Assembly (NCBI RefSeq): GCF_004010195.1
Contig: NC_057751.1
Location: 2,577,286-2,641,285, forward strand
Source of the DNA: Chiloscyllium plagiosum
Lineage: Eukaryota
DNA: 64,000 bases
Direction: 5' to 3'
Both the position numbers and the translations under genes were made by a program. The number at the start of each line of letters is the position of its first letter. Positions within the stretch are counted from its first letter, which is position 1. Positions 1 through 64,000 of this stretch are shown in pieces. Below the pieces are notes generated by a model, which was not told the origin of the DNA, made no database searches, and saw only the letters and a list, made by a program, of their open reading frames with translations.

Positions 1-231
1 CTGATACCCCGTAGTAATTGCCATTTGTACCAGTTTGTGCTGCACGATAAGAGTTGTCCGACATAATCAACTGCCAGAAATTCCCCTTCAGTGCTTTTTT
101 GTTAGCATGGGCCTATCTTGTCACAAGTGGTGGCTCATACACCAGTGTAGTGTATCTACAGAAGAGGAATGGTTCTCAGGAAACAGCTTTATAGAATGAT
201 TCTAAGTTTACTACATTTGGTTGTAATTTCA

Positions 232-1270
232 GGATGGAATTTCAGCATTTTGACCCAGCGACACTGAAGGAACGGCGATATATTTCCAAGTCAGGATGAT
301 GAGTGGCTTGGAGGGGTACTTGAAGGTGGTGGTGTTCCCATGTATCTACTGCCCTTGTCTTTCTGGATAGAAGTGGTCCTCAGTTTGGAAGGAGCTGTCT
401 CAGGATCTTTGGAGAATTTCTGCAGTGCTTCTTGTTGATCATACACACTGCTACTACTCTGTATTGCTTGTGAATATGGTGCCAATCAAATGGGCTGCTT
501 TCTCCTCGATGATGTCAAGCTTCTCGAGTGTTGTTTCAGTTGCACCCATCCAGGGAAGTGGAGTGTGTTTCAGCACACCTCTGATTTGAGCCGAGTGGAT
601 GGTAGGCAGGTTCTAGGGAGTCAGGAGTTGTCAGAAGGGGTGATATGTCCGACCGATCACCTTTACCCCACATCCATCCACCTATTGCATTCAGCTACCT
701 TCTCCCCAGCCCCAACCCCCTCCCATTTATCTCTCCACTCCCGAGACTCCCAGCCTCATTCCTGATGAAGGGCTCCGAACCAAAACATTGATTTTCCTGC
801 TCCTTGGATGCTACCTGACCTGCTGTGCTTTTCCAGCAACACACTCTTGTCATTGATGCCACACCCGGTCGAATGCGGCTTGATATCAAGGGCTGTCACT
901 CTCATCTCAACTCTGGAATTCAGTGCTTTTGTCCATGTTTAAACCAAGACTGTAAAGAGGTCAGAAGTTGGTGGCTCTGCTGGAACCCAAACTGGGCATC
1001 ACCGAGCAGGTTATTGTCGAGCAAGTCTTGCTTAATAGCACTGCTGATGACACCCATATTTATTCTCACCCTGAGAACTCTCAGGGCAATTCATTCCCAA
1101 CTGTTTCGCATTGTTTTGCCACCTCAACTGGGTCTGTCCTGTCAGTGGGATATGACATATCCAGGGATGGTGATGGTCGTGACTGGAACATAGTCATACT
1201 GATAGAATCATATCTGACTGACAGGTCAGGTTATTGCTTGACCAGTCTGTGAGACATCTCTCCCAATTTT
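232..1270 (-). mobile_element. Old CR1-like LINE fragments, interrupted by a PLE 3' end at about 640-845
   Basis: Degenerate sequence (tttgacccagcgacactgaaggaacggcgatatatttccaagtcagg...) recurs at about 60890-61130 and 62900-63960; the RT-like peptide QDITAGVPQDSSPG appears in the related copy at 63554-63778. Confidence 0.65.
640..845 (+). mobile_element. Penelope-like element 3' end (pLTR) with degenerate hammerhead motif
   Basis: Pyrimidine-rich 3' UTR followed by cctgatgaagggc...aaaacattgattttcctgctccttggatgctacctgacctgctgtgcttttccagc; matches the ends of the PLEs at 25200-25430 and 50040-50305. Confidence 0.8.
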
Positions 1271-1287
1271 GTCAGTATCATCGATAG

Positions 1288-2457
1288 TCACAGGTGAGGT
1301 GGCGGAAGACTGGAGGTTGGCTAACGTGGTGCCACTCTTTCAGACAAGAGAAGGACAAGCCAAGGAACTATAGACCGGTGAGCCTGACTGGTGGTGGGCA
1401 AGTTGTTGGAGGGAATTCTGAGGAACATGGCTTTGTCCGTGGAAAATCCTATTTCACAAACTTGATTGAGTTTTTTGAAGAAGTAACGAAGAAGATTAAT
1501 GAGGGCAGAGCGGTAGATGTGATCTGTATGGACTTCAGTAAGGCGTTCGACAAGGTTCCCCATGGGAGACTGGTGAGCAAGGTTAGATCTCACGGAATAC
1601 AGGAAGAACTCGCCATTTGGATACAGAACTGGCTCAAAGGTAGAAGACAGAGGGTGGTGGTGGAGGGTTGTTTTTCAGACTGGAGGCCTGTGACCAGTGG
1701 AGTGCCAGAAAGAACGGTGCTGGGTCCTCTACCTTTTGTAATTTGGATTTGGATGCGAGAATAAGAGGTATAGTTAGTAAGTTTGCAGATGACACCAAAA
1801 TTGGAGGTGTAGTGCACAACAAAGGTTACCTTAGATTACAACAGGATCATGGTCAATGGGCCGAGAAGTGGCAGATGGAGTTTAATTCAGATAAATGTGA
1901 GGTGCTGCATTTTGGGAAAGCAAATCTTGGCAGGACTAATTCACTTAATGGTAAGGTCCTAGAGAGTGTTGCTGAACAAAGAGACCTTGGCATTCATAGC
2001 ACCTTGAAATTGGTGTCACAGGTAGATAGGATAGTGAAGAAGACATTTGGTATGCTTTCTTTTATTGGTCAGAGTATTGGGTTTACAAAATCATGAGAGG
2101 TATGAATAGGATAAATAGACAAAGTCTTTTCCCTGGGGTAGGGGAGTCCAGAACTAGAGGGCATAGGTTTAGGGTGAGACAGGATAGATATAAAAGACAC
2201 CTAAGGGGCAATGTTTTCACACAGAGGCTGATGCGTGTATGAAATGAGCTGCCAGAGGGAGTGGTGGAGGCTGGTACAATTGCAACATTTAAAGGCATCT
2301 GGATGGGTATATGAATAGGAAGGTTTTGGAGGGATATGAGCCAGGTGCTGGCAGGTGGGACTAGATTGGGTTGGGATATTTGGTCGGCATGGATGGGTTG
2401 GATCGAGGGGTCTGTTTCCACGCTGTACATCTCTATGACTCTATCTGTGACTCTATG
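1288..2457 (+). mobile_element. CR1 (HER1-like) LINE, 5'-truncated and internally deleted RT plus 3' end
   Basis: ORF pieces NYRPVSLT, MDFSKAFDKVPH, SGVP, SKFADDTK; 3' tail ctctatgactctat; frameshifts. Confidence 0.95.
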
Positions 2458-2554
2458 TCAGTAAGGGGGATATTGCAGGGTCGACAGGAATGCTTCTGCT
2501 GTTGTCTTTGTTTCTGCTGTTAGCTGTTGATAGTCCCTAGACTCTGCCTCATGT

Positions 2555-2685
2555 GCCTGATGAAGGGTCCTGTCTGAAACTTCGATTTTCCTGCTCTTCT
2601 GTTGCTGCTTGACCTGCTGTGGTTTTTCCAGCTGCATATTTTATCGACTCTGACTTTCCAGCATCTGCAGTCCTCACTACCTCTA
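2555..2685 (+). mobile_element. Short PLE-derived hammerhead element (family A), degenerate
   Basis: cctgatgaagggtcctgtctgaaacttcgattttcctgctc...ccagcatctgcagtcctcact. Confidence 0.75.
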
Positions 2686-3224
2686 ATTTGCTAGGTTAGA
2701 GAACAACAGTTACACAAATTGTTGTTCCTCTCAGGATTTGCCTGTGTTCGGTGTCCCATTTCACTGGCTTAATGAGTCTTTGTTTTAAATGACCTCGCAT
2801 TTGTTTCGCCCACAGTCTTCATCTTGTTTCACTGTGATTGACTCCTTTACACCCTGGCTGCAGTTGCGCAACCAAATTTGAAATTGACATTTGCAGAAAT
2901 GCAATAAACTGTACTGACGACTAGTATTATTAACACACTGGCTTGACTGATTTGTTTTGTGTGATTGCCTGAGACACTGGGTTGTCACCACTCACTCGTA
3001 AGAGCAGTTTTATGGAAGGATGCACGTAGTTGCTTGTGGATTTGTCTTTTTAAAATGAGCTATGAAGCTGCAAGCAATATTATGACGTTTTCTTTTCTTG
3101 CATATCAAAGCCCTCTTGATTACATCCAATACCTTGTGAAGTTGCCAGCGATCAGATCGCTTTTGCGAGATAGGTCAGCCTTTCAACAAAAGCATCATTT
3201 CCAAAAGACTTATGCATTTTTATC

Positions 3225-3590
3225 TTCAGTCATGAGATGCAAGCATCACTGGGGTTAAGGCCAGCATTTGTTCGCCATCCTGATTTGGTCTTGACCTGAC
3301 TGGGCCCGTTCAAACTGCACTCTGACTTGACCACAGTGCAATGGGTTTGAGAGTCACACGCAGGCCAGACGAGCTAAGGCTGACAGACAGTGAACCAGAT
3401 GAGTTCCTAAAGCTGTCAATGGCTGTTTCATGGTCACTTTTACTGAGAATAACTTTCAATTCCAGATTTCATTAATTTAATTTATGTTCCACCAGATGCC
3501 ATGACTGAAGTGAAACCATGTGTCCATAACAGTAGCCAAGACCCTGGATTCATGGTTCAGCAACTTGGCCATTATTCCACCTCCTTGCCA
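3225..3590 (-). mobile_element. Old tRNA-derived SINE with CR1-type tail
   Basis: Same family as 7725-8060, 26740-27055, 51915-52210 and 56295-56940 (gagtcacatgtaggccagacc...gtgaaccagatg motif). Confidence 0.65.
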
Positions 3591-3670
3591 TCTACTGTGT
3601 CTAATCTATCCTTTACTCTGTGACCACTTTAGTGTTTTATTTTTGAATGTGAAAACAATATTGTTTTGAA

Positions 3671-3781
3671 GAGAAAATGCTGGAAAATCTCAGCAGGTCT
3701 GGCAGCATCTGTAAGGAGAGAAAAGAGCTGACGTTTCGAGTCTAACTGACCCTTTGTCAAAGCAGTGATTTGTTTTTATTT
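3671..3781 (-). mobile_element. Short PLE-derived hammerhead element (family C) with a perfect 14-bp TSD
   Basis: TSD aatattgttttgaa at 3657-3670 and 3782-3795; minus strand reads ttgacaaagggtcagttagactcgaaacgtcagc. Confidence 0.85.
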
Positions 3782-3946
3782 AATATTGTTTTGAACTTTG
3801 TACGATAGAATGAATCAGGCAATAGCGCGCTTCCACAACTCCGTGGAATTCACTGGTAATTGGAGGTAACTGGAGAGCTGTAAAATGTAGCTGTGGATTC
3901 CCCTCCGGTATTGCTCAATGCACACACTATACAGTCACATATAGGA

Positions 3947-4075
3947 TTCCTAAAGAAGGGCTCATACCCGAAACGTCAATTCTCCTGCTCCTTGGATGCA
4001 GCCTGACCTGCTGCGCTTTTCCAGCAACACATTTTCAGCTCTGATCTCCAGCATCTGCAGTCCTCACTTTCTCCT
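3947..4075 (+). mobile_element. Short PLE-derived hammerhead element (family A)
   Basis: ttcctaaagaagggctcatacccgaaacgtcaattctcctgctcc...cagcatctgcagtcctcactttctcct. Confidence 0.8.
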
Positions 4076-5175
4076 AATCACGTATGGACAGACAGGGACC
4101 AAAATGTAACACAAACATGCTGAAGCAGTTTATAGGAAATTGTTTGAATGGAATTTGTCAGACTGCAGATTAATGTTGTGCTGATGCTCCTTCACAACCA
4201 CCAATTCTTAATCAAGGGTTAATTCTTCCTTTGGAGAATATTATTCTTGGACGGTTGTGGTCATAATTATTGGGATTCCTTGTGTGCCACTCAGTTCTCT
4301 TCGGGGAAAGGAGAAAATATCTTGTCTTTCAGCCTTGTCTCAACCTCTGAGATGGCAAATGGCCAAGGACTTGTTTTTTGTGATGCTAGGTAATACTGAC
4401 AGCACTAACAATATCGTGGGCATTCAGAAGCATGAAGTAAACTCCCCCTGCTCCTCTATTCTTATTCCGAACGGAATCTGGTGCTCTCTCCATATTTCGA
4501 TAATACCTTAAACAGTGGAACTGCCAACACTGAAAACAAACAGAGGGAACTTTCACCACCTCCTCATGCTAGCCCAATTTAGCAAGATAATGGTGAGGAG
4601 AGAGAAATAATTACACATTCCATTGTTCGCAGTGAATGAAAGCCATGAAAGGAATTATTAAATAGTTTTACAGTTGCCACCTCTTTCTTTGGAAGATTTG
4701 AGATGCTTCCTGCACTGACGCAGCATCTATCTTTACACCATTGCTATTCTGCATTGTTTTCCTCCAAAATTATGAAGTGGATGATTTTATTATCAGAAAA
4801 ATGCATGCTATTGATTTGTGGGTAACATTTTGCGACAAAAAAAATGCCAGTAATCTTCAGGAAATATGCCTTTGTCTGTGGAATGAAAAATAGATTTCAC
4901 ACCACAAATATTCAAATTTCCAGATACTTGGAGACACACCAAAAGATGCATGCCATGTCAAGACCTTGTGCCAGGTACGTGCCAACTGACTACCTTCGAG
5001 CTGACATTATTGCCCAACTCCACCCGATGTGCCCAACCCTTCTCGACACCTGCCATCCTGCCATGCAGTACCATTTCCCATCAGCCACCTTGCAACCCAC
5101 CTGACACTCAACCCCTCTCCTACTTGATAACATGCCACCATACCCTTTCAACCTTCCCGTGTGAAAGTCAACATT

Positions 5176-5485
5176 GTGGGCGGCACGGTGGCACAGTGGT
5201 TAGCACTGCTGCCTCACAGCGCCAGAGACCCGGGTTCAATTCCCGACTCAGGCGACTGACTGTGTGGAGTTTGCTCATTCTCCCCGTGTCTGCGTGGGTT
5301 TCCTCCGGGTGCTCCGGTTTCCTCCCACAGTCCAAAGATGTGCAGGTCAGGTGAATTGGCCATACTAAATTGCCCGTAGTGTTAGGTAAGGGGTAAATGT
5401 AGGGGTATGGGTGGGTTGCGCTTCGGCGGGGCGGTGTGGACTTGTTGGGCCGAAGGGCCTGTTTCCACACTGTAAGTAATCTAAT
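5176..5485 (+). mobile_element. HE1 SINE (tRNA-derived, elasmobranch)
   Basis: gggcggcacggtggcacagtggttagc (A box), ggttcaattcc (B box), V-SINE core, CR1-like 3' end and taatct tail. Confidence 0.95.
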
Positions 5486-5660
5486 TGTCATTCACGTGTC
5501 TGAATTTCACATGGCATCTTTTCAACTTGGCCATGGGACTTCTATCCTGGAGTACGGCAGCAAGTGCTGTCATGATTTTGAGTCAGGTACAAAATATGAC
5601 CAGAAGTGATGTTTCTTGATATATCTGAACTGGCATTTTGAGTTGCAGTCCAATGACAAA

Positions 5661-5894
5661 GGAGTGCTGCTCTGTTACAGGGTGGGTAATTAGGGAATAC
5701 TGAACAGTCAGAGGGTCATTTCTGAGGGACTGCTGCAATTTCAGAGGGTCACTACTGAGGGAGTGCTGTAATGTCAGAGGATTAGTACTGGTGGAACACA
5801 GCACCGTCAGAGTGTCCGTGCTGCATGTCAGAGTGTCAAGGTGAGGTAATATTGCACTGTCAGACAGCTCGCATCGAGAGGGTACGGCATTGTC
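5661..5894 (+). repeat. Degenerate 33-bp tandem repeat (about 7 units)
   Basis: Unit approximates gagtgctgcactgtcagagggtcagtactgagg. Confidence 0.8.
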
Positions 5895-5972
5895 CTTAAG
5901 ACCTGAAGGTAGAGGGGCAGATCATAGAGGCAGAAAAGGTCATTCAGCCCATCAAATCTGCTCCACAATTCA

Positions 5973-6160
5973 ATGATTTGAAGGTGCTGGTGTTGGACTG
6001 GTGGACAAGGTCAAAAATCACACAACACCTGGTTATAGTTCAACGGGTATATTTGAAAACACTAGCTTTCGGAGCACTGCCCCTTCATCAGGTGCTCAAA
6101 TAGTGTTTTCAAATAAACCCGTTGGACTATAACCTGGAATCGTGTGATTTTTGGCTTGTA
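5973..6160. mobile_element. Inverted-repeat PLE pLTR insertion (family B)
   Basis: Arms at about 6003-6064 and 6101-6159; TSD attcaatga at 5968-5976 and 6163-6171. Confidence 0.85.
6057..6097 (-). ncRNA. Minimal type I hammerhead ribozyme motif (intact core)
   Basis: Minus strand reads GAGCAC CUGAUGA A GGGGC AGU GCUCC GAAA GCU A GUGUUU: stem I 6 bp, stem II 5 bp, palindromic AGCU stem III, CUA cleavage triplet. Activity is not shown. Confidence 0.75.
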
Positions 6161-7030
6161 CCATTCAATGAGATCATGGTTTACTTCATAGTCCTCAGTC
6201 ACTTTTCTACCTTTTTCCCATAACTATTGATTCCCTTACTGATTTAAAAAGTGTCTATCCCTGACATGAATAATCTGAATGACCCTATGTCAAGAGATCT
6301 CTCAGGAAAGAATTCCACAGGTCGACCACCTCTGAGAAACAACATTCTTCCTCATCTCTGTCATAAGTATGTGACCCTTTAATTTGACATTTTGCCCTGT
6401 CATCCTACATTTTCCCACAGGGGAAGCTAATTCCCGGATCTGCCCTGTCAAGTCCCCTAGTAAACTTATATGTTTCAATAAGGTCGCCATTCAAATCTCC
6501 AATGAGTATAAGCCCAACCCACTCAACCTTTCCTCGTAAAATAGTCCTTTCATACCCGAGATCAACCCCATGAACCTTTTACAAGTCAATACTCTGACAA
6601 AACATCAGACGTATCAAGGCTGCTTTTCTGTGAAAGATGCTTTGCATTTACTGCCTTGAGGACGAAGGCTCTTGGAACTTGCTCCTTAACAGCATTATGG
6701 TCTTACTGCACCCATGGACTGCAGCAGTTCAAGAAGGTAGCTCACCACCATCTTCTCCAGGGCAATCATGATGGACAGTAAATTCTGGCAGAGCCACTGA
6801 TGTCCACATCACATCAACAAATTTTTAAAAATCTCGGTGTATACATGTCAACCTCCAAGACAGTGACAACTCCCCTCCTGTTATTATTCAGATTTGAGGA
6901 AACTGTCAATGCTGCAATGAATTTCGCCTGGTATTCACAAGACTCGATTACAACTGTCTGATGAAGTATCTCATCACATATGCCTTCTGATCTGGCAGCA
7001 ACAGCACTACATGGGACAAAGTTCATCCGC

Positions 7031-7156
7031 AGGAGAAAGTGAGGACTGCAGACGCTGGAAATCAAAGTCAAAAAGTGTGGCGCTGGAAAAGCACAGCAGG
7101 TCAGGCAGCATTCAAGAACAGGAGAGTCGACATTTTGGGCATAAGCCCTTCATCAG
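7031..7156 (-). mobile_element. Short PLE-derived hammerhead element (family A)
   Basis: Minus strand ctgatgaagggcttatgcccaaaatgtcgactctcctg...; starts exactly at CTGATGA. Confidence 0.8.
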
Positions 7157-7724
7157 TAGACAAGTACTCAAGTTTCTGATCACTTTTTTTTTCTATTTCA
7201 CAACATGTGGGCAAATAGCATTTGCAAAGATTATGTTGAACCATCTTTTCAAATTGCTACAATCCAATGTCTTGATCCAGTCAAAGAGAAGGAATAGCAA
7301 TACAGTTCGACATCAAGGTAGCGAGTGGCTTGCAGGTGGTAGTGCTTCCACATATCTGCATCCCTTGTCCTTCTTCATGGTTACTGGTTCGGAAGGTGCT
7401 TGCCAAGGATTGCTGCAGTATGTTTTGTGGATGATATATTGCTACCGCTCTATCATACTGAAGGAAGTGAACATCTCAGGTAGTGGACGGAGTGCAAGTC
7501 AAGCGATTGCTTTGTCCTGGACAGAGTCAAGCTTCTTCAGTGCTGTCCCTTTCAGATCCAGTGTGGTGTATGTTTGACCTCATTTTATCTTCAAATCTGA
7601 CCACGTGGAATTATTAATTTCTTCTTCACTATCACTTCTTGTTACTCGATTCTGTTCTGAAATGGTCCTGCTTTAAATGAATCTATAATCCTGTTTTAAT
7701 GTGCTTGATTTTTAAAAAAATATA

Positions 7725-8060
7725 TTCATTCACAGGCTGAGGACATCACTGGCTAGGCCAGGAATTAATCCCCACCCCTAATTGCCCAGAAGACAGTTAA
7801 GAGTCAACCACATTGCTGCAGTTCTGGAGTCACATGTAGGCCAGACCAGGTAAGGATGGCAGTTTCCTGCCCTCAAGAACACTCGTGAACCAGATGGGTT
7901 TTTCCAACAATTGACAATGGATTCATGGTCATCATTTGACTCTCAATTCCAGGTGTTTATTGAATTCAAATTCTACCATTTGCTATGGCAGAATTTGAAT
8001 CCAGGGTCCTGGACCTGGGTCAACAGCCCAGCGATAATGATACCATGCTGTCATCTCACC
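7725..8060 (-). mobile_element. tRNA-derived SINE with CR1-type tail
   Basis: gagtcaaccacattgctg...gagtcacatgtaggccagaccaggtaaggatggcag...gtgaaccagatggg. Confidence 0.75.
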
Positions 8061-8215
8061 TGGTGTCTGATAGCTTCATGTATGTATGGTGGGGGTGAAA
8101 GTCAAAGCAGCCATGGGATTTGTATCACTCCTGAAGGACAATGACCTTGGCCAGACAAGTTAACAGCACCCCAGGAAACTGTGGACCAGTGAGCCTGACA
8201 TTGGTGGTGGGCAAG

Positions 8216-8463
8216 TTTAGATTAGATTATTATAGTGTGGAAACAGGCTCTTCAACCCAACAAGTCCATACCGACCTGCCGAAGCGTAACCCACCCAGAC
8301 CTGATCCCTTACATTTACCCCTTCACCTAACACTACGGGCAATTTAGCATGGCCAATTCACCTAACCTGCACATTTTTGGATTGTGGGAGGAAGCCAGAG
8401 CACCCGGAGGAAACCCACACAGACACGGTGAGAATGTGCAAACTCCACACAGAGAGTCGCCTG
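8216..8463 (-). mobile_element. HE1 SINE, 5'-truncated, inserted in CR1
   Basis: tagattagatt tail followed by the reverse complement of the HE1 body. Confidence 0.9.
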
Positions 8464-8983
8464 TGGGGTTGTTAGAGGGAACCCTGAGGGACAGAATGTT
8501 CACGTATTTGGAAATGCATGGACTGATTAGGGATAGTCAACATGGCTTTGTGCGTGGGAAATCATGTCTCACAAACTTGATTGAGTTTTTTGAAGAAGTA
8601 ACAAAGAGGATTAATGAGGGCAGAACGGTGGAAATGATCTATATGGACTTCAGTAAGGCATTTGACAAGGTTCTCCATGGGAGACTAGTTAGCAAGGTTA
8701 GATCTCATGGAATACAGGGGGGACTAGCCATTTGGATAAAGAACTGGCTAAAAGGTAGAAGACAGAGGGTGGTGGTGGAGGGTTGTTTTTCAAACTGGAG
8801 GCATGTGACCACAAGGATTGGTGCTGGGTTCACGACTTTTCACCATTTATATAAATGATTTGGATGTGAGCATAAGAGGTACAGTTAGTAAGTTTGCAGA
8901 TGACACCAAAATTGGAGGTGTAGTGGACAGCGAAGAGGGTTACCTCAGATTACAACAGGATCTGGACCAGATGGGCCAATAGG

Positions 8984-9092
8984 NNNNNNNNNNNNNNNNN
9001 NNNNNNNNNNNNNNNNNNNNNNNNNNNNNNNNNNNNNNNNNNNNNNNNNNNNNNNNNNNNNNNNNNNNNNNNNNNNNNNNNNNNNNNNNNNN
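8984..9092. other. Assembly gap (109 N)
   Basis: Run of N. Confidence 1.
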
Positions 9093-10094
9093 TGAGCTAC
9101 AGGGAGAGGCTGAACAGGCTGGGGCTGTTTTCCCTGGAGCATCGGAGGCTGAGGGGTGACCTTATAGAGGTTTACAAAATCATGAGGGGCATGAATAGGT
9201 TAAATAGACAAGGTCTTTTCCCTGGTGTGGGGGAGTCCAGAACTAGAGAGCAAAGGTTTAGGGTGAGAAGAGAAAGATATAAAAGACACCTAAGGGGCAA
9301 CATTTTCATGCAGAGGGTGGTATGTTTATGGAATGAGCTGCCAGAGGAAGTGGTGGAGACTGGTACAATTGCAACATTTAAAAGGGACCTGGATGGGTAT
9401 ATGAATAGAAAGGGTTTACAGGGATATGGGCCAGGCGCTGACAGGTGAGACTAGATTGGGTTGGGATATCTGGTCGACATGGACGATTTGGGCCGAAGGG
9501 TCTGTTTCCGTGCTGTATATCTCTATGATTCTATGACTCTATAAATGAAAACAAGCAGAATCATGAATTCAAACCATGAAGCAACTCAGGCTCAGCAAAA
9601 CTTGACACATGATCACATGAGGAAAACTCTTGAAATTCTGGTCACATTGTGAAGACATAACAGGTTAGCAGCAATATTTTAATGGAAATGTCAAATTTTT
9701 CAAGGAGGAAGTTGAAAGATAATAGATTATATAATGTCAACCCTGTGCTTGCTTCTGTAAACAATAAGGCTCAACTTAGATAATGCTTTTATACTCTGAC
9801 AGTGTAAAAATCTCCTCTCGGTCAGCTTCTAATAACCTGATGATTTAAAAGCTCTTCAGCTTCTTCGGTGAAATATAAAGTTCTCTGGAAATTGGGGCCA
9901 TCAATAAATAGATCTTCAACATATACCACTTGGAAGAAAAGGGCAATGGGAGTTCCACTAAGGTGTCCCTATAAACAATCATTCATTGTGCTTTGGTACT
10001 GACAATCCTTTTCAAGTAGTTGTGATGTACTTCTGCTTTCAAGATGCGATGTAAATAAAGATACTTGGAAATTCCAGAGCTTTTATGCCAGAAT

Positions 10095-10195
10095 GGGACT
10101 AGATTATCTGAGGATATCTGGTCAGCATGGAAAAGTTGGACTGAAGGGTCTGTTTCCATGCTGCACAACTCTATGGCTCTATGACTATGAGTTAA
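10095..10195 (+). mobile_element. CR1 extreme 3' tail
   Basis: gggactagatt...ctgaagggtctgtttccatgctg...ctatgactatga. Confidence 0.85.
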
Positions 10196-10894
10196 CAATT
10201 CTACTAATTCTCATGATTCAGCAATCTCAGGTTATATAATGGCAATCTTCCATGCCACGTCCGTTCCATTGCAAGCTAATTGATAATGTGTGATACTGGA
10301 CACTTGTACTTCCCTTGATAAGAGACTTGTTTACAGAGTACAGCATTTCAAATGTCTGCTTTCTACCAAACATTTCAATATCCCCAGCATTCTCTCTTTC
10401 CAAGTGTTCTCAACATATATTCCAAAATGGCCAGTTCAGAGCTGTTAAGACAAACCTCTGGAAAACATATGACTTAAACCGGGGAATATTCAATTTGACG
10501 CCTTTCATCTGTGTATCTGAACAATGTAACTGTATGCCATTAGCATTGACACCTTGATAGCTCTTTATTCATATCCAAAATTTTTTTTTTACTTCAAGTT
10601 TTCAAAAAGACTGTGCTTTTCTACAGTTCCCTTACAAGTTGAACCAATACCCTCGAACTTTTACTTTGGATCAAGCTGCTGTGAAAACATAAACGTTTGT
10701 AGCTTCAGTGTCCCTGCAATGTAAAACATGCTTAACCAACATTGCCTGCAAAGAATGCTAATTTCTACTTTACACAACATAATTTGCCTGTCGACAATTT
10801 TTTTTGTCAAAGTCAAACTCTGTTCAAGATCATCGGAAAATGACACTTTAATCACCATGTCCTCAGAAAGAAACCAAATAAATTTTCCAAAGCT

Positions 10895-12035
10895 TAGTTC
10901 CCCATGGTAGGCTGATGGAGAAAGTGGAGTCAAATGGGGTTCAGGGTGTCCTAACTAGATGGATAGAGAAGTGGCTGGGCAACAGGAGACAGAGCGTAGT
11001 ACTGGTAGAGAACTGTGACCAGTGGTGTTCCACAGGGATCCATGCTGGGACCACTGCTGTTTGTGATATACACAAAATGACTCAGGAAGGTATAGGTGGC
11101 CTGATGAGCAAGCTTTCAGATGATAGTAAGATTGGTGAAGTAGCAGATCGTGAAGGGGACTGTCAGAGAATGCAGCAGAAGATACACAGATTGGAGAGTT
11201 GGGCAGAGAAATGGAAGATGAAGTTCAATCTGGGCAAATGCAATGTGATGCATTTGGAAGATCCACTTCTATAGCAAACTATGCGATAAATGAAAAAGCT
11301 CTGGAGAAAATTGACGTACGGTGAGATTTGGGTGTTCATGTCCATTGTACCCTGAAGGTGGCAACGCAGGTTGATAGAGTGGTCAAGAAGACTACGGCAT
11401 GCTTTCTTTCATTGGGCGGGACATTGAGTACAAGAGTGGGCAGGTCATGTTATAGTTATATCAGACTTTGGTTCAACCACATTTGGAATACCGCATACAG
11501 TTCTGGTCGCCACATTACCAAAATCATGTGGATGCTTTGGAGAGGGTGCAGAGGAGGTTCACCAGGATGTTGCCTGGTATGGAGGGCACTAGCTATGAAG
11601 AGAGATTGAGTAGATTAGGATTATTTTGATGAGAAAGACAGAAGTTGAGGGGGAACCTGATTGAGGTCGACAAAATCATGAGAGGTATAGAAAGGGTGGA
11701 AAGCAAGAAGCTTTTTTTCCAGAGTGGGGGACTCAATTACTAGGGGTCACAAGTTAAAGGTGAAGGGAAAAAGTTTAAGGGAATTATTTATGGAAAGTTC
11801 TTTACACAGTGTGAGGGTACCTGGAACACATTGCCAGTGGAGGTGGTAGAGGCGGGCACGATAGCATCATTTAAGATGTATCTAGACAGATACATGAATG
11901 GGCAAGGAGCAGAGGGGTACAGATCCTTGGAAAATAGGTGACAGGTTTAGAGAGAAAATCTGGATCAGCACGGGCTTGGAGAGCTGAAGGGCTGTTCCTG
12001 TGTTGTAATTTTCTTTATTTTCTTTTGTTCTTTGT
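10895..12035 (+). mobile_element. CR1 LINE RT C-terminus and 3' UTR
   Basis: WIEKWLGNRRQ, SKLSDDSKIG, WAEKWKMKFN; ttctttgt tail. Confidence 0.9.
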
Positions 12036-13619
12036 ATAGTAAATAATCCAAATCTGAAATTTTAATAGAATATGCTGGAATTAATCAGCAGATCAGGTAG
12101 CATATGTAAACATCTGAACAGGGTTAATACTTCAGACTAGGGATCTTTCATTGCATCTTTCCATCAACAAATCCCCTCACGTTGTTCCTTTTTTTTGTAA
12201 TTCACCTATCAGTGCACCTTTGGACTTAGTTCAGTCCAAATCTGCAACACATGGCACCCTCTCTTTATATCCCACGTGGACTTTTTAGTTCTCATTCATT
12301 ACCTCCCATCTATTTAAAACTGACACATGCCAGTCATCTTCAACTATATTCCCAGTTGTATTCATCCTTCATTATTTTTGGATTAACATCTGTTTTTAAA
12401 ACTTCATTGCCATTTGGCAGAGCTTAAAATCAGAAAGTGCCCAGTCAGCCCTCTGGCTTGGACACCACTCAGCTTGATCTTGATTAATCTATCCTTATAC
12501 TGTTCACTGCTAAGGTAGGAACAGTCAGACACACCCCTTGATTAGTGCCATGAAAGTATTATTTCAAATCTGGATACTGTGGCCACATAGAGACCAAGTT
12601 TAAATTCTAAGCTGAAAATTAATACCTCATACTGCACTCCCAGTATATTTATGTTTTGAGTTCAAGCTAAGACCACTCTTAGCTAATGACCTTTAAATTA
12701 AGAATCCATCATGGTTGACAACCATGCTGTCTTCTTAGCAATTGGTGTATATTTGCAGGTTTATTGCTTATTTTATATAACTGGTTTATTTTGAAGCAAG
12801 GTAAGGATGACACTTATTTTAGCTTGCCAACAGATTTATTAACATTTCTTTAAAATGGTTAAATAATCATGGGATCTGTACACACGTGTCAAGATCTCAA
12901 GCCTCTGTGGTTTTTCTCTGAAAATTTTGTTTTTCCTTTACTGTCAAAAACAACACCCAGGCTTCAGTTAAGCAAAAGCAATGTAGATCAGTCAACAGCC
13001 TTGTGTAATTAAGCACAGATCAATTTGAGTATCGAGCACCACAGTTATTGTCTTGAAGGTTTGGTCTTTTGTGTCTTGGCTACCAGAGTTTTCAGGAAGG
13101 TCAGTCAATATACACAGAAGTTCTTAGCCTTCTGGTTGTCAAAGAACAACATCAAGAATGCAAACGTCTTAAAATCTCGCAAATACTTGATTGTTGTTAT
13201 TCTGAAAAATATTTTTCGACAAACAGCACAGATTTCCCATGACCTGGACTTCCAGTATGTGGCATAAGTATCTGTTGTACAAGCATCAGTCCACAATATG
13301 AAAAAGGCTGTAAATCCCATCTTGCTATCAGTTTGTACTGAGAGACCAGATGGACAATTTGTTTCTTAGCCTTCTGTTAAGATATTGCAAATGAAGCAGT
13401 GTGAGTTTGGTAAGAGTTACATTTGGCTGGACTCATTCCCTTCAGAAATGTAATTCTTCTGGCCACTGATTCACTCTGACATCTGCAGTAGACAGTTTGA
13501 AGTTTTCTGCTGGAAGTATCAAAGGAACACAAAGTCAGGAATAACTGCCAGTAAATTCAGTGGAGTGTGATTTTAATAAATTCATATCTCCTCCAACTGT
13601 TTGTGATTAAAAGCAGGAG

Positions 13620-13940
13620 CTACATTTCTGCCATTTCTATTGCTGTTCTCATGACCTCCAGACATTCCAAACTGCTTCAGTTATCAGTGTAATATCACAA
13701 GTGCTGTCGAAATATTGTGTTCCCACAAACAGCATGGCACAATGCTGAGATAACCTGTTTTGTGGAAGTTAATTGAGAGATCAGTATTGATCAGGACATT
13801 GCACATTGTACATATCAAAAGTACTAACCGCAGGATCTTGTATGTACACTTAACGTAGCAAGTGGGACCTCTATTTAATATCTTGTTATAACAAAGACAC
13901 TTCTGACTGTGAAGTGTTCCTCAGCATGCCACTTGTTTCC
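13620..13940 (-). mobile_element. Old Deu-domain SINE (SacSINE1-like) remnant
   Basis: cccacaaacagca...ataacctgtttt...attgatcaggaca resembles the reverse complement of the Deu core, also seen at 40680-40941. Confidence 0.55.
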
Positions 13941-14499
13941 AATCCAAACTCTTTAAGAAAAGAAGTACTTCTATGTATAAATCACACATCATTTATCACA
14001 GTTTTGTGTGTTATGGAGGTGATGTGGTTTTAACTTTTTAGAATTGTTTGTACCGGGCTTGGTACAGGGGAGACAGGAGGTCTGTTGTTCATTTACATTT
14101 TTAATGAGATTTTACAACTCGTGCAGTGAAGAAACAGGGGCTAACAGAACTGTGTATTAAGTGATTAAGTTAATGAAAATGTGCCTCGAGACCAGAAGTC
14201 GGGACACAGAGGAATAGGAAAACCTTGAGGTTAGTCCATCAGTTTGCTGGAACCTGACCTTTGGAAACACATGCTCACTCTGAAGTGAATGTCACACTGA
14301 GCTCAGTTTGTAGCTTGTTCTGCTTGTCTCAATATCTCAGTGGTATGAGGATTCAACGAAAAAGTTTCACATGCACAGAACAGGAGCTGAATAAGCCATG
14401 GTTAAGTTGAAGCTGCAGATTTGAGAGGGAGGAGAAATTTCTCTGGTTTTTTGAGTGACTGTAGAGTGATGGAGATGGGCAGCAGGTGAGATCGGAATG

Positions 14500-14860
14500 T
14501 GAAAATTCTCATATCTTCCCTTACTTTTCACTTGTTACATTTTGTTATCATATCCTTTCCCCTCCTCCCATCCCAATTGGATTGCCTGTTCTTTCAAATT
14601 GGGCAGGAGGCACACTATTGTTCTGCTATTTTCACATTTCGATCAACTAACCTGAACTACGAACATCTTTTCTCCATCAGCACTCTACACCCACTTCCCC
14701 TACATCCCCCTCCACCCCCAAGTGATAGCAAAAATGCTGTCCCCTCCACACTTCAGTTCTGATGAAGTGCCATCTGGACTCAAAACATTAGCTACCTCAC
14801 TCTCCATGGATGCTGTCTGACCCGCTGTGATCTCCAGAATTTGTAGTTTTCACCACAAGC
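14500..14860 (+). mobile_element. PLE 3' end with family C hammerhead remnant
   Basis: Pyrimidine-rich tract then ttctgatgaagtgccatctggactcaaaacattagct...ggatgctgtctgacccgctgtgatctccag. Confidence 0.7.
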
Positions 14861-15282
14861 TTTAGTGTTAATGTCTCGGTAGAAGAGTGCAAATTGCATT
14901 TTTTAAAAATCTCGCAAGCCAGAAATCTGACTTGTCCAGTAGTAACATCAGCTGAGATCATAATAATGTTAATTAAACTGAGAGTTATAGAAGTCCCTAA
15001 CTTTTCCAAATATATTTTGAATTTATCTCAGATTCAACCATGTGACTTTTATTAGAATATTCTATCGGTATAGAGGGAATATTTTATGAGGAGAGATTGA
15101 ATAGGTTGGATCTGTACTTATTGGTGTTCAGAATGATGAGAGGTGACCTGATTAAAACAAACAAGATTGTTTGGTGGTTTTTCAGGGTGAATGCTGAGGC
15201 GCCGCATTGCCTTCTGAATCTAGGACCAGAGGGCATAAACTGAGAAGAAGGAATGGGATGAGGAAGAATGTCTTCGCTAAAA

Positions 15283-16972
15283 TATGATGTGGAGGTGCCG
15301 GTGTTAGACTGAGGTGGACAAAGTTAAAAATCACATAACACCAGGTTATAGTGCGACAGGTTTATTTGGAAGTACTAGCTTTTGGAGTGTTGCTTCTTTA
15401 TCAGGTAGCTGTGCAGTAAGATCATAAAATACAAAATCTATAGCAAAAGATCACAGTGTCATGCAACTGAAACAATATATTGAAAAAAGCTGGATTGCTG
15501 ATAAGTCTTTCATCTTTTAGAATAAATTGCAGTTTTGATTCATTAATATGTAAATCCCAGAACTGCTTTTAAGTCTCATTCTCGAGATAACTGAAGGTTT
15601 TGTGAAAAAGGTGACATCTCATCTCAGACAGTGCATTAAATGTGTGAGGTTAGAGTCTGTCTGTATCCCAATCTTGAGCTAGACTGGTTCTACTTTCAAA
15701 GTAGGAATATATAAAATGTTACATGGAATGACTGCCTGCAGATGGTGCGCTTTTTGAGCAAAATAGAATATGTCTGCAAATATAATTCTGCAAATTTGCA
15801 TTTTCAGAATTGTATTTGTAGATACATTCTATTTTGCTCAAAAAGCTCACAATCTGCAGGCAGTCAATGGTAGGCAGTCAATCCGTGTGACATTTCATAA
15901 ATTCCTACTTTGGAAATAGAATCAGTAAGACTCAATATTGGGATACAGACAGACTCTAACCTCACACCTTAAATGCATTGTCTGAGCTGAGATGTCATCT
16001 TTTTGATAAAACCTTCAGTTATCTCGAGAATGTGACCGACAAGAACGTCTAGGATTTACATATTAATGAACCGAAACATGTAACCCATTCTAAAAGGTGA
16101 AAGACTGAACAGCAATTTAGGTTTGTTCAATATATTGTTTCAGTTTGTTACAACACAGGGTAAACAGATAATTTGAACCAGCTACACAGAAAAGGTTTAT
16201 CTTGTGCAGTAATTTGTGAAAATTCAAGAGGCCAAGAACTATTTAAAGATTAACAACTTTATTTCTTAAAGTATAACAGAGATTAATTAACAAACAACTA
16301 TTTACAACTCCTTCCTCTAACCTATCTTTTCCCTTCTCCTTCCACAATAATAGTCCAAAAAACCCTCTGTTAAGTTCAAATTTTCAAAACCAGTCATTGT
16401 TGAATTTTCTCGTTATATCTTCCTCTGTCTTCTTCTTCTTAAGGATTCTGTTTCGCAGGTTACTGATCGATAAAGATACCTTTAAGAGAGCTATTTTTCA
16501 AGCAGTCTGTACATGCTGGTGGCTTGTTCTCCTCTGAACTGTTCAATTTTCCCCAGTCTTATGCGCTCAGAGCATCAAATTGTGTCATTGGCTTTTAAGG
16601 TTGTCAATATACTCAATTCAAACTTGATTGGAGTTTGGTATTTTTCAGGGTATAACTTAAACTGATTGGCCTAATTCAAATTTGTTTTGTTGTCTCCAGG
16701 CAACCAACTGAGCCAATTGTTCAACCAAAAGGATTACAATATATCTTGTTCAGAACACTTGGTGCTGTCAGATAGTTCTGCTCACCTTTAACACTGTTAA
16801 AGGTACAGTAACCCTTACACCTTCATAACAAGTTGCATGACACTGTAATCTTTTGCTATAAACTCTGTGTCTTACGATCCTGCTCCACAGCTACCCGATG
16901 AAGGAGCAGTGCTCTGATAGCTAGTGCTGCAAAATAAACCTATTGGATTAAGACCTGGTGTTGTGTGATTTT
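15283..16972. mobile_element. PLE-derived foldback element (family B) with about 500-bp inverted arms
   Basis: 15283-15800 is the reverse complement of 15800-16145 plus 16831-16972; hammerhead remnants at about 15372-15405 (-) and 16893-16925 (+). Confidence 0.9.
16146..16830 (-). mobile_element. Solo LTR (Gypsy-like), 685 bp
   Basis: TGTTA...TAACA termini; 4-bp TSD agtt at 16142-16145 and 16831-16834; interrupts the PLE arm; AATAAA on the minus strand. Confidence 0.9.
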
Positions 16973-17689
16973 TAATCTTCTCTCAAACAGTGGTGAATCT
17001 ACAGAATTCTTTTCCACAGAAGGCTATCTGAGTTGGTTTATTCATCAAAAATATTCAAGGCTGAGACAGACAGAGTTTTAAACAGTGAAGGAATCCAAGA
17101 GTTATGGTGAAAAGGCAGAAAAGTGGGGTTGAGGATTATCAGATCAGCCATAATCTCATTGAATGGTGCAGCACACTCGATGAACTGAGTGGCCTGTTCT
17201 GAATCCCTATCTTATGGTCTTATTTCAGAGTGAACTGCCTTGCTATTATCATGGACTCAATCAGATTGAGTAAGGAAGACGGGATTCCTTAAGGGCATGA
17301 TTGAACCATGTGCAGTTTTATGACAACCAATAATTTCATTCTTGTCATGACTGATGCTAACTTTTTCATTTAATTAATGAACTGAGTTTCAATTCCTCAG
17401 GTGAGACTTGAACTTCTACCTCCAAATCAATTGTCCAAACATCTGGATTATGAACCATTAACATAAGTAATATGAAATTGTATTTGGTGTGAATTAAAGC
17501 AGTGACTTGTACATGCAGACAAGCTTCCAAGCTGGCAAGGCTTCCTTGTCCTGGGTATAATTTATAATGTTCAAAGGAAGATTGTGAGCATATCACATTT
17601 GAAAAAACATCAATATACTCTATTATCATTGCTTTAAATGATGTTAACATCTGTTTGAGTCTCAACAGATGACAATTTATGGATTCAAA

Positions 17690-17925
17690 GATGAATTAAT
17701 AACAATACTCAAAATCTCCAGTGTAATAAAGCAAGTCTGCTTTTTCAATTTTAATATTTTATCACTCTGCTGTGCTCAGCCAATGAAAGCCTGGGTTTCA
17801 TCTCTTCCCTTATACCTCAGTATTTATTAATTTGATACACTTCCAAAAGTGTTTGATTATTTAACCCATATGTTTGTTGAGGGAATGAAGTGGTGAGGAA
17901 AGAGGAACCATTCTGATCAACATGG
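17690..17925 (+). repeat. Local direct duplication, copy 1 (paralog at 19487-19725)
   Basis: 12 mismatches over a 99-bp core aaatctccagtgtaat...gaaagcctgggtttcatct.ttccct. Confidence 0.85.
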
Positions 17926-18152
17926 AAAAGCATTAAGCATGTCTTTCAGAACATACTTCAGATGTCACTGCACCTAGACAAAGGAATATTTTACCTGGTG
18001 TTGTTAAAAATTGTTCCATGCTTCGAAGCTAACATCCATCAGGAGAACCTTTCATGTTAATTTCAATAGCTGTGACTGCTTGTATAAAGACTCATTTAAT
18101 CTAATCTAAAATAAATTCAGGGGCAGCATGGTGTGCTCAGTTAATAAAAAAA

Positions 18153-18477
18153 GTGGGCAGCACGGTGGCACAGTGGTTAGCACTGCTGCCTCACAGCGCT
18201 AGAGACCCGGGTTCAATTCCTGCCTCGGGCAACTGTCTATGTGGAGTTTGCACATTCTCCCTGTGTCTGCGTGGTTTCCTCCGGGTGCTCCGGTTTCCTC
18301 CCACAGTCCAAAAGATGTACTGGTTAGGTGAATTGGCCATGCTAAATTGCCCGTAGTGTTAGGTGAAGGGGTAAATGCAAGGCTATGAGTCTGGGTGGGT
18401 TGCTCTTCGGCGGGTCGGTGTAGACTTGTTGGGCCGCAGGGCCTGTTTCCACACTGTAAGTAATCTAATCTAATCTA
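18153..18477 (+). mobile_element. HE1 SINE, full length
   Basis: A/B boxes, V-core, taatctaatc tail. Confidence 0.95.
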
Positions 18478-19292
18478 CATTCTGGAGGTCAATCCATTCC
18501 AGCAAGGTGAATAGACTGGAGTGTGTGATGTCGAGATCGAGGTAGAGACAGCAACTGATAGTTATGATTGAACGCTGAGAAAGCTTTATTGGATTGGAAA
18601 CAAACTCACATGATATCAATTTTAAAAAAAAAACTACTGTGGATGTGTTCCAAGTTCATTAGTTGCACATTAGGTCTGGACAAAGCAATGGAACTGGATC
18701 TTCAGTGTTTGTTGATCAACAAGCACTTTGTGGTGCAAGTTCACATTTACCCACATTTCTGTGGGTATGGAGTCAATCAGATTGGGTAAGATCAGCAAGT
18801 TTCTTTCTCTGAAGAACAGTATTAAATAAGATGGGATTCTGTGACAAAATGATAGCTTCATTCTCACCACAACTGTTCAATTCCAAGTTAATCTGGAGTA
18901 CTGGTTCAAGTCACGCTGCAGACCAATGAGGGACATTGATGCAAAGGGCGAGGAAGTTCTTCTAATGGACGGGCCACCATTGACAAGGAAGTAGATTATC
19001 TGACCGTTTTTCTGATTGTTTGTTGTTTGTTTGATTTTGTTTTGCATACATTAGCTGCATTCAATGGCATAAATGACTACATTGGAATTCATTGGTTTTT
19101 AGGTGTTTGTACTGAGGACATGAAATATGCTAAATTAATGCCAGTTCCTTCTTTGGTATACTAAGTATTGAAAGATAAGTCCAAGATGGATTTTAGATGG
19201 CTCTTTACTAATTCCAATGTGAATTAGTAAAGAGGGACTTCCGTCCTGTTGACTTGGTTGCATTCTGAACAACAGCTTGCATATTTCAGATA

Positions 19293-19426
19293 TTAGGTAA
19301 AAACAATGACTGCAGATGCTGGAAACCAGATTCTGGATTAGTGGTGCTGGAAAAGCACAGCAGTTCAGGCAGCATCCGAGGAGCAGGAAAATCGAAGTTT
19401 CGGGCAAAAGCCCTTCATATCGGACT
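19293..19426 (-). mobile_element. Short PLE-derived hammerhead element (family A) with an 11-bp TSD
   Basis: TSD tatttcagata at 19282-19292 and 19427-19437; minus strand atgaagggcttttgcccgaaacttcgat. Confidence 0.9.
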
Positions 19427-19486
19427 TATTTCAGATACTGAATCATTATCAAACAAAGTGTAACATTGAACAACAGGATTGGCATC

Positions 19487-19725
19487 ATGAATTAATCTCT
19501 CTGCTCCAAATCTCCAGTGTAATGAAGCACGTCTGCTTTTTCAGTTTCCATATTTTACCATTCTGCAGTGTTCAGTCATTGAAAGCCTGGGTTTCATCTG
19601 TTCCCTCGCATATTAGCTTTTACTTAATTTGTTCATGTTCCAAAATGTATTTATCTGAATGTTGAACTCAGTCACTTCATAAGGAAGTGAAACAATGCGA
19701 AGAGAGGGACTGCCCTGATCAAAGC
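19487..19725 (+). repeat. Local direct duplication, copy 2
   Basis: Aligns to 17690-17925. Confidence 0.85.
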
Positions 19726-21527
19726 TCTTGGCAGAACTTCAGGTCAAATTCTTGTCGAAGGGATTTATGATATTATTGATCACAAGCCAAGGCAATATTT
19801 CACCAACAATGAGTGATACTTTTATCAGCCAAACTGAATGGCTGACATTACTCACTACAAGATCTCACAAAGGATTGTTTGTCTCCAGATCCGTAACTAA
19901 TTATTTGAAACCGATGATCTCTGGTCTTTAGCTCACTTATCCCGAAGAATAGCTTTTCTCCATCTACTCTAACATGACCTGTCAGTATCTTCTCAAACTC
20001 TGCTTAGATCACCCCTGAGCATTCTGTCATCTGAACATTTCCAACCTGTCTTTAAAACTGATGTCTGAGGTAACATCTTGGTGTAATCTGCTGAAGTAAA
20101 TGTCAAAAGATCAAAAGAAAAAACCTGAGCATAAGAGATAATAGCTCAAGATAAATGGTTAATTGTGATTTAGTTGCTGATGTAATTGTTAAGCATTAGA
20201 GGAAAGCTGAAAATTCTGACTTCGTGCAGAATTCGAAGGAGTGACCCTTTCAGACAGAATACCTTACAGGCAGAGGCTTTACATTTGCCAGTCGATGTAT
20301 AATTGTGACTGGACTGATGTGTTTTGAGGTGATGTGAACCACAGAACTATCAGCTACCCCTGAAAATGCTTCATATAAGCTTGTTATACTGAAAATTAAA
20401 TGGCAAATGAGCAATGTTTATTACGTTTCTGCTTCACTCATTTCCTTTTGGAGAGCACGGTTTGGTGCTGATGTATTCAGATGACCAAACCTCAGTGGAG
20501 AAAAGGGAAGTTCTTGATTGAATCACCTAGTGAAGTATTTATAGTGGTGACCATTCACGAGTCAGTGAGGAACATTTGGATTAGAAAGTAAGTAATACCT
20601 TAATATAAATAGACAGCGATTCAACAGCTTCTAAAAGGGGCTGAACTGAAATCTTCGAGATGGAAGCATAAGGTTCAGAGATTTGATCACAAAATCTTTT
20701 CAGAGTCATTGTAAAGATCTTTTCAGGCAGTCAGGATTTTCAGCATTTGGACAGCAATGTTAAGGAAATAAAATGTTCTGAGGCCTGCTTTGGAGACAAC
20801 AAGAGACAACTGAGGCTGAGCAGACTGAGAGCTGTTCAAAGTAAAGTCCGATTGACCTGCTTGGTGTTCACCAATGATGACTGATTCCAACTCTGCCAAA
20901 ATATCCAAATGTCATGGACACATTTCACGGTCTGAAATGGGAAGCAGGTGCATGAGAAAATGGTACCATTTGAAAACAAAATAGTGGGATGTCATCAACG
21001 ATGAACATTAGGAGGGATGGTCAGAAGAAGACCTTGAGTTGTGCTCTAATGCAAATACTACAATGGGTTAACTCTCAATAATGTGGAAATCCTGCCTATC
21101 ACAGCACAGCTGGATATCAAACTCACATTGAAGGAACTCACCAAAGCGATTTATTCACCTGCCAAGAACAAGGCTTGAGGTGCTAATACTGTTCTGTCTG
21201 AACTCATCAAGCAGGGGAAACCAGCACTCTTGCAACATCTGCACAACTTCCCTGTCTGCTGGAGGAAGAGGGCAGTGCCCTAAGAAATGTGTGATGAAAG
21301 GATTGCGACCCCCACCCCTCCGAGAACATGAGTGACTGCAGCGATTGCAACAACTGTCAATGTATCTCCCTCGTGCTGCACTTCATAGGACAAGTACTTG
21401 CTTGCATTATTCTTGTCAGACTGCAGATCCTGGTTTGATACATCTAACCCTAATCCCAGGTAGTGGGAAGATGTCCAATTGATGTGATCATCTCAGTCTA
21501 ACAGCAAGAAAAATGCTTTGAACAAAG

Positions 21528-22885
21528 CATGATGCTGAGGTGCCAGTGATGGACAAGGTGGACAAAGTTAGAAATCACACAACACCAGCTAATAATCCAA
21601 TTTTGAAGTCCAAGTTTTTGAAGCACTGCTCCTTCATCAGGTAGTGGGGCAGGATCATAGGACACAGAATTTATTGTAAAAGATCAAATTGTCATACAAC
21701 TGATGCAATGTATTAAACAAACCAAGATTGCTTTAAGTCTTTAATCACTGAGAATGGGAATGCAGGTTTCAATTGATTAAGATGTAAATCCCATGACTTC
21801 TTTCAAGTCACAGTCCCGAGATAACTGAAGATTTTATTAAAAAAAGATGACATCTCAGCTCAGACAATGCATTAAAGGTGTGAGGTTAGAGTCTGTCTCT
21901 ATCCTAACCTTGAGTCAGACTGGTTCTATTTCCAAAGTAGGGATTGATAAAATGTCACATGGACTGACTGCTTAGAGATTGTGTACTTTTTGAACAAAGT
22001 AGAATGTGCAAATACCAATCTGCAAATTCAAATTTCCCCATGGACTTATATGTATGTGTGCATGGGTGAATAGAGAGAGAGAGAGAGAGAGAAAGTGTGT
22101 GTGTGTGTGGACATGTGCGTGTGCTTGACAGAGTTTATGCCTGTGAGAGGGTGTGTATATGAGTGAGAGTGGCCTCAACCAGGATTTTGGGTTCATGTCA
22201 CACTACAGGTGACCCCACTACACTATACATTCTCACACCCACACACACATACACACACACTCACACGGACCCTCTCTTATACAATTGCTGCCTCTTAGAA
22301 GCACACATGCACGCTCACACTCACATGCACACCATCTCACAGGCATATATTCTGGCACACTTGCACACACATTCTATCAAATAATCTCACACACACACAC
22401 ACGTCCATGGGGTGAATTTGTATTTGCAGATTTGGATTCTATTTTGTTCAAACAGCGCACAATCTGTCGGCAGTCAGTCAATGTGACATTTTATCAATTC
22501 CTATTTTGGAAATAGAACCAGTCTGACTCAAGGTTGGGATACAGACAGATTCTAACCTCACACCTTTAATGCATTGCCTGAGCTGAGATGTCATCATTTT
22601 TTATAAAACCTAAAGTTACCTTGGGGCTGTGACTTGAAAGAAGTCCTGGGATTTACATCTTAATCAATGGAAACCTGCACCCCCATTCTAAGTGATTAAA
22701 GACTTAACAGCACTCTAGGATTTTTCAATACATCGCATCAGTTGTATGACACTTTGATCTATTACTCTCAATCCTGTGTCCTATGATGCTGCCCCACTAG
22801 CTACCTAACAAAGGAACAGCACTTGAAAGTTTATCTTTCCAAATAAAAATAATTGGACTCTAACCTGTTGTTATCTGACTTTTAA
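21528..22885 (+). mobile_element. 5'-truncated PLE (family B) with a long inverted pLTR
   Basis: TSD ctttgaacaaag at 21516-21527 and 22886-22897; the ORF end at 22170-22225 matches the reverse complement of 41575-41630; (CA)n/(GT)n tracts in both arms. Confidence 0.9.
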
Positions 22886-23257
22886 CTTTGAACAAAGTGG
22901 ACAATGATATGTTGCCTTCATCAATCTCCCTCAGGCATGCAAACTCATGAACAGAGATGGTCTATTTGAATGGATGGAGAAATTTGCTGCCTGTTGAACT
23001 CCTCATTGTGACCTCCTCCATTGATAACAGTATGGTGGATAAGGCCAGCTGATGACAGGGCAACATCAGAACCCTTTGAGTCTGCACTGCAGTCAAACAG
23101 GATTATGTTCTGACACTGGCATTCCTTATTATATTATTCTCTTTGCTGCTGTCATGCGCCTTCAGTTCATCAACAGAGAATATTGCCTTAACGATACAGA
23201 ACTGACAGAAAGCTGTGTTTGCCTGAAATCCTGGGTAAGTTGTGCCAAGTTATCATA

Positions 23258-24385
23258 CAAACATACGAACATGCAAACTAGGAGCAGGAATAGGCCACCT
23301 GGCCCTTCGAGCCTGATCTGCCAATCAATAAGATCATGATTTTTCGTGGACTCAGCTCCACTTACCCGTCCTCTCACCATATCCCTTAATTCCTTTATTT
23401 TTCATAGAACTATCAACCTTAGCTTTAAAAGCGATTATTAAAGTAGGGTCAACTGCTTCCCTGGGCAAGGAATTCCATAGATTAACAACCCTGTGGGTGA
23501 AGACGTTCCTTCTCAGTACAGTTCTAAACCTGCTTCCTCTAATCTTGAGCCCATGCCGTCTTGTTCTCGGTTCACCCATCAGTAGAAACATCCTGTCAAT
23601 TTCTGTTTTATCAATTCCCTTCATAATTCTATGTGTTTCTATACGATCCCCCCTCATTCTTCTGAATCCCAATGAATATAATCCCAGTCTACTCAGCCTC
23701 TCCTCATAAACCAACCCTCTCAACTCTGGAATCAACCCAGTGAACCTTCTCTGCATCCCCGCCAGTGCCAGTACATCCTTTCTTAAATAGGGAGACCAAA
23801 TCTGCACACAGTACTCCAGGTGTGGCCTCACCAGCACCTTGTACAGCTGTAACATTACCTTTCTGCTTTTAAACTCAACCCCTTCAGCAATGAAGGACAA
23901 AATTCTATTTGCCTTCCTAATTACTTGTTGTACCTGTAGACCAACTTTCTGCGATTCATGCACAAGTACCCAGCTCCCTCTACAAATCAGCATGCTGCTA
24001 CCTTTTACCATTCAAGTAATAATCTATTTTGCTGTTACTCTGACCAAAATGTATGACTTCACATTTACTAAATTGTATTCCATCTGCCAGACCTTTGCCC
24101 ACTCACTCAGTGTATCTAAGTTCCTCTGTAAAGTTTTACAATCCTCTGCACTCTTTGCTCTGCCACTCATCTTAGTGTCATCGGCAAATTTTGACACCGT
24201 ACACGTGGTCCCCAACTCCAAATCATCTCTCTAAATTGGAAATAATTGTGGTCCCAACACTGTTCCCTGAGGCACACCATTAGTCACTGATTGCCAGCCA
24301 GAATAGCACTCATTTATCCCCACTGTTTGCTTCCTGTCAGTCAACCAATCCATGCTAATAGTCTACCCCTAACACCATGCATCCG
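23258..24385 (-). mobile_element. CR1 LINE RT C-terminus and 3' UTR
   Basis: ORFs 24024-24221 (SKFADDTK) and 23352-24011 ([15 protein letters not shown]). Confidence 0.95.
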
Positions 24386-24767
24386 AGATCTGCTTTAACA
24401 CCAACTAAAACACACAAACATTTACATTGAGGAACATTTTCAGCACAAATAGACAAACTCTTTCACACCTGGAAAGAGTGTATTTGAACCATCAACATCT
24501 GGAAGACCAAAGTCATGGTCCAGGAGGTTGCCATCTTGCCATTTATCAACACTGACAATGTGACTTTATCTGTTTCAGCTCTACAGTTACCAGCAAATTG
24601 TCACAAAAGTTGCAGTGCTATGTCTGAGTTGAGTAAATGTATGGACCTACAGCAACTTACTCAAGAACACCATGCCGTGAGTTGACCAAACCTGTATCTT
24701 CTGCATACTGCTCTGCAACAGTGAGGTTTGGGAGCTATATCAGTCAGAAATTCATCTGTTTCCCTGC

Positions 24768-25430
24768 CACCGCAGGAAGTGCAAATCCTGCGCCCACACC
24801 ACTCCCCTCATCTCCATTCAAGGCCCCATTCCACAGCCGTCGGAAATTCACCTGCGCCTCGACCAATGTTACCTACTGCATCCGTTACACCCGGTGTGGT
24901 CTCCTCTCCATCAGGAGACAGGATGCCTTTTTGTAGATTGTTTCAGTGAACATCTCTGGCGCACCCGCACCCACCAGACTCTCTGCCCCATGGCTGAACA
25001 CTTCAACTCCCTTCCATTCTGTCACGGAAATGCAGGTCCTGGGCCTCCTCCACCGCCAAACCGTTACCACCCGACACCTGGAAGAGGAACATCTCATATC
25101 CTGTCTTGGGACCCTGCAACCACACTGGATAAATGTCGATTTCAACAGCTTCCTCATTTCTCCTCCCCCCACATTATCCCAGTCCCAAGCCTCCAACTCG
25201 GCACTGCTCTTCCGACTCGTCCATCACCCCTCTGACCTATTACCTTCTCCTTCATCCACCTATCACTTTCCCAGCTACCTCCCCCCAACCCCAACCCCCT
25301 CCCATTTATCTCTCAGCCCTGATCCACAGTCATCATTCCTGATGAAGGGCTTATGCCTGAAACATCGATTCTCCTGCTCCTCGGATGCTGCGTCACCGGC
25401 TGTGCTTTTCCAGCACCATACTCCCTTCCT
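24768..25430 (+). mobile_element. PLE (family A) 3' part: GIY-YIG endonuclease, 3' UTR and hammerhead motif
   Basis: FTCASTNVTYCIRYTRCGLLSI, EEEHLISCLGTLQPHWINVDF; cctgatgaagggcttatgcctgaaacatcgatt at 25338. Confidence 0.9.
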
Positions 25431-25771
25431 CTGGGAGCTATATGTTAGGTAGGAGAAATGGCTGGGCTGTTTACATGTTCTCGATCTAAGATATGTTTGG
25501 CATGTCTTGACATGTTTGGCATGCCAAACAAGCTCTCCAATTCATTGCTTAGCCAATAAGATCTGTGCTGACTGGGCCCAATTCATTGAATAGGGAACAG
25601 CTATATGCCACAAGACCTTCTGTTTCATCAACTGGTCAGTGAGTCAGGACCTTGTGAACATCCATGCCTTCCCCACAAGGACGCCTACAAACAAGGTATG
25701 AAGATGGTGAATGTTGATGCTAACAGCTGCAAGACTGTCATTTACCGCCATGATATCTGAAGGCTAACACA

Positions 25772-25910
25772 GCTCTGATGAAGAGTCATCCTATACTCGA
25801 AACATTAGCTTGTTTTCTTTCTCCATGGAAGCCGCCTGACTCGCTGTGATCTGCAGCATTTGTTGTTTTCAGTACCAATTCCACCATCTGCAATAATTTG
25901 CTCCTACTTG
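25772..25910 (+). mobile_element. Short PLE-derived hammerhead element (family C)
   Basis: ctgatgaagagtcatcctatactcgaaacattagct... Confidence 0.75.
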
Positions 25911-26496
25911 TTTTAGAGTGGCTTTGAAGAGATGAGCAGAAATGGAAAGTGCAGCTGGCTGGGAAGAGGGTTCAGAGACATAGAGGACAGTGAATCATAT
26001 TCACTGATTCAATCAGTGAATATACACTTCTCAATCTGCTGTCTTCATCTGCAGAAAATGCAACAGAAATTTCAGTGCAAGGGTGATGTACCTGAGCCAT
26101 ACCAATGATGCTCAACACACCATTGAGTGCCACTTGCAAACCATTATTTTCCAAGATGCAAATTTGACCACAGAGGCCACAAGAAGATAGTAGGATAAGT
26201 TATCAAAGAAATTGGTCAAAGAGGTATGTTTAATGACATGTTAAGTGAAGAGTGAGAGAGAGATGGAGAGATTTAGGGAGAAAATTCCAGAACTTAACAC
26301 CTCCCTGATAGCATGAATAAAGTTAGGGTTGCACAGAAGAACAGATTTGAGGAACCAACAAGATGAGCCAAGTAGCCTTAAGAATCCAATTATTTCTGAC
26401 TTGTTTGTTATGGCTGCAGCAGAAGGGGATGTGGAGAGATTTTAAGTCAATAAAGTCAAGTCACTTAGTTTCTCTCTTCATTCATGAGATGTGGTC

Positions 26497-26731
26497 TGTA
26501 GTGATTATAACAAGGTCAGCCAAGTGGACCTCAAAGAATCTGAGTTCCCTGACTGGGGCTGTTAATCTGATCCAAGCATTAAGTCCTACCTGACAGACAG
26601 AAACAGAAGGGACAGAGAGTCTGTTCACTCTCAGAGCCTACTCTGAAGGAGCTGATCAGTGTCAATGAGTCTCCATGTGTCAATAAAGGGTGACTTGGTG
26701 ATGGGTCACCAGTCGGTGTGGAGTTATTTCA
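26497..26731 (+). mobile_element. Short solo LTR inserted in an old SINE
   Basis: TG...CA ends, AATAAA near the 3' end; host SINE sequence on both sides; TSD imperfect. Confidence 0.55.
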
Positions 26732-26739
26732 TGAGCAGT

Positions 26740-27055
26740 ATTGGCAAGAGAGTATTTTTTGCCCATCCCTTCCTGCTCTTAAATTGAGTGGCTTGTGAGG
26801 CCCTTTCAAAGGGCAGTTAAGAGTCAGCCACATGACTGTGGCTCTTCAGCCATACGTTGGCCAGACTAGGTAAGGAAGGTAAATTTCCTTTCCTAAAGAA
26901 CATGACTGAGCCAAATGGATATTTCAGTGGTAGTCAATTTTAGTTTAACGTCATCAATAATTCTGTCGTGGTGATATAAATCTCTTGTCCCCTGAGCATT
27001 TGTCTGGGCCTCTGAACTACCAACCCGGGGATATTACCAGGACACTATCACCTCC
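26740..27055 (-). mobile_element. Old tRNA-derived SINE with CR1-type tail
   Basis: gggcagttaagagtcagccaca...ggccagactaggtaaggaagg. Confidence 0.65.
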
Positions 27056-27559
27056 CCAAATAAAAACTGACTACCAGTTGTGGTCTTGTGCATGCTCAGT
27101 CAGTGTTTCCACTGCACCACTGGCAGTGATTATTTCCATTGCCATACACACTGAGCAAAGGAAATTCAACCTTAAACTCTCCACCTACTTTTCCTTTAAT
27201 AAGTGCATTGTCTGAATTCCTTCAATCTATCTTCATAACTGAAGTTTCTCATTCTTGTAAATCACCTCTGTACTCTGACCAGAGCATTCACATCTTTTGA
27301 TAAAATGGTGTAATATACACACTACTCTTGGTCAAGTTTAGTAAGTGTCTGATGCAAGATTGTCATTACCACCTTATTCTTGTACTCCACGCCCCTATTA
27401 AACAGCCAAGGTTACTGTATGCTTTACTGACTGCTGTCTCCACTCGACCTGACACCTTCAATGATTTGAGCACATATACACTCAGATCCCTGACTTCCTG
27501 CGACCTTTTGGAATTATACTCCTATTTTCTATTGCCTATCAATGTTCTTCCGAAAAAAA

Positions 27560-27859
27560 CCCAGGAATACAGAGAAGAACCAAAAGCTGCCTGATTTTGA
27601 GATAAGAAGTTTTGTTTTGTAAATCTTAATCGGGAGTTTTATCAGACTAGTATTATAGAAGGGAAAGTAGAAGATAGGTTACAGGAAGGAGTTGTAAATA
27701 TTTGTTAGTTAATTATTCTCTGTTACACTTTAAGAAATAAAGTTGTTCCTTTTACTTTAGTTCTTGATCGATTGAAATTTCACAAATTACTGCACAGAAT
27801 AAATCCTTTTTGCGTTGTTGGGTTAAATTGAGCAGGAGGGTTTACCCCGTGTCGTAACA
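27560..27859 (+). mobile_element. Partial LTR (3' part), same family as 16146-16830
   Basis: Reverse-complement similarity to 16146-16380; ends gtcgtaaca. Confidence 0.8.
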
Positions 27860-28539
27860 GTTGCTGTTGTATCTGTTCTGCAGCTCCTTTGGCAACACAT
27901 CTATCTGTCAGTTCCATTAACTTGATTGTGTTGTTTTTGAGTTCATACATCTTCCTCACTGTTTACAGTTCTTCCAAGTTTATCCACTTATGTGGCTTAG
28001 CGTCAAACTTTGATTTACACTCCTATGAAGTGCCTTACCGTGTTAAAATTCCAATGGAAATTATTGACAGTGAGAAAACAATTCCATTCATTAACAGTCA
28101 ACTCATTGAACACAAGAATGAAAGCAGCAGGCAGAAGGTGAAAGCTTCTTAAGAGTCACTGTTCAATTCATTCTACATGACATTTGTGGTGCACACGTCA
28201 ATCCATTTGTATGAAATGTCTTTGTTTGCTGTTTCGATCAAGGTTAACTTGTTGAAATCAGTTGGCAAATACATTTCTGTATTCTGCTGACATTTGTTTA
28301 GCCAGTTTTCAACATCACACTATTACATTTTTACAGGTGACACAGGTCAGTGCAAATGTTGTATCAAGAGTTTGAGGTCTGATTGAGGCCAATTTTATGG
28401 CAACTCTTTTTTGAATCTTTCGCACTGCTTCTGGATTGTTCCATTAGTGCAGCAGCTGTGAAGTAGATGGGCAATAATTTTAATGTTGGTTGCTTGGATC
28501 ATGCCTACTTTTTCAACTGCATCATGTTATGGATTCAGC

Positions 28540-28760
28540 ATCTAAACAGACCAAGATATTCAATTGTAGAAATTTATAACATGAGGGAAGATGCTTTGGC
28601 TCATCATTGCAATGGTAACTCTATAAAGACTACTTCATTTGTTCCATTCCACGTGCTTTCGCGAAAACACAACGAAAGGAAAACGTAAAATTAGCCATTT
28701 TCCTTATTACAGCTATCACAATTTGAATTCCATCACTGCAGATGGTACAGTCTCAACAAA
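28540..28760 (+). repeat. Unclassified 220-bp element, copy 1 (inverted paralog at 29970-30190)
   Basis: Roughly 70 percent identity by eye; both copies are bounded by tct(c/a)aaca direct repeats. Confidence 0.8.
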
Positions 28761-29239
28761 TCCACAGTATATAATTTCATTAGACTACTGACCTTCCACT
28801 GATAATCTTAAACCCTCCAGTTACTGATACACCATGCAGTAAAAATGATTTTTTTTTTGGTATTTTCCTGATTAAAACTCCATTTCTGGATATCTTCTCT
28901 GAAAAGTTCTTTCTTCAAATAAGAAGAATCTTGATGAAGATCTTGTTATAATGCAGACAGGACCAGAGACACGTCTGCAGTAATTAAGCTCTGCCAATCG
29001 ATAACCAAGTCGGTGACAAGCCTATTTTTGACTATTACACAATAGCTCAAATGAACAAGAAACCTACAAGTCAATAAAACAAAGCAGAGAGGGAGGTTTG
29101 TGCTGTTTGAGTACATGGTTTGAAGGAGGTTCTTTTTCCCAGTCTCAAGAGTTGATTTGATTTATTATTCACACACGTACCGAGGCACAGTGAAAAGTTT
29201 TGTTTCTCGTGCAGTCCAAGCATACCATACCATACAAAG

Positions 29240-29459
29240 GCAAGAGTGAGGACTGCAGATGCTGGAAACCAGAGTTTAGATTAGAGTGGTGCTGGAAAAG
29301 CACAGCAGGTCAGGCAGCATCCGAGGAGCAGGAAAATCGATGTTTCGGGCAAAAGCCCTTTCATCAGGATGAAGGGCTTTTGCCCGCAACATCGATTTTC
29401 CTGATCCTCAGATGCTGCCTGACCTGCTCTGCTTTTCCAGCACCACTCTGATCTAAACC
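29240..29459. mobile_element. Back-to-back PLE hammerhead hairpin (family A)
   Basis: Arms at about 29272-29365 and 29368-29458; TSD cat(a/g)ccatacaaag at 29226-29239 and 29460-29473. Confidence 0.9.
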
Positions 29460-29577
29460 CATGCCATACAAAGTCTATTAAGTTAATAGAGTAGAGAGAA
29501 CAGTGTAATGGCTACAGAGAAGGTACACAAAGAGCGAGATCAACATTAAATTTAAAATTTGATATGTCTATATGTCA

Positions 29578-29900
29578 TGGACAGCATGGTGGCTCAGTGG
29601 TTAGCATTGCTGCCTCACAGCGACAGAGACCCAGGTTTGATTCCAGCCTCAGATGACTGTCTGTGTGGAGTTTGCACATTCCCCCCCGCGTCTGTGTGGG
29701 TTTCTTCCAGGTGCTCTGGTTTCCTTCTACAATCCACAGATGTGCAGATCAGGTGAATTGGTGATGCCAAATTGCCCATTATGTTAGATGCATTAGTCAG
29801 AAGGAAATGGGTTTGGGTGGGTTACTCTTAGGAGGGTCAGTGTGGACTTCTTGGGCTGAAGGGTCTTTTTTCACACTGTAGGGAGTCCAGTCTAATCTAA
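29578..29900 (+). mobile_element. HE1-like SINE (older subfamily)
   Basis: ggacagcatggtggctcagtggttagc...tctaatctaa. Confidence 0.9.
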
Positions 29901-29969
29901 ACTATTCAGAAGTCTAATAAGAGTTGGGAAGAAGCTGTTCTTGCATCTATTGGTACGTGTGTTTCAGCT

Positions 29970-30190
29970 TTTGTTGAGACTGCACCATTAGCGGTGGTGC
30001 GATTCAAATTATGATCACCATAAAAAAGGCCATGACGAATTCTGCATTTTCTTTCCACTGTACTTTTCGTAAAAGCATATTGAATAGAAAGTATGAAATA
30101 ATTTTCAGAGAGTTGCCAATGCTATGAGCCAAAGGGTCTTCATTCATGCTGTAAATTTCTATAACTGAATGTCTTGGTCTGTTGAGATGT
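29970..30190 (-). repeat. Unclassified 220-bp element, copy 2
   Basis: Reverse complement aligns to 28540-28760; interrupts the Rex1-like fragment. Confidence 0.8.
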
Positions 30191-31048
30191 TTAAGATACA
30201 GGAGGTTGAAAGAGATTATAAGAGAGGTGAGAGGCTCTTTGATTATGTTGGCTGGCTTCCTGAGGTAGTGCAAAGTACAGATAAGGTCAATGGATGGAAG
30301 GTTGGCTTGCGTGATGGACTGGGTTGTGTTCACAACGCTCTGTAGTTTCTTACGGTCCTGGGCAGAGCAGTTGCAATACCAAGCTGTGACAGATCATCAA
30401 GTTGAGCATAAAGTTTAGGCTTTCCTTTGTAATGGGTGATATGCTAATGTTGACGATAGAATCTTGGAATGTTAAACGGAGGACTTATCAATCCCTTAAT
30501 TAAGTGTAAAAGATCCCAATGCATGAAAAGAAGAATCCTCCGAAGTGTTATCCCACAGAGAACATAATGTTTTGGCCTATTGCGATTCACCTTCAAGAGG
30601 AGAGGTTTGAAAGGAGATTTTAAAGAGGCTTTCAAAACCATGAAGTTTCTGGATCTATAACATCAGAAGAAATAATTTCATTTGATGGAATTTTTGAGAA
30701 CCTGAAGTTTTCACTGAATGTGAAGGATAAAAGAACTAAAGGTAAGGAAAACAATTTTAAATAACAAGTTGCTACAATCTGGGTTGCAATCCTTGAGAGA
30801 GTATTGGAAGAAGTTACATTTGGACTCTTGAAAGGAGAAGTGAATAAGTACTTGAGGGAAAAAAATGTAGGATTGCATAAAATGGACCAGGGACTGAGAT
30901 AAGCTGAATTGCTCTTGCAGGGAGATAGTGCACCGTTTGTTGCTTTAACCATTTGTGGTTATTACATTGTTATTTGTAAGCGATTGTTGAGCATAATTTA
31001 GTTGTTGTGATTCCAGTGGTATGCATTGGCTATTCTTCAAAAGTACTT

Positions 31049-32780
31049 AACATAGAATGTTACCACGCAGTATGGGCCCTTCGGCCCTCGATGTTGCACT
31101 GACCTGCGAAATTAATCTGATGCCCATCTAACTGACACCATTCCATTATTATCTATATGTATGTCCAATGCCAATTTAAATGCCCTTAACATCGTCGAGT
31201 CTACGACTGTTGCAGGCAGGCCATTCCACGCCCCTACTACTCTTTGAGTAAAGAAACTACCCTTTGTATCTGTCCTAAATCTATCACCCCTCAATTTAAA
31301 ACTATGTCCCCTTGAGTTAGCCATCACCATCTGAGGAAAAAGACTCTCACTATCCACCCTAACCCTCTGATTCTCTTATACATCTCGATTAAGTCAACTC
31401 CGAAACTTCTTCTCTCCAACGAAAACAGCCTCAGTTCCGTCAGCCTTTATTTGCGAGACCTTCCTTTCATACCAGACAACATCCTAGTAAATCTCCTCTG
31501 AACCCTTTCCAAAGCGTCCATATCTTTCCTGTAATGTGGTGACCAGAACTGCACACAATACTCCTGATGCAGCCTAACCAGTGTCTTGTACAGCTGAAAC
31601 ATGATCTTGTGGCTCCAAAACTCAATCCCCATACCAATAAAACCTAGCGCACCATATCAAGCTGGGTGGCAACTTGCAGGGATTTATGCACCTGGACACT
31701 GAGATCTCTCTGTTCATCTACACTGCCAAGAATTTTACCATTAGCCAAGTATTCTGCGTTCCTGTTACTTCTTCCAAAGTGAACTACCTCATACTTTACC
31801 ACATTAAACTTCCACCTCTCAGCCCTTTGCATCTTATCTATGTCCCACTGTAACCCACAACATGCTTCGACATGATCCACAACTCTGTCTATCTTAGTAT
31901 CATCTGCAAATTTACTAACCCATCCTGCTATACCCACCTCGAGATCATTCATAAAAATGACAAACAGCAGTGGCCCCAAAATAGATCCTTGCAGCACACC
32001 ACTGGTAACTGAGCTCCACGATGAACATTTCCCATCAACCACCACTCTTTGTCTTCTTTCAGCTAGCCAACTTCTGATCCAAACCACTAAATCACCTTCA
32101 GTCCCGAAACACCTTAATTTGTGCAATAGCCTACTGTGTAGAACCTTAGCAAACGCCTTACTGAAGTCCATATCCACACATTAACCACCTTACCTTCATC
32201 CACCTGTTTGGTCACCTTCTCGAAGAACTCAGCAAGGTTAGTCAGGCACGACCTACCCTTTGCAAAACCGTGTTGACGATCTCTAATCAAATGATTCCTT
32301 TCCAGATGATTATAAATCCTATCTCTTCCAACCCTTTCCAACACCTTACCCACATCTGAAGTAAGGCTCACTGGCCTGTAATTACCAGGGTTGGCCTGCC
32401 ACGCCTCCCCCACCACCACCTGCTTAAACAAGGGAACAACATTTGCTATCCTCCAGTCTTCTGGCACTACTTCTGTTGACAATGATGACATAAAAATCAA
32501 AACCAAAGGCTCTGCAATCTCCTCTCTGGCTTCCCAGAGAATCCAAGGATAAATCCCATCCATTAAATTTATTTTTAGATCTTCCAAAATTGTTAAAACC
32601 TCCTCTTTGTCAACCTCAATCCCATCTATCTTGTAGCCTGTATCTCCATATTCTCACAAACATTGCCCTTTCCAATGTGAATACTGACGAAAAGTATTCA
32701 TTAAGCGCTTCCCCTATGTCCTCAGATTCCATACGCAACTTTGCATGACTATCATTGGCCCTAATCTTACTCTATTCTAT
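31049..32780 (-). mobile_element. CR1 LINE RT and 3' end, frameshifted
   Basis: [45 protein letters not shown]. Confidence 0.95.
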
Positions 32781-34784
32781 TTAATTGGCTTTAAAGTGTT
32801 TTGCAAAAATCATGAGAAGCTATAATACTGATGATGACAAAGTCTTTCAGAACTGACTCAATTTGAAACATTAACTCCTTTTCTCTCTGCAGATGCTGTC
32901 AAACATGCTGAATCTCTACAATAATTTCTGTGTTTGTTTTATATTTCCAGCATTTGTAGTTCTCCGCTTTTGTGACATAACCCTTTAAATTAGGTTTACG
33001 TAAGTGCATGCCAAGTGTGTTTTGAATGTTCTCACAGAATCTGATTCCACGTCCCTTTTTAGTCCTGTATTCCACATCTTAACAAGCCTGCCTCTGATAT
33101 TTCTCCTAATTTTCCCTCTTCTTTGCAAATTATTTTCAATCAATGACCTCAGCCCATAAGCCTCAGGTGAGAGATTCTGCCACTTGCTCCAATTTGAAAT
33201 GCTAAGACAGTTCTCTCTTACCTTGTATGTTTTGAGGTTAAAAGGTGGACTCTCCTGCTCTTGGAACACAGGCCATGAATTGCTTACTCTGCATGAGTCA
33301 ATGAAATATCGGAAAAATTTGTCAAAAGATGCAGGCTTCATTGTATCTTCCTGACAGTCTAATCTGACATGCTCAGAAATCAAGTTTGAGGCTGCTGACA
33401 GAGAAGTGATTGGAAGGATCTGAAGCTGTGACAGGTCAACAGATGATCAGTCAGTGAACAGTGCTCAAATGCTGATTACTCAGCTAGGTTTCTGCATGGA
33501 ATCCCAAACTACATCACCATGCATCTCCGCTAATTTTAATGATCTCTGAATTGTACACTTGTGTTTGTTTTCGCATATTTCGCACTGTTTTTGCCTCTGA
33601 GGCAGTCAGTTAGTGTTTCAGTGCAGACTTGAATGAATGCACCATTATTGAAGCTGTTTTCAGTCAGACATGGTGTTCAACAGAGACTTCTAGATGCCTG
33701 TTGAGGTGAATCTGGAAGACCTCGTGGCATTATTGTGATGGAACCTTGGGTTTTAAAGCTTGTGCTTTTTGAAAAGAAAAGCTGCAAAAGGAAAATGCAA
33801 AAAGCTAATCCTCCAGGATTGAAGGAGCAAAGACTGAAACTGAGATCAGAAACCAAACATTCCAGTTGAATATATCTTAAAAGGGAGAGAGCCATTAGCT
33901 CTCTGTACATGATGTTGATGTAAATCACATGTAAAGTACATGCAGACTGAAGAAGACAGAGGACAGACCTATTGCTTACCTCCTTTTCAATCTTATCCAT
34001 TAAAATGTAACCTGGGAATTTTTTAGATGAGATTATTAATAGAATTACTGTTATCTTTTCTAATATCGGAATAAATTCAAAAAGTATGGGCAAGTAGCAA
34101 CCAGATAGCTTAGTGTTGGTGGTAGGAGCAATATTAGCTACCCATCAATCTGAGAATCATCGAATTTTACAGTAAAAAAGGAGATCATTCAGCCCATCGT
34201 GTCTGTACTCGCTCCTGAATCACAGAGTCTGAATTGGGTACACCTGAAGAGAAAACAAACTTTGAGATGTGAAGGAGGGAGAATTTCATGGAAGAAAGGA
34301 AAGGATCAATGAAAAATGAAGGAATTTACTGGAAAATCTGAAGACTGGCACAGGCTGAGATGTGGAAAGAGAACGAGTGAACGATCTGTCTTTCGACAAA
34401 GCAATAGGATGATGGTGTTGGCTGATTGTTCTTTTTGAGGTTTAGGTGTCGATAGAGTACTTTATTATTTTCTCATGTTGCAAAAACGATTTAGTTTTAT
34501 ATTTCAGCTTTGCATTCTCACTTGTCTTTTCTGACCTCTTCATATTCGTTTTTGTCATCTGTCTTTGATTAAAGATTACTCTACTGTACTTTCATCTTTA
34601 CTTTTGTCTCTTTATTGAATTACAGGGACTTCATCATTGTTGTTTGTTGGTTTGTTTTTGTTTTAGAGAAGGGTTCTGATTGATCACCATTTTCAATATT
34701 CTTCACTGCTCTTTGTCAAGAGATTATTCAGTTTATCTTCCTGAGGTCCATTCTCATCCATCATAATCAGCTTTTAACATCAAT

Positions 34785-35340
34785 TAGAGTCACAAGGTCA
34801 TAAAGATGATCAGCACGGAAACAGACCTCTCTGTCCAACTCGTGCATACCAACCAGATATCTGAACCTAGTCTAGTCCCATTTGCCAGCACCCAGCCCAT
34901 ATCTCTCCAAACCCTTCCTATTCATATACCTATTCAGATGCCATTTAAAATTATACCAGCTTCTACCAGTTTCTCTGGCAGCTCATTCCAAAGACACACC
35001 ACCCTTTGCGTGAAAAAGTTGCCCCTTAGGTCTCTTCTATATCTTTCCTCTCTCACCCTAAACCTATACCCTCTAGTTCTGGACTCCCTACCCCAGGGAA
35101 AAGACTTTGTCTACTTATCCTATCCACGCCCCTCATTATCTTGTAAATCTCCATAAGGTCACCCCTCAGCTTCCGACATTCCAGGGAAAACAGCCCCAGC
35201 CTGTTCCGCCTCTCCCTTTCGCTCAGATCCTCCAACCCTGGCAACATCCTTGTAAATTTTTTCTGAACCCTTTTAAGTTTCACAACATCCTTCTGATAGG
35301 AGGGAGACCAGAACTGCACACAATATTCCAAAAGTGGCCG
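34785..35340 (-). mobile_element. CR1 3' end
   Basis: EYCVQFWSPSYQKDVVKLKRVQ. Confidence 0.9.
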
Positions 35341-35599
35341 ATACTCATCGGTCTTATGTATTTCACAACCATGATGTTATGCTCAAATTGCCTCGATGTT
35401 CCCATTTACTTGCCTCTCTTTTTGACGATTATTCATTCCTCACTGCAAGATCCCCATGGGTTGAGAAAGGAACTCTGAATAGACTGTCATAAATGATCCA
35501 TTTCTTATTGATTCATGAAATATGGGCAGCATTAGCAATTAGCATTAGCACTTATTGCCCTTAACAAAGTGATGGTGAGCCTACAAATGCAAGGTTTAT

Positions 35600-36110
35600 G
35601 AGGCCATTTCAGGTCAGTGGCAGATGGAATTTCACTCTGATAATTTTGATGTGATGTACCTTGGAAGAAGTAACAAGAAAAGGACATCCTAGGACACGAG
35701 GAAGCTCTAATGAATAGAGAGATCTTAGGGAATGTGTGGACAAGCACTCCAAAGGTGGCAGGACAGGTTAAGAGGCTGGTGAAGAAAGCATGCAGGACAC
35801 TTGCCTTTGGCAGTTGTGGCATTAATCATAAGTGCAGGGCAGTCCAGTTGGAGCTGTACAGGACTTTGGTTAGGCCACAGCTAGACACTAATTGCAGTTT
35901 GGGTCACTGTACTGTTGGAAGGACATGATTTGCACTGGAGGGCATGCAGAAGAGATTCACCAGGATGTTGCCTGGGATGGAGCAGTTCAGCTGTGAAGAG
36001 AGTCTCGATAAGCTTGGGTTGTTTTCTTTAGAGCAAGAAGGCTGAGAAGGGACCTGATAAACGTGTAGATGATTATGAGGGCTGTGCACAGGGTGAGTAG
36101 AAAGCATCTC
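35600..36110 (+). mobile_element. CR1 RT C-terminal fragment
   Basis: LELYRTLVRPQL. Confidence 0.8.
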
Positions 36111-36117
36111 ACCAAGT

Positions 36118-37790
36118 CCTACAGCACGGAAACAGACCCTTCGGTCCAACTAGCCCACCCCACGTTCCCCAACCAACCTAGTCCCACCTGCCTGTGTTAG
36201 GCTCCAATCCTTACAAACCTTTCTGTTTCAAATTTATCCAAATTATCCTAATTTCTTTTAAATGCTGTAATTGGATCTGCATCCACCACTTCCTATGGCA
36301 TTTCATATCATATACAAAACCACTCTCTCTGTCAAAAGGTTAACCCTTGTCCTTTTTAAATCTTTCTCCTCTCACTTTAAAAATATGCCCCCTAGTTTTA
36401 AACTCCCCATCCTTGGGAAAAGATCCTTGCTATTCACCTTAGCTAGGCCCCTCATGATTTTATAAACCTCTATAAGGCCACTCCTCAATCTCCTCCACTC
36501 CAATGAAAGAAGTCCTGGTCTATCTTTATAACTCAAATGTTCCATTCGAGTAACATCCTGATGAACCTTTTCTGAACCCTCTCCAATTTAATTATATCTT
36601 TCCTATAACATGGTGACCAGAACTCTCTACACAGTATTCCAGAAGAGGTCTCACTAATGTCCCGTACAATCTCAACATGACGTCCCAACTCTTATACTCA
36701 AAGGTCTGAGCAATGAAAACAAATGTGCTAAACATCTCCTTCACCACCCTGTCTACATGTGATGTAAATTGCACAGAAATATGTACCTGAACCCCTAAAT
36801 CTCTCTGTTCTACAACACATCCAGGGCCCAACCATAACTGTGAAAGTCCTGCCCTTGTTTGTTTTACCAAAATGCAATACCTCACATTTATCCAAATTAA
36901 ATTCCATCAGCCACTCCTCAGGCCACTGGCCCAATTGAACAAGATCTCTTTGTAATCGTAGATAATCTTCTTCACTATCAACTGCACCACCAATTTTGGT
37001 GTTATCTGCAAATTTACAAACCATGCCTCTTGAATTTTCATTCATATCGTTTTATATAAATGACAAACTAAAGAGGACAAGGTGCCGATCCCTGTGGAGC
37101 ACAGGCCTTCAGTCCGAAAAACAACCCTCCACCACAACCTTCAGTTTCCCATCATAAAGCCAATTTTGTATCCAATTGGCAAGCTCTCCCCGAAACCCAT
37201 GTGATCTAAATTTAATAACTAGTGTACCATGAGGAACCTTGTTAAAAGCTTTACTAAAATCCATGTAAACAAGGTCTACCCCCTTCCCTCATCAATCTTT
37301 TTGGTTACTTCCTCAAAAAACTCAATAAAGCTTGTGAGACATGATTTCCCTCGCACAATGCCATACTGACTATCCCGAATCAGTTCTTGCCTTTCCAGTT
37401 GCATGTAAATCCTATCTTTCAGTATTACCTCCAGCAACATACCCAACACCGATGTCAGACTCACAGGTCGATAGTTCCCAGGTTTCTCCTCACAGCTTTT
37501 CTTAAATAAAGTCACACCATTCGCTACCCTCCAGTCCTCCACCACTTTCCTTGGTTACGGATGATAAAAATATCTCTGGTATGGGCCCCACGATTTCCTC
37601 CCTACTTTCCCACAATATCCTGGTATCCACTTCATCAGGTGCTACAGATTTATACACCTCTATGTTTTCTAAGATCTTCAACACTTCGTCTTGTGTTATG
37701 TGAATTGTTTTCAAAACATCAATTTCAAAACAAGTTCTCTTGCCTCCATTTCTTTCTCCACAGTAAGAACTGACACGAAATATTGTCTCT
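36118..37790 (-). mobile_element. CR1 LINE RT and 3' end, degraded
   Basis: EDWRVANGVTLFKK, NYRPVSLTS, CKFADNTK. Confidence 0.93.
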
Positions 37791-38667
37791 GGAGGATGGT
37801 GTGGGAGAGTGGAGACCTACCCAGTTACTGGGTGGAACCCACATACCAGGGAGTGTCAAGACAGCTGCTGTGCAGCAAGAAGGAGCTCTCACAAAATCGA
37901 AGGAATTCAACCTTCCAAAAAGGTGAAGGAAATCAGCAGGTGCATAGAATCATAAAGTGTGGGAGGTAATTTAGTCCAACATCTTGAGCTAGCCCTTTGA
38001 AAGAGTGATCCAGTTAGTTCATCACCTGCAATTTCCATCCTGCAATTCTGAAAGTTATTATTGGATCAGCTTTCAACTTCCTTTCAGGCAATACATTCTA
38101 CATTACAACAACTCATGTTTAAAAAAACACGCCCTTTTGTTTTTTTCGTCAATTACCATGAGTCTGTGATCTTTGGTTAACAATCTTCCTGCCAGTAGAA
38201 ACACTGATTGAATCAATCACAAACTCCCAATGTTTTGAACATCTCTATTAAATCTCTTAGAAATCATCTTCAACAAGAAAGGTGGCTTTTTCAGGATCAC
38301 GACATAAATCCCTAGTTCTTGGTACCACTGCAGTAAACCTCCTTTCATAATCTCTCCAAGGCCTTGACATTTTACTTAAAATTGTGCCTCAGAACTGCAC
38401 ACAGCAGGTTGATGCAGGTATAGCATTCCACCATATGTTTACCTATGTTTTACTCCCTAACCCTGTGGATAAAGGATCAATCACTCTGTGATCTCACATC
38501 ATAAAGCTGACAGATGATGAAGATATTTCATGTTACAGATACATTTAAAAAAAATGCTCAAAGCAGATAGGTCAGCCTGCACTTGGAGGTGAACTGGTGG
38601 TCCTTAGCCTGGATGGTGCAGTATCAAACTTGGTGACACATGCACAAATACAACGGAATAGGCAGCG

Positions 38668-39039
38668 TCACCAGACCCTCTCATGTGGCTTCCTGTACAA
38701 CAGGCCCAGCTGTTCAAAGATGTCTTATTTGGTTGTCGTAGAGATGATTATTCCTGTTGTGATTTTGACACTTCCCTTCCTCAGGGCGTGGCAGTTCAGT
38801 GAGTGCTCCAAGAGGCTCATACCCTTTGTCTTGGCCAAAGCCCACATGGACCGATTAAAATGTACGGATCCAGTAAAGTGCATCAGGGCAGGGACAAACT
38901 CACTGTATGGCACCACAATGATGTTGAGCCTCCAGTGACGGTGCCCAGGACCTGGAAGCCAGCAAGCTCTCAGATAATTCTTCAGGTTCCCACTCTCCTC
39001 CTGACTGACTAGGTCATCCTTCAGAAATCCTGTGTCCCT
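38668..39039 (-). pseudogene. POLL: DNA polymerase lambda (X family) C-terminal pseudogene fragment
   Basis: Single frame [81 protein letters not shown]...TTK*DIFEQLGLLYRKPHERVW* matches the POLL C-terminus as I recall it ([13 protein letters not shown]...[13 protein letters not shown]...[25 protein letters not shown]...YREPAERDW). Premature TAA at 38725-38727; catalytic Asp changed to Asn. Confidence 0.95.
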
Positions 39040-39040
39040 C

Positions 39041-39360
39041 GGATCTGTTCCTCTTCATTGAAGGGTCATTAATCAGGCGGGATAATTTTAAGGTGAAAGG
39101 CAAGAGGTTTGGAGGGGATTTGAGGAAAATATTTTTCATCCAGAAGGTGGTGGGAGTCTGGAATGCACCGTCTGGGAGAGTAGTTGAGATGGAAACCTCA
39201 CAATCTTTAAAAAATACTTGGATGAACACTTGAAATATCATTACACTCAAAGCTATGGGCCAAGTGCATGAAAGTGGGATTAGTGTGGATTTAGACCAGT
39301 TTTGTCGGTGCAGACTCAATGGGCTGAAGGGCTACTACTGTACTTTATGATTCTATGATC
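39041..39360 (+). mobile_element. CR1 3' end abutting the POLL fragment head-to-head
   Basis: tttaaggtgaaaggcaagagg...cagaaggtggtgggagtctggaatgcac...tatgattctatga tail. Confidence 0.9.
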
Positions 39361-40679
39361 TAAGTCAAAAAATTAAAACTTTTTATTTCTTTCCCTTCAG
39401 TAGTGAGGAAAGAATGTACTTCCAAAAGAGCTATTGCGTATCAAATAATATCTCATTGGAGTTTTGCATAGAAGCGAATTGTGTTCAAGTATCCAGCAAC
39501 AACCATGTCACTGCTTGTTTACATTGGTCACAGTTCACCCATGTTTTATTTTTTTATTTTCATGCATGCAATGGCTCTGAAAGCATTCAATAAAGATGCA
39601 AATTAAGTTTCAGAGGAAGCAATGAATGTAGATGACTGTGACAGCTTCTAATCTGTCAGGAGCCAGGCCAGACCTGACAACTTCAAACCATTAATTAGTT
39701 TGAAAACTGCTCCCAAAATATTGTGTTGACTGATCCTATTTCCATTGATTCCTTGATGGAAGAATTTGGCCACTGAAAGTAAACAGGATTACGAACTGCT
39801 TGCATGCACATGGAACTGTCCCCACTGCAACAGCTGCTCCAGAACGTTTTGTTCCATCTCTCCAAGGGCTCTGTATCCTTCCAGTTTTTTCTTCACTTGA
39901 TAATTTGGTAAGCAATGCTGCTTAATGAACATATTTAATCAATTGATCTATCACTCATCCAGCCTTTGGCAACATGTTAGAGCCAGATGTCCATTTAATC
40001 CTTGAACTAAAGGAAGCGTTTAAGATCTTGGTTTTGTCATCTCTCCCAGCAAAGACAGGAAATCCATCTTAGGAGACAGCTTTGCTTCCTGGTACTTAAG
40101 GGACATGACAGCAGTTGCTGTTGCTTCTGGCATTTGTTGTGTCTCTCCCATCGGTGAGAAGTGCAGATGTTCATTTGACCTTGACCTCAAGAAGTTCAGT
40201 TATCATCGTGTCTCAACAGTGCAGCAAATGAGCAGAAGCTCGAATTTACATTACTCCTTTAAAATAATAAAATATCCCAAGGTTCTTCTCAGGATGGTCA
40301 TCACACTGAATTTGACTATCAGCAAGACAAGGATTTGTTGGGGCAAAATGTTGTTCAGAGAGTTTAAAGGAGTGACTTACGGGACGACAAAGAAGTGAAT
40401 AAAGAGGCAATTCCAGATTTGGGTCACAGCTGAAAACATTGGGGCCAAAGGAGGGCTGAAGAGACCATACTGAAAGCCAGAATTAAAGGAATTGAGGGGT
40501 CTGGCTTAGGGTTTATAGGGAATAAGGAAATGACAGAAGGATTGAATAAGATTGAAGCAGCAGGATGATCATTTTAACTTTGAGACAATAGGGCACCAAG
40601 AAGCAACTGAGATCAACACAGACAGTGATGAGTTTAATTTGATGTTTGTTAAGCTATGGACACCAGAGTGCTGGTTCTA

Positions 40680-40941
40680 AGTCCAAGACACCCTGAAGAA
40701 TTTGAACACAACAATGAAGGATGTACCCATTGTAATGCAAGTGATTACTCTTGGAGATGCCATTCACAGGAGAGGCATTACACCATGGCACCGTCTGTTC
40801 TCTTGGGTGAATATAAAAGATACAATGACATTATTTCGAAGAAGGGGATGAGATTATTCCTGGTACCCTAGCCACTCTTTATTCCTCAATCAACAGCACA
40901 AATAGCAAATTATCTGCCCATGATCATATTGATGTTTATGG
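40680..40941 (+). mobile_element. Deu-domain SINE (SacSINE1-like), split by the PLE and resuming at about 43214-43275
   Basis: aaaagatacaatgacattatttcgaagaag...ctcaatcaacagcac...attatctg...attgatgtttatgg, continuing gggaatg...cacaaattg...cattacaaca. Confidence 0.7.
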
Positions 40942-43213
40942 AGTTAGTTATAATCTGACAGGTTTATTTGGAAACACTAGCTTTTGGAGTGCTGCTCCTT
41001 TGTCAAGTAGTTGTGGAGGTTAAGATCATGCTCACAGAATTTACAGCCAAAGGAGTCCATTGTCACGGAGATGGGATACAATAAACAATCTTAGATTGAA
41101 AGTTTCATCTTTTATAATGGGATGATCTGATTTTTGTTCTTCAATATGTAAATCCCAGAACTTATTTTAAATTACATTCTCAAGATAGCTCAGCTTTTTA
41201 AATCATAGGTGTGAAGTCTTTCTGTGTCCCAATGCTTTTGTCAGACTGGCAAACCCTCTGTATAGTTTTACACAGTTTTACATGGATTCATGCAGTTTTT
41301 GAGCAAAATAAAATGTAATTCTGCAAAACAAATTCACCCCATTAGCTTATATGTGTGCGCATGTCGGAGCAACTGAGTGTGCATGTGAGTGTATGGGTGT
41401 GACTGCACGTGATAGAGTGTGTGTGTGTATATATATATATATATGTGTGTACGTAAGCTTGGTTAAATCTGTGCGTGAAACTGTGATGGGGTCTGTGTGA
41501 GACAGTGCGTGTGTTGGTGTGAGCACGAGGGGTGTTTGTGTGTGCATATGGGAGTGTCAGTGTGTGTGTGTCTGTGGTGCAGTGGGGTCACCTGTAGTGT
41601 GACATGAGCCCAAAGTTCCAGTTGAAGCCATTCCCATGGGGACCAAACTTGGCTATCAACTTCTGCTCAGCCACTCAGCGTTGTTGCTTGTCCCAAAATC
41701 TGCCTTGGAGATGGTCACCCAAAGGTCCAAGGCCAAATGTCCTGGACCGTGGAAGTATTCCACGACTGGGAGGGAACACTCTTGCCTGGTGATTGTTGTG
41801 CGGTGTCCGTTTATCCGTTGTCGTAGCGTCTGCTTGGTCTTACCAATGTACCATGCCTCAGGGTATCTTTGTCTGTAGCGTATGAGGTAGACCACATTGC
41901 CCGAGTCACATGAGTACTTACCCCACATATGATGGGAGATGTCCCCACGTTAATGGTGTTACCCGTGTCGAAACTCTGACACGGCTTGCAGTGGCTGCTG
42001 TGGCAGGGTTGTATGGTGTTCTTGTCCTGAAGACTGGGCAGTTTGCTATAAATCATGTCCTGTTTAAGGTTTGGTGGCTGTTTAAAGGCGAGAAGTGGAG
42101 GTGTGGGGAAGGTCTTGGCAAGGTGCACATCCTCATTGATAATGTGTTGCAGGCTGTGAAGAACATGACGTAGTTTTTTCGCTCCTGGGAAGTATTGGAA
42201 AACAAAGGGTACCCTTTGTCAGAAGCAGCCTGTGTCTGTCTCCTGAGGAGCTCATTATGATTTCTCATTGTGGCATATCGGAACTGGCGGTCGCTGAGTT
42301 GAGCATCGTACCCTGTTCTTATGAGCACTTTCAAGTGTCCGTAACATTCCTCCTCATCCCAACAGATCCTGTGTATGGGAAGGGCTTGTCCATGGGGGAT
42401 GGCTGTTTTAATATGTTTAGGGTGGAAGCTGGAGAAGTGTAGCATTGTGAGATTATCTGTGGCTTTGCGATATACTGCTATGCTGAGGTACTCATCCTTG
42501 ATGGAGGTCCCAAGAATGAATCAGATACTAAAAAGTAGTCCATAGTAAGTTTAATGGTGGGATGAAACTCATTGATATCACTGGGTAATTGTTTCAGTGT
42601 CTCCTCATCATGGGTCCAGAGGAAGAAAATGTTGTCAATATATCTGGGATAGAGTGTCAGTTGGAGGTCCTGTGCAGCAAAGAAGTCTTTTTTAAATTTG
42701 TGCGGCACATTAAGGTGCAAATTTAGTCCCCATGACCTTTCCATGTGTCTGGATGAAGAACTGGTTGCCAAAGGTGAAAACGTTGTAGTCGAGGATGAAG
42801 TAGATGCATTGTAGCATGGTGCTCGGAGATTGGCAGTTGTTGATATTGAGTACTGAGGCTGTTGGCCTGATGCCGTTATCAAGGGGGATGCTGATGCAGT
42901 GTGCCAAAACGTCCATTGTGACAAGGAATGTTCCCAACTCGATTGGTCTATGGGTGCTGAATTTCTGTACGAAATCTGTCCTGTTGCGACAGATCCCATT
43001 ATAAAAGATAAAAGTTTTCATCGAAGATTGTTTACTGTATCACATCTCCATGACACTGAACTCCTTTGACAATAAATTCAGTGAGCATGATCTTCACCTC
43101 CACAACCACCTGATGAAGGAGCAGTGCTCCGAAAGCTACTGTCGGACTATAACCTGATGTTGTGTGATTTTTAATTTTGTCCAACCCTGTCCAACACAGG
43201 CACCTCCAAGTCA
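40942..43213 (-). mobile_element. 5'-truncated PLE (family B): RT and GIY-YIG remnants, 3' pLTR and inverted pLTR
   Basis: LVTMDVLAHCISIP, GKVMGTKFAP, YPRYIDNIFFLW, NVVYLIRY...WYIGKTKQTLRQRINGH; TSD tgatgtttatgg at 40930-40941 and 43214-43225; inverted arm at 43025-43213. Confidence 0.95.
43107..43140 (+). ncRNA. Minimal hammerhead ribozyme motif (intact core, damaged stem I)
   Basis: CAC CUGAUGA A GGAGC AGU GCUCC GAAA GCU A. Confidence 0.65.
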
Positions 43214-44559
43214 TGATGTTTATGGGGAATGTTATTCACAAATTGTTCCAATGCTTTCCCCATTACAACATTTCTAAATGGACATCATTGGTTGCAGAGC
43301 AATTAGTACATTGTGTGATTGTGAAAGGCGCTAGAGAATTGCAAGTGTTTTTTTCCATTGAAGCTCAATTGACTGGAATGCGGAAAATGAAAGGCTGGTT
43401 CAGAACACATTGGAATTGAGAATTCTTGAGCTATACAAGGATATGGATACTGGTTGCAGCAGAAAGAGACAAGATGTTGTGAAACTGGAAGTGATTAATC
43501 ATTGTGATGAAGGAATTGAAAATTCAGCCTGGACTAAAAATGGATGCTAAGATTATGAACTGTTTGAATCAGTTTGAGAAGGCAGCTGAGGGAGGGAGTG
43601 AAATTAATGGTAAGGTCACAGAGATGATGGTGTTATCAAATATGATTACTTGGTCTTCACAGCATTTTATTGAATGCTATTCCAACTGTTAAATAGTTAC
43701 CACTATTTTCCAAAGACATTTAAGAGTGACTTCCTCAACACTGCTGTGAGCAACTTCAGTGAAAAAGTGCAGAATTACTAAAAAGTATGGTTTTTATGTT
43801 CTTCCATTAGCTTTCACTTTTTAGAAATAAAATATTTCAGACAAAAGAAAAACTGTTTAGTGGTGCAGGCTAATAGGAAGAAGGAAGTGATGAGATGAAG
43901 GCTTAAATGCTGGCCCACTGGTTAACTCGAATCATTATATTGCAAACTATTCACATGCAGAATTCAGTGACTAATGCCTATTTTATTTATGAGGAGCTGG
44001 AGTGTGGATAGCATCCCTGCCTTAATGCCAGACTTCCACTACAGAATTTGATGGCCAAAAAAGTTGTATTTGTAATTAGACTAAATAGGTTGAATATTGA
44101 CCTGCAAATGCTTCCAATACTCAACTTAGTGACAGGCATGAAGAGCAAGAGAGATTTCTTGCCAGAATATGCTGGAAAGAACATCTTTACCATCGCGATC
44201 CATTGTTCAAGACCATAACATGAATGTTAAAATATATGTTACCGCAGTAGCTTAGAGTCTCTGAGTAACTGTAACCACAATGAACTTATCTTTACAATCC
44301 CTATTCAAGTAAAAACATCTCCTGTATATCTACCCAGTTAACGCCTTCCACAGTCTTCACAGTCAATGTGGCTACAAGTCAGTCATGTGCAAAATAAACA
44401 AAACTTACTCCTTTATGGATAGAGGCTATAAATTCCTCAGTCACATAGCTCCTTCCAACTCTTGTGTGACAAGTGCTCAATGAACAAACTTCAGTTGTTT
44501 CTTCATTACCTTCAAAGAATTTTCAGTGGACTGAACAAAACAATGAACCAGGCATTCAC

Positions 44560-45180
44560 ATAATTAAAGATTCATGCAGTGCAGGTCATGTCCTTTGGCC
44601 CATTGATGCTGCACTGACATAACCACCACTAAAAATGTGCTAATCCTAATTTCCTGCAGTTGTCCTGTATCCTTGAATGCTATGATATTGAAGTGCTCAT
44701 ACAAATATTTTTTCAAAGTTGTAAGATTTCTGACCTCCACTGCCTTTCCAGGCAGTGCAGTCGAGATCCTCACCATCCGCTAAGAGAAAATTTTTTTTTC
44801 TCCAATTGCTCCAGTCTCCTCTGCCCCTTACCCTAAAACTATGTCCTGTTTGTGATTGACCACTCAACCAAGGAGAACAGCTGCTCTCTATTTACCCTGT
44901 TCATATTCCTCATAATCTTATACACCGCAGTCATGTCTCTCCCTGCTCCAAAGAATATCTACAGATGTAACAACACGTTAACGTTAAAGATTTCTGTCGG
45001 GTACCTCCTCATTTTCTGAAGAAAAGCTCCCCATTCTTTCATGATAAATGTGTCCTTTCTCTCTTGGCATCATGCTAATAAAGGTTTTTCCACACCTTCT
45101 TCTGTGCTTCAGTTACCTTCGCTTATTCTGGAGGCCAGATCTGTGCACAAGATTCGAAGTGTGGTTTAACCAAGGCTCAC
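44560..45180 (-). mobile_element. Old CR1 3' fragment
   Basis: VRISTALPGKAVEVRNLTTLKKYLYEH. Confidence 0.7.
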
Positions 45181-45946
45181 GAGAAGTTAGAACATAGAAC
45201 ATAGAACATTATAGCACAATACAGGCCCTTCAGCCGTCGATGTTGCGTTGATCTGTGGAACCAATCTGAAACCCATTTAACCTATACTATTCCATTCTCA
45301 TCCATATGCCTATCCACTGACTATTTAAATGCCTTTAAAGTTGGCAAATCTACTACTGCTGCAGGCAGCGCGTTCCACGCCCCGCCTACTCTCTGAGTAA
45401 AGGAACTACCTCTAACATCTGTCCTATATTGATCTCCCCTCAATTTAAAGTTACGTCCCCCATGCTAGCCGTCACCATCCAAGGAAAAAGGCTCTCACTG
45501 TCCACCCTATCTAATCCTCTGATTATCTTACATGTCTCACTTAAGTCACCTCTCAACCTTCTTCTCTCTGTCAAAACAGCCTCAAGTCCCTCAGCTTTTA
45601 CTCATAAGACCTTCCCTCCATACCAGGCAACATCCTGGTAAATCTCCTCTGAACCCTTTCCAAAGCTTCCATAATGCGGTGACCAGAACTGTATGCAATA
45701 CTCCAAGTGCGGCCGCACCAGAGTTATGTACAGCTGCAACATGATCTCATAGTTCTGAAACTCAGTCCCTCTACCAACAAAAGGTAATACATCCTATGCC
45801 TTCTTAACAACCCTAACAAGCTGGGTGGCAACTTTCAAGGATCTATGTACATGGACACCGAGGTCTCTCTGCTCATCTACACAACCAAGAATCTTACCAT
45901 TAGCCCAGTACTCTGCATTCCTGTTACTCATTCCAAAGTGAATCAC

Positions 45947-47004
45947 AAGCAAATCTTAGCAGGACTTCTACACTTAAAGGTAAGGTCCTAGGGAGTGTTG
46001 CTGAACAAAGAGCGGCACGGTGGCACAGTGGTTAGCACTGCTGCCTCACAGCGCCAGAGACCCAGGTTCAATTCCCGCCTCAGGCGACTGACTGCGTGGG
46101 TTTCCTCCGGGTGCTCCGGTTTCCTCCCACAGTCCAAAGATGTGCAGGTAAGGTGAATTGGCCATGCTAAATTGCCCGTAGTGTTAGGTAAGGGGTAAAT
46201 GTAGGGGTATGGGTGGGTTGCGCTTCGGCGGGTCGGTGTGGACTTGTTGGGCCAAAGGGCCTGTTTCCACACTGTAATGTAATCTAAAAAAAATCTAAAA
46301 GAGACCTTGGAGTGCAGGTTCACAGCTACTTGAAAATGGAGTCGCAGGTAGATACGATAGTGAAGAAGGTGTTTGGTATACTTGCCTTTATTAGTCAGAG
46401 TATTGAATACAGAAGTTGGGAGGTCATGTTGCAGCTGTACAGGGCATTGGTTAGGCCACTGTTGGAATATTGCGTGCAATTCTGGTCTTCTTCCTATCGG
46501 AAAGACGTTGTGAAACTTGAAAGAGTTCAGAAAAGATTTACAAGGATGTTGCCAGGGTTGGAGGATTTGAGCTATTGGGAGAGGTTGAATAGGCTAGGGC
46601 TGTTTTCACTGGAGTGTCGGAGGCTGAGGGCAGATCTTATAGAGGTTTATAAAATCATGAGGGGCATGGATAGGATAAATAGACAAAGTCTTTTCCCTAT
46701 GGTGGGGGAGTCCAGAACTAAAGGGCATAGGTTTAGGGTGAGAGGGGAAAGATATAAAAGGGACCTAAGGGGCAACCTTTTCACTCAGAGGGTGGCATGT
46801 GTATGGAATGAGCTGCCAGTGGATGTGGTGGAGACTGGTACAATTTCAACATTAAAAAGGCATCTGGATGGGTATATGAATAGGAAGAGTTTGGAGGGAT
46901 ACAGGTGCTGGCAGGTGGGACTAGATTGGGTTGAGATATCTGGTTAGCATGGACAAGTTGGACTGAAGGGTCTCTCCATGCTGTACATCTCTATGACTCT
47001 ATGA
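45947..47004 (+). mobile_element. Younger CR1 3' part nested in CR1
   Basis: ORF 46312-46947 (LVRPLLEYCVQFWS...); ctctatgactctatga tail; host aatcac|ctcacac rejoins across it. Confidence 0.95.
46012..46296 (+). mobile_element. HE1 SINE with a small internal deletion
   Basis: HE1 body; aaagag duplicated at the flanks. Confidence 0.93.
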
Positions 47005-48165
47005 CCTCACACTTTTCTGCATTAAACTCCATTTGCCACCTCCCAACCCAGCTCTGCAGCTTTTCTATGTCTCTCTGTAACCCACAACATCTTTCATCAC
47101 AACTCTACCGACCTTAGTGTCATCCGCAAATTTACGAACCCACCCTTCTATGCCCTCATCTAGGTCATTTATAAAAATGATAAACAACAGTGGACCCAGA
47201 ATAGATCCTTGTGGTACCCCACTAGTAACCGAACTCCAGGATGAATATTTCCCATTAACCGCCACCCTCTGTCTTCTTTCAGTCAATTTCTGATCCAAAC
47301 CGCTAAATCACCCTCAAACCCATGCCTCCGTATTTTGTGCAATAGCCTACCATGGGAACCTTATCAAAGGCCTTATTCAAATCCATATACATCACACCAA
47401 TGATTTACCCTCATCCACTGGTTTGGTCACCTTCTCACAGAACTCATTAAGATTTGTGAGGCATGACCTACCCTTCACAAAACCGTGCTGACTATTCTGA
47501 ATCAACTTATTCTTCTCAAGATGATTGTAAATCCTGTCTGTTTGTAACCTTTTCCAACAATTTACCCACCACCAAAGTAAGGCTCACTGGTCTATAATTA
47601 CCTGGGTTGTCTCTACTCCCCTTCTTGAACAAGGGAACAACATTTGCTATCCTCCAGTCTTCTGGCACTATTCCTGTAGACAATGACGACATAGAGATCA
47701 AAGCCAAAGTTTCAGCAATCTCGTCCCTGGCTTCTCAGAGCATCCTAGGAAAAATCTCATCCGTCCCAGGGGATTTAGCTATTTTTACACTTTCCAGAAC
47801 TGCTAACAACTCCTCCTTGTGCACCTCAGTCCCATTTAGTCTAATAGCCTGCATCTCAGTATTCTCCTCGAACACATTGTCTTTTTCCAGTTTGAATACT
47901 GACAAAAAGTATTCATTTAGCACTTCCCCATCTCCTCTGTCTCAACGCACAACTTCCGACTACGATAATCTTTCTCTCGTCATTCTTTAATTCCTGATAT
48001 ACCTGTAGTATTTCTTGATCCTATACACCAAAAACTTTTCATGACTCCTCCTGCCTCTTCTTAGCTCTTTCTTCAGGCTAATTTCTAACTCTCAAGCTCC
48101 ATAACTGAGCCATCACATCTTAGCCTAACATAAGCCTTCTTCTTCCTCTTGACAAGCGATTCAAC

Positions 48166-50308
48166 TCACAGCTTCCATAGCTTCCAACCTTATAGTTCAG
48201 GAACTATGCACCACCCAGTTCTACCTCCTACCCAGATCCACAAGCCTGACTACCCCGGCCGACCCATTGTCTCAACCTGCGCCTGCCCCACCAAATTCAT
48301 CTCCACATACTTCGATACTGTCCTATCCCCCCCGTCCAGGAACTCCCCACGTGCATTCAGGACACCACCCACTCCCTCCACCTCCTCCAAGACTTCTGTT
48401 TCCCTGGCCCCCAATGCCTCATCTTCACCATGGACATCCAGTCCCTATACACCTCCATCCGCCATGACCTGGGCCTCCAATCCCTCCATTTCTTCCTCTC
48501 CCGACGTCTCCACCAGTACCCTTCCACTGACACTCTTATTCATTTGGCTGAACTTGTCCTCTCCCTCAACAATTTCTCCTTTGAATCCTCTCACTTCTTC
48601 CAGGGGTACGTGGAACAGTCTATTTTTCATAGTTAGACCAGCACTACTCCCCACCTCTTCCTCCGCTACATTGATGATTGCATCGGCGCCACCTTGTGCT
48701 CCCAAGAGGAGGTTGAACAATTCATCAGCTTCACCAACACATTCCACCCCAACCTAAGTTCACCTGGACTATCTCAGACACCTCCCTCCCCTTCCTGGAC
48801 TTCTCCTGGACGATGACTGACCCAACACTGACATCTTCTACAAACCCACTGACTCCCACAGCTACCTGGGTTACACTTCCTCCCACCCTGCCTTGTGCAA
48901 ACATGCTATCCCTTATTCCCAATTCCTCTGCCTCTGCCGCATCTGCTCCCCGGAGGACCAGTTCCACCACAGAACACACCAGATGACCTCCTTCTTTAAA
49001 GATCACAATTTCCCCTCCCACTTGGTTGATGATGTCTCCAATGCATCTCATCCACTTCCCGCACCTCCGCCCTCGAACCCCACTCACCCAGCTGCAACGA
49101 GGACAAAACCCCCACCATGCTCATTTTCCACCCTACCAACCACTGTATATATCGCATCTTCCTCTGCCATTTCTGCCACCTACAAACGGACCTCACCACC
49201 AGAGATATATTTCCCTCCCCACCCTTATCCATGAAGACCATTCCCTCTGCGACTGCTTGGTCAGGTCCACGCCCCCCCCCCCCCCACTAACAACCCACCC
49301 TCCTCTCCCGGCATCGCAGGAATTGCAAATCCTGCACTCACACCTCTCCCCTCAACCTCCGTTAAAGGTCCCAAGGGAGCCGCACACATCCATCAGAGTT
49401 TTACCTGCACTTCCACACATGTCATTTACTGTATCCGGTGCTCCCGACGTGTTCTCCTCTACATCGGGGAGACAGGACGCCTACTTGCAGAGTGCTTCAG
49501 ACAACAGTGGGCAGCACGGTGGCACAGTGGTTAGCACTGCTGTCTCACAGCGCCAGAGACCCGGGTTCAATTCCCTCCTCAGGCGACTGACTGTGTGGAG
49601 TTTGCACGTTCTCCCCATGTCTGCGTGGATTTTCTCTGAGTGCTCCGGTTTCCTCCCACAGTCCAAAGATGTGCAGGGTCAGGTGAATTGGCCATGCTAA
49701 ATTGCCCGTAGTGTTAGGTAAGGGGTAAATGTAGGGGTATGGGTGGGCTTCGTTTCGGCGGGTCGGTGTGGACTTGTTGGGCCGAAGGGCCTGTTTCCAC
49801 ACTGTAATCTAATCTAATCTAACATGTCCGGGGCACCTGCACCAACCAACCCCACCGCCCCGTGGCCAAACACTTCAACTCCTCCTCCCACTCCACCAAG
49901 GACATGCAGGTCCTGGGCCTCCTTTGTTGCCACTCCCTAACCAGCCGATGCCTGGAGGAAGAACGCCTCATCTTCCACCTCAGGACCCTCCAACGCGAAG
50001 GCATCAATGTGGATTTCACTAGTTTCCACATTTCCCCTCCCTCACCTTATCCCAGTTCCAACCTCCAGTTCAGCACCACCCTCCTGAACTGTCCTAACTG
50101 CCCATCTTCCTTCCCACCTCCTCTCTGACCTATCACCATTACTTCCACCTCCAACCACCTATCAGCACTCTCAGCCTCATTCCTGATGGAGGGCTTTTGC
50201 CCAAAACGTCGATTTACCTGCTCCTCGGATGCTGCCTGACTGGCTGTGCTTTTCCAGCACCACACCCTCCAGTCTAATCTCCAGCTTCTGCAGTCTTCAC
50301 TTTTGCCT
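48166..50308 (+). mobile_element. PLE (family A): RT, GIY-YIG and pLTR, frameshifted
   Basis: IHKPDYPGRPIVS, TMDIQSLYTSI, FLRYIDDCIG, VIYCIRCSR..LYIGETGR; hammerhead remnant at 50182-50213. Confidence 0.95.
49507..49821 (+). mobile_element. HE1 SINE inserted in the PLE GIY-YIG region
   Basis: Full HE1; aaca flanks. Confidence 0.95.
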
Positions 50309-51914
50309 AAGAGATTTCTCCCTGCCTGACTGCAGTAGCTGTTCCTTGAATACACTCCACGTTTCAACTGTGCCCATCCCTGCAGTTTCCTTCCACACCC
50401 TATGCATCCTAAATCTTGCCTAATTGCATCATGATTGCCTTTCCCCAGGCTGTAACTTTTGCCCTACAGTATTTACCCATGCCATTCCATCACTAAAGTA
50501 AACATAACTGAATTGTGGTCACTATCACCAAAGTGCTCACAGACCTCCAAATCTAACACCTGGCCGGGTTCATTACCCAGAGTCAAATCCCTTGTTGGCC
50601 TATCTACAAACTGTGTCAGGAAACCCTCCTGCACACATTGGGACAACAACTGATCCGTCTGAAGTACTTGAACTATCGTATTCCCAGTCAATATTTGGAA
50701 AGTTAAAGGCCCCGCTAACAACTACCCTGTCACTCTCATTCCTAGCAAGGATCATCTTTTCTATCCTATCCTCTACATCTCTTGAACTATTTGTAGGCGT
50801 ATAGAAAACTCCCAGCAGTGTAACCTCTCCTTTCCTGTTTCTAATCTCAACCCATATTACCTCAGTAGATGAGTCCTCACATGTCCTTTCTGCAACCGTA
50901 ATACTGTCCTTGACTAACAAAGACACACCTCCCCATGTTTAACCAAATTCCCTGCTCTTACTGAAGCATCTTAATATCGGAACCTGTAACAATCATTCCT
51001 GTCCCTGCTCTAACCATGTCTTTGAAATGGCCACAACATCAAAATCCCAGGTACCAACCCATGCTGCAAGTTAAACTTGCTTGCCAGTGTCTTCTTGTGA
51101 TCCTGAAATCTTAGTTCTGACTTCGCTACTCTCAACCTCCCATATACTCAAACTACAATTTTGGTTCCCACCCCCCTGCGGAATTAATTTAAACCTACCC
51201 GAAGAACATTCTCAAACCACACCAACCCCCCGCCCTCCGCACCCCCCCCACCCACTCAGTTCTATTGCTCCAGAAATAAAGCCCATTTTCAATGTATTTA
51301 TTTTTATAAGAGCTTATTACCCTGAATGATGAGTTTTCATTATTTGTGTCCCAGATTTAGACACTAATTTCCCAACAGCTTGTTGCCTCCTTAATCTTCC
51401 CACCAAAATATTCTACCGAATACGAAACTGCATTGGTGATTATTCAGCAATTTCAAAATCATTTTGCAAGTTTATTAATGTTCACATAGCATTCATATTT
51501 ATCCAGCGTGGTGTAATCTATAAACTTCAGGTTACTTCTTATACTTTGAATTTCTCAGGCTAAATGGAGGATGTTAATGTTAAATAGCAATGATCCAAGA
51601 GCTGAACTCTGTGGAACATTGCTACATCGTTTTTTTTGCCACCAGTATTCAAGTGTCCAAAGTTCTGAGGAATGCAAGAGTGAGCGAATGTGCAAGACAT
51701 GTCTTCCCATGGACGACTGTTCTACAAAAACTATTTTTCCTAACTGAGTGAAAATCAGTATATCAGCATTCACAGGATAATTGCCGTGATATTGTGATAG
51801 TCCATATGTGCTGTATTGTTCTGTGACTGTTGGCTGCACTGACACATTTGCTTGCAGATGTCAGGATAATTATTAAGAAACCTTGCCTCAAGGAGAAAGA
51901 AGTTTTTTTTTGCT

Positions 51915-52210
51915 TGTTCATGGGAAGTGGGCATTGTTGGTTTGGCCAACGTGATTTGCTTATCCCTAAAAGTTAACCATATTGCACTGGATTCACTGTT
52001 GGCCAGACCAGGTGAGAATGGGAGATTTCCTTCAGTAATACATATTAGTGAACCAGATGGAGTTAAAGCATAAATGCTGATAGTTACATAGTTGCAATTT
52101 GGCTAAGTTTTAATTCCATGTTATGGTGAGTTTCATACCCATTTACCCAAAACATTAGCCTGGGCTATGTATTACGAGTAAAGTGACATTCCTATTATGC
52201 CACCATCTCC
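51915..52210 (-). mobile_element. Old tRNA-derived SINE with CR1-type tail
   Basis: ggccagaccaggtgagaatgggagatttccttc...cattagtgaaccagatgg-like motif. Confidence 0.6.
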
Positions 52211-52785
52211 ATATCTGCAGATAATTTGCCTCTGCTTTGGTCAAATGTAGGAAGTTCAGGAGCTGACTCAAACAGTAACTTAAATCTGTATTCCAAGTAT
52301 TGACTTTGATGTCACTTATAGCTTGTATGTACAATGATTCATCAGCAAGAAATCAAAGTGAGAGCATGTGTCTGCATAGCAGAACTAAATACATATTCTG
52401 TGCAGTGATCACTTGGCGAAAGTTATTGAAAACATCTTGTCAAGAAATGAGAAGCAGTGATGTTAAAGTTACCATTCACTGTCCCTGATAACTCACATGA
52501 CAGTAAGGTCTTTCCTAACCTCAGGTGTTCCCCCAAAACACTTCACAGCTGATGAAGTGCACCAAGAAAAGTCACTGATGTCATTGTTGTATATCCAGGT
52601 GAGATTGTCAAATTATGTCACATCTCTAGTCAGAAGAATATACTTTTTTGTGTGAAGTTAACAAGTTCAGAGATCCCAGGTCGGTAAATGACAATAAAGC
52701 CACGCATTCCATGGTTTGAACAAACAAAATGAACTTTACAAAGTCAAGGAAGTTAACAGTGAGCAATCAGTAACTGTGGGTTTAC

Positions 52786-52955
52786 AAAGTTAAAAATCAC
52801 ACAACACCAGCTTATAGTCCAACAGGTTTATTTGGAAGCACTAGCTTTCGGAATGCTGCTCCTTCATCAGATGGTTCAGGAGTAGCAGTCCGAAAGCTAG
52901 TGCTTCCAAATAAACCTGTTGGACTATAAGCTGGTGTTGTGTGATTTTTAACTTT
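52786..52955. repeat. Perfect 67-bp inverted repeat made of PLE family B pLTR ends
   Basis: 52786-52852 is the exact reverse complement of 52889-52955; the 36-nt spacer contains the minus-strand CTGATGAAG. Confidence 0.95.
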
Positions 52956-54099
52956 TTCCATTTGGTCTTAACCACTCAACTAAACGGACAATTCTCAAGT
53001 ACCTATCTGCACGGGCCAGTTTCAAGTCCTTTTCAATGAACTGATAACTACATCCTGTAAATGTAAAACCTATTAGAGTATTAACACCTGTATCCTGAAA
53101 ATGTTGATCATATTAATGAGCTGTCTGTTATGATATGGTATGAGAAAGCATCTTCCATTCAATGCTGTAGCTTCAGCTCACAAACCAGCTTCAGCCCAGA
53201 AAGCTGTAACAGCAAGTTCTCAGAATGAAGACAACTGAAGGTCATTTTACCGCCTCTGTCTCTCACTCTAGTTCACAGCCTGAACAAGAAACCTCAATAC
53301 TAACTTATTCTCAAGTTCAGATTAACATCTGCTCAATAACAAGTCAATCTTACAACAGTAGTCATACTCTCCACGTTACACATCAAATGGTACATTTGAA
53401 AAAGGCAGATTCTGTGGATTTCTCTGCAACCCTTTCCAATACAAGTGACCCTGTGAGTAAATCTTAAAAGTTCTATCTCGTTCATGAATTTCAAATCTTC
53501 AAGTTCAAAGTTCACAATTAACTTAAAAGCTACACCAGTTCTGATGACCTCACTGATGTTCAACTCCCAGTGTTTCAACTTCTTCTCCCAAGATTGTGTC
53601 CCATTGGACTCAAAGCTAACACCTGCATAGAATTTCTGGCACGATTACAGCTCTTTGACAGTCAGCGTCCTTTACTAAGATGGCATTGCACCTCTACATT
53701 TCAGTCTGCCAAAGCTGTGGCAGGCAAATACTTATGTTGGACTCCCTTCAGACCTAACTGTCAGTGACACCAAACAGCTTTCAGGACTTTCAAACCCACT
53801 CAGCAGCACCAACACCACCTGGAACTTCTCTTGAGCACCAATGGCAAAAAGCACCTGTAATTCCATGAACCCCAACTTATCACAGCAAACAGAGACATTT
53901 CACATGTACAGTACCACCTTCTTGAGTTGCTTCAGTTTGTTACTGACTAAAACTGGCTGATGAACCCTTGAACTGCTTTCAGTGACCTGTTAAAATGCTT
54001 CCAGAATATCCTCCGCTGACAGTTGGGCGGAATCCAAGGTTGTCAGCAGCAGACCTCAATGTGCCTGAATGCTCCAGTTTCCAAAGGCTGCTAACTTCC

Positions 54100-54400
54100 A
54101 CAGCATACATGGACTCAGAAGAAAATGGATTTTATCACATCATGCAGAAAACATTACAGACAATTTGTGCAGAGCTCTGTCCCATAAATGGAGAATGACC
54201 AGAGAAAATATTCTAATGGTGCTGATTCAGGAATAAGTTTTGGCCGAGACGCTGTGGAGAACTCGTGCTCTTCCTTAAAGTGGTGACATCAAATCGCTGT
54301 CATGAGCTAGAGATGGTAGGAAGGTCCCCTTCTCCCTTACAGCAGGACTCAGTTACAGGTGAACAATGTGATCGCAAAATTGACAACCTGAAAGTCAACC
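54100..54400 (-). mobile_element. Old Deu-domain SINE remnant
   Basis: gagctctgtcccataaa...aatgaccaga...ggaataagttttggccgagac...ggagaactc. Confidence 0.5.
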
Positions 54401-55740
54401 TGATACAGAGAGAGGTAAGTTGGAATTGTTTTCCTTACAGCGGTGAAGATGAAGGAGAAATTTAATTGAGGCATTAAAGTCATGAGGGAATTTGACAGAC
54501 TAAAGAAGGAGAAACCATTTCCACTGACAGTGATTAAAGATCCAAAGTAAATTGACCTAAGTTAATTGACAAAACAACCAAAAGAAAAATGAGGTTTGTT
54601 TTTTACTCAGTGAGTTGTTCTGGTCTGGAATGTGTCCATAAACGTTTGGGCAATATGAGCAGAGAGCAAGGATACAAGAGATTAATTGATTAACTTCCTT
54701 GATGTGCTGAAAGGCCTCTTTCTGTCACATCGGATTGGACAAAGTAATGAAGCAAGTCCAAGTATTTTCCAAATAAAATATTGTTGTTGTTTGCTGGAAC
54801 ATGAGGCTAATGATTGTTTAAATCAGAGTGTGCAGTGCCTGTGAGTCCTGGCTCACAAACACGATGATTAATTGTTTATTTTGGTCTCTGTCAGTGGAGG
54901 TTTTTAATATGATAATCAATTATATCACCAAAAAAATGCAGTGCCAAAAGACACAATGAAAACTCTGCAAATCAGGCAGGTTTTAAACCATCCATCATTT
55001 TCAATATCGACACAGTCATGCAAATAACAGGGTCTTCTCGAGGAGTGAATTTAAATACTGGATCGAGGAACATCATACAGATCTCTTCAGTTGACATTGA
55101 TCAAAGTCAATCATTTTGCCGAACCTCATGACGTGGGATACTGAGATTTTTTTTTAAATGCTCTTTGAACTGTTCTGCTCAGTCTGTTCTTTTCTGTGCA
55201 AACTGAAGGACGAGTTAAAATGTCACCTTCCCAGCTTGAGAACATGCTCCAAAATCTGAGTCAAACAGTTGAGATGGAAAGGCTGACTGTTGCTGGTTTT
55301 GGAGTTCATGACCCCAGCAGCTGATGGCGTAGCCTGCAATTTTGGAGCGATGAAATCAGCAATTCTCCTATAGCACAGAGATCCTTGATGTTTGCAGAGC
55401 TGGATAAGATTTGCAAAATGGGAAGGCGTGAGGCCGTGGGGGGATTTTAAGACAGGGATGAGAATTTTAAAATTATGGTGTTAACTGGAAGCCAGTGGGG
55501 ATGAACAGAATTTGATATGAGTTGTGACACAGGCAGCAGAATGTGAGATTACCTCATGTTTATGGATGGTATACTATAGGAAGCTAGCCATGGCAGCTCT
55601 AGACTTGCCAAACCTCGAGGTAACCTGGAGCTGTACAGAGAAAGCAGAGTTAGTGTTTTACTCCAGTGACCCTTCAACAAAATGATTCTGAAGAAAGGTC
55701 ACTGAACACAAAATGTGAATCCTGCTGTCTCTCCAGAGAT

Positions 55741-55945
55741 GCTGTTGAGAGTGTGGTGGTCAGATAGCATCCAAGGAGCAGGAAAATCGACATTTTGGGC
55801 ATAAGCCCTTCATCAGGAATCCTGATGAAGAGCTTATGCCTGAAATGTCAATTCTCCTGCTCTTAGGATGCTGCCTGACATGTTGTGCTTTTCGAGCACC
55901 ACACTCTCGTCTCTGATCTCCAGCATCTGCAGTCCCCACTTTTCC
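55741..55945. mobile_element. Back-to-back PLE hammerhead hairpin (family A) inserted in an older hammerhead element
   Basis: cccttcatcagg-aat-cctgatgaag centre; TSD ctct(c/t)cagagat at 55729-55740 and 55946-55957. Confidence 0.85.
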
Positions 55946-56294
55946 CTCTTCAGAGATACTCTCAGGCCTTCTGTGTTTATTCAGTACATTCTGCTTTTGT
56001 TTCAGATTTTCATCATCTGCAGTTTTTTTAGAGGTAACTTAGCTATGGATAAGGGTTTCATAAGCAGAAAAGTTGTGACAAGGTGGATTTGAGAGCTGTA
56101 CTGTGATGGAAACAAGCCGACTTAATGATGGCATAAATATGTTTGAAAATTAACTCACAGTCAAGTATAACATCAAGTTTGTAAACCATCTGGTTTTGTC
56201 TCAGACAGTTGCTAAGTACTGTCTTACACTTTTTCTCTCAGATATTAGATACAGTGTGTTCTGGACTGACTGTTTCAATAAGATTAAGCATCAG

Positions 56295-56940
56295 GGGAGG
56301 TGGTGGCACAGGGCGAATGTCACTGGTCTCGCAATCCAGAAGCCCATGATCATGTTCTGGCCACATGTGTTGAAATCCCACCATGGCAGATGGTGTGACT
56401 GCCCTTTAGAATAGGGAAATCTGCTATCGTCATCCCTTCTGGCCTGTAAAAAACTCCAGGTCCAGCATGGGATGGGACCATTCACCACCGCTGATTGGCT
56501 GCTGCTGATTGGTCACTGCCCTTTCACCGCCAAGGACGCTTTGCCACCGCCCATTGGCCGCCGAGGACGCTTTGCCACCGCAAGTGTTTGTAACTCATTT
56601 TTATGTATAAACCAATAAAATGATATTTATTTCACCTCTTTTTTTTATCAATATGTTGTTGTATAAATAAAGGGGACTGAGAAGTATGAAAGAAAAGGCA
56701 GGAGGGAAAACAGTCAGTACATATATATATTTCCAGTGGCGAGTAGTTTCCAGAGGTCAAACGACCCCAGTGGAGAAACGCTGGTGGCGAACTGACAGTG
56801 GCTAATTGGTGGCGGCGAATGTGCCGTGGCGAATTGTCACCAACCCGGTCCTGCAATGTGACTGATTCCTGACTGCCATTTAGTCAATAAATGCTGACCT
56901 ACCCAGCAACATCCATAGCATGTGAGGGAAGAATAAGAAA
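56295..56940 (+). mobile_element. tRNA-derived SINE with CR1-type tail, split by a MITE
   Basis: ggggaggtggtggcacag...gttgaaatcccaccatggcag head; caataaatgctgacc tail. Confidence 0.65.
56469..56846. mobile_element. Mutator/foldback-like MITE with tandem subterminal repeats
   Basis: Ends gggatgg...ccaaccc; arrays of about 15-bp ttcgccacc/ggtggcgaa units in inverted orientation; AT-rich core; about 10-bp TSD ggtcc(a/t)gca(t/a). Confidence 0.75.
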
Positions 56941-57140
56941 AATACATATATAATGGGTTCTTTGAAAATTTCCATTGTGCCCCATTTAAGCTGTAACCCA
57001 TACAGTTCATGCTGCACATAAAGTGACCACAGGTAGCACGGGAAAGGTTGAACTGTGATTATTCATTTTCATCATTTCTAAACTTGTGGATTGGATTGTG
57101 TTACAAATTCTACAAAACACAATCAACATAGCTCATGTGT

Positions 57141-57680
57141 TATAGAGTCATACAGCTGTTCAGCATGGAAACAAGCCCTTTAGTCCAACTCGTCCATGCC
57201 AACCAGATATACTAACCTAATCTAGTCCCATTTGCCAGCATTTGGCCCATTTCCCTCTAAATTCTTGCTATTCATATACCCATCAAGATGCATTTTATAT
57301 ATTGTAATTGTACCAACCTCCAACCCTTCCTCTGGCAGCTCATTCCATGTGCAGACCACCCTTTCTTCCTCTGGCAGCTCATTCCATGTGCAGACCACCC
57401 TTTGCATGAAATAGCTGCCCTTTAGGTCCTTTTTAAATCTTTTCCCTCTCACCTTAAATTTCTACTCTCCAATTTTGGGATCCTCTACCCTGGGAAAAAG
57501 ACCTTGTTTATTTACCTTATCTTTACCGCACATGATTTTATAAACTTCTATAACATCACCCCTCAGCCTCCGACACTCTAGAAAAAACAGCCCAAGCCTG
57601 TTCAGCCTCTACCTAGGGCTCAAACCTTCCAACCCTGGTGAAATCCTTGTAAATGTTTTCTGAACCTTTTCAACATCCCT
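57141..57680 (-). mobile_element. CR1 3' end with a perfect 39-bp tandem duplication (57326-57403)
   Basis: RVVCTWNELPEE occurs twice in ORF 57222-57452. Confidence 0.9.
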
Positions 57681-57683
57681 ATA

Positions 57684-58236
57684 TTGTCCTTGGTTTCTTT
57701 TTCAGAGGGGTCCAAAAGGCAGAGGTTTCGATATGTCTGGAAATATGTACTTCCGAAAGGCTTTTAAGGTTTTCTTTTTTTAAAAAAGCGTTTGTACAAT
57801 GGAAGAGGCCTGTTCTCCCAGTTTTTTGGTTTGGTTTGATTTGGTTTTAGCAAGCAGTCTGTTTGAGGTTGCTGGTCAAAGAAACAACTCCATGCTCATC
57901 CTCTCTCTCTCTCTCTCTCTCTCACTGACATCTCTCCTGTAAAAATCTGTGTTTGATTTTGTCTTTCTTTTGCCAAGGGGACGTTTATGGGGATGTCGCA
58001 AGTGTTTGGAAGAGCAGCATCAAGTTGCGATAGAATCAATTGGGTTTTCAACTAGTTATGTTATTCTAAATTTGGTTTTCTTTTGTTCATGCATGTATAA
58101 ATTCTGTTTTGTTTATAAACTGAGTGGTTGGGCCAGCTGCATCATTCCTGGATTATTCACTGTACGCCAACTTATACAATTAGAAAAGTTAGGGTCTGGG
58201 CTACCTTCTTGAAATATGTTGAGGGAGTCCATAACA
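57684..58236 (+). mobile_element. LTR-like fragment containing (CT)n
   Basis: Ends ...gagtccataaca; T-rich U3/R-like body; no TSD seen. Confidence 0.45.
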
Positions 58237-61200
58237 GGTTACTGATCAGGAGTTCAAATTAGACAGACAAGGTCAGAATATCACTGAGAGTGGAAAGGAG
58301 AGATGAATGCCCATCATGTTCGAAGTGCAAATTTTCAGCTATCCTGCATGGAAGGCAGCTGAACGACACTGAGTAGTTGGTGGCTCAGTGAGTAGTGTAG
58401 AACAGTTGAAAGGCTTTGTGCTGCTTCAAAAAAAACCATAGGAAACGGTTTTAGAAATTAGGAGGCTGCTAAGGGGTGGAGCCAGGACTCAGAAGACATC
58501 CACGGGAGCTGAGAAAAAAAGTGTTGAAGCCGTGACGGTTGCTGATGAAGGAAACGTGGCTGTGGAAGTGGGGTTTCTCCGATACCTGATCAAATACAAG
58601 AGAGAAAATAGACACTTGCATTGTATCCATACTTCACAGATGTCAGGTCTGTCTCTTCAAGGTTGCTGCACCCGGAAAAGCCAAATCTGGTCACAGCAGC
58701 TGATTAGAAACTGCTAAGTGTGACTTGAATTGCTTGTAAATTCTGGCCGGTGTTTTCTGTCTTATCTGCTTTCAGACTCCTTTTCTGCAGGTAGTAGTGT
58801 GACAGTCAGTAATGTAACAGAGGAGATTGATTGAATAGAATAGAATAGAATACAACTTTATTATCATGTGTACATTTCCATGAAAAAGACAGTGAAAGGC
58901 TTTACAAGTCACCCCACCACGCTGCCTACATCTATGACACATAATAATAAAAAAAGGATTAAGACAAAGTTCATCACAATTCAGTTAACAGCTGCTGGGT
59001 TTGGGGAAAGCTGATTTAGGAATGATGCAATGCCCTGAAAGTTCAGCTGAGACAAGACCGCCATTCTGGGCTGCTGGAATGCTGGGACAGGAGCATCCAC
59101 CAAAGAAGACTGCCATGTGGAGCCGTGACATACCACTCCTGGACAAGACCACCTGTCAGGTCACTGGAATATCTGGATGCCAAAGATCTGTCTGTGTAAA
59201 GGATATGTAAACAGAGACATAACATTTTTCAGTTGTTATTCTGCTACTTTAATGTAAATATCAGATCTAAATTAAGTCCATCGCCTCCAGCCACATATAA
59301 TAAAGCAAAGCATTTGACCTAATATCAATTGAACAGAGGCAGTGCCAGCTTGCTTGGAATATGTGTTGCATGGAGTGGAATAATATTTCACTGAAGCAGA
59401 AAGTCTCAAGGGGCAGTCAGGCCTTTTTCATGTTGGCCTGGTTTAGTTGATCGCACAATGTCTTAACGTAGGATGCAGACTGCAAACTGCAGTGAACAGC
59501 AATTGCCTTTCCTTCTGATCAATTTTAATAAGCCGTCGAGTGGGACCAACAAACCAATTCACAGCTCTGTGGGGTTTTGGGAATCAGCTGACTAACTGCG
59601 ATCAGATTCGTTCGACCCCCAAGGTCTGTTTATTCTGTAATTGAATACCAAGCCACTGTTCAAGAATGAACGAAATTGTTGTGATTTGCAGCAAGCTCTG
59701 AATTCCCAATTGCAAACTCAGCTGAAATTTATTTGACATTATTCAGTTCCAACTGGGACTCTGATTCCAGGCAGAAACCCAGTGTGAACTGCATCACAGA
59801 GGTCAAATCTTATCGTTTTAAAGGCACTTCTTGAAATTTTCTTAAGGGTTAATTTTTGAATTGCTTGGACTATCTTTTGGTTTTCCAGGGCTCCTTTAAA
59901 ATTCTCACTGGTTCCTTTATTTGGTGCTGCAGTCAAGTAGGAACATTATTTTCTGTATTCATGTTAACACATGGGAAGTTTGGACTGGAATTTACACAAG
60001 TAGAATTAGAAAAATCAATATTCCCAATGGTCATTCACTACTTTGTTAAACTAAAGCAGCTTTAAGCATGAGATTCCACATTTGTTTGCTCATGTTCATT
60101 CCCTTGGTAACTTTGTTTTTTCCCTGTATCTTACTAAGTTGAATATTCAAATGACCAGTTTAAAATTGTTCTCTCCACATTCAAGCCTCTCTCTGTCTCC
60201 TCCTTTGCAAACTCGATTGCAAACTTTCCCCATCTTGCAGCTTTCATCTTTCTCCCCTTGCCGTTGCCCTTTCTCTTACCGATTACAACATCTCTCTCCA
60301 CTCCTTGCTGCCTCCCTTTCCACTTCCTGTCTTCCCCAACTGAAACCTCCATCTCTTCACCTCACACACTATGGCTTTTGTTTCTCCAGTTTCCTCCCCC
60401 CCCACCCCCGGCCTGACAACTCAGGCAGCTTTTCCTCGGTCCCACCACCAGCGTCTCTCTGCCAACATATATCATCTTGCTGCTCCCATAAGGCAGACAG
60501 TTTCTTCCCCCACCCCTGTGTTTATTACTGATGAGTTCAGCGTTAAACTGTAATTGGAAGAGCAGCTTCTAAGAAATTCTAACGGTTCCACATAAGGGAG
60601 CAACATTTCTTATTCATCACCTCTGTGATCATATTTTCCATTTTTGATTTTGGGAAATTTTAGCATGAATGCATTTTGAATGCTTCTGGATAGAGCATTG
60701 TCTTTCAAACATGGGTCCCCAGAATTCAAGGTCTCTGTGAAACGCCCTCAAATGTTCTGTTCAAATTTTGGGTCATTTCAAAATTTTATCCAATTTTTTT
60801 AATATTCTGAGACACAATGCCTTCGTAAAAATGTATTAATTCATGTAGTGTGCAGAACACAGGATGGGCCAAAAAAAAGAGTTGTTTATTATCCTTGAGA
60901 AGATGGTGTTGAGCCACCTTCATAAATTACTACAGTTTTTGAGACTTAGATGCATTCGTGGGATGCTGTGAGGGAGGGAGTTCCAAGATTTTGACCCAGT
61001 GAAGGGAAATCGATATATTTCTAAATCAGAACCGTACATGACTTGGAGGGGAATTTGTCATTGGTGGTGTTCCCATGAAAATTCTGTCTTTCTGCTTCTT
61101 GGTGGTAGAGAAAGGTGCAGTCAAAGGAGCCTCATAAATTTAATAAAAAATAATTATACAATTATTGACCATTTTCAATGTTTGGGTCCATCAGGTCTTC

Positions 61201-61254
61201 TTTGAAAACGACTGAGGTAAGTATCGCCTGAACAGGAACGTGCATCTTTTAACA

Positions 61255-61460
61255 TGATTCCATCTTTGCATCTGATTCTTAAAGATGGTGTAGAAAATGT
61301 GCAGTTAATATGGGGTAGACCATTTAGGGACAGAGATGAGGAGAAACTTCTTCCCCCAGAGAGTGGTGGCTGTGTGGAATGCTCTGCCCCAGAGAGCAGT
61401 GGAGGCCCAATCTCTGGATTCATTTAAGAAAGAGTTGGATATAATGCAAGAGCTATGGAA
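61255..61460 (+). mobile_element. CR1 3' fragment
   Basis: gagatgaggagaaacttcttcccccagagagtggtgg...tttaagaaagagttggat. Confidence 0.85.
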
Positions 61461-61509
61461 GATTGTGACGGGGAACTTCTTTTATCACTGTACAGGTGTT
61501 GATGAGACC

Positions 61510-62580
61510 TCATAGATTCATCCAGCACAGGACCAAACCCTTCAGTCTTCCAGTCCATGCTGATCATAATCCCAAACTAAACTGGAGCCACCTGCCTGCT
61601 CTTGGTACATCTATTCATGTACTGTTGGATATCTTTTCAACATTGTAATTATACCCACATCCACCACTCCCTCAGGAAGTTCATTTCACATGCAATCCAC
61701 CCTCTGTGTAAAAAGAAATTGCTGTATTGTCTTTTTAAAAATCTCTCTCTCACCTTAAAAATGCCCACCCCTAATCTTGAAATCCCCTATCTCAGGCAAA
61801 AGATAACTACCATTAGCTCTGTCTATGCCCCTCATTACTTTATAAAACTCTCGACAGTCGCCTTTCAACCTCCTATGTTCCAGTGAAAAAAGTCCCAGCT
61901 ATCCATCCTTTCTTTATAACTCAAACCTTTCATTCCTGGCAATATCCTCGTAAATCTCTTCTGTTTAGTAACATCCTTCTCATAACTGGGTGACCAGAAC
62001 TCGACATAGTATTCCAGAAGAGGTCTCACCAATGTTAGATTACTTACAGTGTGGAAACAGGCCCTTCGGCCCAACAAGTCCACACCGACCCGCCGAAGCG
62101 TAACCCACCCAGACACATTCCCCGACATTTACCCCTTCACCTAACACTACAGGCAATTTAGCATGCACATGCACATCTTTGGACTGTGGGAGGAAACCGG
62201 AGCACCCAGAGGAAACCCACGCAGACACGGGGAGAATGTGCAAACTCCACACAGTCAGTTGCCTGAGTCGGGAATTGAACCTGGGTCTCTGGCGCTGTGA
62301 GGCAGCAGTGCTAACCACTGTGCCATCGTGCTGCCCACAATGTTCTGGAAACCTCAATATGACTTCCCAACTCATTCACTTAAAGGACTGAACAATGAAG
62401 GCAAGCATGCTGAATGTATTTTTAATCACCCTGTCTATATGTAGCAGGAACTTCAATGAATTATGTACCTGCACTCCTAGGTCCCTCTGTCCTACAATAC
62501 TACCCAAGGCCCTACCATTAATTGTACATGACCTACCCTTCTTTGGTGTACCAATTTGCAATGCCACGCATTTATCAATG
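61510..62580 (-). mobile_element. CR1 3' part interrupted by HE1
   Basis: QRDLGVQVHNSLK, LVRPLLEYYVEFWSP. Confidence 0.9.
62035..62338 (-). mobile_element. HE1 SINE
   Basis: Reverse-complement HE1; caatgtt duplicated at the flanks. Confidence 0.95.
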
Positions 62581-62899
62581 TGAAGTGCTGTATCCAGTTT
62601 TGGTCTCCTTATTTGAAAAGAGATGCAACTGCCTCTGACACAGTTGAATGAAGGCTCACTTGACTAATTCCTGGGGTGCAGAGGTGATTTTATGGAGAAA
62701 GATTGAATGGGCAAGATTTATATCTGTTGGATTTTCAAAGAATGAGGGGTGACCTATTGAAGCATACAAGGTCTTGAGAGGGCTGGATCATGTGGGGACT
62801 CATATCCACTCTTGTGGACACTAAAACCAGGAGACTTAGCTTAAGAATAAGAGGTGTCACTTTTAATGTGTTGATTAGTAGATATTAGCTGCATTAAAA

Positions 62900-63960
62900 C
62901 ATGGTCTGCTTTTGTATTGAAGCAGTAGTGAATGATGTTGAACAACTTACTTCTGACTTGATGATGGAGGCTGGATCATTGATGAAGCAGCTGAAGATGG
63001 TTGCGCCCAAGTCACTACCCTGTTGTTGTATTTGCCCTTACCCAGGCAAGTGGGGAATATTCCATCACACTCCTGACTTGGGTCTTCGAGATGGTGAATA
63101 GACTTCAGGGAGTTAGGACATGAGTCATGCACTGCAAGATTCATACCTTTTGAACTGCACTTACCCACCACCAGTCCAGAGGAAGGGTTACACTAAAATG
63201 TTGACATTGCAACTTCCTGTGCTCCTTGGTTTACTGAGTACTTCCAGCCTCCTGCTAGTCTAACATCGTATTTGTTTGGCTTGTTCAGTTCAGTTTCTGG
63301 TCAATGGTTAAAATCTTCCCTCTGCACCTCCAGGATGTTGATTGTGACAGATTCAGTGATGGTAACATCATTGAATGTTAAGGGGCAGTGGTTACATTAT
63401 CACTTAACTGGATATTGTCATTGCCAGACATTTGTATGGCGCAAATGTTACTTGCCACTTGTCAGGCCAAGTCTGGATGTTGACTAGGTCTTACTCCATT
63501 TTGATATGAATTGCTTCAACATCTGAGGAGTCAGGAATGGTGCTGAACATTATTCACTCATGAGCAAACATCCCCAATTCTGACCTTATGATGGAGGGAA
63601 GGCTAGTGATGAAGCAGCTGAAGGTGGTTGTGCCTGGGGAGCTATCCTGAGGAACCCCTGCAGTTATATCCTGGAGCTGAGATGACTGACCTCCAGCAAC
63701 CATAACATCTTGCGATGTGCCAGGTGTCACTCCAACCAGCAGAGCATGTTCCGCCCCTCCCCCACTCCCTATTCCCATTGAATCAGTTTTGCTCAGTGTC
63801 CTTGATACTACATTCAGACAAATGCAATTTTGATGTCATGGGCTGTGACTCTCATCTCGCCTCTGGAATTCAGCTCTTTCATCCATTTCTGAATGAAGGC
63901 TGGCATGAGGTCAGAGTGTGAAGATTAACATGCAGTATGTTGGGTGAGCTGGAATGAACT
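62900..63960 (-). mobile_element. Old CR1-like LINE RT fragments
   Basis: GGQSSQLQDITAGVPQDSSPG...LPSIIRSELGMFA. Confidence 0.75.
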
Positions 63961-64000
63961 GAAAATGTGTTGCTTGAAAAGCGCAGCAGGTCAGGCAGCA

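Follow-up and report, generated by a model that had tools for sequence, protein, structure and literature searches.

A stretch of 64,000 nucleotides of the Chiloscyllium plagiosum genome (contig NC_057751.1, positions 2,577,286 to 2,641,285; hereafter the window) carries a short hammerhead-like motif about twenty times. What are these motifs, do they cut the RNA in which they lie, and how did their copies arise? An earlier note, made from the letters alone, took them for Penelope-borne minimal hammerhead ribozymes and inferred that they could affect any transcript reading through them. The motifs are almost certainly the ends, mostly decayed, of three families (A, B and C) of Penelope-like retrotransposons (PLEs) with a Neptune-type endonuclease. 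The account as a whole, in which PLE ends are mostly decayed, are not likely to cut host RNA, and include short stubs derived by run-off from capped RNA, is in our judgement a probable one.

Ends of Penelope-like elements

All 21 positions listed earlier are copies of three repeat families, far above chance. A fuzzy consensus search allowing at most 8 mismatches returned 10 A, 8 B and 2 C matches in the window, where 20 Markov shuffles averaged 0, 0 and 0.05, and a profile search returned 26 copies (12 A, 10 B and 4 C-like), including copies overlooked before at 6092+, 22800+, 52871+, 32828+ and 63955-. The positions first given are exact or within 1-3 nt of the core starts, but several had slipped; corrected starts are 19421-, 25339+, 29367-, 29366+, 50183+, 15404-, 41006- and 3760-. 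The division into three families stands, except that 3760- falls in a related but different C-like family.

The attribution to Penelope holds because other copies of each family run upstream into Neptune-type GIY-YIG remnants. In translations, an RT and a GIY-YIG domain with a C-X4-C-X2-C linker lie upstream in families A (loci L007, L008, L004), B (L026, L028) and C (L039, L049); this matches the Neptune-type linker CX2-5CxxC between RT and endonuclease. For the L039 protein, 12 of 60 candidates are homologues at E<=1e-10; the best six come from rays, skates and a shark (55-59% identity). Pfam recognizes RVT_1 on L003 (E 1e-4) and L024 (E 2e-4) and, weakly, GIY-YIG on L004 (E 0.04), and matches to P0009 from RT to GIY-YIG, broken but collinear, are present at L121, L123, L131, L135, L136 and L139. 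In all three families the hammerhead is downstream of GIY-YIG, and at L130 the tandem order is ORF end, hammerhead, next ORF start. A search of 20 long loci yielded no intact full-length element. Copies show 5' truncation, inverted pLTRs, two clusters of 3' ends and target-site duplications of up to 15 bp.

Within the window, a frameshifted Cys linker and GIY-YIG remnant (24750..25150, +), recognized by eye in the translation and without a Pfam match, lies upstream of the 25339 motif, and a family A copy at 49830..50303 (+) retains a C-terminal GIY-YIG remnant together with a mutated core. In 96 window frames Pfam recovered LINE-type RT fragments and one Pol X piece but no domain of a PLE; on 11 degraded GIY-YIG frames it gave a single weak match, missing most.

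Ribozyme architecture, decay and the host transcript

The family motifs support a minimal type I hammerhead with a palindromic stem III. The core (CUGANGA, GAAA..UH, stem II and an extra base before G10.1) occurs as 200 distinct intact cores among the loci examined. Stem III is a palindrome without a loop, ACGU in A and C and AGCU in B. The covariation between families described for stems II and III is confirmed and reaches stem I as well, which is UC/GA in A (2 bp), YCAC with CAC/GUG in B (3-4 bp) and AGCU/AGCU in C (4 bp), closing the type I fold. The cut triplet in the family C consensus is GUU. An Rfam scan of the window, read up to E 1, yielded sub-threshold miRNA-like hairpins but no hammerhead. 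Selection on active master elements accounts for the between-family covariation, while scattered copies decay.

This decay is extensive in the window. CUGANGA, a stem II of at least 4 bp and GAAA are kept at 7 of the 21 sites (2557, 6091, 25339, 25775, 29367, 43110, 52870), the stem III palindrome and UH additionally at three (6091, 43110, 52870), and stem I as well at only two, 6091- and 52870-. These two, 47 kb apart, are the only listed motifs to pass the strict descriptor, which matched nothing in 30 shuffles. The list cannot be read as one of intact hammerheads. None of the 11 family A sites and none of the three family C sites is intact.

The individual copies illustrate the ways in which the core is lost. 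In family A, the pLTR end at 754..856 (+) has a broken stem II and lacks G12, the piece at 2554..2676 (+) has lost the stem III palindrome, that at 3945..4070 (+) starts at -4 after a G and has a mutated core, that at 7036..7158 (-) begins at the core and lacks G12, and that at 19299..19418 (-), flanked by an 11-bp target-site duplication, starts at +3 inside the core. The pLTR end at 25331..25435 (+) has ACAU for ACGU. Two head-to-head pairs have lost the palindrome in both arms (29246..29449, cores 29367- and 29366+) or are mutated in GAAAC in both, with arms ending at -3/-4 (55716..55941), and a tail reaches the window edge (63955..64000, -). In family B, the end piece at 5971..6095 (-) holds the intact hammerhead with its core at 6091, and the inverted second arm of the same insertion (6092..6163, +) is without a core; likewise, the pair at 52778..52961 combines the strict pass at 52870- with a coreless + arm. 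The copy at 43100..43216 (+) keeps core, stems II and III and UH, and has lost stem I through a 3' deletion. Ends of longer B copies lie at 15283..15413 (-, mutated core) and 21537..21645 (-, G12 lost). Cores are also mutated in the end piece at 16885..16985 (+) and the copy at 40947..41016 (-), and a further B copy at 22800..22894 (+) is decayed. The family C end at 14750..14862 (+), extended upstream by about 200 nt, lacks G12 and the palindrome, and the end piece at 25768..25900 (+) lacks the palindrome. C-like copies are found at 3668..3765 (-, mutated 5' core) and, old, at 32828..32966 (+).

Genome-wide, exact motifs number 17,044 for A, 15,808 for B and 72 for C, with none for reversed controls. 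A random sample of 1.16 Mb contained 314 family copies and 31 strict motifs, extrapolating to about 95,000 strict motifs and about a million decayed copies. The density of about one motif per 3 kb proposed earlier is thus right for family copies, found once per 3-4 kb of random genome, but intact motifs are far rarer. Non-CpG mismatch in the core amounts to 5.8% in A (n=57) and 5.5% in B (n=20), and G12 is lost in 20% and 50% of these copies, respectively. The catalytic G12 is part of a CpG and is lost rapidly; CpG decay at C11.1-G12 would inactivate scattered copies. Core mismatch is below the tail mean (10%), which subfamily variation of the tail may explain and which could hide weak selection.

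Could the dispersed motifs nevertheless be live cores that cut or destabilize host read-through transcripts, alone, as dimers in trans or with a protein? More than 32,000 exact motifs exist, two of them intact in the window, partners of the same family that could pair in trans number in the tens of thousands, and assistance by the element's protein is known in vitro (available sections of PMC11167929). Against this, 90% of copies are broken, and no two intact motifs share a strand in any of 120 random 10-kb loci; many neighbouring copies are head-to-head on opposite strands. In the available sections of the published work, single minimal hammerheads are inactive and dimers weak (PMC4209133), and the element's protein is required for cleavage (PMC11167929). 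Folding predictions for A and C monomers give a rod, not a ribozyme, in which the core is paired with stem III. RNA reads are weak tests: many of family B cross the cut site uncut, and those of family A show no pile-up of ends there and equal orientation. Live cores are improbable, little cleavage of host RNA by dispersed copies is likely, and the view of a genome seeded with self-cleaving cores is not supported, only about 10% of copies being intact.

Where copies begin, and a possible origin of the stubs

The 5' ends of copies cluster at +2 to -18 of the core and not at the cut site. Among 205 A and 66 B copies the 5'-end hazard per nucleotide is 0.042-0.050 in this interval, 0.007-0.011 at +13 to +25 and 0.0015-0.010 at -19 to -90; the bin holding the cut site (+26 to +30) has no pile-up (2 of 174 A, 4 of 58 B). 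The peak is at the same position in copies with short and with long 3' ends, which argues against a fixed RT processivity, since such a peak would move with the 3' end. Family C has no clear peak in a larger sample (40 of 55 copies placed). A second family A peak at -99 to -135 is put down to C-rich sequence, gaps and the use of inverted references, and is gone from the range of interest in the cleaned run, and one at +33 is likely subfamily divergence. Loose ends of family A RNA at -4 are equally expected from subfamily divergence and lend no support.

An extra G marks many family B starts. In copies reaching -8, the templated C precedes in 14,012 and another base in 3,293, and the first 100 non-C bases listed are 67 G, 23 T and 10 A. 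Among fetched copies, 39 of 40 with G are junctions, compared with 7 of 20 with T or A (by eye; Fisher p 2e-7), and a subfamily variant would account for only one of the 40. An extra G at full-length 5' ends has elsewhere been put down to copying of the cap (PMC3287187). Such an excess may not be peculiar to this position: the genome-wide count refers to -8 only, and in a local count over family B positions -6 to -4, 5 of the 10 bases that depart from the template are also G. Family A at -5 has a weak excess (11 G and 9 A among 113 copies).

Family B RNA adds a 3' landmark. Loose polyA ends lie at +57 (378 reads) and +60 (458 reads), 12-15 nt after an A(A/T)TAAA hexamer and upstream of the 3' ends of inserts; these reads stem from one single-cell run of a related species, which may not be that of the window, and maybe from few loci. 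As an effect on the host, polyA signals supplied by family B look likelier than self-cleavage.

Taken together, 5' ends away from the cut site, the extra G and polyA ends at +57/+60 suggest an RNA that is capped, uncut and internally primed. We favour, with some reserve, an origin of the stubs in which RT was primed within such a transcript and continued until it ran off at the 5' end. An initiator-like A, about 8 nt ahead of the core in family B and about 4 nt in family A, would be the start of transcription, which would put the hammerhead at the very front of the mRNA. RT would start at +80-95 and +120-130, past the B polyA site; priming would then take place either at the copy close to the 5' end of the mRNA or in a read-through tandem RNA. 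Run-off at the cap would yield the stubs of 90-135 bp, and priming from both nicked strands the head-to-head pairs. Activity of the ribozyme would be confined to dimers in a tandem pLTR-ORF-pLTR transcript, with the element's protein taking part. Internal RT initiation, nicking of both strands, protein-assisted hammerhead activity and an unprocessed RNA template are described for an anole PLE in the available sections of PMC11167929.

Alternatively, stubs may have arisen where, during ordinary 3'-primed copying, RT stalled or the cDNA folded back at the hammerhead structure, with G as end-joining microhomology and no cap. Inversions make up over half of the near-core breakpoints (46 of 80 A and 18 of 25 B at +2 to -18), palindromic junctions have been interpreted as self-priming (PMC3846280), and in 20 of the 39 G junctions the opposite arm could just as well supply the G as its last base, with three more ambiguous. 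The breakpoints, however, are found 5' of the hairpin, on its far side, and cease abruptly further upstream, non-inverted stubs flanked by target-site duplications share the same starting place, and 16 of the 39 G junctions, though only these, come after filler or host sequence. Moreover, some arms differ in sequence and 3' end. In family B, 21 of 26 scorable pairs agree at a 2-nt indel and 5 (19%) differ, with a background substitution of 2.9%; as 41% discordance is expected for random template pairs, fold-back may contribute. As the general source of stubs, stalling or fold-back is possible but doubtful. A spliced leader is rejected because the upstream flanks of stubs have nothing in common except inverted arms.

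It is very improbable that the 90-135 bp units multiply on their own as a non-autonomous family of SINE or retrozyme type, spread by way of hammerhead-made circles. Their uniform size and target-site duplications would fit, and animal retrozymes, proposed PLE derivatives, are present in one chondrichthyan (available part of bioRxiv 10.64898/2026.07.22.740005). The units, however, are dispersed: tandem units with intact hammerheads, by which retrozymes are recognized, are absent from 120 random loci and from within 47 kb in the window. They neither start nor end at the cut site, their 5' ends are ragged, and their subfamily variants are common to long ORF-bearing copies.

Starting again from the capped, run-off origin, it could be imagined, quite tentatively, that the pLTR is built like a retroviral U3-R-U5, with the cap 8 nt before the hammerhead, polyA about 30 nt past the cut site and RT starts beyond. 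Stubs would then be integrated strong-stop cDNAs, and the dimer-only hammerhead may pair R copies for the jump or decap the mRNA, more than release it.

Relation to known hammerheads and Penelope-like elements

The value of these copies lies in a fossil record that bears on the role of PLE hammerheads. The junctions, tens of thousands of them, suggest a capped, uncut template; this speaks against cleavage-and-circle replication as the principal route, and the start and polyA positions are exact enough to test. Searches of the main texts of the open literature brought up nothing on point about a PLE start-site or cap signature, or about hammerheads of shark PLEs.

The ribozyme itself is an expected example of the class described in 2014, with an unusually high copy number. 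As set out in the available sections of Cervera and De la Pena 2014 (PMC4209133), metazoan PLE hammerheads share the type I topology, the extra base between 9 and 10.1, the G10.1-C11.1 pair and the palindromic 15.2-16.2, as well as several covarying families per genome, mostly solo truncated-PLE copies and opposite-strand pairs. Here the host is a cartilaginous fish, which those sections do not name, exact motifs exceed 32,000, in comparison to 4,000-9,000 in coelacanth and Xenopus, and stem I (2-4 bp, with a stem II of 4-5 bp) is shorter than the published 4-5 bp. Animal non-LTR retrozymes (available part of bioRxiv 10.64898/2026.07.22.740005) have the same type I hammerhead, PLE ancestry and chondrichthyan presence, but are tandem units each with a hammerhead, whereas the copies here are dispersed or head-to-head. 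The Neptune clade, in the available sections of Craig et al. 2021 (PMC8557442), shares the C-terminal GIY-YIG after RT, the CX2-5CxxC linker, 5'-truncated, tandem and inverted inserts and the 30-40 bp tail; the likeness rests on domain order and linker. Finally, Poseidon_Ac of the green anole has, in the available sections of Frangieh et al. 2024 (PMC11167929), the same hammerhead at the pLTR-ORF junction and likewise 3' ends at two positions some 35 nt from each other, with no sign of ends at the cut site, while the elements described here differ in their Neptune Cys linker and in genomic signs of start and polyA sites flanking the ribozyme, which those sections do not map.

Three repeat families of Penelope-like origin

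All 21 motif positions listed by the earlier note fall on copies of three repeat families, A, B and C, with coordinates off by 0-3 nt. Fuzzy consensus matching (at most 8 mismatches) locates 10 sites of family A, 8 of family B and 2 of family C in the window, against means of 0, 0 and 0.05 in 20 shuffles, and a search with profiles made from stored family copies finds 26 copies. The covariation of stems II and III between families is real, and it extends to stem I, which had gone unmentioned. Stems I and II and stem III with the cut site are UC/GA, GGGC/GCCC and ACGU-C in family A; CAC/GUG, GGAGC/GCUCC and AGCU-A in family B; and AGCU/AGCU, GAGUC/GACUC and ACGU-U in family C. In a scan of the window, the motifs were left unscored by the Rfam models. 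Further, older hammerhead families, with a GGGTC-type stem II, an ACGU palindrome and TCAGTT immediately 5' of the core, occur at 32828+ and 55688+ and at other loci of the genome (L133-L138, L149 and L188).

The proposed Penelope origin also holds. Longer copies of all three families extend upstream into broken reverse transcriptase (RT) and GIY-YIG endonuclease (EN) frames, with a C-X4-C-X2-C linker preceding GIY-YIG in long copies of each; the window copies at 25339 and 50183 carry remnants of this kind. Pfam confirmed RT in 2 of 11 frames and GIY-YIG weakly in 1. For the family C frame, 12 of 60 candidates are homologues, the closest being from rays, skates and a shark, which makes a cartilaginous fish the likely host. 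One long homologue aligned to 20 loci reveals collinear RT-EN remnants that end in the hammerhead, as well as inverted units; none of these loci holds an intact full-length element. A family C tandem junction elsewhere in the genome (L130:7501-8865) leads from the GIY-YIG end through the hammerhead into the N-terminal portion of the ORF that follows. The Cys linker marks Neptune, is reduced in Nematis and is missing from Penelope/Poseidon (PMC8557442).

The window also contains LINE-type reverse transcriptase/endonuclease fragments (1288-2096, 8331-8858, 10882-11274, 31644-32653, 37276-37554 and 50600-50938). The long family B copy 15404- has, at its upstream end, a near-perfect AT-rich inverted repeat (15762-15833) with weak miRNA-model matches. 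At 38677-38990 (-), a match to the Pol X family thumb (PF14791, E 4e-9) contains an in-frame stop and resembles a pseudogene piece, presumably of DNA polymerase lambda; an uninterrupted match is present at G000:C22:45003789-45004004.

Decay of copies and RNA reads

Two of the listed sites, 6091- and 52870-, pass a strict descriptor that requires CUGANGA, at least 4 bp in stem II, GAAA, paired 15.2-16.2, UH and at least 2 bp in stem I; nothing in 30 shuffles does. Both belong to family B and lie on the same strand, separated by 47 kb; at 43110+, stem I is the sole missing element. In a sample of 120 random 10-kb loci (1.16 Mb once gaps are excluded), family copies number 314, or one per 3.7 kb, and strict motifs 31; the window is thus typical of the genome. 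Extrapolated genome totals are about 1 million copies and fewer than 100,000 intact motifs. Genome-wide, exact patterns occur 17,044 times for family A, 15,808 times for family B and 72 times for family C, their reversed controls 0 times.

Decay was measured on 57 A, 20 B and only 4 C aligned copies. At non-CpG core positions, 5.5-5.8% differ from the majority base, and tail mismatch is 10-11%, subfamily sites included. The catalytic G12, which forms a CpG with the preceding C11.1, has disappeared from 20% of the A copies and 50% of the B copies. The motif is probably maintained by selection in master elements, while dispersed copies decay, methylation presumably helping.

The RNA data come from one polyA single-cell run (X23), perhaps of another species. 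A young A copy collects 1,648 reads, over the motif equally in both orientations and with no end pile-up, although this test is weak. The 2,889 reads on a young B copy are mostly sense and run across the cut site with no step. The earlier note's suggestion that these potential self-cleaving cores could affect transcripts reading through them is not supported, with only 2 of 21 window sites intact and a same-strand intact pair in none of the 120 loci. A rare short tandem exists at L170 near 181 (+), where two same-strand family A motifs lie about 47 nt apart, the first intact and the second with a stem III mutation.

Family B carries an A(A/T)TAAA hexamer and a downstream GT-rich stretch at +40..+60 (C3 of the core being 0), for example at 6091-, 16895+ and 52870- and at L212:1498-1518. 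Loose polyA ends of X23 reads at +57 (378 reads) and +60 (458 reads) fall 12-15 nt past the hexamer, and few loci may account for these reads. Downstream of this polyA site, at +80-87 or +107-125, lie the ends of B inserts. In sense orientation, the site could truncate host transcripts.

5' ends of the copies

With cut RNA as the template, 5' ends would be expected at +28/+29. Among the copies at risk, only 2 of 174 in family A and 4 of 58 in family B end at +26..+30. Instead, 5' ends cluster at +2..-18, where the hazard per nt is 0.042-0.050, as compared with 0.007-0.011 at +13..+25 and 0.0015-0.010 at -19..-90. These figures rest on 205/214 A and 66/71 B copies placed, with 10 A ends at gaps censored and ends smeared a few nt upstream through chance matches; family C, with 40/55 copies placed, showed no clear peak. 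The peak position is independent of the 3' end. Upstream of stubs, the short inserts (90-135 bp) of element ends, inverted arms are the only common sequence, and several stubs have TSDs.

Among 30 young B copies chosen by tail, 5 start exactly at -8, an A within an initiator-like TCCACA. Genome-wide, B copies reaching -8 are preceded by the templated C in 14,012 cases and by another base in 3,293; the first 100 non-C bases listed are G (67), T (23) and A (10). Of the 67 G copies, 40 were inspected by eye and 39 of these are junctions; among 20 inspected of the 33 T/A copies, 7 are, the remainder being point changes within long copies. Some results speak against a copied cap as the source of the G: in 20 of the 39 G junctions it may be the opposite arm's last base, and 3 are ambiguous, with 16 following filler or host sequence; at B positions -6 to -4, a local control, G makes up 5 of 10 non-templated bases; and the family A peak at -4 has only 11 G vs 9 A. 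In head-to-head B inserts at L334 and L229/L230, the arm ending at -8 has an extra base on the antisense side too. In L1 and SVA, the additional G at the 5' ends of full-length copies is ascribed to cap copying (PMC3287187).

A proposed mechanism and known Penelope-like hammerheads

The main value of the motif set is as a mechanistic clue. In the scheme favoured here, transcription of the tandem element would start just upstream of the hammerhead. RT would prime at internal sites close to the mRNA 5' end and run off at the cap, leaving stubs, or would prime in read-through RNA to give long copies. Head-to-head pairs would result when both nicked strands serve for priming. The main rival is RT stalling or fold-back at the hairpin. 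Of 32 head-to-head pairs found, 26 are scorable, and the arms are discordant at a 2-nt indel in 5, below the 41% expected for random templates. In the proposed run-off scheme, the ribozyme would be active only in a two-copy transcript with protein help; as monomers, the A and C motifs are predicted to fold into non-ribozyme rods. While the identity and decay of the elements are established, their start site, cap and priming site and the absence of host cleavage are inferred.

Cervera and De la Pena already described the same motif in PLE pLTRs; fish, coelacanth and Xenopus carry it in thousands of copies, most of them solo. A single motif does not cleave and dimers do so at a low level (PMC4209133), the latter being stated also in a review (PMC6765202). 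Frangieh et al. report that RT initiates internally at two sites, that both strands are nicked and extended, that hammerhead cleavage requires protein, and that RNA left unprocessed serves as the main template, reads ending at the cut site being absent (PMC11167929). pLTR promoters and palindromic inverted junctions are known from Schostak 2008 and Arkhipova 2013, and tandem retrozymes have been reported in one chondrichthyan (bioRxiv 10.64898/2026.07.22.740005). The elements of C. plagiosum are another case of the known PLE hammerhead class, at very high copy number.
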